Positions 1 to 64,000 of a stretch of DNA of 64,000 bases are shown one piece after another. Source of the stretch: Amphiscolops sp. MND2022 (lineage: Eukaryota). Position numbers and translations under genes: made by a program. Position 1 is the first letter of the stretch. Each line of letters starts with the position of its first letter. Below the pieces are notes generated by a model. It ran no database searches and was not told the origin of the DNA. It saw only the letters and a list, made by a program, of their open reading frames with translations. The DNA is taken from contig OZ076409.1 of the NCBI GenBank assembly GCA_964187785.1, positions 54,376,001 through 54,440,000 of the forward strand, in the 5' to 3' direction.

Positions 1-596
1 TTTAATTAGTTTTTCTACAGCTGTTTCAGATCAAGATTTCAGAGAGAGAAGTGTTTCTTATTGAGAAAAACTAAGCTTGAGATTAATGAATTTGAAGTGA
101 AAAAGATCCAAAAATTCCGGTACTTAAAGATCTGAAGTATCCAAAAATGACAATAATTTAATATCTAGAATCACCAAAACATTCCAGATCCGAATGCTGT
201 GTATATAGGTTACCGACAAGGAAAGATGGTTTCTCTAGAACAGCTAAACTTTAATATGGGGAAATTGTATCGTTTTTTTTGTTCAAATCATTTTGTTCGT
301 AGTCGTTTAATATTTTTGCGGCAAGAAATGACATTTTCCTGAGAAGTTCGTAAGATTTGTGCATTTTTGTAACATTCAGAGCAGAAAATGCAAATCTTCC
401 GAAAATTTTGCAAGAATTAGAACATGCATTTTCTCACAAGATTTTACAAGGATTTTTGAAAGTATTTTGCAAGTGTTCTGTATTCTAGTAATTCAGTGAG
501 AACACTCGGCCTTCCGTAAAGTAAAAACCATGCTCAAAGCTAAAATATATATTTATATAGTCTATAGTCTACTATATATACCAAATACTATAAATA

Positions 597-680
597 TACA
601 CTATTGTTCACTAAAGCTGTTGACAAATGCAATCTCAAGTGCTTGTCAACTTGTCAACAGCCTTAGTGAACAATAGTGTA
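597..680. repeat. Inverted repeat (30-bp arms, 24-bp spacer)
   Basis: tacactattgttcactaaagctgttgacaa (597-626) is the reverse complement of ttgtcaacagccttagtgaacaatagtgta (651-680) with one mismatch. Confidence 0.85.
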
Positions 681-3451
681 CTATAGGGTCTAGGGTAGTT
701 CACTATGCTGGTTTCTTGTCCCTTTTGTATTCTGACTTTAGGGTATTTTGAACCCAAGTACTTTGAGTTCTAGTATTTTGGGCAGATAATCGCTTCCAAA
801 AACTACCAGTAACTTCCAACAAATGTTGTGCCGAATGTTTTGGATGTAAAGGCTAATTTTTAATCCATATTCAAAACAATGCGAAGGTAGAACTACATAG
901 AAAATTCATGATCAAAAGCGTGAATGAATGAAAGTAAGGCATGAAGAAAACTGTTTCATTTGTGAAAACACCTTTTCCATAATTGATTTTGTTCGCTTGA
1001 ATTGACTGAAGGAGTTATCAATTAAGGAGCTTTTTTTCCAAATCCAAGAATACAAGAATATGTCAGAGGCCACTTTTGTTGATAAATGGTTTCCAAAAAT
1101 GTCAGACATTTATTTGCATTCATGATGTACAAATGAATATCTGATAATTTTGGAACCATACGTTCTAAAAGATGTTTTGTACAGTGCTGTGAAAAATAGT
1201 TGGGACAATAAAAGTGTTCTAGTCAACTTTCAATGCAAATTGGTCACAAACAACTTAGTAAAAGACATTCTTTTGTGATGTAAACTATCTTTCTATATGA
1301 AGTCATCGAATTTTGAAAGATTATGTGAGCAGTATTGACGAAGTTCGAAAATGTTTTACGCAATTGTTTTAGGCTTTCAGATAAAGACTTTTGATGTTTT
1401 AGTTGCTTCAAAATACAGTTTTATTGATCTTCTAATAATTCTCAAAACGTTAAAAAATATATTGTTAGCTCAAAAAAACTTCCAGTCTTCTGTTGAAATT
1501 CTCAATGAATATTATCATTTTCAGAATACAGAACTGTGATTAAGAATTGTCCCTCTATGGGTTGAGCGTCGTTATCAACCAATTGAAAAGGTTTACGACC
1601 ATGGCTTCAGTAGATTTGAGTGGAAAAAAATCGATTTGAAAACTTGCCCAAAAAGCTCTAGTTAAAACGGTCAATAATTAAAAGAACGGGAAAAACCTCA
1701 ATGTTTACCCGAAATAGGCTATTTAGATTTTCACAATTTTTTCTCAAAAATTGAAAAAATGTTTCAAAAATGTCAATGATAGTGTCCTTATTAACGGAAA
1801 TGTTTCATTTTACAACATGTTTCATTTTTTAAAATTTTCAATTCCAGCTTCATACCTCCCAAAAGGTCTCACGTGTCAAAAATTGCTTCTTGCTTTTAGT
1901 AATATCTGTTTCGAGTAATTGTCAAAACGTATATAGATCACAATGACGATCTTGCAATTGACAACTAATTCCTTATTGCAAACATGAAACATGGGCTGGA
2001 AATGATGAATTATAAGGACTCCAAAAACTATGGCTTCAATGCTTTTAAACTGCACGTAATTGGCGATGTTTCTATCCTTGGTGAGCGTGAAACTTTCTTG
2101 TCAGGCAGTTCTTTTCGGCTTTTTATTTCAATAAAATTCGAACAAATTTCAGCTCGAATATAAAAAAATCAATTATGAGATGAAAGTGGAGACGATAAAT
2201 TTTACCAGAGAACGCCGAAAATTGAGTCTACTCTTCAAAATACGGGTCGGGAAACATTGCTGTTTTTATACCGCGCTTCTAAAATAATTACACAAGAAGT
2301 AGATGATATTCAAGAAACCAAATTGGGTCTCAGATTGAGCAACTAATGAGATTTTTCAGAGATTGAAAGTTCAATCCAGTTGCTTTGAACAACACTCAAC
2401 TTTTTATGAATGCTTTCAAGCGTGCAAGCCTGCTAAGATCAAATTTCACCGGTTGAACTCGTGCAATTAAAAATCCAATGTTTGCTGAAAAATGTCAGCA
2501 GCTCAATTCATTGACAATCATTTCGTTTGAGCACTGGACATATCAACTAGGTCACCAATAGACTTTTGCCTAATGGGTATTGCAAAGCATGAAAAGACTA
2601 TGCCGTGAGAGTTCATAATAATTGTCTTAAAATTCTAGCATTTTTTTCTGTGATGTGATTTTCCACTTTGCACGACAGCGATTGTCAAACAATTGAGCTC
2701 GAGGGCGGTTTTCTGATTTTTTTGATGATAAGAATTCACTTACCACTTTTTTGTTGAGAGCTTTGTTCTTGATAATTGTGAAGACGTCGGGTGGTTTGGG
2801 AAGACCGCCTGCAAAGATGGCAGCAGAAGCCATTCTGTCTCTACCTTCTCTCCCTCCCTAGTATTTCTCCTCGTTCACGTGTTTAGCTCCTCGCTTCTCT
2901 CGCGTTTGTTTTGTGGGCTAAATCAACCCGCTGCATACTCTAAATGCAAGTGAAAATAGTTTGAAAGTTAATTGGAATAAATTAACAAGAAGTAACTGGT
3001 TAGCAAGAATGAAGAAAATAAAAGGCATCCTGTTAGCAAGAAGAATTGTATTAGTTTTAAAATCGCATTTTTTAAATTGAATTGCCTTTTTAGGAATTTT
3101 AACGGCCCAATTAACTGAAAATTGACAAAAATGTTTCCATGAAAGGAAGTTTTTCCCAGAGCGTAATGATTAAAACCCTTTAGGGTAAATAGCGGATATA
3201 AGGATTATTTTGGAATTGAGGGAAAAAGAAAACGCAAAACAATTTATCAGATTTCTTGTGGGTAAATTGGATGCATATTAAATGACTGCCGTCCCATTGA
3301 GAGATTTTTACTAGCTTAATTTGTTAACTTGTTAGATTTGTTGGTTTAATTGTCGTTCTTTAAAAAGTGGAAAACTTTTTAGTGTGAAAAACGAATGAAA
3401 TAATTTCAATGCTGAACATGTACAAAGTACAGTACCAAAAAAGTATACCGT

Positions 3452-3715
3452 TTAGGCACAATTTGAATTTTTAAAAATGCAATAAAATGCCATGGTTTTG
3501 AAAAAGTTTCTCATTTTACGTACGTTCTTGCGTTGCTTATGTTGGAGACAAAACTCATAACTTACATAATTACCTAATTACTATAGTAATTAGGTAATTA
3601 TGTAAGTTATGAGTTTTGTCGCCAACATAAGCAACGCAAGAACGTACGTAAAATGAGAAACTTTTTCAAAACCATGGCATTTTATTGCATTTTTAAAAAT
3701 TCAAATTGTGCCTAA
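3452..3715. repeat. 264-bp near-perfect palindrome with no spacer
   Basis: Symmetric about 3583/3584 (ctatag); the arms match except ggaga vs tcgcc; a second small palindrome follows at 3713-3744. Confidence 0.93.
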
Positions 3716-3756
3716 GTTAAGTAAAGTATACTTTACTTAACTTAATATATATAGAT

Positions 3757-4157
3757 TCAGCTCAAGGCTTTTCTGACGCCGTTGTTGGCGACAGTTTTGC
3801 AATTGAAAGAACAATATCGATATCGAAATGGTTGTAAAAATCATTCAGTAATTTTGTTTTGAGTGATGTCTAGATTATTTTTCCATATTTCTTAATTTTA
3901 TGGTTTTCTGATTCTACTTTTTCTCGATATCGAGCAGTTCGTAGCAATTTTTTTCTTGCCATATTCGGCTTCTTAGTTAGATTTTTCTTGCCATATTGGG
4001 CTTCTTTGTAAGATTTTTCTTGGAAACATGGCTCTCTTGATAAGATCTTACCATGGCATCTTGCAATTCTTGGCAATATCTTGTCACGATCTTAGCTAAG
4101 ATTTTTCCAAGATCTTGGCAAGATCTTACTAAGATATCCATGGAGGGTCGACCCGGG
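3757..4157 (-). mobile_element. Truncated copy of the CCCGGG-terminated MITE-like family
   Basis: Ends in gagggtcgacccggg; closely matches 54650-55033 and the reverse complement of 18831-19245; contains GCAAGATCTT motif arrays. Confidence 0.85.
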
Positions 4158-7100
4158 TTATTATTATTTACTTTACTACGGTAGTTACTTAATTCTAAAG
4201 CATGAATAAGAAAATCCAAAGAACTAAGATTTTCAAAACTCTGGTTTTGGAACTCCTAGGCAAGCAAGTTTCCTGCAAAGGGTTCAAAATATTTCGACGA
4301 GATTTGCACAACTGAAATGCTTGCTTGGATTTGCAGACATATGACTCATTCAAAATCCAATAAACGTGTGTTGATAGAAATTAGAACCTGATAGTTTATA
4401 TTCGAACTTGACTCAATAAAGGTGAAATGTTCTACCTACTCCATTCTTCCGGCTACTAATCACTGGACAGCTGTTATTGGATTTCTCGAATATTGTCGAT
4501 GATTCGCATCTTTTGGAGCAGAGTTCAAATAAACAAATAACACAAATTTAACTTGCAACACGATTGAAGCTTTTGGGTCATAAATATTTTGTGGAAATGA
4601 AGAAAAATCATGAAAGTCGAGTCTAGTCTGAAGAAAAGACCTTGCTATTTAACTTGTCATTGTCATATCTTTCCGATTGAGAAAAAGCAAGTTTCCGTTC
4701 GATTGGACAATTTGAGATGAAACAAAATTACCCTTGTTTCTGCAACCGATGTCTGTCCAAGCCAATTAGTGAAAAGCCAAGTTCAGGAAACACAAGAACA
4801 AAAATCATTCACACTCGGTAGCACTTCTCAAAGTAACAATTTCCCCACTTCGTAAATTATCTTCTCTCTTTTTTCCAAATCACTGGACAAGCTGACAGGG
4901 ATTGATTAGTTTCCGAATAAATCACTGCACTTTCAAGGATACCGTGAAAATCCTCGCTGCAGCTACCAAAAAAGCTAATTACAGACTTTAGTATGACTGA
5001 AAACATGCAAAAATTGTGTAACCTCAAGAGAAAATGTCCCTTTCTGGGCTCAACCTCAACCTTGGTTGGGAAAGACTCATTTGTAGCAAAAATCTTGTAA
5101 GAATCTTTCAAAATCTCGGAAGTCTTCAAATCTTATGCATTGTCTCTAGAAACCTTGAACTAACTTGTGTAAAATATATTCCCCGCCAATGTCTTGAAAA
5201 AATCTTTCAAGGATTGTATTTGCTTGTAAAACCTTTAAATCAATTTTTTTTCAACTAGCGTATTTACGTTAACAGGTCCCTGAATTTTCCATGTTTTGTA
5301 AAAAAAAGCCAACATGTTTCCATGTAGCATGTAAAAATTTCAAGAGGTAGCGACTATCGCTGTTATGATTAAGCTTCATACCTATTTTTTTTCTAAAACT
5401 CGAATTAAAATCCACAATACTATCTAATTTAGTTGAAAAACTTGGATTTTATGTTTATTTTCCAAGTTAACATGTTTCAAAGTTTACATTTGGTGATGAA
5501 TATCATAGAGTGCAAAAAAAGCAGAGGCATTACAATTTTTTTTGTCCTCAACATTTTCCAGTTTTTGGAGTGAAATTTTAATGAGCAATCGACAAAAAAT
5601 GTTCACTCAGAGACAGACATACGAGCGCAGATTTTCAAAAAGCTGTCACTTGAAAGCACGGAAAGCTTCGCTGACAAAGACGTTACATTTCAGTAAGTTC
5701 CATTCAAAAAATAGATCGAATGCTGTCGCTTTTTAGTCTCCAATTTGAAGTTTTACGCTTTCAAGCCTGCTCTTTACAAACAAACTTTGCAAACATCCAA
5801 ATGTATTTAATTTCGTTCTTTACACCATGCAGTTGAGTAACACACAGACAGGATTTTTGCAATATTTTCTGGTATAGGTAATGTACTGCAAAATAGAAAT
5901 TTTATCAAGCACGGGGAAAATTGAACAGATCTGAAGTTCAGTTTCAAAGACCAACCATCAAATCATAGAAAAGAGTGGAAACGTCACAGCACATTTGAAG
6001 TTTGCGACTACAAAAACTTCCCCAGGTATTGATTAAGGTATTGCTCTTATCTGCAGAAAAAGTGTTTAAAGACTAAACTCAGCTGACAAAAAATACAAAC
6101 TTGAGTTAGACATCCAGTCTGCTGAGTCTTTCAATCTAAAGGATGTACCTGGATTCTTTAATATATGAAGTACACGAGAATGCTAGTTATACTGGAGACA
6201 CCTGTTTTTTTTTTCAATGAAAAAGAACACAATTTTTCCGCTCTGAATCGAAAATTTTTCATGTCTTTCTGTCACTATCAATTGTAAAAATACGTAAAAA
6301 TATGTTAAGGAAGCTTCAAGTGAAAGCATTTGGTAAGATTACACTGCAGTGTCCACCATTTCAATTCAAATCAATTATTTTCCCAATTTCGTTCCCAAAA
6401 GATTGTTTTGACAACCTCAACTACTCATCTGATGTAATTCACGTTTTACCAATAGAGATCTGAAATGACTAGATAGTAGTTTTCAACGTGATTGAGTTCC
6501 CTAGTTGAAACGACTTGAAATTTTTACATGATTTCATAGACTGTCAAGCATTTTTAGCTGGCACTACGTTGAGAGCGCAAAATTAGATACCATCAACTTT
6601 TTGATTTGGTGAAATTTTGACTTTTTATTTTTTTTCAAGCACGTAACAAAATGTGAAAAACTGAAAAAATAGAACTTTTTGTTCGAGTCCCTCCTTGCCG
6701 CAAATGAAAATTGTGGTTCTTCTGATATCAAAAACGAATAAAAGTCGTTGAAAAACTTCTAATTGTGGAAACTTGGTCAAATTTCTGTAAATGTTGAGTT
6801 CATTTGTGATCGGAGCTTGAATCACTTTTTCCTAAAACGAATGTATATTGGAGGAATACGGCCTTAATTTACTGTATTCTGTGAAATAAAGCCTAGATTC
6901 ACTGTATTTCGGTGGAATAAGACCTAAACGTTTTTGACCATGTAGAATAAGGCTGTGGAAATTTTAGTTTTTGGCGTCTACAAAAATCCATACGAAGTAC
7001 ATACGATCGACAGAATTATGTTAATCACGTTTTTAGACCGCCGGAATAGTTAAAACAGCTGAAAAGACTGACAATAGCGTTTTGACAGTACTTATTTCAC

Positions 7101-10052
7101 GAACTAGGCATTTACTTAGTAAACGAAAATTCTTAGGTAGGTATTAACGAGTTAGTGAGTGACATCGACAATGAAATGTTTTGAATAGGCTAAATCAGAG
7201 TTGATCCCTGGAAGCGGATTTTACTAAGTTTCATTTTTGGTCGAAAATATTTTAACTTACCACCCAGAAAACCCAAGCGTCACAAATCTTTAACCCCCCC
7301 CAAACGGTTTTTCTCAAAGACTACAAGTCGTACAGAACTGAAATTTGGCACGTGTGTACCTGAGCTGTTAGGCTACTCGTTTATGAAAACGGAACCGAGC
7401 CAAGACACCCAGTCCTGGGCTATTAGCACCGGAAGTGACCTTGGTCGACCCCCCTGCGAACTCGTCGACCAAGTACGTGAGAAGTCATACAATATATGAA
7501 ATTGATAGCCCCTAGGATATTAGGATATTCTCGGAACCCTACGACGCGTGCAGGAGGAGCATGGACCCTATGTAAATAAACCCGGAGTGTTATGTAAATA
7601 GCCAACGGAGGCCCCGAGGATCATGAAACTTTTCCAAGATGTTCACCTACAAGCCGTAAGTAAAATACACGAAAGATACATTAATCGGTCCACCACGAAA
7701 GGAGTAATTTTTGTTCAGGGCATGCGGGACCGGACTCGCGGGCTCGACCAATAAATGACATTTGACCCTGGCTTGTAATACCTCAAACGAACCGAAATGA
7801 TGAATGTAGTCGATTACTAACAAATATGGAAACGTATTTATAACCCATCCCGGGTTAACCGACTTAAGTAAACAAACCATACGCAGAGCATGTAACTCGG
7901 GAGCCATTGACCCTAGGATGACGAACACGGCATGTAGCAACATTAGATGACGACAAATAACTTCAAGGTCACTGATGGACCTCAAGGTCATTTTAGATGT
8001 AACCCCCGTAACGTATGGAAGAACTTACGATAAAACATGTAAATCAGCGTCGTTAAGTAATACTTTATGCAATTCAGTCAGGCGAGACAATTTGCGATGC
8101 ATTACGCCCCAAAAGGATGGAAAAGTACTACTTACACGTAGAGAGCATGCAAGCCATGTAATTGAAGGACATTGAACAACTGTCTCGATATTAAATTTAT
8201 CTCTGGTGGCTTGAATTATTATTGAAATGTGAACTTTGTACAACCATCGTTGAAGTAATTGTCGTTGGCGGCAAAAAGTGTTTAGCTGAAATATAACTAG
8301 GGCGCTGCCATACCATAAAACGAATAGAAATACATGAAGTCAAAAGCATGCAAATAAAAGAGCGACATCGGTACAACAAAAATGCGGGCAATGAACAGAT
8401 ATAATTGAGGCGGAATTGGAAAATACATGAAAAAAAACAGAACCGAGTTAAAAAGCTGGGTTCGAGTTGAGTCTCGCGGAGACAAGATACGTGTTGGGAT
8501 TACCACTCGCGCTTCTCGACAACCGAGTAAGTGCGAGAAAAAAAGTTGAGTCTCGCGGAGACAAGAGACACTTCTAGAAGTCTACGTTGTCGCTAGCTCA
8601 GTAGATTCGCTGACAAGTCCGGGAATTGTGATTTGGTTGAAGTTGGAGCTTCAACGAGATTGAATTGCGCCTAACGTACCTGGATGAATCGGGATTCGAT
8701 TGTGATTGTATCTTTTTTTTACTGGGAATTGTATATAGTATTTGATGAATTTATTCGCGTGGATTCATAGCTATAATCCTCATATTCAATTGAAATATTG
8801 CAAGCTGAATTCCCGTGAGTTGATAGTCGTGAGCCGAAAGAGCATTGTCCGGAGAGAGAAAATGACAGTAACCTCAAGAAAATAGGCTAACTCACTAAAA
8901 CAACCTTTTTGTCTGTTAAGCTTCCAATTGGAGGTAAAACTCTCTCCAAGCCTCAAATTGGATTATCTTTCAAAGGCCTAATGATTTTGTATTCAATAAT
9001 TTTAATCTTCATTCCGGTGTTCAGGCGTGATTTCATCAAACACAGTCGTTATTCCAGTTTTATCGTTTTTCTAGCAGTTTTCACAGTAAAATCACTGTTT
9101 CAGTGAACTAAGGCATGAAATTGCAGTATTTTTGTTGAATAAATCCCAAATTTACTCATAGACGAAAAACAACGTCGAGGAGTGTTTGTTTGTGTTGGCT
9201 CGTCATTTTGCAGTATACAGGTTTCTTTGTGCTCACAAAGTTATTTCTGACAAGTTACAAAAGACAATTCGGCAGGGCCATTTGTGTACTTTTGCAGTTT
9301 TTGTTCTTATCTTCCTAGCCAAATAATGCTAACACATCAAGCCTTATTTAACTGATTTTGTTTTAGGTCCTCTTTGAAAATAATGGCTTATGGTGGAACG
9401 TCACGTGAATCATTGCCTGGAATTATCAAATTCAAGGTCCTGATTTTCAGTGTGTGCGAAACTCAGGAATAGCGTGAACGGGGGTTTCAATCTGGTGCAT
9501 ACTATCGATAAACTCAGCAGGGTTATTGAACTAAAGGCTTAAATCGTGTTTCCTTGTATTTTGAGATAATTTTGTAGTTGTTTTTTTTCATTTCTTTCTA
9601 AATTGAAAGTTTTAGTTTTGCGCCTTACAGTCATTATAGAAGCTTATGCTTAACAGCACTGTTTTCGACGGTTTACAGTGAAAGAGGACCTTTTTTCAAA
9701 TGAATGAGTAGAGATTCAGGCTCGGAAAACAAAAAAAAATTAATGATAAAAGTAATTGAAAAAATGTACAGTCTTTTCTTGGCAAAAGCATCGATTGCCA
9801 AAGTTTGTGAAACTTTTGGTAAACACACTGACCTCGTTGCTTCAAATAACAACTTCATATCAATGCAATGACGTTGCAATAACTCGTATGTTTGAAGCGA
9901 CAACGCCAGCTTAAGCTTACAAATACCAAGCTTATGCTTCAAAGATATTTTTCACGATTTGGATTAACGAGTTTTGATTGATATGGGTTGTTGCCGCACA
10001 ATTGCAATGAATATTGCATTTGGAAATTTCGTTACACTCGAACTTCTATTTC

Positions 10053-10462
10053 TTTTTTAGTCGGCGCTTTTCTTTAGAAAAGAGTCGACTATAGTCATGG
10101 CTTTTCGTCAGTGTTTTTTAAAGACCACATGAACTGACCAAAATAGTTCTACAAAAGTTCTACAAAACATTAATGCACCAAAATGCACCATTTGGCCTAG
10201 CGAACTGAACCAAAAAGGTTTTTCCTGTTTTCCCGCGTAACATACCATACCGGGCGAGACCAAAGGGTCCCCCTTCAATTTTTTGATGTTTTGCGACAAA
10301 GTGGTCCTCCCTTTCAGTTTTTTTCGGCATTGAGAGACTTTTTTCCAAAATTTTTTTTTCATAAAAGGGTCCCCAACTCACCAATACTTTGACATATTGA
10401 AGTCCTTTTGCTATTTTTGAGCCTTAGATATGGCGCCGACTTGGGCCGGTCCCGGCTTGTTT
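10053..10462 (+). mobile_element. Helentron/HINE-like non-autonomous element, copy A
   Basis: 5' ttttttAGTCGGCGC; 3' GCGCCGACT subterminal inverted repeat, then GGGCCGGTCCC hairpin and cttgtt; same ends recur elsewhere in the window. Confidence 0.65.
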
Positions 10463-11895
10463 CTATATCCTCGACAGTGATTTCGCCCTCAAATGAGGAC
10501 AGCGATTTTTTTTCGCAATCAATAATAAATTACGACACGTAGAAAGCATAGAGGAAAACGAAAAATTTTCTTTCTTATCGACAATCTATTGGACTATCTG
10601 GTGTGAATTGTTAACTGTGTCCATATAGATTTTTTTCTGGCAAAAAAGTAACTGGAAAAAAGTGAAAAATTGCAAAAAAAGTTTATTTCAGAAAATTCGT
10701 TTTTTTCTCAATAACACAGCAACTGTTTGCTAAGTTACTGTCCCACTCTAGTAACACAGTTTGCCACCATTGAAAACGCATATAGAAGTTTTTCTCAATG
10801 AAGCTTCTTCAGCTATGAGTTCAACCGATATTTGAAAGGCCCTAGTGCGCATTTGAAAGCTTAGGTAAAGGGCTTTCAAGAACAGAAAACCGACTGGAGC
10901 TGCGGCTATTATTTGTGGAGAAATGAAGCTTTGAAAAAATTTTGCCAAAATTTTGTCAACTTTTCGACTTCTCGGTGTACTGTCGAGGATATGCATCAAA
11001 CGCACACTTCGTGAGAATTTGGGATACTTTTTTGGAGACAATTTGGTTGTTTTTCATTCAATGGTCAGGGTACTTAAAGTCTTGAAAAACTTAATCTGTA
11101 TTGTTTTCACTTTTCACAAAAACGTCGAGATAGTTTCAGGTACTAGTAATTACTTGAAATTTTAACTCACTTGAGTAGGGTCTAAAAAGGGTAATGTTTT
11201 TTTGAGTAATGTAACGCCTTTTAGCAATGTTACTGAGAGGTGTTAGGGGATCTGGCGGTAACTGACAGAGATGTAAACCTATTTAAAATATGGACCGCAA
11301 GTGTGCAAACGGTTGATTGGGAAGGAGAAAGGTGCATGTATGCAGTTAATTCGTTATATCCTGCCAAAATACTCTACGCATTGGACTTAAAAATTGATGA
11401 GCTGAACAGCAAGTAGTTTTACCTTATCGGCAGCTTTCTTGTTCTCTCAAAACATGCAGGCTTTGCATTCTAACAGGTGAAAAAATTAATGTGGAAAACT
11501 ACATTGAAAATGAAAATTTTTACCATTAAATTTTAATGAATTGTCGTTAAACTCGCGCGCAAAATTTAGCTGCATTTACTGTGCGTGTTTATCCAATGAA
11601 GTAAAAAAGCTCATTCTACTTAGCTTCCGCTCTTAAAATCAAGCAGTCTCCTAGAAAAACGTTCAGGGGAAACAAGAAAATGGCGGAGAAAATAATGACC
11701 ATTTTTGACGTTACCGCCACAACTCGGGGCATAAATTGCCACAAACGAACATGATGGTAAAAAGCGTTGAAAATGCCACGTGATTAATCACGTAATATCA
11801 CGCGATTTGGCGCCTAGATTGTTTTGCCCAGGGCAGATGAAGCTCCCGCATTCTCGTTTCCTATTTTTAAACCAAGGAAGTCTTTGAAAGTGATG

Positions 11896-12361
11896 AACAA
11901 GACGGGAACGTCTAAAGTCGGAGCTATATCTAAGGCTCAAAAAGCGCACATTTGAAATATGCGTAGGACGTTTTCATGAAAAACGCCTGTTTTCAACCTC
12001 CGTCTCTTCCTAACAAAAACGCAATATAGTTCGGATATAGCGCTTAATTCCGGATATTACGACGCGGGATTTTAATAATATCGAAGGCGGACCCTTTGAA
12101 GACAAAAAATGTTTTCGAAAAAAAATCTCACAGCGCCGGAAAAAATTGAAAGAGGGGCCCTTTAGTCTCATCCGGTTTTGTATGCTACGTTTAGAAAGTA
12201 AAAACTGAAAGGGGGAACCCTTTGCGATAACTTAGATGCGTTTCCCACGTATTAGTTTAGTTGAACAAACTGAACAAAAATTTCGTCACTTCGAGTCTCT
12301 CTTAAAAAACGAGTAACTGTAATAGTCGGGCTCTTTTATTGATAAAAGCACCGACTAAAAA
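11896..12361 (-). mobile_element. Helentron/HINE-like element, copy B
   Basis: Reverse-complement termini: aacaagacgggaacgtctaaagtcggagctatatctaaggctc ... aaaagcaccgactaaaaa. Confidence 0.6.
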
Positions 12362-12626
12362 TATGAAATTGTATTTTCCGATTATCCGAAAGATTAAAGT
12401 CTAGCAAAAATGACACTTTTTTCAAATTTTTCGGCTGGTTGAAACTGGAAAAAATAACGCTCAACAACGCTCTTAACAACGCTCAATTTTGGCGTTAATT
12501 GCTGGTCTTGAATAAGGCCCTTGGATTGCAACAGTCACCTAATGATTCAGAGGTGATTCCATCCATAGTCAGCGATTCCAAAAAAATTATTTGGTTAAAA
12601 GACAAATGCAATTAGTTGGCACAATA

Positions 12627-13432
12627 CCCAGTGTTCGAAGCCATGGAACCCTTGCCATGATCATGGTAAATCTTGCTAAATCATGTTCAAGCATGGTATC
12701 CTTGTCAAGATCATGGCAAATCATGATATATGGAATGCGTTTCAAGATCATGGCAACATCTTGACTAGATAACCATGGTAAGACATGTAAGCTGGTATTA
12801 ATTGTGCATAATTTATTCTTTTCGCAAAAATTCCTTGTCGTCTGTAATTTCTGAATTAGTAGCCATTGTAAAAACTTCGGACATAAAATTTTGGATCGAA
12901 AATAGTTTTTTAATTGAAAATTATCCAAAACTTGCTCAATAGTTTGCTGCACCTATTGACCGAGTTTTGTTACTTGAGAGCACGGCATTGTTACTACTAT
13001 CATAAATTATCATACAAAGCAACTCGGAATCAAGTTATTGCAACTTGCGGGTTTGCGATATCGGTGTGAAAACCAACTTTACTAGCTAATATTTGTTCAC
13101 AATTATTCAAATCATGATATTAGCTCATATATGGTTTCCTTCAATGTCTTGAGTATCAGTTTTTCTTCTGTTTAACCCTATGCATGTCTGTTTTTTGGTC
13201 CGAATAACTTTTTCGATACTAGTTACAATTTGAAAATAAGAGCTCTGAATTTTCCAAACGTTTCGCTAATGGTACCATGGAACCCTTGCCAAGATCATGG
13301 TTATCATGGTTAGCCTTTACACGATCTTGCATGGCCATGGTATCCTTGCCAAAATTATGGCAAGATCTTGGCAAGGCTCGCAAGGAACTTGCCATGGATT
13401 TTGGCAAGGATACCATGGCTTCGAACACTGGG
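12627..13432. mobile_element. MITE with 20-bp TIRs and TA target duplication
   Basis: TA|cccagtgttcgaagccatgg ... ccatggcttcgaacactggg|TA; subterminal CTTGCC/AAGATCATGG arrays. Confidence 0.85.
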
Positions 13433-14454
13433 TATATTGATGATTGCTAGCTTTCTTGCAAGCAATTATTTGATTGATTTCCAATCTCCATTGATTATTA
13501 ATTAATTATTAGTTATCTCCATTGATAATTAATTGCAATCATTTAGAAGTCATGAAACCCAATCCTGTGATGCAGTTTAACGCTTGACATACTTTTTATC
13601 TGGCATAACTTTTTTCTCAATTCTGGTTGATTGGCTCGTTGTAAAATGTAAACTGCTTCAATTAAATCTGTTGTCCGCTCGTACTCCTTGAACAGTTGAT
13701 TATTTCATTATATTTTAGTTCAATGTGTCTTCCAATTCCACAAAAACTGCCAAATATTTTCATCCATTTGATTGTCAGAATCTACATTTATAGCAATGTA
13801 ACTGCAAAAAAAACGTTAAAACTGAAACCTGGCAGTTGTTATACTAAGTTGATGAATTCCATAAAAAAATAACACCCGGAATACATTCAGAGCCAATCAA
13901 TAACAAACATCAATAACAGCATTTGTTCAACATTTTCAAAGTAAGATTTTTTATGAAAACGTAGAGCGTGTACTTTTTGAAATGCAACAAGGTAAATTCT
14001 GCAAGAAAAGTAAGAGCTCAATTTTTTTCCGGGCATAAGTTAACGAGAAAGTCAATGAACGTTTTCAGATGGACCGAATGGGTTTGCATTGGTCTGAAGT
14101 CATTTCCATTCGTAGAAGATCTTTTCAGCAGGAAATATTAAAGTCTTGGGAATATTAAAGTCTCAAGATAATCTGAGCAGCAATTTAATGACTAGAAACA
14201 CGTTAATGATTCATTTAATTACGTTTCGAACTAATTTTGAGAACTAATTGCATAGTTGAATAGAAAATTCAAGTTTGTCTCCACCCAGCGTTTTTTGAGA
14301 AAAATTGTAGTTTACGATTTAGTTATAAGTGTAGCATAATAATATTAATATATTTTTTCTCATAACCGATTGAAAAGGCAAAAAATTAAAATTTCGGCTT
14401 CGCTGTCCAGAGTAATACGATGTGGATTATTAGGGCGACTGACACTGTCTGTTA

Positions 14455-14606
14455 CCAGACAAAGCGCCCCAGTCACAAGCGCCCAGTCATACGCGCCCCA
14501 ATCAGCGATGAAATCAGCTCAATAATTAGTGAGGCGCTTTGTATTCGGAGGCTTTTGGCTGTGGGCGCTTATGACTGTGTAAAATGGGCGCTTTTGACTG
14601 GGGAGC
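14455..14606. repeat. Short foldback-type element of inverted GCGCCC/AGTCA motifs
   Basis: aagcgccc(c)agtca repeats on the left; gggcgctt/tgactg repeats on the right. Confidence 0.5.
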
Positions 14607-15049
14607 CGTTGTAGCTGAAGACTTCTCAGAACTTTGAATGGAAACAATTTATCGATTCAATAAAGTTTTGGTCTTTCGACTCATTTGGGTCATTGTGAGA
14701 AAATATTCTACGTAGAAAACTACAAAGTTTTCTTTCGAAAAGCGTACTGCATAGCTTGAGGCTTTAGGATCATCTAGGTCACGAACTATGTCCCAAACAA
14801 ATACTAAAATCGTTAATTAAGGAAACTTTCGATGATTTATATTTTTTTGTTCAAACTGGGACTTTTTCGATACACAAATCAAGAAATACCTATCATAAAA
14901 GCTCACTGGAGCATAACTGCGTTTGTTGTTGAACTATTCTTTTATTCTAACATTCGAAACATTCTGAAAAACTCACAGAACTTGCACAAAACCTTTTAAA
15001 AACTCAGTTTTTCTAATTTCCGTCTCACCTGCGTCGTTTTGAAGTGTTT

Positions 15050-16480
15050 CTGATGCGAAACAATGTAATTTTCCTATCAAGAAGAACACGTACTTGATTA
15101 TTTCGCCTTTGTTGGTTTTTAACCGTGTAACTCAGAAGAAACCTCAGAGAACATGAAGCTATATAAACTGAAAAATTTTGCACACTTCGACAATTTTCGT
15201 GTGAACTTTCTCGGAAACCGGCATTTATTCTTTCAAAAAGACTACTGGAAAACTCCTTCAATTGTTGCTGCAGATTCAGAGTTCTATTCCATGAAAACGT
15301 GGAAAAATTTACTGAAATTTCGTTAGAAAAATGAAAATTTGAAAAAAAAGTAGGAGTTTTCGAAAATTTTGGGGTCATTGTGGCAATTTTTTCTCTCAAA
15401 ACTGCATTAACCTCCTCAAACAACCCCATCGGACAACGAACTCATTTGTTGTCGGTTGAACTTTTTCAACGTTCTAATCCATGAAATCTCTTTAAATTTT
15501 GACAAAAATTGCATAAACGATAAAAAATCGTTATATGTTGGACTTTGTCCCATTGGTCGAAATTTGAGCCTTTTTTCAATGGAAAACTGTGTTTAACTCT
15601 TATCAAACACCTCCCGGACAACGAACTCGTTCCCTCCTTGTGGAACGTTTTTACCATTCTAAGCCACCAAGTTTTTCGATAAATTAGACAAAAATTGCAT
15701 GAAATCATTAAAAATCTGAAATTTTTGGAACTTCTATCAATTTCGGTCTGAATTAGAAGCATTTTCTCAAAATCAACTGCCACTATCTCTTCGAAGCAGC
15801 CTCTTGGACAACAAATTGTTTCTGTTCGTTTTTAACCTTTCTAAGCTAGCAAGTGTATCAAACATTCGACAAAAACTGCATAGAAACGTTAAAAACCTGA
15901 ACTGAAAATTCTTTCAATTTAGGTCTCGATTTGAGGACAATTTTCTTCGAAACAAGTGCCATTATTTCTTCGAAAGTGCCTTTTGAATCACAAACATTGT
16001 TGGTTTGGGACGTTTTTACATTCTATGCCACGAAATCTATCGAAAACTTGACAAAAACGGCGTAAAAACGTTCAAAATGAAAAAATTTCGACTTTTTGTG
16101 ATTTTTGGGGTTCTCTGTGTCTTTTTCTTTCACACAACCGCAATTATCTCATCATAAACGACTACTGGACAGCTAATGTTTGTCCTGTTAAACGTTTTCA
16201 TCATTCGAGTTCACGAAATCTATCGAAAATTGGACAAAAACTGCATAAATACGTAAAAAATCGAAAAACATTTGAAAGTACTGTTATTTTTGGAGTCATT
16301 TTGGGTCTTTTTTTCCAAAAAACTGCGCTTACTTCATCATAAACAACTACTGGACAATGATTACTGGCCTTGTTGAAAGTTTTGAACATTTTAATTCACG
16401 ATGTCTATCAAAAATGTGACAAAAACTGCATAAAAATCTTAAAAATTGTGAACTTTGTTGTTTTTACTGGTTTTGCGGTC
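15050..16480 (+). repeat. Degenerate tandem satellite, ~183-bp unit
   Basis: gacaaaaa(t/c)tgcata-like landmark recurs at about 15501, 15687, 15868, 16050, 16233 and 16418; outer boundaries are approximate. Confidence 0.75.
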
Positions 16481-16699
16481 ATTTTTGGGTCATTATGGGG
16501 TCTTTCAGGTCAACCAAAAAATCTGAAAATCCCTACAATAACATACCGGTTGATACTAAATTTACGTCAGTTGAAATCTATGTGTGAAATCCTTTAGCTT
16601 GGATATGAAATTGATGCTTGGCAAATTTTGTGAAAAAAATCCGTTTGACTTAAATATTTTCTTTTTCCTTATGAAATATTGACGGAAACTAACGAAGCA

Positions 16700-17913
16700 C
16701 CACATTGTCTTCTCGCGTTTCGCCGCCTTCGTCCAATGAGGTTGACTTTTCTCAATCCGGCTTCATTGTTACTTCTGCCACGACCTCTGAAGTTGCCTGA
16801 TTATGACTTCTTGCACTTTCGTGCAAATGACTAAGGAGCACGCAGTTAATACATCATTCCTTTGCCTTGCATTCCGGTATATGACTATTCGTATATTCCA
16901 GGCCACATCTATTGCCCAGGTTTTTTTCGCTCATTCACCGCAAAGACTGGTACTTAATACACTTCTTTGTAGGCATTTTTTCCTTCGTTTGAATGGTGCT
17001 GGTTAATTCCCTCTTCATATTCCACTGCAAAAAGAAAGGCATTCTGTGGGTCAGTTCGTAATCTTTCCTTCACAGTTTTGTTGTTCATATTCTGTTTGAA
17101 GGTATCCATCACTAGGCTCTACGTTTGTTCGCCAAACTTGCATTTTGCTGCTAATCCTGTTCGCGTGTGCCAAAATTGTCTCAGCGTCTCCATTTCTTTT
17201 CGTTTTCGTGGAAAGAACTTGCAATTTTCCTGTGTTTTATTTCTCGCTTTGCCGAATGCTTCGTTACAAGTTGTCCGAAGTTCGCGTGATGTTACGGTCG
17301 CCACTCTCATATTCAGAAATTTGTCCGTTACACTCTTTTTGCCAACTTGTCCTAATGATAGGAAAAGTACACTAACTATTTTCATTTCTGCCGCTTGTTC
17401 ATTGAGATTTTCTATCAGGGCCAAGTTTCTCGGTGCTTGTTTCATGGCTTATTCTCAATAACTCTGACATTTACCGATAATGAGTCTTTTGCATTCACTG
17501 CCGCTGTGAAGAGGTTCCACTAATCTTCCCAATCTGGTTTAGGTGCTGTGTCCGCCGAATCCCAGTTTGTTGGCAATCTCGACACAGCTTAAGCAATTCC
17601 AGACTTTGCCAATTCTCCTTTGCTTGCTGAATCTCACAGCGCGATGTTGTAGCTGAAGACATCTCAGAACTTTGAATGAAAACAATTTATCGATTGATGC
17701 AACTGTATTTCAGAAAAAGACCATATGGTAATTGATTCTTTGTTTTCTACGGTTGTCTTAGTAACAACGTGCCATTTTGACACAACTGTTAGTGGTTATC
17801 TAAGGTGAGGTTATGTAAGGTGAGGTTATGTAAGGTGAGGTTATCTGTAAGGTGTCACAGGCGCTTTTATCTGTACACGGATTCACACACCCAAAATTTA
17901 TCCAAACATTACA
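16700..17913 (-). mobile_element. Truncated, decayed Gypsy-like LTR element (LTR plus gag remnant)
   Basis: Gag fragment ETLRQFWHTRTGLAAKCKFGEQT (17119-17445) is homologous to KQFWHNHTRLAAKCEFGQQT in ORF 59999-60364; putative LTR ~17645-17913; a 50-bp duplicate of its end lies at 14608-14657. Confidence 0.65.
17800..17853 (+). repeat. 15-bp tandem repeat taaggtgaggttatg, about 3.5 copies
   Basis: Read directly; lies inside the putative Gypsy LTR. Confidence 0.85.
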
Positions 17914-18830
17914 ATTAAACATTAATAGTAAATGTTGCAAACTTCTGTTCTGCTAAAAATTCACTTTTCCAATTAGGACATGACTGTTTATGTAACATTT
18001 TTGTGGAAATTATTTCATTTCAATGCTTGCTCTTTCAGTACTTCCCCGGAAAAGGAAACATTATCTGAACCCCCAAATATAAGGGGCTGAACCTTTTAAG
18101 TGAAAAAAAGCATTAGTGGGAAAAGACACTCGACGTTAAGCGATGTCGTTTATCAAATTCAATTAAAACTTCAATGCATCTTGAGAGTATACTCTTACAA
18201 TCTTGAGTGTACCGGAATTTTACTGTTACAACATATTCAAAAGCAAATTGCACTATTCTCGGAGCTAATGTTCTAATTATTAAGCTTCAAATATATCAAG
18301 CGTTCAACACTCAAAAAGCTCTTGGCCTGAAAGTAAAAACTATATATAGAAACATTGGGAACATTTGATTGACTTCGAAAATTATCATTTTTTTCTAAGC
18401 AAATGGAACGCGGCACCTCAAAAAATTGATTACCCGCGGACCCAAAATAACTTCAGCCAATGACATATGTCACTCGAGGTTATGCTTCAAATAGAAATCG
18501 GATATGAATAATCAAATACGCATTTATATAGAAAAGTTCTGCATGCTTCAAAGAAAGCTGGGTACAATTTTCAAACCAAACTTCGGACTTTTGCCATTAC
18601 CTATCACATATATGCCTCGAAAAAGAGAGCTAAGTCCTAATTCAGTTATGGATAGTACCACATAATACCATGTATTTTCCCCAATGTTCTAAATTGAGAC
18701 ATCAAAAAATTTTATTGTGTTTTTGACCTTTCGAATGTTAGGATTAAACACAAGCCTCGGAGAAAAATATTCCATTGTTGACGGCAGAACCTAGAATCTA
18801 GCTGCAAAACTGATAATCTAAACATAACTG

Positions 18831-19881
18831 CCCGGGTCGACCCTCCATGGATATCTTAGTAAGATCTTGGCAAGATCTTGCCAAGATCTTGGAAAATTCT
18901 TAGCTAAGATCGTGACAAGATATTGCCAAGAATTGCAAGATGCCATGGTAAGATCTTATCAAGAGAGCCATGTTTCCAAGAAAAATCTTACTGAGAAGCC
19001 CAATATGGCAAGAAAAATATAACTAAGAAGCCGAATATGGCAATAAAAAAATTGCTACGAACTGCTCGATATCGAGAAAAAGTAAAATCAGAAAACCATT
19101 AAATTAAGAGTTATGCAAAAATAATCTAGACATCACTCTGATTGAACAAAATTACTGAATGATTTTTACAACCATTTCGATATCGATTTTTTTTTTCAAT
19201 TGCAAAACTGTCGCCAACAACGGCGTCAGATAAGCCTTGAGCTGTCATTACCCAAAATAGAGCAATGACCGCCGTTTCTAGCAGTAATAAGGCTGCTAAA
19301 CAGGCTCAAAGAAAGCTGGAAATATGATTTTTACAAAAATTTCAGGATTTTAAGCTCTTTCCTTTGTAACTTTCCGATAGTGGATCTGGACGTTTGAGAG
19401 CATATTTCTCCGTCTCTGGAATCGACAGGAATGATAAGTTTACAAGTTTTGAAAAGCCCTCGAAATTACTTTTCATTTGGTACATTCGGCATTTTTCAGT
19501 CTTAAACAGGTGAGGAATTATTAGGATTCTCGTCAGAATTTCTGAAGCCAGACTACGTTATCGTAATTTTTCACGCATTTTTGCATGCAAAATTTTTTCA
19601 GCAGGTTTAAGCATTTTGATTATGAAAACGAGTAGAAATAGTCGTTGTTGGGTGAAATGAGCCTTTAGACTGAGTCTCGGCTGCTTGTACCGAAGGTATG
19701 GTGTTTTTTAATAATCTTAAAATTTTGTCCATCGTGATAAGATACGATCTTGGAATAAGTATTATCTTAGTAAGATCTTAATAAGAATCTTGCCATGGGA
19801 TCCATGGTTGCCAAGATGTAGTAAGAATTTGGCAAGATCTTGCCAAGACAGTCAAGATGCTAGTAAGAGAGTCAACCCGGG
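18831..19881 (+). mobile_element. Full-length CCCGGG-terminated MITE-like DNA element
   Basis: TIRs cccgggtcgaccctc ... gagagtcaacccggg; the interior is shared with 54223-55033 in opposite orientation. Confidence 0.85.
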
Positions 19882-19897
19882 TGATGATTGTAGAGAG

Positions 19898-20470
19898 AGG
19901 CGGAAATTTGGGCGCCATAAATTCGTTGTATTAGCAAATCCAGGAATTTTGTCGTCAGAAATATTGTCGTCCGAAATTTCGTCGCATTGATTAAAATTAA
20001 CAGCGTCCACGAAAAGGTACCATTTTAATTATTCAATTATTTAATTATTAAAAAAAGATCCTAAGAACAGGTTTGATTTTGACACCAAAAATGAATAAAA
20101 CAGTTAATTGCATTCAATCAAGACGCTTATTGACCAACATGATATTTTCAGACCTGAATTATTTAGTCAACCAACATTCAATAAAAAACTATTCAAAAAT
20201 TGCAGAAAGTGTGTTCAAAAATCTTTGACAAAGGAAAATTTTCTACTTAGTTGGAATTTTGTTTGCGAAACTTTCTCTGGAAACCATAAACAAAAGTAGT
20301 CAACTATAACAATTATTGCACAATTAACGATAACTATTAAGATAGGTAAACTCAATAATAAAAGACGATTCCTTTCAAATAACCTAAAATACGACAACGT
20401 TTGAAGAACGTAATTACCGACGACGAAACTTCTGACGACGAAATTTCCGACGACGGAAGTTCTGGTATTC
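19898..20470. mobile_element. Putative foldback/MITE with repeated inverted motifs
   Basis: Left arrays of aattt(c/t)gtcgtc; right arrays of gacgacgaaa(tt/ct). Confidence 0.5.
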
Positions 20471-23221
20471 GACTTTAGAATTCGACCGCAATGACAAACC
20501 AAAGGCGACGAATGATTTGCAGAAAAATAACATTGATGCTTGAGGAACATAACTACTCGAACGCGAGAATGAGATGCAAAATCTCAAATATGTCTTTTCC
20601 AAATTTTATTTCCGAAACTGTGCCGCAAAAACTACCGATAAGTCTTAGAGGGTCATTCTTTTGCTGGAAGACGGTTTCGAGGTAAACAGAGAGAATATGT
20701 ATCAGAATTGTCATGTGATAATATCTCCCCCAAAAGATAGGGAAAACTCATAAAAATTGATATACTTGGCTTTTTATTACGTTCCTTGGGGCATATTGTA
20801 TGTGTTTATACGCTTTCATATGCGATACATATATTATATGTTTTACAATATAAGGTGTAGACTTTTTCTAACAAAAAGGAAGGCCTCAATAAAAGTCTCA
20901 AAAATAGCAATAATAGCCCCAATAATAGAATATGAGGAATCAACACATCTTTTTAAATTTAGTCTAGACTTGGTTATATGCCAGTGTGAAAACTCTTGAT
21001 AAGGATCTTGCAGTTTCATGAAGCTCTTGGTAAGAATCTCGGCAATGAACGATCGTGCAAAACCTTGCCAAAAGTTTCGACGGAAAAGCTAACAAAAGTC
21101 GATAAAAACAAACGAAAACGGACGCCAACTGCGACTCGATCAGCGTGCTTGTTATGCCGCAACCGTTAACGCAACAAACCATGCTATCTTGTCATGAATT
21201 TCAATACGTTCGGTTGTGCTATAACCAACACTGCAAAGAATGATAGTGTAGCTGGTGCGAACAAAAGCAAAGTAAATGTAAACAAAATTGTTGTTTGTTT
21301 TGCAAGGCATTAATTTTTTGACACTGTTGATAAAAACTCTTACCAACATTTCGAGAAGTTCTAAAGGTTTCCCTCGCTAGAAACTATTGAGAAATTCCAA
21401 GAGGTTTTTATGATACAAGAATAAACAAAATCTTATCAAGGCTTTCAAGTGTAAATGGGACTATGTAAGATCTTGGCAACGGTTTCAAGATATTCTGCAC
21501 TGGGACCATATCTTTCTCAAATGCGCTTGAAAATTTTCGATTTTTCGAATGCAGTCAACTCAGTGATTTGCAATCGCAATAAAGTACATTTAATTCAACT
21601 GAGTATCCACCTTCGCATATGCTATCTCAAAAATTCAATCGGTTTTATGTGTTTTGAGATTTGGATTTGTTCTTCCAGCACAATGTTTGCCAAACCTAAA
21701 AGGCATTTGGACTCGCTGAACGAAATTTCTCAGCTTGAAAATGGTAAAGTGTAAGATAAATTCAAGGTTTTTGGAAACATGAGGAGGAGCAACAGATTGA
21801 AGCATGTTTAAAATTGACTAACCTCAAAGCGCCAGGTCCTCAAATTGTTGTCTTTCAAATACGCTCAGGAAGGGTTTCGGAAAATTTTTTCGAAAACAAA
21901 TCTCACACTGACAAAAATGGTTCAAAAAGGGAACCTTGGAGCCAAAAAGTTTTTTGAAAATAGAATGAATAAATTCACTTAGAGCCCAAGGTGACCCTTT
22001 TGTTTCTTACAGGTATGAATTTGAGGTAATCTGTGAAATTCTAAAAAGGAGGACCCTTGGTCGCTCTCAATACGCTTAGTCGTGATCTTTGTAGAAAGCG
22101 GAACGAATGATTTGAGCTTTCTGGTCCGAAAAATGAAACGAATCACTGTAACAGTTGCACACCGTTTGATACAAAATTCACCAACTAACAATAAAAATGA
22201 TATATTTTCATAAACGAAGAGCAAAATTCTCTAATATTTCACTTTTTGCGTTTCTTTGCACCTTGTCAAGCAGAAGGGGGCATTCGATTCCAGCTCACTC
22301 CAACCTTTTTTGTTTATAAGGCAAAATTAGAAGGATTGCTCATTTTTCAGTTCTCGCAAACTCCCAATGCCCAGGTCATTCGATGAATAAATCTCTCGAA
22401 ATAATTCACAAAAATATCCAAATTCGATTGTTAGCTGACAAAGTTTGTATCAAAAGGTGAGCGATCGTTACAGTGATTCGTTTTTTTCTTTATACAAATC
22501 ACAGAGTTCACACTAAAGGCACTATGCGACTTTTTTCTTCGAAAAGATTTCTCTATAATTTGTTTTAAAATTGGTTTTCAGTTGGCGAAACATTTTTCGA
22601 GCACGAAAGTCTCACTTTGTTATTGTGAGGTCTTCTTTGAAAACGCCTTGAGCATATTCCAAGGAGTTAGCGCTTTCTGAGCCTGAAGCGAGGTGCAAAC
22701 TCGTCCTCCTTTTGTTTTCTGTTCATTTTCGGTTTCCGAACAGCCGTCTTGTAGATATAAAATATACTAAATGTTCAATCGAGTTGCAGCGAAAATCTCA
22801 ATGAGTGGAAAAAATGATGGATTTTTAAAATATCTCTGCCATTTGAAGTGCTTTTTTCAGCAAATAAACAAACGAAAGCTAGGTCGTTTTGTTTTCGAAC
22901 AAAATGACGGTTGAAATCAAAACAAAATGTGAAAAAATATAAATTTTCTGAATAAAAGCTTTTTGTGGAGTTAGGCAAAATTGCTCTAGGGGCTTGGTCG
23001 AAAACCATCACAATATATCTTGAAATGAAACGTGTTCATTTAATGGGAAAACTGCTTGAAGCTTTCGAAAAAAAATTGAATCTTAAGCATAGCGCGTTTC
23101 ATTTTGTCTCAGTCGTTTTGTAGTATTTCTTGAAGTGTAGTATTTTCTTGACGTTTAAGCAAATATGCAAAAAGGTTTTAACACTCAATTTTTAGAAAAG
23201 GCGAAATGTTAAGACTATCAC

Positions 23222-23558
23222 TGTTGTGTACACAATGTGATTAGATTAAAATAAACCAATAACAAGGCGCTTTGGCACAATAGCTTAGTGCGTTCGGTTT
23301 CCATTCCAAAGGTCTAGAGTTCGATTCCCGAAACCGTCAAATATTTGATACTTCTGAAAATACTAAAATATATTTTTCGAAAATATTCAATCAATTTGCT
23401 ATCTCGAAACTTTAATGTTTGCTGTTATTTGTAAACAATAATTTGTTCTTTTTTCTGTTGTCTGAATTTATTCACTGTGACCATTGTGAATGATAACATT
23501 GCTTTCAATAAAACTTTGCAAAACGGACTGTATTCACCCGAAGGCTTACAGTTTTACA
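23222..23558 (+). repeat. 5' LTR of element 1 (337 bp)
   Basis: tgttgtgtacac...gttttaca; no difference seen from 31966-32302. Confidence 0.97.
23266..23339 (+). ncRNA. tRNA-like (pseudo-tRNA) Pol III cassette in the 5' LTR of element 1
   Basis: 74 nt; acceptor GGCGCTT/AACCGTC pairs 6 of 7; D stem GCAC/GTGC; TCC at the anticodon position; B box GTTCGATTC; weak T and anticodon stems. Confidence 0.7.
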
Positions 23559-23575
23559 TGGTGGCCATAGAGAGG
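23559..23575 (+). promoter_or_regulatory. Primer-binding site TGGTGGCCATAGAGAGG
   Basis: Directly follows the LTR; starts with TGG, complementary to tRNA CCA; identical in element 2. Confidence 0.9.
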
Positions 23576-24356
23576 ACTTTTGTTTTATATCCTTCTCAAA
23601 ATCTTTCGAAATTTGACTACGACTGGTTCCGATTTCAGTTCAACTTACAGTTCGGAAGCTGAAAACCCATTGGTACAAAACGACATTATCAAGTTCATTA
23701 CATTGTACATTGAGACAGAGCGTTGAGGAAAATTAATGGTATCAAAGCAAGCAGGCTGGCAATGGAATTTCGACTATTCAGTGAAGAGAAGAGAATTACA
23801 TGCACATTCTGCCAACTGTAGGTGATCTCCCAACAATACTGAAGACTGAATTTCTTAAAAGAGTAAGACGAGCATATTTCGTCTTCAAGAGGCGACCTTC
23901 GCTGAAAATAAAATTGTTATTCAAGAAATTATTCAAGTTATAAGCAAGTTATTCAAGAAGTGTCTCTGGATTTCTTGATGACCGAGTGCTTCCCCATCCT
24001 TCACTCCCCAGCATGAACAGAAGAACTGTGTCTCCTTTTGTTGGTCACGACAGTTGCCCTTTCTAGTGAGTTCCCGCGAAAAAACATGAAAACTGAGTAC
24101 TTCTTTTAATGTTTAATCTTCGAGATAGCAACTAAATTTCAAAATATTTGTATCGTCTGAGCTTGGTAACTCAGATGGCTGTTGAAATTTGATTGATCCA
24201 GATCCATCCATATTCACTTTTTGTCGAACAAAAGTACCTTAATACCGAAAATATTTTTGGACAAATTTCGTAGAGAAACAAGGTGAGTGCATTTTAATTG
24301 GGAAATTTAAATTTTTGTTACGAAAAAACTCTGGAACTGTATTAGATAACTCTCTA

Positions 24357-24965
24357 ATGGTTTTCATATTGGCAGCTAGTTCTTTGCACCATGCATTAGA
24401 AACGTTATCCCCCAAACAAAAAGACCGATTTAAAGACAAAACCTATACCATCCCGGGCCTAAGTCTAAATCCGAACACGAAAAACCCCAAAAAAGTTGTT
24501 CAAAATTTACTTTCGAAAGATCTGAAAGATAAAAAAGACATTGTAATTTGGCACGATGTACTGAACAATAGTATTTCGAAACATGATAGCAACAATTTCC
24601 GTGCTTTATCAGTGTTTGATCTAATTGAGACTTTGAAAAATCTTCAAGACAAGCTTTGTGCTCTGGTGTATTGCCAACGTAACCGCACCCCGTACATTTT
24701 CGACGAATTGAAAGTTTTGCAAACTGATCATAATATCAAAGTGTTCAGTATCGTCAAAGATTTTATATCCGTGAAAAAACAAAAGGATCCCGAGATTCTT
24801 AAACAATTCAAGGCGTTGCATCAGAGCCCAGAGCTTGAGCTGAAGAATTTGGTCTTTGTTCTTCGTAAAGAGAATCATCTCTCGACAATAACTGATAAAA
24901 GCCGACCCAAACGGCCAAGTAAGCGTGCCCGTAACGCTGCTAAGAGAGCTGCAGCCTCTTTTTAG
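24357..24965 (+). CDS. Accessory ORF0 of element 1 (202 aa); putative divergent SGNH-fold protein with a basic tail
   Basis: ATG at 24357 aligns with the ATG at 42873; gapless alignment, ~64% identity by hand count; motifs ILAASSL, IPGLSL, IVIWHDVLNN, ALHQS. The ORF is well supported; the function is inferred. Confidence 0.85.
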   Translation: MVFILAASSLHHALETLSPKQKDRFKDKTYTIPGLSLNPNTKNPKKVVQNLLSKDLKDKKDIVIWHDVLNNSISKHDSNNFRALSVFDLIETLKNLQDKLCALVYCQRNRTPYIFDELKVLQTDHNIKVFSIVKDFISVKKQKDPEILKQFKALHQSPELELKNLVFVLRKENHLSTITDKSRPKRPSKRARNAAKRAAASF

Positions 24966-24998
24966 TCTCAGTTAGCAACACCCCCCCGCGCTTCTTCC

Positions 24999-25354
24999 AG
25001 CTGTTGAGACAGTGTCCGAACTTCACTGATCGGTTGAAGTTTCTTCAGCTCTTCCACCTTTTTTTTCAGAGTTGTGTCCAGTCTTAACTGACTGGTTGAT
25101 ACTCTGAAAAAAACGCCTTTCCCTCACCCACACCACCGTCAACTGAGACCGCGTTTCTTCAACGCGACTTTGAGTTCATCGTCTTCCGTCCTCGTAGTCT
25201 GTGACTACTTTTAACTTAAAACAAAAAGCCGCCAGTTTTTCTTTGTTGAAACACTGTACAAACACAGTGTTGTCACCGACAAACACCGTTCTTCTACCGA
25301 ACTTTTTCTTGAACTGTGTCCAAACTTAATTGTTTGGTTCACGTCTGAAAAAGT
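24999..25354 (+). ncRNA. Three copies of a conserved cis-acting RNA stem-loop (24999-25050, 25060-25113, 25301-25354)
   Basis: Outer stem, NGTGT, 6-bp stem, TT(A/C)A(T/C)T loop, stem, TT(G/C)AN, outer stem; compensatory changes between copies. Confidence 0.75.
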
Positions 25355-25390
25355 ACAAAAGCCCACCGATCCTCAAATTTAGCTACGGTC

Positions 25391-28300
25391 ATGTCTGACC
25401 CCGTTAACGAAAAGGTGCAAAAGTTGTATGACAGTCGCGCGAAAGCCGAAGCCGACTTGAACAGATATCAAAAGGACGTGACAGAAGCAGTAAACAATGC
25501 CGACAGACGCGTCCGCGTCGAACGGTTGGTCACTTCTTGCGAAGAGGCTATGACAAAAGCTTTCGCTAAGAACGAACAGCTACTCGAGCTTGCCAAGAAA
25601 ACCAACGATCCGGCAACTGTCACAGCGGACTTAGAAAGTTGGTTGAACGTCACGAGCATACAAAATGATGAAATTTTGAGAAGCGCAAGGGAATATATCG
25701 ACCAATGTCCCAAAACAGATAATTCTTCACAAACTTCAGTCAAAGCTGTCACCGTGAAGACCAAGTCCAGCAAAGCTTCAAGCAGCAAAGTTTCGAAAAC
25801 CTCAAGTCAGCGACAACGAGACTTGCTTATTGCCAAACACAAGCGAGAAGAAGTTGAACGGCAAAACGAAGCTGCTTTACGATTAGCTAAGCAAAAACAA
25901 GAGCTCGAGCTTGAACAACTGCAAGAAGAGAACCGCAAACGACTTGCCGAAGCGCATCTAGTTGAACTTGAACTTCAGGAAGACCCATCGGAAGCTAACG
26001 AAGATGCTCATGAGATTCTTTCGCGGTTGAGCAGAACAACAGATGCTAGCGAAACGCGCCGAGTTAGTGACTGGGTTAGCAACTCGCCAATCGTTACCAC
26101 GACTCAACATGAGACAGTAACAGCAGTGACTGCAAGTCTAGCGACTTCTGTCGCAAATACTACCGTTTCCATCCCATCTCACCCACCTCCGGTTAATGTC
26201 TCTCAGCCGACTTCCGCACCAGGTGATCACAACGAAACAAACGTGGCAGTACAACTACCAACAACTACCGTTCCATCAATGAGTTTAAATCACACTCCTG
26301 CGGTACAAACTCAGACTCCTCCATTTACAGCGCAAAACTTGGGGAATATCGGACCTTCAACATCAGCTGTCATAGTACAACAACAAGTTCAACCGACAAT
26401 CATCCCGACCCAAACTGGAAGTTTCAATGCGCAAGTTTTACCGCCACAAACGACAGCACGGATGCCCACGTTCACAATGCCGGTGAATCACATCCTCCCA
26501 AACTTGTCCGCATGGACCTTCCCGAACCCGACCGTTACCACCGCACCAATTGTAACAACAATTCCGCCCCCGACACAGCCGACGGCACCTACTTTCATGC
26601 CGCTCGCTCACGCGCCAACCTATGCCGCTCCGACCGTACCCGTTACCGCTGGTGGAACTGTTTATTATGTACCACCAGCAACCGTTACAACGCCAATTGT
26701 GTACAGTGCAGTAGCACAACCTACGACTTCTCTTAGTCCGACAGCCGCTACATTTGTGCCAGCCGGAACGTCGACGACTATGCAACCAAGCACAACCGGA
26801 TTCACGTTACAAGATCTTGCCTTGTTGTTAGCTTCAACGAAGAAAGACCATTTGCCGGAGTGGAAACTAGCCCAATACAACGGCGACCCGATTCAATGGC
26901 ATGAATGGTTCGGCCAGTTCCAAAGTGCCATAGACTCAGCTCCACTCACCGATGACGTCAAGTTAACATACCTCAAGACTCTTGTAACAGGCAAAGCAAA
27001 GACTGCAATTGCTGAATTTGCTTACTGCGGAGCAATGTATAGAGATGCCCTAAAGACACTAGAACGAAAGTTTGGACAGCCGCAGGCTGTAGTAACTGCT
27101 TATCTGGATAAGTTGGCAAACTTTCCACCTGTGAAGATGCACAACAGTGAGAGCATCATCAGTTATTCAGCAATCATCTGTTCTCTAGTTGGGGTCTTCC
27201 GCTCTCTAAACTACGTCCAAGACCTGGCGAGCACATCATTGCTTGGACAAGCCGTACAAAAGCTTCCGCCAAACATGAAAGAAGCATGGTCATTGCACAC
27301 AGTGAGGCGAACTTTGGACAGACCGACACTCATTGATTTCAATGACTGGCTCAAAGACAAAGCAGAAGCGCATGAGCGTATGAAATCTCTGCCCAACAAA
27401 GCGAAACCTGAAGAAAGTAGCAACGTGACTGTAACTAAGACCAAGACTGCTTCTAAGGTTTTCGCCGCGACGACTTCTAGTCAACAAAGTGCCAGCGCTA
27501 AAGTTAAGAGTGACAAACCGCCTAACACTTGTGCCGCTTGTAAGGAAAAACATCCTTTGTGGAGGTGTCCAGCATTTAGAGCGAAAACACCCACAGAAAG
27601 AGCAAAACTTGTAGCTGACAATAAGCTTTGCTTTTCATGCTTCAACCAGAACCACACGTTTCGCCAGTGCCCGCAACCCCGCAAGTGTACGAAAGATGGA
27701 TGCGGGAGTTCACACAACACTTTCTTGCACGGAGCCGACAGAATTTTTGCCAAGAAAGCCACTTATGTGAACAAAGACAAAACTGAAACATCTGGTTGTA
27801 TTGGAACGTCAATGAGCAACGAAAGATCGGACGAGAGCTCAGGCATGCCTTCCGTTGCCGATGTCAAAGGCCTCTTACAAGTAACGGAAGTTGAACTTCT
27901 TGCGAACGGCAGAAGTGAAAAAGTCTTGGCACTGTGTGACTCCGCCTGCAGCCATTCCTGGATCTCAGCAAATCTGGCAACGAAGTTGAACGTTCATGGC
28001 ACCCCGACCAAGCTTACTGTCCATGGCATAAATTCCAACCAAGTCGTAGACACGCAACTGGTGGAGCTTAAGTTGACACCCGTTCATTCGGGTGGCTCTT
28101 GCTCTCCCTTTGTTGTTAAACCGTACGTCAGGGAAGACCTCAAAGTCGGAACTGACACCATCGACGTCGAACTTTTGAAAACCAAGTACCCCCATTTGCA
28201 ACCAATCTCTTTGAAAAAGTACAGCTACGCTGATGTTGAAATGATCCTAGGTCAGGATGTTTTCCACTCGATCCGCCCGCTGGAGTATTTCGATTCCGAC

Positions 28301-31300
28301 CGCAAAAATGCTCCAGTTGCCGTTCGCTTACCGTTGGGTTGGGTTTTGAGTGGACCGCTCCCCTCGTCCTCAGGTCTCTATTCAACTTGTTTTAAAGCAG
28401 TCGCTTGTAACAAAGAATTGGACTCCGAACTTGCCGACCAACTCCGAAGCTGGTACGATATTGAATCGTATGGAGCGTACAAACAAGTAGATTCGCGTTC
28501 CGCTGCCGACGCGAGAGCGCTGAAAATACTTGAAGAAACAACTTACCACGATGGTAACCGATACCATGTGGGAATGTTGTGGACCGAAGCCGACAGTAGT
28601 TTGCCGAATAACTACTTTTCCGCGCTCGTGCAGCTAAAATCATTGGAACGTCGCCTCGACAAAGACCCTGAATTGAAACAACTTTATGCCAAAACAATTC
28701 ACGACGACTTCAACAAAGGGTACATCACCAAAGTTGACAAAAGCGACTGTTTCAAATTAGACCAACCCCGCGAGTGGTACCTGCCACACCATCCTGTAGT
28801 GCACCCGCACAAACCTGGCAAAGTTCGCAGAGTATTGAATGGCGCAGCAAGGTTCCAGGGCCAATCTTTGAACAACGCCTTGTTAACCGGACCGGACTTG
28901 CTACAAAGTTTGATACACATACTGATCCGCTTTCGTCAACACAAGTACGCCGTCTCTGCCGATATCGAAGGTATGTTTCTTCAAGTTGGAGTCATACCAA
29001 AAGATCAACCTTCACTTCGTTTTCTGTGGCGGGAAGACCCAGCTGCAGAAATCGCTGTGTATCAGTACGTCCGGCACATCTTCGGGTCGAAGGACTCACC
29101 AACATGTGCGAACTACGCACTGAAGCGTACTGGTAGCGATAACCAAGACACTTTCCCTGAAGCAGCAAAAAGCGTTCATCGCAGTTTTTACATGGACGAC
29201 TACTTGGAGTCAAGCCCTACTGTCGAAGAGGCCAGTAACAAAGCAAAGGACTTGGTCACACTGCTTGCAAAAGGTGGCTTCAATCTAACCAAGTTTGTCT
29301 CCAACATTACCCACCTTCCAGCCGAACTGCAACAAAGCGGTGAACTAACACCAACTGATGGGAAGGTGATTCCGAAACCAGACGAGTCCTCACATGTCTT
29401 GGGACTTAAATGGAATCATGCCTGTGATACCCTCGTAGTAAGTCGGGGAACGAGCCCCGCTACGAACGAGAAACTTACTCAACGAGTGGTGCTGAGCGTA
29501 GTTTCAGCTGTCTACGATCCCATTGGACTCGTTGCTCCGTTTACCGTCCAAGCAAGACTGTTGTTGAAAGACATCTGGAGATTAAGTGGTCAACAGTGGG
29601 ATGACGATCTGCCAGACGAAATCGTAACAAAGTTCAACGAATGGAGCAAGGAGCTGCCAACTTTGAGCGAAATTCAAATCCCACGGAGTTATTTCGAAGA
29701 GCGAGTCGAAACCTTGGAGCTTCATATGTTCGGTGACAGCTCTCAAGATGTCTTCAGCGCCGTCGCCTTTCTACGAGGAAAAGTTGCCACCGCGACTGGT
29801 TACACCACAGAGTTAGCCTTCGTCTTCGGGAAAGCCAGAGTGGCACCCATGAAGGCCCTTACAATCCCGAAGCTCGAACTGCAAGCATCGTTGCTTGCCG
29901 CACGACTCCGAAAGGAAATCGAAAATGCTCTAACGGTCACAGTTGACAACACTTTCATGTGGACGGACAGTACGACGGTCCTTCAGTGGCTCCATTCATT
30001 AGAGAAGCAACCAGTGTTTGTCACTAACCGTGTTGCCGAAATCCTGGAATTAACAACGGTGGATGAATGGAATTATGTCAAATCAAGTGACAACCCCGCT
30101 GATGCAGGAACGCGTGGTCTTTCAGCCAACTCACTTCGTGACAGTCCCTGGCTCAAAGGTCCTTCATTCTTGCGGACACACGACTGGCCGTTCGAACCAC
30201 CAAAAGACGTTGAGATCAGATTGAAAGCGAAAAAGTCGGATCTTCCCAGTTCCGATCAAGAAACTTCGGAATTTTTGACTGCTTTAAGTGCAACTGTGAT
30301 CGGCATCGCGACAACTTTCGAGTGGCAGAAGTACAGCTCGTACGAGAAACTTCTGCGCGTTGTTGCTTACATCTTGCGCCTACTGCCAAAAAACGAAGGT
30401 TACCGATCCGACTCTGGCTTAGTAACTGACCCGAATGAAATGCGAAATGCTGAAATGAGACTTTTCTATCTCATCCAACAAGAGTCATTTCCCGTCGAAC
30501 TGAAGTGCTTGCTGAAACAATCCCCCGTCAGCAACTCTTCCAAACTCTCCCAATTCTCTCCTTTCATTGGGCCTCGAGGCCTACTGCGAGCAACCGGTCG
30601 GACCAAACAACTAACAGTTTCCAACTTCGACGCAAAACACCCTATTTTACTGGACAGCCGTCACCCCGCCGTACGCTTGTACTTAGAGCAGCTCCATGAA
30701 ACGCATTGCCATCAGGGTGTCGACTACATGAGGGCGTTGGTGCAGCAACAGTTCGCCATCGTCAAGCTTAGAACCGCCCTGAGGTCAATTGTCTCCAAAT
30801 GTGTCACTTGCCGCAAACGTCGAGCGGAAACTCTTAACCCGATAATGTCCGACCTTCCTCGGGAAAGACTGGCATTCAAAGAGCGTCCATTCACGAACAC
30901 CGGGATTGACTATTTTGGTCCGTTTTACGTAGCTGTGAAGAGATCAACTGAAAAACGATGGGGATTCCTATTCACTTGCTTAACAACCAGAGCTGTCCAC
31001 TTTGAAGTTGTTCCGTCAATGGACACTAGTAGCTGTGTTATGGGGATCGAAAGATTTGCCGCCCGTCGGGGCGTCCCATCTGTTTTGTGGTCCGACAACG
31101 GAACCAATTTTATCGCCAGTGAAAAGGAGTTGCTACAAAACGTGTCAGCGTGGAATCAACAGACTCTGTCAGAAGCTTTGGTCAAAAAACGGATCCACTG
31201 GAAGTTCAATCCCCCCAGTGCTCCTCACCACGGAGGTGTCTGGGAACGAATTGTCAGGAGCTTCAAACACGTTTTTTATGCAATTCTTGGAAACCGTCGC

Positions 31301-31798
31301 CTAACGGACGAGATACTAACAACTACCTTTTGTCTGGTAGAGCAGAGTCTCAATTCCCGTCCACTAGTACCCGTTAGCGCCGACGCTACGGATTTGGACG
31401 CGTTGACACCAAACCACTTCCTGTTGGGAACCGCGGGTTCCACAATGCCATCTCACCAAAGAGCCGACGTCGACCACAAAAAACGCTACGCACGTGCGCA
31501 AGCGTACTCAGATGCAATTTGGGACCGTTGGTTAAGAGATTACGTTCCGTCGCTTAACCGCCGTTCAAAGTGGTCAACCCAACCAGATCGAGATCTCAAG
31601 ACCGGAGACCTTGTCTGGATTGTGGAGCCTACGAGTCCACGAGGACATTACCCACTTGCACGTGTGGTTAAACTCAACTACGGTACCGACGCTGTCGCTC
31701 GTTCTGCGGAACTGAAAACCGCAACAGGAAACCTTGTTCGACCCGTTGTCAAACTCGCACCCGTTTTCCCGTCCCCCGATTCTCCCAACCTTACTTAA
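25391..31798 (+). CDS. gag-pol: BEL/Pao Gag-Pol polyprotein (gag with 3 Zn knuckles, aspartic protease, RT, RNase H, integrase)
   Basis: LPEWKLAQYNGDPIQWHEW gag motif; CxxC knuckles; CDSACSHSWI protease; WYLPHHPV, ADIEGMFLQ and YMDD RT motifs; KARVAP/TIPKLEL RNase H region; GIDYFGP, SDNGTNF and GGVWER integrase motifs. Confidence 0.97.
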   Translation: MSDPVNEKVQKLYDSRAKAEADLNRYQKDVTEAVNNADRRVRVERLVTSCEEAMTKAFAKNEQLLELAKKTNDPATVTADLESWLNVTSIQNDEILRSAREYIDQCPKTDNSSQTSVKAVTVKTKSSKASSSKVSKTSSQRQRDLLIAKHKREEVERQNEAALRLAKQKQELELEQLQEENRKRLAEAHLVELELQEDPSEANEDAHEILSRLSRTTDASETRRVSDWVSNSPIVTTTQHETVTAVTASLATSVANTTVSIPSHPPPVNVSQPTSAPGDHNETNVAVQLPTTTVPSMSLNHTPAVQTQTPPFTAQNLGNIGPSTSAVIVQQQVQPTIIPTQTGSFNAQVLPPQTTARMPTFTMPVNHILPNLSAWTFPNPTVTTAPIVTTIPPPTQPTAPTFMPLAHAPTYAAPTVPVTAGGTVYYVPPATVTTPIVYSAVAQPTTSLSPTAATFVPAGTSTTMQPSTTGFTLQDLALLLASTKKDHLPEWKLAQYNGDPIQWHEWFGQFQSAIDSAPLTDDVKLTYLKTLVTGKAKTAIAEFAYCGAMYRDALKTLERKFGQPQAVVTAYLDKLANFPPVKMHNSESIISYSAIICSLVGVFRSLNYVQDLASTSLLGQAVQKLPPNMKEAWSLHTVRRTLDRPTLIDFNDWLKDKAEAHERMKSLPNKAKPEESSNVTVTKTKTASKVFAATTSSQQSASAKVKSDKPPNTCAACKEKHPLWRCPAFRAKTPTERAKLVADNKLCFSCFNQNHTFRQCPQPRKCTKDGCGSSHNTFLHGADRIFAKKATYVNKDKTETSGCIGTSMSNERSDESSGMPSVADVKGLLQVTEVELLANGRSEKVLALCDSACSHSWISANLATKLNVHGTPTKLTVHGINSNQVVDTQLVELKLTPVHSGGSCSPFVVKPYVREDLKVGTDTIDVELLKTKYPHLQPISLKKYSYADVEMILGQDVFHSIRPLEYFDSDRKNAPVAVRLPLGWVLSGPLPSSSGLYSTCFKAVACNKELDSELADQLRSWYDIESYGAYKQVDSRSAADARALKILEETTYHDGNRYHVGMLWTEADSSLPNNYFSALVQLKSLERRLDKDPELKQLYAKTIHDDFNKGYITKVDKSDCFKLDQPREWYLPHHPVVHPHKPGKVRRVLNGAARFQGQSLNNALLTGPDLLQSLIHILIRFRQHKYAVSADIEGMFLQVGVIPKDQPSLRFLWREDPAAEIAVYQYVRHIFGSKDSPTCANYALKRTGSDNQDTFPEAAKSVHRSFYMDDYLESSPTVEEASNKAKDLVTLLAKGGFNLTKFVSNITHLPAELQQSGELTPTDGKVIPKPDESSHVLGLKWNHACDTLVVSRGTSPATNEKLTQRVVLSVVSAVYDPIGLVAPFTVQARLLLKDIWRLSGQQWDDDLPDEIVTKFNEWSKELPTLSEIQIPRSYFEERVETLELHMFGDSSQDVFSAVAFLRGKVATATGYTTELAFVFGKARVAPMKALTIPKLELQASLLAARLRKEIENALTVTVDNTFMWTDSTTVLQWLHSLEKQPVFVTNRVAEILELTTVDEWNYVKSSDNPADAGTRGLSANSLRDSPWLKGPSFLRTHDWPFEPPKDVEIRLKAKKSDLPSSDQETSEFLTALSATVIGIATTFEWQKYSSYEKLLRVVAYILRLLPKNEGYRSDSGLVTDPNEMRNAEMRLFYLIQQESFPVELKCLLKQSPVSNSSKLSQFSPFIGPRGLLRATGRTKQLTVSNFDAKHPILLDSRHPAVRLYLEQLHETHCHQGVDYMRALVQQQFAIVKLRTALRSIVSKCVTCRKRRAETLNPIMSDLPRERLAFKERPFTNTGIDYFGPFYVAVKRSTEKRWGFLFTCLTTRAVHFEVVPSMDTSSCVMGIERFAARRGVPSVLWSDNGTNFIASEKELLQNVSAWNQQTLSEALVKKRIHWKFNPPSAPHHGGVWERIVRSFKHVFYAILGNRRLTDEILTTTFCLVEQSLNSRPLVPVSADATDLDALTPNHFLLGTAGSTMPSHQRADVDHKKRYARAQAYSDAIWDRWLRDYVPSLNRRSKWSTQPDRDLKTGDLVWIVEPTSPRGHYPLARVVKLNYGTDAVARSAELKTATGNLVRPVVKLAPVFPSPDSPNLT

Positions 31799-31953
31799 TC
31801 TGTAATAATTCTCCGTTTTTGTTCTCACTTGTAATCGTACCTAATTTGAATAAAATGTAACATGTACATCATCGAAAATCCATGTAAACCGTTTTTCGAA
31901 AAAAAAAAAAGTTTCCTTCTCAATTCCAATGTTTCTTGCATTCACATCTTCTT

Positions 31954-31965
31954 GGGCCCGGAGGA
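31954..31965 (+). promoter_or_regulatory. Polypurine-tract-like primer GGGCCCGGAGGA
   Basis: Abuts the 3' LTR; the 25-mer ttcacatcttcttgggcccggagga is identical in both elements. Confidence 0.8.
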
Positions 31966-32302
31966 TGTTGTGTACACAATGTGATTAGATTAAAATAAAC
32001 CAATAACAAGGCGCTTTGGCACAATAGCTTAGTGCGTTCGGTTTCCATTCCAAAGGTCTAGAGTTCGATTCCCGAAACCGTCAAATATTTGATACTTCTG
32101 AAAATACTAAAATATATTTTTCGAAAATATTCAATCAATTTGCTATCTCGAAACTTTAATGTTTGCTGTTATTTGTAAACAATAATTTGTTCTTTTTTCT
32201 GTTGTCTGAATTTATTCACTGTGACCATTGTGAATGATAACATTGCTTTCAATAAAACTTTGCAAAACGGACTGTATTCACCCGAAGGCTTACAGTTTTA
32301 CA
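31966..32302 (+). repeat. 3' LTR of element 1
   Basis: Direct repeat of 23222-23558, followed by TSD ATCAC. Confidence 0.97.
32010..32083 (+). ncRNA. tRNA-like cassette in the 3' LTR of element 1
   Basis: Same sequence as 23266-23339. Confidence 0.7.
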
Positions 32303-33579
32303 ATCACTGAATAGAAGTAACCTTTACAGTGAAAAATGAGCCTTAGCTCAGTAACTCAAATATTGATGCAGTTTTGCCAAAGAAATTAAAATTTTGAACG
32401 TTTTTCGTCCTATTAGACTTCAATTTTAAAAGGACGTAAAAAGGAAGCTCGAAACAAATTGTTTTTTTTCTCTGTGATAAAGTTGAAGCTTGGTGAAGAA
32501 TTTGAGTTTTCAAACTTTTGGTGAACAAAAGTTTTCAATAACGATTTTTTCGTCATTATGCAAAACGTTCCGGTTATATACGCTTGAATAAAGCTGATTT
32601 TTAGTTTGCGTAAATTTGAACTCAATTTATTGGAAATCTAAATTCAGGAGATGAAAAACGTTTCATCAGCAAACAAATAGTCACATCATCAATGCAATCA
32701 GTGGTATTGTTCGAACCACTATCGTTATTATTACTGGAAACTTGATTCACGCTTTCATGCGTGGTGAAATACAACATTATTTTCTGTGAATTTTGCTATA
32801 TTTAGTGTGATTCAGCGTGAAATTTGCGTTTTTTCAATTGCCCTCATGAATAATGCTTAGCATTAGAAGAAACCAGCAAAGTTCAGTAGACTCAATGTCG
32901 AATATAGAGATAGTTCATGTCCTTCTTTGCGTTTTTTTGCACTTCTTGTTCCTGTAATTAAAAATAATTTTAAGAAAATCATAATTTCGGAAATACGTGA
33001 TTATAACGTTATATCCGTGATTGGTGGACTAAAGGGGCGTTTTTTTCACAAAAGTTTCACTTTCGTTTTTCCGCGATTTTCTCAAATGCCTGCTACTTCG
33101 AAAGTTAGTTGTTTCAAATGTAGTTGATTTCAAGAAAAAAGAGAAAAGCGAGAAGAAAAACTCTTTTAGCTTGACTTGAAAAAGCTTTAATCCAATTCCA
33201 AAGAAGCTGAAGAGCTGTTTCCATAGAAATTTTGAACTCTCACAGTGCCGGAAAAAAGTTTTCGAAAAATCACACAAGGCCAAAAAACTCCAAAAGGGAC
33301 ACCCTTAGGGGTTGGAAAAAAACTTTTTTTTCTAGAAATATCAAAGAAATCAAATAATTTGTGTAATTTTGAAATTTTCGATAAAAAAAGTCTCACATAG
33401 CCGAAAAGGAACGTTCACAAGGTTTTGAAATCCGAATAAGCGTTTAAAAAGTGTGACAGATGCGCCATTCAGCCAAACATGGTTATAGCGTACCTCATCG
33501 GGCGGGAGACCGAACGATCGCTATAAAGAGTTTTACTTTATAAAGAGGTTAATTGTTTGCCGAAAGGAACCAGCCAAAT

Positions 33580-34110
33580 TAGGTATGGAAATAATCTCAG
33601 ATGACAGTTTGAGTCTTTCGAGCGGCGGCATTTGTCGAAATCGTGTCAAACCGTTTGTTGACATGTACATTGTCTTCCCCTTCATCTTGAAAGAAGCGAC
33701 GTAAGGTTGATACTGCGCCCAACGCATCGGCAATCGAAGGTGTCACCATTTCTGGCTCCTCGTCTTCGTTTTCCACTATATTTTTCCCAAACACCATATT
33801 TTCTTCGTCGTCTGGCGATTCTGTTCCGTTTTCAAATGTAGGATCCGCATCCTTAAGAACCACTGATAAAGCTGCTTGTCTATTTCAGGAAACGCGCTTT
33901 TTCGCATTCGGTTACAGCCGATTTCTCATAATTTTCAATTATTTTGTCCCTTTTTCCCCAGAATGGTATTTTAATGTTGATAGACCTCTGAGATTGAACT
34001 GTCTGAATATTGCAGATTTTGCGCCAAAGTTGTCTTTCATTGCCTCCTAGTCTTTGATGATTTGTACTTTTCTTCACTTTTTCGGCACACACGCTTGTTC
34101 TCCATTGCAT
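33580..34110 (-). pseudogene. Internally deleted pogo/Tigger-like transposase remnant
   Basis: Acidic stretch followed by SIADALGAVSTLRRFF and KTQTVI resembles Tigger-type C-termini; an upstream KRDKII fragment resembles the N-terminal HTH end; no DDE core seen. Confidence 0.45.
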
Positions 34111-34753
34111 GTCAAACCTCACTATTGTTTCTAAGAAAAGTCGAAAAAAGCTGGAAAAGTCCAAACGGCGTTACACCTGGCAAATTTTTCAATGTGTAAA
34201 ATTATACGTTAAGCCGTGTTTCAGACAGCGCTTTACGCTGAAAAAGCCGATTTTAGCTAGCAAATTTTCAGGCGTCAAAACTTCGCGTTCTTACGTGCAT
34301 CAAAATGCTTCTGGGGCCAAGTACTTCATCTGAAAGCACATAGCTCCTATAATCCAATGCAAAATTTTGACACCTACTAATTTTTTTTCGCAATTTCCAA
34401 ACTCTTTGCAATCATTTTTTCAAAAATTTGAAAAGCTGCTCTAGCCATGATTATTAAATAGGCGTTGGGTAAAAATTGGTTAAATGTATAATCCGCGGAT
34501 TGCTTTGCGAAAGGACGAACGCTTGTTATATTAGTGATGAAAGCGACCTGATTTCGTGACCCGACTGAAAAACTTCGTGTAACCGAAGAAGAACACGAAA
34601 TGAAGTCTGCAGAAAAGTGATTGTTTGAGAGAAGCGTTTTCCCGGGAACTCCCTATAGAACTGATAAAATTTTCCGAAAGACGTTCGCAGCTAAAACTGA
34701 GCGCTGTCAAGCCTTGGATTCTGAAAGAAAAGTCTAAAAAGTACTTCAACTAC

Positions 34754-35314
34754 AAACAAGCCGGGAACGGCCAAAGTCGGCACTATATCTGAGGTTTTGA
34801 AATTGTAAGATTTTGAAAATTTAAAATGGGGGACCCTTTGGGCTTTTTGAAACTCCCTTCTGTTGCAGAAATTAAGAAATTGAATGAGGGACCCTTTGGA
34901 GCATTAAAATAATTTTCGAATAAGATGAAAACTGAGAAATTTGAACGAACTCATATAGCCAAAAATTTTGGAAGGGGGAATTTGGGGCTTTTTAACATCC
35001 ATTCTGTTGCAAATTATCAAAACGTTCAAGGGGGACGGACCCTTTGGAGAAATCGAAAAAATTTCGAAAAAAGTATCACAAAGTCGAAAAATATGGGACG
35101 TCTCATAGTGTCGAAAAAAGTGCAAAGTGGTACCCTTCTGCTTTGGAATGGTTTTTATTTCACGTTAGAAGCTTTAGATGCGTTCAAAATGAAGTACTAA
35201 GTATTTATGGTAAAAGTGCATATTGCACAAAAAGTGGACTGATCGCGTTTAACTGACGAAAAAAACTAGCCACTATGAGAGTCGTGCTTTTTCTTCGAAC
35301 ACTCGGACTGAAAA
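34754..35314 (-). mobile_element. Helentron/HINE-like element, copy C (diverged)
   Basis: aaacaagccgggaacggccaaagtcggcactatatct at the left end; internal gggaccctttgg repeats as in the other copies. Confidence 0.6.
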
Positions 35315-36499
35315 CGTAATTCATCATTTCGTTTCGAGAAAAAACGTGTTTCCAGTTCAGAAGTGTTTCTTTGTCCAAAAGAAAAAAGTCATGTAGTTTT
35401 TGTCATATTACAGTAGTTGGAAAATTGACTAAGATTCTTGATTGTTCAAAATGTTTCCGACGCAAAAAAAAGCATTGATGGTAAGATTCCGAAAAACACA
35501 CAGAGTTTTAGGGAAAATTACATGAACGTTTCCTGTAAACGTACCTAGTTTACATCAGACTTTTTTTTAAAATGCTACAACCAAATGGGATCAAAAATGA
35601 CATAAGCGTTTACAAACTAAAACCGGCTTCAGTTTTATTTACGTTTAATTCTTTATCCAGATAATTTTCACCAACTTTCAGCTTCCTAATCAACGCAAAA
35701 CGAACAGAAAATCAAGATTATCGATAAAAATATTTACTTTAGGTTGAAAGAATTAAATTACATTTCCCCAATTGGTGCCTAGTCATACAGCCCAATTTAA
35801 AAACTTGATCTCAAAGTGCAGAAAATCAAAGTGCGGTCTTCTACAGCAGAAATATAAAATTAGGTTTCAAATAGCCAAAAATAATATATTGAACAGCTGA
35901 AAATTTATCACAAAACAAAACTACAAATTTATTGCATTATTGTTTACTTCAAATTATTAATTGCAAATCATTTTGATATCCGCAGCGTGAAAAAAATGAA
36001 ATAATCGGTTAACCATTTTTACACACAGTTTCTCAGTCGCCGTATTATTTATTCATTCCAAATTTCAACCCTAAATGACGGGATAACTAAATTTACAACA
36101 CTTCCATCGAAACTATGCTAAATTAAAGTGTCTAACAGTTGTTTCAGTTAGAAAGTTTGAAAAAGAAATTTTGCGAGCTGTTACGTTACGTAACAGTTCT
36201 ACGGAGCTTAAGGAATTTCGAATATCCTCTGTCGGGCTTGTACTAAAGTGGAAGATTGCGCCAAGTTTGAGCCTTCTGGCGGTACATAACCCAATACTTG
36301 ACCCAGTCTTTCAGTTTGAGAGATGTTTCGTTTTATTCCACAAAAATCAAAATTTGTTTCGAAAAGCCAAAATATCACTAATACATCTCCCCTACATAGT
36401 CATCCTATGTGTGTCTTTAATTCGATCGATTAATGGCTACTGAACAGTAGGAAAATGCAGCCCAGATTTCAAAATAGTTTCATTTGTCGGCCAAGAAGT

Positions 36500-37760
36500 A
36501 AAACTTCAGATTATCCAGCTGGGCGGTAAAAATACACCGCTTTTTCTTTCGTGCCGGGGAAGTAGGCATCTTCCTTTTTGCGAAAGTGCATTTTCCAGTT
36601 GCACTGCGTTTTCCAAAAGTTGCAGGTGGGTCCAAAAGACGAGACGCGATCGGGAAAGCTTCCTATTTCACTGGGAGTGCCAACATTCAGAGAATTTGGT
36701 TTTCGTCAAGTCACTTCTCTTTAGAAAGCAGCTCCACACGTTCGCACTTTCAGGGGAAAAGTTGAAATCCCTGTTTAATGAATATAGCGCAGAAGGACTG
36801 CCGGTGCCGTGTACTTCTGGTAATTTTCTCGGGCTATTTGAGTTCCACAGAGTTCCGCAACATACCATCGGAACCTTTACTGTAAAGCAAAATGGAGTCG
36901 ACATCAAATAGCTGGAGAACATTCGCAATCTTTTGTTTTTAATATTTCAAAATTATTCATAATAATGACTAAGTATTTCTAGTTATCCATGATTTTTATC
37001 ATCCCTGAATAGTTCTCGCTCGTAATAGGATTTTACTAGTGCTAGTTCCCTATGATGGCCGTAATCTTGCTCAATTTTTTAAAATCTAAAATGATAAATT
37101 TTTGCAAAAATGCCCCGTTTTTTTTCATCACAAAACCCCCATACCAAAGGAATATTGCCGATGATTGGTCTGTCACCCTTATATTGTACACAATTCATAA
37201 AACGACCGAATGTTTTCATGATTTAAAAGTTCCATCGCATAAAATTGCGTATCAATCCGATAACATTTGGGCAATTTGGTTCGTCGCAAAAGGTGCAAAA
37301 TCTCTGCTTTTTTCGTGTTTTCGTGTTTCACCAACAAAATTGTTTCGATCATTATATTTTTCCATCTGCTTGGAACGATGAAACGTCCGGGATTGCTCAG
37401 AATGTTTGACAGTTTCTGTGATCTCTGATCGGGCACAGTTTAGGGTACTTTCGACTGATTGAAGCGGGGGCAGCACATCAGTGGCACTTTTCGCACAAAC
37501 ATCATCGTAAAATGTCTTGACTGTTTTAAGGATCTTTTCGGATGGTTTTTCTTCAGTTCTGCATAAATTTCGGCTTTCTTTCAGACTTGGGTCTACAGTG
37601 TATGATTGTGCAAATTAGGTGAATTGTTTTCATTATTCGTAAAATTGGGAAATACTGTCATGGTGAACTGCATCTTAGATACCAGGTACTTGGATATTTT
37701 TTCAACTTGTACGGATGCCCATTGTAAAAGAAGATTCCCCCCATTTTTTCAGACTCAAAA
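36500..37760 (-). pseudogene. Decayed MULE/Mutator (FLYWCH, Phantom-like) transposase
   Basis: Manual minus-strand translation across frameshifts gives, in MULE order: FYNGHPY..WYLRC..LHNH (FLYWCH-like), LPPLQSVESTLNCARS, ILCDGTFKS, FYELCTI and TKTKFSECWHSQ (like RTNNxxEGWH). Confidence 0.7.
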
Positions 37761-40700
37761 GAAAAGGTTTCTCAACGTATTCGCGATTTCCATATCGATT
37801 ACTTCCAAGAGCGTTTTTTTGAATTTTTCTAAATTTTAATATTAATTCAAATCGTACTTTTACTCAAATGTCATTGTTCCACGAATTGATGTCACCATGG
37901 TTTTAAATTTTATTTGGAATTTTATATGGAGTCGATTTTTGAATTTGATCGTTCGACGAGGTTAGGTCGCCGTAGTTTCATTTTGATCTCTTTTTTGAGT
38001 CATATTTTTCATCGAAAACGTTTGCTGCAAATCTATTGGCGAACGAAACTTTTCTGTTGTTCGAAATCATGTTTTTCAGTTGTTTGGGAATTTCGTCAAA
38101 TTAAAGTAAGAGAACAAAATCTCTTGGTTTTCGCTAACTTAGGAAAAGTATAAAGGGACTGAGTGTGTCAGGCTGCGCAAGAATTGGGAAGCCAACAACT
38201 ACGTTTCATTTTTCGCATTTTCAAATGATCGCGTGATTTTGACTTTCTGTCTGCTTGAGTTTTTGTCCCGTGGGTACAGAAAAACAAAAAAACGCCAAAA
38301 CTGTCTGAACGAAATAGTAGTAAAAACTAACCTTGAATCAATGCTTTTTATCAAGTTATTTTTGCAGTCTCTGATTAAACTTGCAAAACCACTTGTTTTC
38401 AATCCAAACACGAGAAATCCGTAGGTTAAATGTATGGTCAAAAAATAAATTGTGCTATTTTTGCTGTCGGGGTAATTTTACTTCTGTTTTCAGAAATTTA
38501 ACTTCTTCCGTCGTTTGAAAGTATTGACAACTGTTCTAATGAAGAATAAGTACGGCTGGGGGTGCAAAAAATTACTAGGGGTAAAAAATAGTGGTAATGA
38601 AAATGGGAAACATGACAGAGAATATGAAATTTATTAAATTCTTTCAAATTGAACGGTCATGACATGTCTTTCTCCAACAAATTTTGTTCAAGACACAAGA
38701 CTAAACAAACCGTATTACGCAACATATTCACTTCAATCAGTTCATACATTTATAATCAAAATTGTATCTAAAATCAAAATACCTGCCTTAGCCTGTTGAA
38801 AACAGCAGCTTCCTATTGCGCCATGAATGAAAAATTTCAACATTTTTTGGCATCATTTTCTAAATTTTTTAAAAATAGTCAACTAAGATTTATATTTAGA
38901 AGACGCTCTATCAATCAGCTAATGGAAAATCAGCTTTCAAATCATTTTCGAAATTTTTATGTGATAAAACGCAGCAAGGTAAACAAAATTTTTGCTAACC
39001 GCGGTATAATTTCAATCAGGCGTTTCAAAATTCGTGTTAATTTATCACCTTTAGAAAGGTGTCGAGAATACTCATTCTCCACAAAGCCGCGATAATTTCA
39101 TTTCGGTCAACAGAGACTTACCAGTAAATTAGATTTGCCGCCTTCCTTGGGTATTAATTCAATCCATTGACCTTTCACGACAATCGGGAAATTCAAGTAA
39201 TACGAAGTAAAGTGGGAATCGGTGAAATTACAACATACTTTCCCATTTTCCAAAAGTAAACAACTTTTGCTTTCTACTCAAATACGCAGCAACAAAATTA
39301 TCTTGCAATGAAAATTTTTATTGGCGAATAAACATGGTGTGCTAGTCCACACTTATTTTGGTGGTTAATTCACAGCAGAATGTCAGACGCAAAAATGGAA
39401 AAAATGTATATGTTTTCCCAAATTTCAAAAATACATTCTGATACAATCATTCTGTCCTTCCGTTGCTGTTGTTGCTATAGCTGTTACTGTTGACTTACTA
39501 CCGTTATTTGCGGCAGAAAATAACCAAGCAATCACCCACCGATCACTGTCCCTTTAAAGTGAACAACCCAACAACAACCCCCCCCAGATGGGTGACCAAA
39601 GTATAACGACAGTAAATAACAAACTTTTTTCAACTTGTGATGCATATTGTCCTGGTTTTATTTTACCAACGCCTGAGTCTGAAGCGGCTGCAAAAATGAC
39701 GGGAAGTTGTTGTAAAAGTGTGGGAATTCGCAAAAAAGTGAAGGAACTGAGCACGTATAAAAGGAAAGTGCTGCGGTGCTAACTACATGACGTTACACTG
39801 TGTGATATAATTTGTTTGGTCTATCATCTGTTCTACCTGCGAATTGTCTGTTATAAATTAATAAGCCAAGATCAATTCGCCACCGGTTCTATTTTATTTT
39901 CCCCTGCACCGTTTCCTCAACTTGTTAAGGCTTTGACAGTCATCTAATGACTTCATGCTAAAAGAAGTTTCTCACACCATGCTAATTCTGCCCAGAAGCT
40001 TTTTAAAAAGAAAAAATATGTAAAAAAAATCCAGAAACACCCACTTTTGGTTATTTTCTCGGTTGGTTGTTTTTGACTTTGATTCATCTTATTCGCATCA
40101 TAAGATTCAACAACTGGAAGGAAACATTCCGCGCAAGAAAACAAAAACAAGAAAAAAATAACATGAAAAAGAGTCTTCATGCCAAGGGCGAGGAATTAGA
40201 AATAACATACCACAAATCAGGAATATTTTAGATATATATGAGCTTATAAGCAAAGATAAGTGCAGAGTATATTTTGAATTATAATGTCGCTCAAAAACAG
40301 TGGTTTTCAGTTTTGTAAAAGAAAGAAAATGAAGAAAGAAGAAAGAAGTGATGTTGAAAAAGTTCTGAATAAAGAAACTATCTTCAAGAATTATTTTCAC
40401 CAGTAATATGACAGGGACAGGATTTAGAGACAAAAAATTGCCCCAATGTTGAAGCGCATATAATTCTAATTGAGAATTGCATGTTATACAGCCATTCGGG
40501 TATCTAAATCCTTGAAGCATAAAGGTCTTAATAGATTCTGTTTATTTTAACTACATTTAGAAGACAAGGCGCATGCTGAGCTTCGGGATAATTTCCACCC
40601 TGACGAATCTTAACTAAACAAAATACTAACACTCAAGCGTTGTGAGCAAACTTATGTCAACGACGATCTTTGAAATTTGTACGATTTAACATTTTTCATT

Positions 40701-41037
40701 TAAACTTTTTGGATCACTTTAGGCATTTTCTTCAGCTTTGAGATTTCTCCATTCAAAGAAGCTTTGTATGTTTCCCTAGTTTTCAGCTGGGTAGACACTG
40801 AAGAAGCAGTCGAATTGCATGCTATGGAAGTGTATTTGCAGTCCACCGATCAAGCAATGTTTGGCTAGAAGCTCTACTTTCAAAGTGATTCGTAAAAACT
40901 TAACAAAGGTTTGATCGCGCACAGTTGCTTTCTATTCTTCTTCTTTCTACCATATTCGGTATTTTTGTGAATATATGGTTATACTACTAAGATAAGGATG
41001 AAGATTAAGTTTTTGCTCAAATACGACAATGATGAGT

Positions 41038-41357
<320 letters not shown>

Positions 41358-41712
41358 AGCCATGCCGACCGCTCAAGCCACGATACCATGCTTCCTAAAA
41401 AGGTGCTAAAAAGTCGCATTTCTTCATTAGACCTTGGATTTCAGGCCGAAAAACTTTGTAACATTAAACAAAACGTGTATAAAAAGATTAACAATTCAAG
41501 TAAAAATCAATGTTTTACTAACTTGGCACGAATTTTACCGGTACTTTTTTCATGAAAGTTTATATAACGCCGGAATATAAAACGCTTAGATAAATATTAT
41601 TTCGTCATGGAGCTCTGTGGATATTCAACGTGACGAAAATATTTGAAAATTTGAAACTGAAAACAATAAAAATTTCTGGTCTTTTTTGTTTGTTTTTTTT
41701 TCATAAGTTTCA

Positions 41713-42084
41713 TGTTTGCAAGCAATAAGAATAAAAGTAAACAGAAACTGATCTTTTCAGCGGCGCTATAGCTTAGTGGTTAATGCGTTGGCATTCGAAT
41801 ATTACAAAAGGCGTTCGGATTGGGTTCAATTGCCGGACATGTAAAAATATTTCATATTTTGAAAAAAATTTTTGATTTCGGTAAAATAATCTTGAAAAAG
41901 GCCTTGCTATTTATGTTTACTGTTGTTATTTTTGTTGACTAATATTACTTGATCTTTTGCCAGTTGTGTCATATTACTATATACATTGTTTGATTCAGTT
42001 TGCGACCGTATATAGCCATATTCAATTGACTTTTGACTCTCAAAACAATCTATAGTGGAACCGGCAATTCTATAGTCTATTTCA
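41713..42084 (+). repeat. 5' LTR of element 2 (372 bp)
   Basis: About 12 substitutions and 1 indel relative to the 3' LTR, by manual comparison. Confidence 0.95.
41762..41842 (+). ncRNA. tRNA-like Pol III cassette in the 5' LTR of element 2
   Basis: A box TAGCTTAGTGG; B box GGTTCAATTGC (GGTTCAATTCC in the 3' LTR); acceptor and anticodon arms are degenerate. Confidence 0.75.
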
Positions 42085-42101
42085 TGGTGGCCATAGAGAG
42101 G
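42085..42101 (+). promoter_or_regulatory. Primer-binding site TGGTGGCCATAGAGAGG
   Basis: Identical to the element 1 PBS; directly follows the LTR. Confidence 0.9.
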
Positions 42102-42872
42102 CATATACATATACCTGTTTGATATATCTGTTACATGTACCTCACTTAGCTTCAATAACTCCTTCCTTCATCGCTTCCATTACTCACAACTCTGGAGGGT
42201 AGAGCAATAAGAAATTGGATCGAACTTGCAGCTCTGTGTCGGGAAATATGAACCTCATCGGAGACGCTTCTACGATTCAGTGTGAGAAACACTTTAGACA
42301 CTGTGTATGCACCGGCACCCGCTAAGGAAGAGTTTACCCAACAATTCAAGAAAGCGACCCGCTGTACCCGAACTTGTGAATCCCAGACGCCAGCCTGTGT
42401 CGCACTAGACGACGTACTATGACTTCTCAAAGTGACGTAACCTGCCGAAGGTGAATCGCTACCCACTACCCGAAGACTGCAAAACGGTTATGTTCGAGAC
42501 AAAAAAACTTTAAAAACTGAATAAAACTAGAACTTGTGCTACTTTCATAGCAAGGCCTTTGAAAATCCGTTGATATTACTTAACGTGCTTATCAAAATTG
42601 AAAGTTGATTAGAGCGGTAAAAAATTTCTTCTGAGTGGAAATTTTTGTCTTTTGTGCTTTGTGAGAAAAACAACTCAGGTACCTTTACGGTCGATCAGTA
42701 TCGAAAACCCAGTGACCCAATTTGGAAGCCTTTAATGTAATCCGAATGTAGCCTAATCCGAAAAAAATATCGTAAATTAGCATTTGCATCCTTTCACAAG
42801 AGGTGACGAAAAAGAAACATTTCTCATCGGATTTTTCAAAAACTTTCCATATTCCCATCGAAAAAAAACCTA

Positions 42873-43490
42873 ATGGTATACATTTTAGCGGCAAGGTCCG
42901 TTGATCATGCTCTTAACACCCTAAACCCCAAAAACCGAAAAACCTATAAAGAGAAAATTTTCCCAATCCCGGGCCTGAGCCTTAACCCCAACACGGAAAA
43001 TCCCCGAAAAATTGTGCAAAACTTGCTCTCTAAAGATCTTGCCGAAAAAACTGACATCTTTATTTGGCATGATGTGCTGAATAATAGCATTTCTAAGCAC
43101 GAGAGCAATAATTACCGAGCATTGATCGTTCCCCAATTGCTAGATATTTTGAAATCTTCCGAAAACAAACTCCGGGCTCTAGTGTATTGCCACCGAATCC
43201 GTACCTCGAATATTTTACCGAAATTGAAGGAAATTGAAAAAACCACCAACATTAAAGTGTTCAGTATCGTTGATGATTTCATTTCCACGAGAAAACAGAA
43301 AGATCCCGACTTTCTTAAAAAACTCAAGGCGTTACACCAGAGCCACGAGATTGAAATAAAGCATATTGACTTTTTTCTGAGAAAAGAGAGCGAGCTTGAC
43401 GCTATCACCGACAAAAGCCGCCCCAAGCGGCCTAGTATGCGCGCCCGAAAGGCAATCAAGAGTGCAGCGGCAGTCGCTGCTTCGTCCTAG
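42873..43490 (+). CDS. Accessory ORF0 of element 2 (205 aa), homologue of 24357-24965
   Basis: Open frame sharing IPGLSLNPNT, IWHDVLNNSISKH, ALVYC, KALHQS and ITDKSRPKRPS. Confidence 0.85.
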   Translation: MVYILAARSVDHALNTLNPKNRKTYKEKIFPIPGLSLNPNTENPRKIVQNLLSKDLAEKTDIFIWHDVLNNSISKHESNNYRALIVPQLLDILKSSENKLRALVYCHRIRTSNILPKLKEIEKTTNIKVFSIVDDFISTRKQKDPDFLKKLKALHQSHEIEIKHIDFFLRKESELDAITDKSRPKRPSMRARKAIKSAAAVAASS

Positions 43491-43509
43491 ACCCCCTTCA
43501 ACTGTCTTC

Positions 43510-43959
43510 ACTGTACTCTAGTTACGGTGTCTGGACTTCATTGTCGGGTTGAAGTTTCTACAGTAGTTTACCCGTCTTCTTGAGTTGTGTCCGGACTTAA
43601 TTGTCCGGTTGATACTCAGAAGTCTACTCCCCGTCTTTCTTCCTGCCGTTTGGACAGTGTCCAGACTTAATTGTCTGGTTGAAGTCCTTTCGGCCTTCTT
43701 CCGCCCCATGGACACTTAATATTGGACGAACCATTGTCCTTTCGGGAAGAGCGTGTTTTAAATCATCGTCTCGTCCCATGTAACTTCTTCCTGTGTCTTG
43801 TAGTTACTTTTAAAAAACAAAAAATCGCAAAACTACTCTACCGTTGCTGTTATCGTGAGATACAGCTCCCATCATCCAAAACACACCGTTACCGTTAACC
43901 CAAAATTTCTCCGTTCAGCTGTGTCTAAGCTTAATTGCTTGGTTGACGCTGTCGAAGAA
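43510..43959 (+). ncRNA. Four copies of the conserved stem-loop (43510-43564, 43576-43622, 43645-43694, 43907-43959)
   Basis: Inner stems ctggac/gtcggg, ccggac/gtccgg, ccagac/gtctgg and ctaagc/gcttgg around TTCATT or TTAATT loops. Confidence 0.75.
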
Positions 43960-44035
43960 GTTACTCCTCGATCTATTTGATTTAACACTTTCCTTACTAC
44001 ATTGATTCATTCTCTAACAAAAGATCACGACAAAG

Positions 44036-47000
44036 ATGACCGACACCAGACAAGACAAAGTTAGAAAACTTTTCGAAAGTCGTGCCAAAGCTGAGACCGA
44101 GTTACAAAGATTGCAAAAAAACTTCAAGATGCCGTGGAGAACAAAGATAGACGTGTCCGCGTCGAAAGACTTGTTACTTCCTGCGACGAAGCGATGACGA
44201 AACTGTTTGCCAAACATGAACAACTTTTCGAACTCGCTGGCAAAACCGAAGACCCATCACTTGTTAAACAAGATTTGGAAACTTGGTTGAATGAAGTGAC
44301 CACTCGAAACGATGAGATTTTGAAGAAGGCTCCTGATTACATTGATCAATGCCCACTAGTCGATGGAGCATCTCAATCGTCAACGACTGTCTTCAAGAGC
44401 AAGCAACCAAGCAAAACGTCTGCTTCAAGAACATCCACACAATCGAGAACCTCCAGTCAACGACAAAGAGACTTGTTGATTGCCAAGCAACGTAAGGAGG
44501 AGATAGAAAGGCAAAACGAAGCCTCCCTTAGAATTGCAAAGAAACAGCAGGAGCTGGAACTCGAACGTCTACAGGAAGAACAGGAACTACTTAGACTGAG
44601 GACCGACCGACTTAAGAAAGAACAAGCACTTCGAGTTGAACAGTTAGAAGAAGAACACCGAAAGAAATTAGCTGAACCAACACTCACTGAGCTTGAACTG
44701 ACCGAGGACTTGTCGGACTCTCAATCGGAGTTTCTAGACACAGTTTCACAACTAGCGGCTTCGACTAAAGCCGACGATACTGTCCGAGTCAGCGACTGGG
44801 TTAGCAATTCACCCGTTGCTACTGCAAGTGATCCCACAAACACCGTTATTTTGGAACCGAACGTTGCTATCGTCACTACCGCAGCACAAAATTCAGTCAA
44901 CAGAGGACCTCCTACAACAACACCAACACCTAGCTTCCCAGTAGTGACTCCTGTAGCCCCCCCCAACAGCTACAGCGACTAGCAATATGCATTTAGCTAC
45001 AGGACCAGGTTCAATAGTTTCCCTACCAAACACTGGCCACGTCCAGGTTCCCCAGTTGACCACAACGTTTCAGGGGACAAATGCTACATCGGTTTGCAAA
45101 CAACTGTTTCAGCCTCAGCTCCTTTGGCAACCGCCACGTCAATGCCGATTTCAACAGTCACCGTTCCCGCAAGTCATGTTCTTCCGAATTTATCAGCCTG
45201 GACGTTTCCGACAGGACCAAGTAACCCGACCTGTGTTTCCGACAGTTTTACCGGCTACTAGTGTCACCCAACAGCTTCGCTTGTTATCCCAGTCACCGCT
45301 GGAGGAACAGTATACTATATTAACCCGACGTCTCTAGCAACTGTGCCCGCACCGAGCAGCGCACCAGTACCGACTACTTTCCCGGCCGTTCCTTCAACAG
45401 CAACACTATTGGCAACTCCTCCATTCGTCACTGTACCGCAACCCGCTACTACCAGTTTCACTATCCAAGATCTTGCGCAACTGTTAGCGTCCTCGAAAAG
45501 GGATCACCTCCCTGAATGGAAACTGGCCCAGTACAGTGGAGATCCACTTCAATGGCACGAGTGGTTTGGCCAGTTCAAGAGTGCCATCGATTCAGCCCCT
45601 CTTACCGATGACGTGAAACTGACCTACCTGAAGACACTGGTGTCCGGTAAGGCGAAAACTGCTACCGCCGAGTTTGCATACTGCGCTACTATGTACAAAG
45701 ACGCGCTGAAAACGTTGGAACGAAAGTTTGGGCAGCCTCAGACTGTTGTCAGTGCCTACCTCGACAAACTTGCCAACTATCCGCCAGTAAAGATGCACAA
45801 TAGCGACAGTATCATCAGCTATTCTGCCACAGTTTCCTCATTGGTTGGTGTTTTCAGATCCTTGAACTACCTGCAGGATCTGTCGAGTGCTTCTCTCCTG
45901 GGCCAAGCGGTTCAAAAACTTCCACCAAATTTGAAGGAAGCGTGGTTGATGAACACCGTCAAACGGAATCTGGATCGGCCGACCTTGATTCACTTTAACG
46001 ATTGGCTAAAGGAGAAGGCAGAGGCACATGAAAGAATGAAAGCCGCCTCCAGTAAACCAAGATCCGAAGAAGTTCCTGTCACTACCGTAACCAAGACGAA
46101 AACAGGAACCAAGATTTTTGCGGCGACCACCAGTAAGCAAGGGAACGCTGCTACCAAGGTTAAAAGTGAGAAACAATGGGTCGCTTGAAAAGACAGTCAC
46201 CCCCTTTGGCATTGTAGAGTGTTCCGCCGAAAAACTCCGACAGAGAAAACCAAGCTAGCCGCTGAGAGCAAACTTTGCTTTTCTTGCCTAAACGAAGGGC
46301 ATTCATTCCGGCAATGCCCGCAACCAAGAAAATGCGCAAAAGACAGCTGTAGCAGCTCTCATAACACCATACTTCACGGGTCCGACAGAATTGTTCCACA
46401 GAAAAATCCCGGCGACGCGAAAAATTCTCAAAGTAAAACGCCAAAGGTCAGCCAAAGACAAACAGGCAGCGAAAGCTCCGGCATGCCTTCCGTAACCGAC
46501 GTCAAAGGCTTGTTGCAAATAACAGAAGTCGAATTGACATCGCCGTCGAGCTCTGCTAAAATTCTTGCTCTATGTGACTCAGCTTGTAGTCATTCATGGA
46601 GCTCGAGAAGATTAGCCGACAAGCTACAAGTTAAGGGCTCAGCAACCAAGTTAACCGTACATGGGATAAACTCCCAACAACTTATCGACACGGAAACAGT
46701 TGAGCTTAAGTTGACACCCGTTCATTCGGGCGGCTCTTGTTCATCCTTTTCTGTCAATCCTTACGTCCGAGACGATTTGAAAGTTGGAAACGACATTATC
46801 GACGTTGACAAACTGAAAACGACTTACCCGCAGCTAGAACCGATCCCCCTCAGCAAGTACAGCTATTCAGACGTTGAGATGATCCTTGGTCAGGATGTCT
46901 TCCACTGTATCCGCCCATTGGAGTACTTCGAAGCCGACCGTCCGAATACTCCGATAGCCGTCCGTTCACCGTTGGGTTGGGTACTGAGTGGTCCGCTTCC

Positions 47001-50000
47001 TTCCACCACGGGTCTTTTCTCGACTTGTTTCAAAGCTGTCGCTAACTCAGAGAACGATTCTATTCTTGCAGAACAACTTCGCACCTGGTACGACATTGAG
47101 TCATATGGTGCCTACAAACAAGTTGACTCTCGCTCTGCAGCCGATGCGCGAGCGATGAAAGTCCTCGAAGAAACGACATTCAACGATGACTGCCGTTACA
47201 AAGTTGGAATGTTGGGGCCGACGAAGAAAGTACGTTGCCGAACAACTACTTCTCGGCTCTTGTACAACTTAAGTCGTTAAAACGTCGCCTCGGAAAAGAT
47301 CCTCAACTGAAAGAGAGTTACAGCAAGACAATCAGAGAGGACTTCGAGTCCGAATGTTTCCGTACCGATAACCGTCGTGAGTGGTAATTGCCAGATCACC
47401 CCGTAGTACACCCGCAGAAACCAGGCAAAGTGAGAAGAGTTCTCAAGGGTGCTGCAAAGTTCCATGGACACTCTTTGAACAACGCCCTTCTAACCGGTCC
47501 CGAACTACTGCAAAGTTTGATCCATATCCTCTTCAGATTCCGTCAATTCCCCAAGGCCGTGTCCGCCGACATTGAAGGCATGTTTTTACAAGTGGGAGTT
47601 ATACCGAAAGACCAACCGTCCATTCATTTTTTGTGGCGGGAGGATCCATCAACTGAAGTTGCTGTTTTTCAGTACGTAAGACACATCTTTGGGTCGAAAG
47701 ACTCTCCGACTTGCCCAAATTACGCTCTGAAGAGGACCGCAACCGACAACGCCGACAAATTTCTGAAAGCCGCTCAAAGCGTGCAGACGAATTTCTACAT
47801 GGACGACTACCTCGAGTCTAGTCCCACTGCCGACGAAGCTACCCAGAAAGAAAAAGACTTAGTGAAATTGCTTTCGCTGGGTGGATTCAATTTAACTAAA
47901 TTTGTGTCTAACGACCGATACATCTTGCAACAAATCGAACCAAATTCTGAGTGCCAACCCAACGATGGTAAACAGTTACCGACAACTGAGGAATCACCGC
48001 ACGTACTTGGCCTCAAATGGAACCACGTCTCGGATACACTTGTTGTTAGCCGAGGCACCACTCCCGACACAAAACGAACTGTTACTCAACGAGTTGTTCT
48101 CAGCCTCGTCTCCGCCGTGTACGACCCTATTGGACTCGTAGCACCGTACACCGTGAAAGCCCGACTTCTGCTGAAAGACATATGGAGACTGAGCGGCCAG
48201 AAATGGGATGATCTTCTTCCGGAGGTCACTGTAACCAAGTTTCTGGACTGGAGTTCTGAATTGGGAACTCTTGGTGAACTCGTGATTCCAAGAAGTTACT
48301 TCCAACAAAATGTCGAGTGTTTGGAATTACATATGTTTGGTGACAGTTCGCAAGATGTCTTTAGTGCCGTAGCGTTCCTCAGAGGGAAAATCAACACTGG
48401 AAATAGCCTTTGTGTTTGGCAAAGCACGAGGTGCGCCAATGAAAGCACTTACCATTCCCAGACTCGAACTGCAGGCCGCGTTACTCGCTGCAAGATTGAG
48501 GAACGAAGTACAACGCGCGCTCACTTTGCAGATTGATCGAACATTTATGTGGACTGACAGTACTACGGTCCTTCAGTGGCTACATTCTCTTGAGAAACAA
48601 CTGGTGTTCGTAGCAAACCGTGTTGGGGAGGTACTCGAACTGACAACTACAGATGAGTGGTACCACGTGCAATCCGCCGACAACCCTGCTGACGCCGGAA
48701 CTAGAGGTTTGTCTGCCAAGAATCTTCTGCAAAGTAGTTGGTTAAATGGCCCCGAATTCCGGAAAACAGATGAATGGCCTTTCAAGCCTTCCGAAGACTT
48801 CCGACAGAAACTGAAGCAAGTAAAACCGGATCCGACTGACGAACTAGTTCCTAAGTCTTCTTTAATGCTTTGCGAAATCCAAGTTGCAATTGCAAAAACT
48901 TTCGAGTGGCAGAAGTATTGCTCATACGAGAAACTCCGGTGCATTGCAGCCTATGTTTTGCGGCTCTTACCAAAGAACAGAGACTACAGGACTATCACTG
49001 GTGCCATTATGCACCCAGCCGAACAACGTCTTTTCTACCTGAGTCAGGCGGAATCATTCCACATTGAAAAAATTAGTTTCCTGAAGTCAACCCCGCTCAG
49101 TAAAACTTCCAAACTCGCCCAATTTTCTCCCTTCATAGGACCCAACGGGCTCCTAAGAGCTTCTGGTCGAACAAAAAACCTTGACGTTGCAACATTCGAT
49201 GTGAAACATCCCATTCTGTTGGACGCCCGACATCCCTTGGTTCGACTCTTGTTGGAACACACGCACTTTCAACATTGTCATCAAGGTGTTGACTACCTCC
49301 GCGCTTTGATACAGCAACATCTTGCGGTGGTAAAACTGCAAGCAACTTTGAGAACAATAGTTTCGAGGTGTGTTACATGCCGCAAGCGAAGGGCTGAAAC
49401 CGTTACTCCAGTGATGGCGGACCTCCCGCGAGAAAGACTTGCTTTCAAAGAACCACCTTTCTCGAACACTGGTGTAGACTATTTTGGACCCTTCTTTGTA
49501 ACCGTGAAGCGCTCCACTGAAAAACGTTGGGGATTCCTTTTCACATGTCTGACAACTCGCGCCGTTCACTTTGAAGTAGTTCCTAGCATGGACACCAGTA
49601 GCTGTGTGATGGGAATAGAAAGAGTTTGTGTCCGTCGTGGATTCCCATCAGTAATCTGGTCCGACAATGGAACAAACTTCGTTGCTAGCGAGAAAGAACT
49701 TTTGTCCAACATCAACAACTGGAACCAGTAAGTCCTCGGAGATACACTTGTAAAGAAAGGCATAAAGTGGAAATTTAACCCACCAAGTGCTCCCCATCAC
49801 GGAGGTGTTTGGGAACGCCTAGTTCGTAGCTTCAAGCACGTTTTTTATGCCATTTTAGGAAACCACCGTTTGACAGACAAAATCTTGACGACCACGTTCT
49901 GCTTGGTAGAACAATGTCTCAATGCTCGCCCAATCACTCCCGTGAGCCCTGAAGCTACTGATCTCGACGCTCTTACACCAAACCATTTTCTCCTTGGAAC

Positions 50001-50360
50001 TGCAAGTTCAACATTGCCATCACACTTCCGCCCTGAAATAGACCATAGAAAGCGATACGTTCGAGCCCAAGCGTTCTCAGACGCAATTTGGAATCGTTGG
50101 CTCAAGGAGTACGTTCCAAACCTCAACCGTCGCTCCAAATGGTCCAAGTCGTCAGCCCGAGACCTGAAAACCGGAGATCTCGTCTGGTTAGTCGAACCGA
50201 CCGCACCAAGAGGACACTACCCACTTGGTCGCGTAGTGAAGTTAAATTACGGCACCGATGCCATCGCCCGTTCAGCCGAAGTCAAGACATCTACCGGAAA
50301 CCTTGTTCGCCCAGTTGTCAAGCTCGCTCCCGTTCTCCCCATTCCCGAACAAACTTTATA
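44036..50360 (+). pseudogene. gag-pol: Disrupted BEL/Pao gag-pol of element 2
   Basis: ATG at 44036 (MTDTRQDKVRKLFESRAKAE) aligns with the element 1 N-terminus; fragments starting at 44134, 45343, 46219, 47388, 48412 and 49870 are collinear and separated by frameshifts or stops. Confidence 0.95.
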
Positions 50361-50479
50361 TTTTTGTTTTTGCTCCATTTCACCGTACATTATTTACATT
50401 ATTATATTTCATGTAACATGTAAAAAAAAGGTTTTTGTTTGATTGATCCGTTTCTTCACATCTTCTTGGGCCCGGAGGA

Positions 50480-50850
50480 TGTTGGCAAGCAATAAGATTA
50501 AAAGTAAACAGAAATTGATCTTTTCAGCGGCGCTATAGCTTAGTGGTTAATGCGTTGGCATTCGACTATTACAAAGGCGTTCGGATTGGGTTCAATTCCC
50601 GGACATGTAAAAATATTTCATATTTTGGAAATAATTTTTGATTTCGGTAAAATAACCTTGAAAAAGGCCTTGCTATTTATGTTTACTGTTGTTATTTTTG
50701 TTGACTAATATTATTTGATCTTTTGCCAGTTGTGTCATATTACTATATACATTGTTCGATTCAGTTTGCGACCGTATATAGCCATATTCAATTGACTTTT
50801 GACTCTCAAAACAATCTATAGTGGAACCGACATTTCTATAGTCTATTTCA
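50480..50850 (+). repeat. 3' LTR of element 2 (371 bp)
   Basis: Follows gggcccggagga; ends ...tatttca, then TSD TTTCA. Confidence 0.95.
50529..50608 (+). ncRNA. tRNA-like Pol III cassette in the 3' LTR of element 2
   Basis: Consensus A box TAGCTTAGTGG and B box GGTTCAATTCC; T arm TTGGG/CCCGG. Confidence 0.78.
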
Positions 50851-53800
50851 TTTCAGATAAGTTCCCAAATACGAAAGGTACAAACGTTATCTTTACCTTT
50901 ATGTCGTTGCTTTCTGTGGAATAAACTCATCTTTGAGTATGAATTTAGATCTTGTAGCCGGCTGAGAACTTTGTTTCAGTTGAAATTTGGTCGGGATTCA
51001 GTTGGGCTGAAAGTTATATTATTTGATTCAAACTAGATAATCTTTTCACCATAAAAATTATACCTTATTCAAAAATGTGTTCATTAATGCCACCGTGGTC
51101 GGATAAAAGTGATTAGAAGCTTCAGACAATAGAATCGACAACTCTATGACTTAAAAATGGTTGTAATGATACAAATAAACGTTTTAAAATTGCCAAAATT
51201 TCATAATAAAAAACTGAAAAATTGATGACTTCGTGTTATATGAGGAAAGAAAGGGGAAATTTTTCGGAAGAAATTTGAAGTTGACCGATAGGTTATATCA
51301 TTCTATGACGTCCTATTCGGAAAAGACGGTTTTTACATCGATAAAAAGGATGAAACGGGAATATATTTAAAAAACATAACGAAACCTCATTTGCATTCAC
51401 TCAGTGAAATGAAATAGCTTTGAAGTACGCCGCACTGTGATTAGAATACGGCATTTATTATTTGTGTTACGAAAGGAATGACGAAAAATTCGAACCTTCA
51501 GAGTTCATGTTTGTGAGTGAAAAAGTCATTAGCTGTTTTTCATGATTCATCTCTTTTTGTTCCCCGAGGATAAAGGTTTCAATCTTCTTACAAAAGAATA
51601 CATTCTTACAAAAGAATACAGCGAGAATACATCCTAACTGACGTGATCAAAAAATTCACACCCAAAAAGAGGCGTTTTTCGACAATCAAAATGCTCGTTA
51701 ATTTCTATACCCGGGTTGACATAACAATTGTTTAATAATTGTAATAACATTGTCTATACAATGTTTCCAAATACGCAAAAAAATTGAAATGCAAAAAAAA
51801 CATTTCGTGATTATGCCATGGTTGAAATGTTTTCATATTTGGTCATTTTATGAACATTGTATGAAATAAATGTTTTCCATAGAAGATTATAGTAAAAGTG
51901 ATTTTAGTCCTGAAAAACCTTACGACTAAAAATGGCCTTATAATGATACCAATGTTTAAGCTGAATGAGAAACCAGGATCATTCATCTTGAACTCCGATA
52001 TCAAAAACAGATACATTGAAGATTTTGCGAACGCAAACTATAAAGATGTTACAAAAATGTTCACAAAATGAACACAAAGCCTGACCCTCAGAAAACTGTC
52101 GCGGCCATCACGGCAAGATCGTATTACGATCACATCAATCATGGAACTCATACCACGATTCGCACTACATGTAACGGCAAGCTGTTATCAGTCGCTTAAC
52201 GCGTTAACAGAGGTGGAGGAACCTGCAGGAATGGGTGAATCGCTCGGGACAGGCGCCCATCGCCACAGATCCATTTTGCCTCCAGGGGTGAAATACGTCC
52301 CGGGGCCGCGGGTGCTTCGACGAATACTGTCCAACCGGTCCTAGTCTTTGATTGCTAATAGTAACGGGCATCTTTCTGACTCTCTAAAGACCACCGCTTA
52401 ACTAGCATATAAAAACAATGCCAAGAATAAGGTAAATTTCCATTTCCAGGGTGACATGTGAATAAGATCTAAAATTGGGGAATAAGATCTAAACTAGCGC
52501 TAGCGTTACTGAATACAGCCAAAATCACTGAAAACACATGAAAACAGGCACGAATATGGCAAACCACGCAGCTACAAGCTGGGGCGCAGGGGCTCCAAGC
52601 ACCAAACAAGGATCTTTAGGCGAAAAGACTCATTTTTACGGTTTCCGCTACATAGGGTAGCATAATGCTGAAAATCGATAAAACCGGTGTTAGCACCTCA
52701 AAAAGAGTCTATTTTCGGATGATTTGCCGTCTCTGGCTTCTGTCATGGCGGCGCGCCCGTGTTTTTGCTCGTTCTTGCTCTTTGTTGTCGAAGTACCTGC
52801 CTATTTCGTGGAAACAGCGAAAAGAGCAATCACATGCTCAGTGCCACGTCACACATCGGATTAGAATTTTTGACAAAATTTCTGAACATGTCAAAGTTGC
52901 AAAATCGGTTGATATTGCTGTACCAGAGCTTGCCGTTACAACAAGTTGCACTCCCATATGTATGTTCTGAAAAATCTCAGACGAAAATCTTTTTTTTTTC
53001 ATTTTTTTTTCGAAAATTTTATCATAATGCGAGGAAATTCAGTGTTTTTTTTTAAATTAGTTTGAAGGTGACAGTTAGACAATTTGAAAAATATCCTGTT
53101 TGTACAATAGCGTTTACAGTAAATATGGAAATGACATTTATTCAAATTCTCAGATTACCATTCTCAGTCACGTTCTGGTACCTTACAGTAAGGTTGTGAC
53201 ACTTAGAATGAATTCAGCGAAGAAAACAAACTGTTCAAGATGCAACCTCTTGGATTTGTTGGTTAACTTTTTCGGTGAGAACGATCATTTCGAATTTCAT
53301 CACCCTTTGCAAGTTTGTAGTCTGACGTTGCAACCGATTTTGTACTGCCTGGTTGATGTTCTTTATATGTATACGCCCCTTCTCAATAGTTTCGTTGTAC
53401 AACCGAACTACAATATCACACTGATCCTATTGCGAGTTTGGACACGAACGTGCGTAAGATTTTGGCACAGTCGTATTACGGCCATGCTATGACTTGTGTT
53501 AAAAGTTCACCCGAGAAACCTAGTTAGGTCGATTTCAATGCGATTCCTTGTTACGAAGGCCTTCAAAATTTTCAAGAGCAATTTGCCAGGGACGTCTCGA
53601 GGAACGTTTTTTATTTTGTTATCATCCGCCCATATTTCAAAAAAAGGAAAAAATACTAACTCAGGCGCGTTTTTTCATCCAAAATGTCCCATGCTTCAAT
53701 TTAATTCCCAAAATACAGAGGGTATTACACAGAATTCAACTGCGCCAAAATTAGCTTCGTAGGATGTGTATACTCCGAGATTATTTAAATTTTTGGAAAA

Positions 53801-54222
53801 AGAAAAGAGTGCCTTCAGAAAAAGCCCCAACGTTCTAAGAAAATAAAGCAAGATATCCTGTGGCTTTCTTTCCACAAAAGTAATACGATGTTTTTCATTT
53901 AAATGTTGCCCGAAAAAGTTTTTTTCTTACAAAAAAAACATGAATGGCAAAAATTTTGCGTGTCGACCGTTTAGTCGCATTTCAGTGTCGTAGCAAATTG
54001 TTTTTGAAATTTCAACGTAACCGCAAAACTCAACGACAAAATAGCGATGAAGGTTTTTTTTCAGAAGAGAAAATGTTTCAGAAAAATGCACCAGAACGCC
54101 AAAAAAACGAAAGTGTTTTGTAGTTTCGACCGTGTTAAACACTTTTTTAACATTTTTGAACAATTTTTACATTTTGTTCAACGTCATGGCAAAACTGGCG
54201 AATTATTTTGTCATAATAGCTA

Positions 54223-55033
54223 CCCGGGTTGACCCTCTTACTAGCATCTTGGCTGTCTTATTAAGATCTTACTCAAAATGCTTAAACCTGCTGAAAAAAT
54301 TTTGCATGCAAAAATGCGTGAAAAATTACGATAACGTAGTCTGGCTTCCGAAATTCTGACAAGAATCCTAATAACTCCTTACCTGTTTAAGACTGAAAAA
54401 TGCCGAATGTACCAAATGAAAGATAATATCAAGGGCTTTTCAAAACTTGTAATTTATCACTCCTGTCGATTCCAGAGGCGGAGAAATATGCTCTCAAACG
54501 TCCAGACCCACTATCGGAAAGTTACAAAGGAAAGACCTTAAAATCCTGAAATTTTTGTAGAAATCATATTTCCAGCTTTCTTTGAGCCTGTTTCAGCAGC
54601 CTTATTACTGCTAGAAACGGCGGTCATTGCTCTAATTTGGGCGATGTTGTTGTTGGCGACAGTTTTGCAATTGAAAGAACAATATCGATATCGAAATGGT
54701 TAAAATGATTCAGTAATTTTATTTTGAGTGATGTCTAGATTATTTTTCCATAACTCTTAATTTAATGGTTTTATGATTCTTTTTTTTCTCGATATCGAGC
54801 TGTTCGTAGCAATTTTTTTCTTGCCATATTCAGCTTCTTAGTTAGATTTTTCTTGCCATATTGGGCTTCTTAGTAAGATTTTTCTTGGAAACATGGCTCT
54901 CTTGATAAGATCTTACCATGGCATCTTGCAATTCTTGGCAATATCTTGTCACGATCTTAGCTAAGATTTTTCCAAGATCTTGGCAAGATCTTGCCAAGAT
55001 CTTACTAAGATATCCATGGAGGGTCAACCCGGG
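54223..55033 (-). mobile_element. CCCGGG-terminated MITE-like DNA element with TA TSD
   Basis: TA|cccgggttgaccctc ... gagggtcaacccggg|TA; internally deleted relative to 18831-19881. Confidence 0.88.
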
Positions 55034-55415
55034 TAGAACTATCAAAATAATGACATGCCGAACGTCTTAGGCAAATTGGTTTTTATTCTTTGCATGTTTT
55101 CGTGCGTTTGAAGAACCCTGCAGAGAGTTCAAAACTATTCAATTTGAATACCAATAATGCTTGTTGTCAGAATTTCCTCCAAAAAAATGCTTGAAAAAAA
55201 GAATTATAGAAAAACTTTCCTTTACTGTCAGTTTAAGCAATTTTTGCCCGCTTTTGGACTATTTTTGAACACATGATATTCGACAGGGTTGAACGATTAG
55301 TATTAAGATTAGTTACCACAACCTTTGAAAAGAAATCACCAAATTCAACTAGAAAGAATGACTACAAAGACGAAATATTACCAAAAATCCTGATTGTCTA
55401 ATGTTTTTTGTACAC

Positions 55416-55981
55416 TTTTTAGTCGGCGCTTTTCGTAGAAAAACGCAGACTATAGCAGTGACTTTTCTTTTTTTAAAAGACCAATTGAGTAACAGATTTT
55501 ATAATTATAAAATCTGTTACTCAATTGACTTTTCTTTTTTTTAAAGACCAATTGAGTAACAGATTTTATAATTATAAAATCTGTTACTCAATATTAAGCT
55601 TTATAAGCTGGCTTCCACTAACTGCCACACTAAAGTGACTTCTACTGCCACTTGACCTAGAGGTTAATTAGGATTTTTTGACGTCTGCCAAGGAGAAGGA
55701 CGCGGGTTCGAGTCTCCCCCTTGGCCAAAAATTTTTTTGTGCCTGTTATTTCGGCTTTGTGAGACTATTTTTTCTCAATTCTTTTAAATCTCTCAAAAGG
55801 GTCCCTTTATTGTTTTATATTTTGCAACAGAGAGAGACTTAAAAATAATATCGAACAAAGCTTTTGGAAAACTTTTCTCCTCAATCTGGTCCTCTAGAAG
55901 AGAATACATGATACTTTGAAGTCCTTTTGCTATTTTTGAGCCTTAGATATGGCGCCGATTTGGGCCGTTCCCGGTTCGTTT
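55416..55981 (+). mobile_element. Helentron/HINE-like element, copy D
   Basis: tttttagtcggcgctttt ... gatatggcgccgatttgggccgttcccggttcgtt. Confidence 0.65.
55482..55592. repeat. Tandemly duplicated perfect palindrome (46 bp and 42 bp)
   Basis: attgagtaacagattttataattataaaatctgttactcaat occurs twice. Confidence 0.9.
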
Positions 55982-56957
55982 GATGTTGCTGTGTATATGG
56001 AAATCAAGACGTTTGAAAAACAGAAATTAGAACATTCAAGTTTTTAAGTATATCTTTGTTCACGGAAATGAAAAGTGTGAATTCGAAAACAATGGGTAAA
56101 ATTTACTAAAAAATGATGGAAAACTCAGTTTTTGGGCATCTTGGTAAGGTAGTATGAGTAGACCGGTTTTGTTGCAAAATCAAGGGTCTAAATATTGCCA
56201 ACTCACCAGTGTCTGGTATGAACTGGAGGAGACAACAAAAATAAAAATAGAAGTCAAGTTTAGACTTTTGTGACTTTGAGGCAGTAATTTGAAATCGGAC
56301 ATGAAAATTGGCAACCGCTTGAGTTTTGGCTGAAAAAAATATACTGTAACTTGTTACGGGAAAAGTCCGGAAAAACTGTTTCAGAAAAAAACAAAACTGC
56401 TTGATTGAACTTGATACGGTGGATGTTGGAAATGGAAATTTTTTTGTTTTTATACTACCGACTGTTTCATGCAATTGGTTTACACTTTATCGGTTCTGTT
56501 GAAAGGAGGCAAAAATCAACAAATCTTTTTTCCATTTCCTTATTTTGAAGGTATGATGAAAAAAAATAAAAGTGGTTTGAAAGAAACAAAAACGTGGTTG
56601 TCATTCGACAGAAAAATGTTAGATAATCACCAAAAACTTTACAAACTTGCGACACAAATGCGGATTAGGCCTATGGAAATCTAGAAGACAATAGAATTCA
56701 AGCGCTCAAAATATTGGTCTTTCTAACAACTCCAACATCAAAAACTATTTAGCTAAAAGTAGCGGAAGTTCATGCAGTTTTCTGGTAGAGGTGGAAAAAC
56801 TTTTCCGTAGACCGAAACCTTATCAAGCATCTCTTTGTTGTACATTAAACTAAGTACTGAGAATATTTAAGTCTAAGTACTGAGGTTCAGCAGTGAGAGA
56901 AGATCTGTCGTTTAACTCTAATATATGGTATTGTCGAACTAATTAGTATCTCAAATT

Positions 56958-59900
56958 TGTAATATACAGTTGGTATAGCTATGCTGATGAAGAGTTGGCA
57001 AAACTAATCGAACTGGTAACACTTATTTCATTTAGATCAAATGGCTTATGGTCACTCTAACTTTTTGGATTGATAAACTTTCTGTTTGTAAACAACATTA
57101 TAATAAAGTGTTCAACAACCTGTTTCTTTTTAACAAAGTCCAGATTAGAAAGTGTTCGAGAGTGCCCTCTCTCACACCCCACAGTTTACAGGTAAATCAA
57201 TACAGGTTTACAGCTTGCTTATGACTCAGCTAAAATGTACATTTTTTATAAATGTACGTGATTAATGTATATATGTAATCATGTAAGTATGAGCACCTAT
57301 AATATAAATGTAGATGACTTCAGTTTTGGCAAGTTACAACTCAACGTAAAGAGTTTGTTGGTTAAGCGTGGCTTCAAGTTTATGAACAGCGGATCAATCT
57401 CAATGTTGGCAGAGTTGCTACTTCTTGGCTGGTGGGCTGCTTCTGTCTACGGCACGCTTCAGCCTTTTTGGCAGCTTCTTCCTTTAGGGGGTTCTTCTCG
57501 ATTTGCGTAATCATTTCGTTGTGGCCAAAAAACTCAGTTTTGTGCCTGCTTATTTACCCCTTCTGGTTTCTAATTTTGCTCTTTGCTGCTGGTGGTCGTT
57601 ATTTGTTGCTCTGTTTGATTTTGCTGTTGTTGTTCTAATTTGGTTGATGGCTCCGGATAGTTGTGCTGGTTGTTATCTTCTTCTTTGCCATATTCGATTT
57701 CTTCAATTATTCCCGAACTGAGCTGTTTCTTTGCTCTTTCCGATTTTAATTGTTGTCTCTTTCTCGCCTTTAGTTTCAGCTTTTTAGTAGCTCGGGTTTT
57801 CTTCTTTTGTTTTTGGCTAGCTTCTGCCTTTGTTGCTAACTGCGGTTTTGGCGAGAAATAGTCGATTTCTGTAATTGAGTCGCTCGTCTAATTTCGTTAT
57901 TGCTGATTGGTTGACAACTCGCTAGTAGTTGAAAACTCATCTGCTGTTGCCACTTGCTTCTTAGCTGCGTCTCTTGAGCAACACGGCTTAATTGTCGTCC
58001 TCTCAGTGTGTTCAATATCGCATTTTGAAATGATACTTGTCTGATTATTGCTCACAGACAGAAATTTAATTGTGTGGTTGGACTGTTCCAAGAGTATTCC
58101 TTTCCTATTTTTGAATGCCCCCTCCAGCTTCCTACCGCGTGAACTTTTTCGTACCAGGATCGTGGAGTCCTGGCCCGGATCGAAATCAGGTCTCCGTTAG
58201 GGGAAACTCGGGTGTCTGAATTGAAGTTGTCATGATTTATAACTAATTGTTTGGTTGTCTTTGGTTCTACTCCCGTATTATTCTCGAAAGGCGATTTCCC
58301 AGTTCTAGACGGATTCATTCTCAAAGCCAACAAAATTTCCGATAACCCAGACTTATCCCGTTTCACGACGAACTCTTTGTTAGTTCTCAACCTTTCATTT
58401 TTTGTCCCTAAAAGTCTTTCAATTTTTCCGTTTCCACTGTGATCACATCCAGGGCACTCAACAAGGTTTAATAATCACTTGTAACAAAACTCTTTGAACT
58501 GTTTACTCCTAAAAATTGTTTCTGGGTCCGATTTTGTCGCCTCAAGTAAACCATGCCTAGCTATATAGTTTTGTAAAAGCTCAATTACCTTCTCAGTTGT
58601 GGGCTACTTAGAAACTTAGCTTCCGGCCAACCTGAAAAATGATCATTGGATTTTAGTAAGTGTTTACGCGCAATATTCAAAACTTGACACGGCCCCGCAA
58701 AATCTATAGCAACCTCTTGATTATTTTCTGAACAGCTTGGTAATTTCTCAACTTGTTTTTGCCGTAATACAATTTTACCATTCTTACCGGTTCTGCAGCA
58801 GTGGGGACAGTTCTTCGCAACTGCCACGACTTCTCGGTGTAACTTGGGCCACCATACATTGCTAACATTGGCGTGCACGCTAACTGTATCGGGATGACCG
58901 TAATGAAGCGATCGCATGATAATTGGCCGTCCCAATTTTGGGATTACGAGACGTTCGTCCATATACATAAAATTGTGCTCGTCTAAACTGAGACAACGGA
59001 ACTTCTCGCGCCACAGCGCAACTGGTTGACTCAGTGGAAGCCAGATTTCTGATTAGTTCGACCACTTTCTGTCGAAATTCGTCAAAATCATTTTGTGATG
59101 CGAATGTAAAAGCTCCCGGGGATTGCAGGACTTCAATTTGATTTATTGAGTAGCTTTGCGGCGTTTTTATTGGTGGCTTGTCAGCCTTTAGCATTAGCGC
59201 GTTGTTCAGCTCCTCGCTATCGCTTGATTTCGCACTTTGATCGCACTCTTGTGCCTTTGCTATCATTGACGCTATCTGCCTAATTGACTGTTTGTTTGTT
59301 TGTTTGTTTGTTTTCTTTCACCCTCGCTTTCGGCTCGCTTGCAGTAGCCAACTTCTCTCCTATTCGCTGTTTCCACTCTCCGCGCCGATTTTGATTCGCT
59401 TAAACAGAAGTGTCAATTCTGAACATTTCACTCACGGTGAAGCAATTAAGTCATAATTCCTCTGCTTTAACTATACTTTCGTTACTTCCATTTTCGGACG
59501 GATGCCATGACAAATATTCTGCCATCCACAAGGTACTAACTGGAGCATGCACTACTTTGAACTGGAACGGAAAAAACCTATCTACCATTCTAGTAAATCT
59601 TGATGGAAATGTTTTATTTCCCCTGTGTTTCGCCTGAAAATGTTTTATTTTCAATGATCCACACTACAGCCAACAATTCCAGCTCATGATTTGAATATTT
59701 TTGTTCGAACTGCAAGATATCGTGAGGCGTAGTGTTGTCTCCCAACCTTCCTCTTCATTTTGATGTAGCATTGCCCCGAATCCTTCTTTACTGGCATCGC
59801 AAATTACGCGTAATGGTAATCTTCGTTTGAAATGTTTTTGCTCGGTAATTTGCTTAATTCCTTCTTTCATTGTACGTTGATTGGTCGTTTATTGTAGTCC

Positions 59901-60934
59901 ACGTACTCTACATCTTTTGAGAGCGGCCTTGCAAGTCTCAAGTCTGTTTTTAGGACTTGGCACAGATCTTCTTCAGTGAATATTGTTATGGGGAAAACTC
60001 AACCGATCATTGTTGAAAACTGCTGCTTCTTTATTTTTCCCTTCAGTACAAACGGCTTCACACCAACCCCACTCACATGCAGCACAATGTTGTCATCATC
60101 CCATTCTGAGCTTCCTCCTGGTTGGTCGGAACGAAATCCTCCTGGTTGGCCCACGAATTTTTTCTGCTTGCTATTGCTTTCATCAAACGCGACTGCAAAC
60201 CACAACACTTCTTGTGGTTGATCTGTTGGTTCTGCGCAAAGACGTTCTTGTACTGTCTTGTTGTGCATATTGTGGATAAACGCGTCCCTGATGAGTCCTT
60301 CTGTTTGCTGTCCAAACTCGCATTTTGCAGCCAGTCTTGTGTGGTTGTGCCAAAACTGTTTCAATGATTCATGATTCTGCTGTCTTCGAGCGAAAAAATT
60401 AAACGCTCCAATTTTCTATTTCATGGCTTGTAGAATGTTTGATCAGAGTTTTCATTGACTTCTGATAATGTGGCTTTGGATTCTGTCATGTATAGGAATT
60501 TGTCTTTGAAATTCTTTCTGCCGGCACAGAACTTTCCGCTCTGTAGTCTGTTCATTTAAATTGTTCAGTAGTGCTGTTTTTCGCGGGTTATTTTCTGTAG
60601 GTGTTTTGAGTACCTCCGGTACTGATATTGCATGTTTGGCATTTACTGCCTTTACGAAAAGTTCCCAGCATCTTTCCCATTCTGCTCCAGGTGGCACTTC
60701 AGCGCACTCCCAATATGCAGGCAGGCTAGCTATGCTGATGCTGATGAAGATTTGACAAAACTAATCGAACTGACAACACTGTATTTCATTTAGACCATGT
60801 GGCAATTGGTTACTCTCACGTTTTGGATTGCTACACTTTCTTTTTGTAAACAACAATATAATAAAGTGTTCAACAACCTGTTTCTTTTTAACAAAGTCTA
60901 GATTAGAAAATGATCGAGAGTGCACTCTTTTACA
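56958..60934 (-). mobile_element. Decayed, internally deleted Gypsy-like LTR retrotransposon
   Basis: Diverged direct repeats at ~56976-57176 and 60727-60934; minus-strand fragments of gag (LAAKCEFG..LIRDAFI), RNase H (ICDASKEGFGAML) and integrase (LHYGHP..WWP..CPHC, AIDFAGP) in Gypsy order. Confidence 0.85.
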
Positions 60935-61654
60935 ACCGTGTGGTTAGTTCTGTGGCGAAACATGTTCTGGTAGTTTTGTTCCGAAGCTGTACATGGTCAA
61001 TTCGGTTTAACAGTGTAAAAGTTCCACTCATTCCCGGCTCTTCTCAAATCAATGAATTTCCCTGTCCTGTAATGTTTTCTTTAAAACACCTGCTGGCCCA
61101 TTGATCACTTCAATGAAACGTCCTTTACATTCTGTTCCTGAGTGGACATGTAAAAGTTTAAAGAAGGTAATAATGGTTTTACACTCTTTTGCAAAGTATT
61201 TTGATATTAGTAGTTTTTACCCGCTGATATGTAATGAAAGTCCATTCGTTTTCTAATGTCGATCAGTTGTCGTTCACAAAACCCTTCTTCTTTTCATTCT
61301 TTGTCTATATTGCCCTGAAAAAGTCTTTTCTATTATGATATGTTTTCAAAATTTGGTAAGTCGTAATTGTTGAAATGTCTGGTCCGGCCTTTTATTCCGA
61401 TTGTACCCAGCTCTGTTTTGTATTTCGCTTTTATTTTTCGGTTATAATGCTTCTGTCATTGATATTCTCAAAATCACTTCTTGTACTTCGGCTTCTTTCC
61501 CGGTGGATCCATTGTCTTTCTGTTCATCGCGTTTGAGTAATGGGGTGATGTCCAGCTTGTTGTTTTTTTTGTAAGTCGTCGTTATCTATCTAGTCATTTT
61601 CTCGGTGTAAGTACCTGTTCTCCGTCAGTTGTTCTGTTCATCTGTTGCGATACG

Positions 61655-62496
61655 TTTTTAGTCGGCGCCTTTTCCCCTAAGGAAAAAAGCCCGACTATTA
61701 CAGTGGGTTGTTTTTTAGTCGGCGCCTTTTCTCCTAAGGAAAAAAGCCCGACTATTACAGTGGGTAGTTTTTAGTCGGCGCCTTTTCCCTTAAGGAAAAA
61801 AGCCCGACTCTTACAGTGAGTAGTTTTTTTTTCAGTTGACAATCTCACTCTGAGTGGTCCACTTTTCTTACAATTTTTGTTCATCTTTCGTATTTGTTCA
61901 TCTTTCATCTTCGACCCAGCCGGAGAGCGTGGGTTCGAATCCCGCACTAAACCATAAATTTTTTAATGAGTTTTTCGGCATTGTGCGACCTAAAAAATAC
62001 TTTTTTTCGAAAAAAATCAAAATTTTTTTTTTGAAAAAATTTTTTTTTCCAAATTTTTCCAATAGTTGTTCCTTGAATATTTTTGAGCCTAAGATATGGC
62101 GCCGACTTGGGACGTTCCCGTCTTGTTTTCTTTTCAGCAGACAATCTCACTCTGAATGGTCCACTTTTTTACAATCTTTTGTTCATTTGTTCAACTAATT
62201 TTCTGAGAAGCAGGATAACGTGGGTTCGATTCTCGCACTAAACCACAAATTTTTAATGCTTCCAAAAGTAGAAGCGAGACCAAAGGGTCGCCCCTTTGGG
62301 TTTTTTCGGCACTATGTGACTTCTTTTCGAAAATTTTCGAATTCTATCAAAGGGTACCCCCTTGCATTTTTTTGAAGTTTTCGGTTTGTAAAAACGTTTA
62401 ATGAGCCTAAATGTTTTTTTTTCGGCATTGTGCAACTTTTTTAAAAAATACTTTTTTCGAAGATATGGCGCCGACTTGGGACGTTCCCGTCTTGTT
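61655..62496 (+). mobile_element. Helentron/HINE-like element, copy E, with triplicated 5' end and duplicated 3' end
   Basis: Three ~55-bp tandem units tttttagtcggcgcctttt..aaaaaagcccgact (61655-61820); the 3' end gatatggcgccgacttgggacgttcccgtcttgtt occurs at ~62093-62128 and 62462-62496. Confidence 0.65.
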
Positions 62497-64000
62497 ATAA
62501 AATTATTGATGGTATAATAAGCTGTAAGCTGACTGCTCTTTGTTGTATTCCAAGCTATGTAGTTCGGAAGAGGTTATCTCTAGTAACAGATCCCTTGCTC
62601 AACTGTTTTTAATATGCTATTGTCCAACTACGTAGTTTATCAAATTAAAACAATAGAGCGATGATAGATAAACAAACGTTGTCCCAAAATTCGGCAAAGT
62701 CAATCCGGTCAAACCTTATAACACTCGTACGATCTCTACTTTCGAAGTAACTGTTAAAACTTAGCGCTTCAAGGTTTTGCTAGATTTTAGCCCAATTTTT
62801 TGCAAGGAGCGTGTTACTTGCCGCGATCTTGCAGGCCATTCCTTTTTTACAAAGATTTTGGAAGATTCTACCAAATGAGAATGAATTATCTAGCAAGATC
62901 TAAAAGGCGAGGAAAGAGTACTCAATGACATTAGACATGATACGAATTGTTTGAATTTCAGCTACTGATAAGATTAGAAACAGATGAAATTATTTACACG
63001 CCTTAAATTTTAATTCTGAATAACGTTTATCTGGTTATCTGACCTTATTAGACATATTCCATATTTTTTTGAAAAAAAATATATATTTCTTACATGAGTT
63101 TTTTCTTTGGCACTTAATTCATTGTGGGAGTAAACGTTTTCAGGTATCCAATTTTTTTTTTGTTTTTTTTCCAAAGAGTTTTGTTGCTAAGACACTTCAA
63201 TCATTGTGGGAGTAAAACTTTTTATGTATCCAATTTTTTCATTGGGGCTTCATCTTTTTTATTCATCGATTGCTTAAAGAAACGAAATTTAAACTCAATA
63301 CGTTTTGTGATTGTAAGTTTCAATTGTTTTTGTTCTCAAAATGTTTGTGCCCAAAAAAACGGAACATTTATATCACTCTTCCAGAAAGTTTCAGTAACCA
63401 CTCACTGTCAAAATCTGACAAGTGACCCATAACTTCTTGTTTTCAATTACACCGCATGCCGTTGAAAAATTCTTTCAAAACTATGCAAAATTTGATCTTC
63501 AGCGAAAACCAAAAGAATCAGTTTTCAGGAGGAACTTGCTGTTGGAATCGAAACTAGTTGTTTGAAGTTTATGATGGTTGAAAATTACCTCACTCACTAA
63601 CCAAATTCTAGAAGCAAAAAGAATAACTTTGAAGTTGTCAATTTGAAAGGAAGGTAATCTGATTCCTTAACGCGGTAATTTCAAACCAAGCATTTATTTG
63701 AATACTTTTGATGGGGCTTCATTCGGTAACAATATATGCTTCAAATAAAAGCCTTTATTGATTCCACAATAAACTCCAAATCACAGAAATTGATTGATGC
63801 TTTCAGATTTAACAGTTATCGAATTTCAAGTGAAACGTAACTATGAATTTGAATGAAGGTTTAAAAGGGCTTTTCGTTTTCATTGACCGAATTCATTTTT
63901 TATAAGCGTAATGCATGAATTTGATATGAGCGCCGCTACATAACACTGTTTGAAGGGAATACTCCAGCAACGGGCACCAATATATTTTATTCTTCCCGTT

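Follow-up and report, generated by a model that had tools for sequence, protein, structure and literature searches.

A BEL/Pao clade of Amphiscolops sp. with an SGNH-like gene and a covarying hairpin array upstream of gag-pol, and an optional tRNA-like unit in its LTRs

A stretch of 64,000 nucleotides from the Amphiscolops sp. MND2022 genome (contig OZ076409.1, positions 54,376,001 to 54,440,000; hereafter the window) harbors two LTR retrotransposons, A and B, that carry three accessory parts: a tRNA-like unit in the LTR, an open reading frame of about 200 codons (ORF0) and an array of RNA hairpins. Do these parts form one functional system that is kept as a whole, as an earlier note on this DNA had proposed? 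Element A (23222-32302, forward strand, like all features below) is bounded by two 337-bp LTRs that are 100% identical (5' LTR, TG...CA, 23222-23558) and by the TSD ATCAC (23217-23221 and 32303-32307). Its PBS (23559-23575) and a leader of 798 nt are followed by ORF0 (24357-24965, 202 aa), three hairpins (24998-25051, 25060-25113 and 25302-25355), gag-pol (25391-31798), which lies in a single open frame of 2149 codons, the PPT (31954-31965) and the 3' LTR (31966-32302). Element B (41713-50850, 5' LTR at 41713-42084) has the TSD TTTCA (41708-41712 and 50851-50855) and an LTR pair that is 96.5% identical. It comprises the PBS (42085-42101), a leader of ~790 nt, an open ORF0 (42873-43490, 205 aa), four hairpins (43513-43566, 43573-43626, 43643-43696 and 43907-43960; whole array 43513-43960), a gag-pol (44036-50442) that is interrupted by stops and frameshifts and split into 7 long frames, and the PPT with the 3' LTR (50468-50850, LTR from 50480). 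The PBS is identical in A and B, the PPT is shared as well, and the 9.4 kb separating the two elements lies outside the feature. Two complete insertions with different TSDs thus have one layout, as had been noted. The earlier note also spoke of strongly diverged subfamilies: the LTRs and leaders indeed scarcely align, but with RT-RNase H 73% identical the divergence is less than this wording implied.

The assignment to BEL/Pao, made in the earlier note from the letters alone, was confirmed by Pfam, which recovered DUF1759, Asp protease, RVT_1, Peptidase_A17 (1.8e-41), Integrase_H2C2 and DUF5641. The domains are arranged in the order PR-RT-RH-IN in one ORF, as expected of BEL/Pao (Belpaoviridae), and TG...CA LTRs, a short TSD, a tRNA PBS and a PPT are all present. 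In the 1.07-Gb genome, a first look for ORF0 gave 3473 candidates, 150 of which were scored. Starting from the hairpin instead, we took ten loci with different hairpin variants on chromosome 1 from the 100 motif matches listed first, out of 1062. An ORF0 homologue was found in 10/10 of them. RT-RNase H was 60-77% identical to that of A in nine (70-77% bar one decayed copy), the tenth retaining only 41 residues of it. Six other BELs of the same genome, chosen as top Pfam RNase H matches, were 29-34% identical in RT-RNase H, and neither an ORF0-family gene nor the hairpin was found in these six. Because the hairpin loci stay close to A and the six BELs at ~30% lack either module, ORF0 with the hairpin marks one tight, abundant clade and not BEL/Pao at large. 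The RT tree used here comprises elements of this genome only, the named superfamilies (Pao, BEL, Tas, Sinbad, Suzu) being absent from it. Short loci with an LTR pair, considered as possible non-autonomous derivatives, were represented by one tandem duplication and one internal deletion.

We then asked what ORF0 encodes. The AlphaFold model (pLDDT 96.5) had SGNH/GDSL hydrolases as its top structural matches (Z 11.4, rmsd 3.1-3.6 over 142-157 residues), a wide structural search again returned SGNH hydrolases (Z 10.9), and the leads from a language-model atlas were GDSL clusters; the OSK domain of Oskar was a lower match (Z 7.9). Foldseek with the first ORF0 model gave no match at E 0.001 or better. 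Sequence searches of the family against Pfam and the PDB gave no credible match, and none of 71 diverse members, which average 28% column identity, matches Pfam SGNH by sequence. Nevertheless, assigning residues by motif position rather than by residue-level superposition, we found the Ser, Gly, Asn and His of blocks I, II, III and V retained in 67, 65, 66 and 69 of the 71 members, respectively; in ORF0 of B, the putative nucleophile position deviates. These data bear out the SGNH-like character of ORF0 that the earlier note had suspected. However, the triad Asp of DxxH is missing from the family, the residue three before the His being mostly K, R, Q or A, and catalysis is therefore uncertain. 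A C-terminal tail with at least 30% K+R is present in 63/71 members.

Among the closest described systems is ZfL2-1 ORF1p, an esterase-type ORF1p of CR1/L2/RTEX LINEs for which the available text of PMC3905857 reports esterase activity and lipid binding. ORF0 shares with it the SGNH fold, an arginine-rich peptide, a high pI and a position upstream of the replication genes. It also shares a second His ahead of the block III Asn, which in 67/71 members lies 4-5 residues before the Asn, the spacing of the transposon-specific H191/N195 in that source. As to the H191/S228 pair of ZfL2-1, the comparison is by motif position and not by direct alignment: a His stands at the matching spacing, and the equivalent of the Ser was not located. 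Unlike ZfL2-1 ORF1p as far as that text describes it, ORF0 is a stand-alone gene of 200 aa in an LTR element, has a C-terminal tail with no coiled coil seen, and lacks the triad Asp.

ORF0 is a genuine conserved coding gene under purifying selection: dN/dS was 0.06-0.29 in those pairs, from 32 open copies, for which the ratio could be estimated. Between A and B, whose ORF0s are 64% identical, it was 0.14 at a dS of 1.8. This upholds the selection on ORF0 that had been proposed, and it speaks against the view that the accessory pieces descend from one ancestor as neutral passengers, for which the close relationship of A and B in RT-RNase H could otherwise be invoked. The same view would have to explain why compensatory stems and an LTR-leader complement (see below) persist amid a leader that cannot be aligned. 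We consider it hardly credible as a whole; it is refuted for ORF0 and the hairpins and may still apply to the tRNA-like unit.

The hairpin unit is a stem-loop of 54 nt with an outer stem of ~11 bp, a 5x5 internal loop, an inner stem of 6 bp and a hexaloop led by UU. The strands of the internal loop, one GU-rich and the other UUGA, are almost invariant and the stems covary. When 34 selected copies were aligned without gaps, 87.7% of the cells were paired, compared to 33-42% for slid partners, and 13/17 pairs showed two-sided change. The covariation score was matched by 0/500 shuffles, while a simple pair-count measure was not significant (137/500). In the genome, the motif had 1062 matches versus 0 in the control; the pattern left three inner pairs free, and in most of the 100 matches listed these positions, inspected by eye, also pair. 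When folded against 200 shuffles, 5/7 hairpins of the window beat all of them, the first hairpin of A (4/200 as good) and the first of B (18/200) folding less distinctly. At E values up to 1, Rfam had no match in the hairpins. The covariation reported in the earlier note is thus well founded.

ORF0 and the hairpins were found together in 40/40 clade loci examined: the 10/10 hairpin-first loci carry 2-4 hairpins, and the 30 closest ORF0-first loci carry 3-4 in 30/30 cases, so that the co-occurrence claimed from two insertions holds across the clade. In addition, the first hairpin starts within ~50 nt of the ORF0 stop. A covariance model scored the hairpin copies of the window at 49-73 bits, and elsewhere, at 34 loci that are of LINE, other BEL or Helitron-like type or have no context, it gave at most 14 bits with one exception, a 28.7-bit match that falls within a LINE RT frame and has no inner stem. 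The spacer between ORF0 and gag is also poor in ATGs, with 19 observed and 191.5 expected in 35 related spacers, which are relatives and not independent samples, and 14 versus ~70 (summed by hand) in 12 subfamily representatives. This suggests that ribosomes may scan the spacer to the gag start. An intron spanning ORF0 and the hairpins was also considered and was rejected as a shared mechanism, since the good donor that precedes ORF0 in A and the AG ahead of its gag are not kept even in close relatives.

Rev with the RRE and lambda N with boxB are protein-RNA pairs in which a protein reads a cognate RNA structure. ORF0 and the hairpins might be such a pair, the basic tail binding the invariant internal loop and thereby connecting genomic RNA with membranes, with export or with the control of translation. 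The constant co-occurrence, the short distance to the ORF0 stop and the combination of invariant loops with covarying stems, as for a protein-binding site, would all agree with this, and the available text of PMC3905857 speculates, with a remark on lambda N, that arginine-rich peptides target specific RNA structures. However, descent also explains the co-occurrence in a clade with 70-77% RT identity, the catalytic-type residues are conserved across the ORF0 family, and, according to the same text, oligo(A) RNA was not bound by the ZfL2-1 esterase domain when it lacked the arginine-rich motif. Furthermore, ORF0 genes with similar tails occur in LINEs, in two other BEL loci (L085 and L034) and in Helitron-like contexts without this hairpin. 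We therefore regard such a pairing, the main rival to the reading that we favor below, as rather unlikely.

To place ORF0 itself, we looked at its family outside the clade. It comprises 813 clusters at 50% identity. A distant member had 12 matches on chromosome 1, of which 4 are closely followed by one of the listed hairpin matches (coordinates compared by eye). The remaining 8/12 have no hairpin; 6 lie upstream of LINE-type ORF1s and 2 upstream of gags from other BEL lineages. These ORF1s are of the PHD plus zinc knuckle type or of the coiled-coil type, and the start of an endonuclease is visible in two (L032, L033); in the LINEs found here, the ORF0-family gene is thus upstream of a separate ORF1. 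Similarly, among 18 metagenome ORF0 loci, 7 have a LINE-type ORF1 and/or an endonuclease-RT downstream, 1 has a BEL gag, 2 have Helitron-like neighbours (L049/L050) and 8 have no usable context. In a 27-row ORF0 tree, the BEL rows require 3 changes. A single clade of BEL ORF0s was rejected with 11 own-genome rows (p-AU 0.023); with the metagenome row included p-AU was 2e-7, a value to be taken with caution in view of the large likelihood gap. As the deep nodes of this tree are weakly supported, the donor cannot be named. The ORF0 family is hence not BEL-specific, being common to LINEs, other BEL lineages and Helitron-like surroundings.

Two further BEL lineages combine an SGNH-like ORF with a spacer motif. 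The first (L086), with an ORF0-family gene and a related gag, has its own two-copy hairpin in the ORF0-gag spacer, with 76 genomic matches versus 0 in the control. The second, more distant (L076, L078/L084), has a different and more canonical SGNH-like ORF directly after the PBS, detached from gag in one of its copies and in the gag frame in the other, the SGNH assignment being made from motifs and atlas leads; a two-copy, structured repeat of its own follows this ORF. No profile similarity was found between ORF0 and the SGNH-like ORF of L076/L084. In L085 and L034, ORF0 is present and no comparable spacer repeat was seen. The two-copy motifs of these two lineages agree with pairing between an ORF0 and its cognate RNA no less well than with a signal for Gag. 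If such pairs existed, every SGNH-bearing BEL lineage would have evolved its own cognate hairpin. Several BEL lineages of this host group might independently have put an SGNH esterase, basic tail included, ahead of gag, each with its own repeated hairpin that the protein recognises. A membrane-binding enzyme fold would then serve as a Rev/N-like, element-specific RNA adaptor in genome trafficking or the translation of gag-pol, taken from a pool of accessory genes common to LTR, LINE and Helitron-like elements, a proposal that we consider doubtful.

The third accessory part behaves differently from ORF0 and the hairpins. The tRNA-like A/B-box unit of A (23266-23339, copied at 32010-32083) was matched by Rfam tRNA at 39.2 bits (gathering score 29). 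For that of B (~41762-41845) Rfam gave no tRNA match. ARAGORN made no tRNA call anywhere in the window, and in folding neither unit had an advantage over shuffles (z -0.5 for A and -0.1 for B). We surveyed LTRs at 41 loci, two of which, representing one duplicated locus with no LTR in view, were dropped. The unit was present in 33/39 located LTRs, in 13 distinct versions with recognisable A and B boxes (the B box, not the A box, was a search criterion); one LTR (L060) was scored as unit-bearing from its sequence and a weak Rfam match. It was missing from 6/39 (L014, L015, L062, L066, L068 and L070; 5 LTR types), which fall on at least 3 branches beside unit-bearing relatives, the positions of L014 and L015 being judged from ORF0 identity. 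For the L014-type LTR, 24 matches are near full length; two of them lie 8.8 kb apart, agree in all 120 bases compared and mark a young full-length element, so elements without the unit have been copied recently. Differing units occur on elements with 98% identical ORF0, and between the boxes, which persist, the sequence is freely replaced, with no conserved cloverleaf. The unit is therefore dispensable and exchangeable between subfamilies. It does occur in the LTRs of both window elements, as had been noted, but it is not kept throughout the clade.

These results bear directly on the idea that the three modules form one system in which a small RNA made by Pol III from the LTR is the target of ORF0. 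The high frequency of the unit, its persistent boxes and the T-runs within ~35 nt downstream of it in A would be compatible with this idea, the T-runs also making it unlikely that Pol III produces a 9-kb RNA. However, the unit is absent on several branches while ORF0 and the hairpins stay, elements without it have multiplied, and the sequence between its boxes, including any cloverleaf, is not preserved. Moreover, its 3' end is not complementary to the PBS, and self-priming by the LTR unit was rejected on the same grounds, a host tRNA-like family being complementary instead. We consider one joint system very unlikely. The earlier proposal to this effect does not survive the loss and swapping of the unit or the occurrence of the ORF0 family elsewhere without the hairpin; independent assortment, which that note had itself named as refuting, occurs for the tRNA-like unit.

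For the host family whose 3' end matches the PBS, the pattern was found 511 times, and nearly all of the matches listed sit in a single tandem array. The primer is probably tRNA-Ile(AAU), an isotype read from one degenerate copy that ARAGORN does not call. Within the LTR, we found a motif of 11-15 nt whose exact reverse complement lies in the leader of 30/34 elements with a located PBS. In A, the LTR motif (23396-23408, copied at 32140-32152) matches a 13-nt leader site (24119-24131), and in B the motif (41897-41910) matches a 14-nt site (42547-42560) in a different register. Shuffle controls gave mean match lengths of 9-10 and maxima of 10-14, and single matches exceed these maxima only modestly; the case is made by their constant position and by matched change. 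Three registers occur, a C/T difference is matched on both sides, and two of the four misses keep 13/14 positions when G-U is allowed. The motif recurs in the 3' LTR, while the rest of the leader is unalignable, and a duplex could thus circularise the RNA. This would resemble Ty1 CYC5/CYC3, where, in the accessible part of PMC7969010, a 5' internal site is complementary to 3' LTR sequence; here the pairing is predicted from sequence.

Taken together, we favor, with a probability of roughly 60%, a composite in which the clade has acquired a transposon-type esterase with a basic tail, the hairpin array is a distinct part that acts in cis, LTR and leader form a cyclization duplex, and a Pol III/TFIIIC cassette is optional. 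The SGNH esterase, its tail rich in Lys and Arg, would have been captured from a gene pool common to LINEs and Helitron-like elements and kept by this BEL/Pao clade as a separate gene 5' of gag-pol. ORF0 may act like ZfL2-1 ORF1p, as a weak lipid esterase and anionic-membrane binder with an RNA-holding basic tail, and would help to localise the RNP or particle of the element at membranes. Within the gag-pol leader, the hairpins would act in cis as a multivalent signal for a protein that the element itself encodes, the Gag nucleocapsid being a likelier reader than ORF0; they may serve packaging and/or gate the ribosomes scanning through the spacer towards the gag AUG. The LTR-leader duplex would circularise the genomic RNA for strand transfer, as with Ty1 CYC5/CYC3, and the tRNA-like unit would be an exchangeable SINE-like Pol III/TFIIIC cassette near the 5' end of the LTR, with no ORF0 partner. 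The 7-8 ATGs that precede ORF0 in the leaders count against this composite as regards ORF0 translation.

The ingredients each have precedent, namely, SGNH domains in LINE ORF1p and in a bdelloid LTR ORF3, tRNA-like LTRs in TRIMs and upstream ORFs in MDG1. Like the GDSL/SGNH ORF3 of bdelloid Vesta, a type that, according to the available text of PMC5408684, also occurs in Penelope-like Athena elements and hence across retroelement classes, ORF0 is an extra SGNH ORF in an LTR retrotransposon; unlike the Juno and Vesta ORF3s described there, it lies upstream of gag, in BEL/Pao, and is tied to a hairpin array. Similarly, the Helenus, Cassandra and Ajax TRIMp3 elements, in the part of PMC10886601 available, carry tRNA-derived sequence in the LTR, with conserved A and B boxes and without a functional tRNA. 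However, these are non-autonomous and 0.3-1.3 kb long, whereas ours are 9-kb coding elements in which T-runs that would stop Pol III follow the unit and the unit is optional. In MDG1/412, sORF1 and sORF2 are likewise accessory ORFs before gag under purifying selection (bioRxiv 10.1101/2025.03.14.642691), but they encode unrelated proteins of ~70-110 aa in Metaviridae, and the accessible text of that preprint does not mention SGNH or esterase. The platyfish Helitron with an SGNH hydrolase, as portrayed in the available portion of PMC4021074, resembles L049/L050 by position, with an SGNH gene beside Helitron genes. The available parts of the BEL-related literature (PMC3118150, PMC13524379) describe env-like extras only, or none. 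In the open literature, we found no SGNH ORF upstream of a BEL/Pao gag, no hairpin of this kind and no coding BEL with a tRNA-like unit in its LTR; Repbase, Dfam, GyDB and supplements lie outside this search and may hold them. What is new is the covarying LTR-leader complementarity, the AUG-poor spacer and the two further SGNH-bearing BEL lineages with their own spacer motifs.

For transposon-borne SGNH esterases, work on one LINE protein has shown activity and lipid binding rather than a role in transposition. Here, a stand-alone SGNH gene, common to LTR and non-LTR elements of one genome, stands beside a covarying RNA motif. BEL/Pao, for which the accessible portions of the literature examined describe no cis-acting RNA signals, thereby gains candidate packaging or translation signals and a candidate cyclization signal, and tRNA-derived cassettes are now seen in the LTRs of coding elements and not in TRIMs alone. 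A protein of 200 aa and an RNA of 54 nt would make it possible to test whether the tail reads RNA and whether the esterase ties the RNP to membranes.

Between the hairpins of the two BEL/Pao elements of the window, an additional recurring spacer feature was recognized by eye (about 25170-25230 and 43760-43830), in which TCGTC is followed by a small stem, TTTTAA and an A-rich run. By the same visual inspection, this feature recurs in several subfamilies. The tRNA-like gene complementary to the PBS of both elements gave 511 pattern matches across the genome, and 99 of the 100 matches listed fall in a tandem array with a period of about 215 bp, starting at about 50.90 Mb of G000:C3.

On its minus strand, the window also contains what is left of a further LTR element (56981-60937), with 200-bp repeats that are 87.5% identical and an integrase zinc-finger match at 58588-59052. 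A near-perfect 264-bp palindrome and MITE-like interspersed-repeat copies with inverted ends occupy 3452-3715, 3758-4158, 18828-19625 and 54267-55036. The stretch 15398-16446 is a diverged, roughly 185-bp tandem repeat, and a purine-rich simple repeat (41017-41440) is found a short way 5' of element B.

In LINEs with at least two types of ORF1, the SGNH gene is a separate ORF located 5' of ORF1 (loci L031-L033, L087-L090, L037, L039, L040 and L043-L047). Several of these LINEs have both a donor-like GT(A/T)AG sequence exactly at the end of the SGNH gene and a GGTT(G/T)G motif a short way 3' of it. L031-L033 have a common CCTAAT...GTGATAAACTT motif upstream of the gene. Within the RT frame of L037, the hairpin model gave a 28.7-bit match (4178-4227) that resembles the window hairpin in its outer stem and internal loop but is devoid of the inner stem; this match is possibly due to chance. 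At L049 and L050, ORF0-family genes adjoin PIF1 helicase and GIY-YIG frames, a Helitron-like arrangement.

A distant BEL lineage of the same genome (L076 1990-2790; L084 375-1165) harbors, immediately 3' of the PBS, an SGNH-like ORF different from ORF0, which is separate from gag in L076 but forms one frame with it in L084. This lineage has a two-copy structured motif upstream of gag, and its LTR contains the same TTGCTAT core, which in L084 apparently forms a local hairpin. The sister BEL lineage L086 (797-1100) carries ORF0 together with its own hairpin in two copies. This hairpin has 76 matches across the genome and shares a CUUAA loop sequence with the hairpins of the window.
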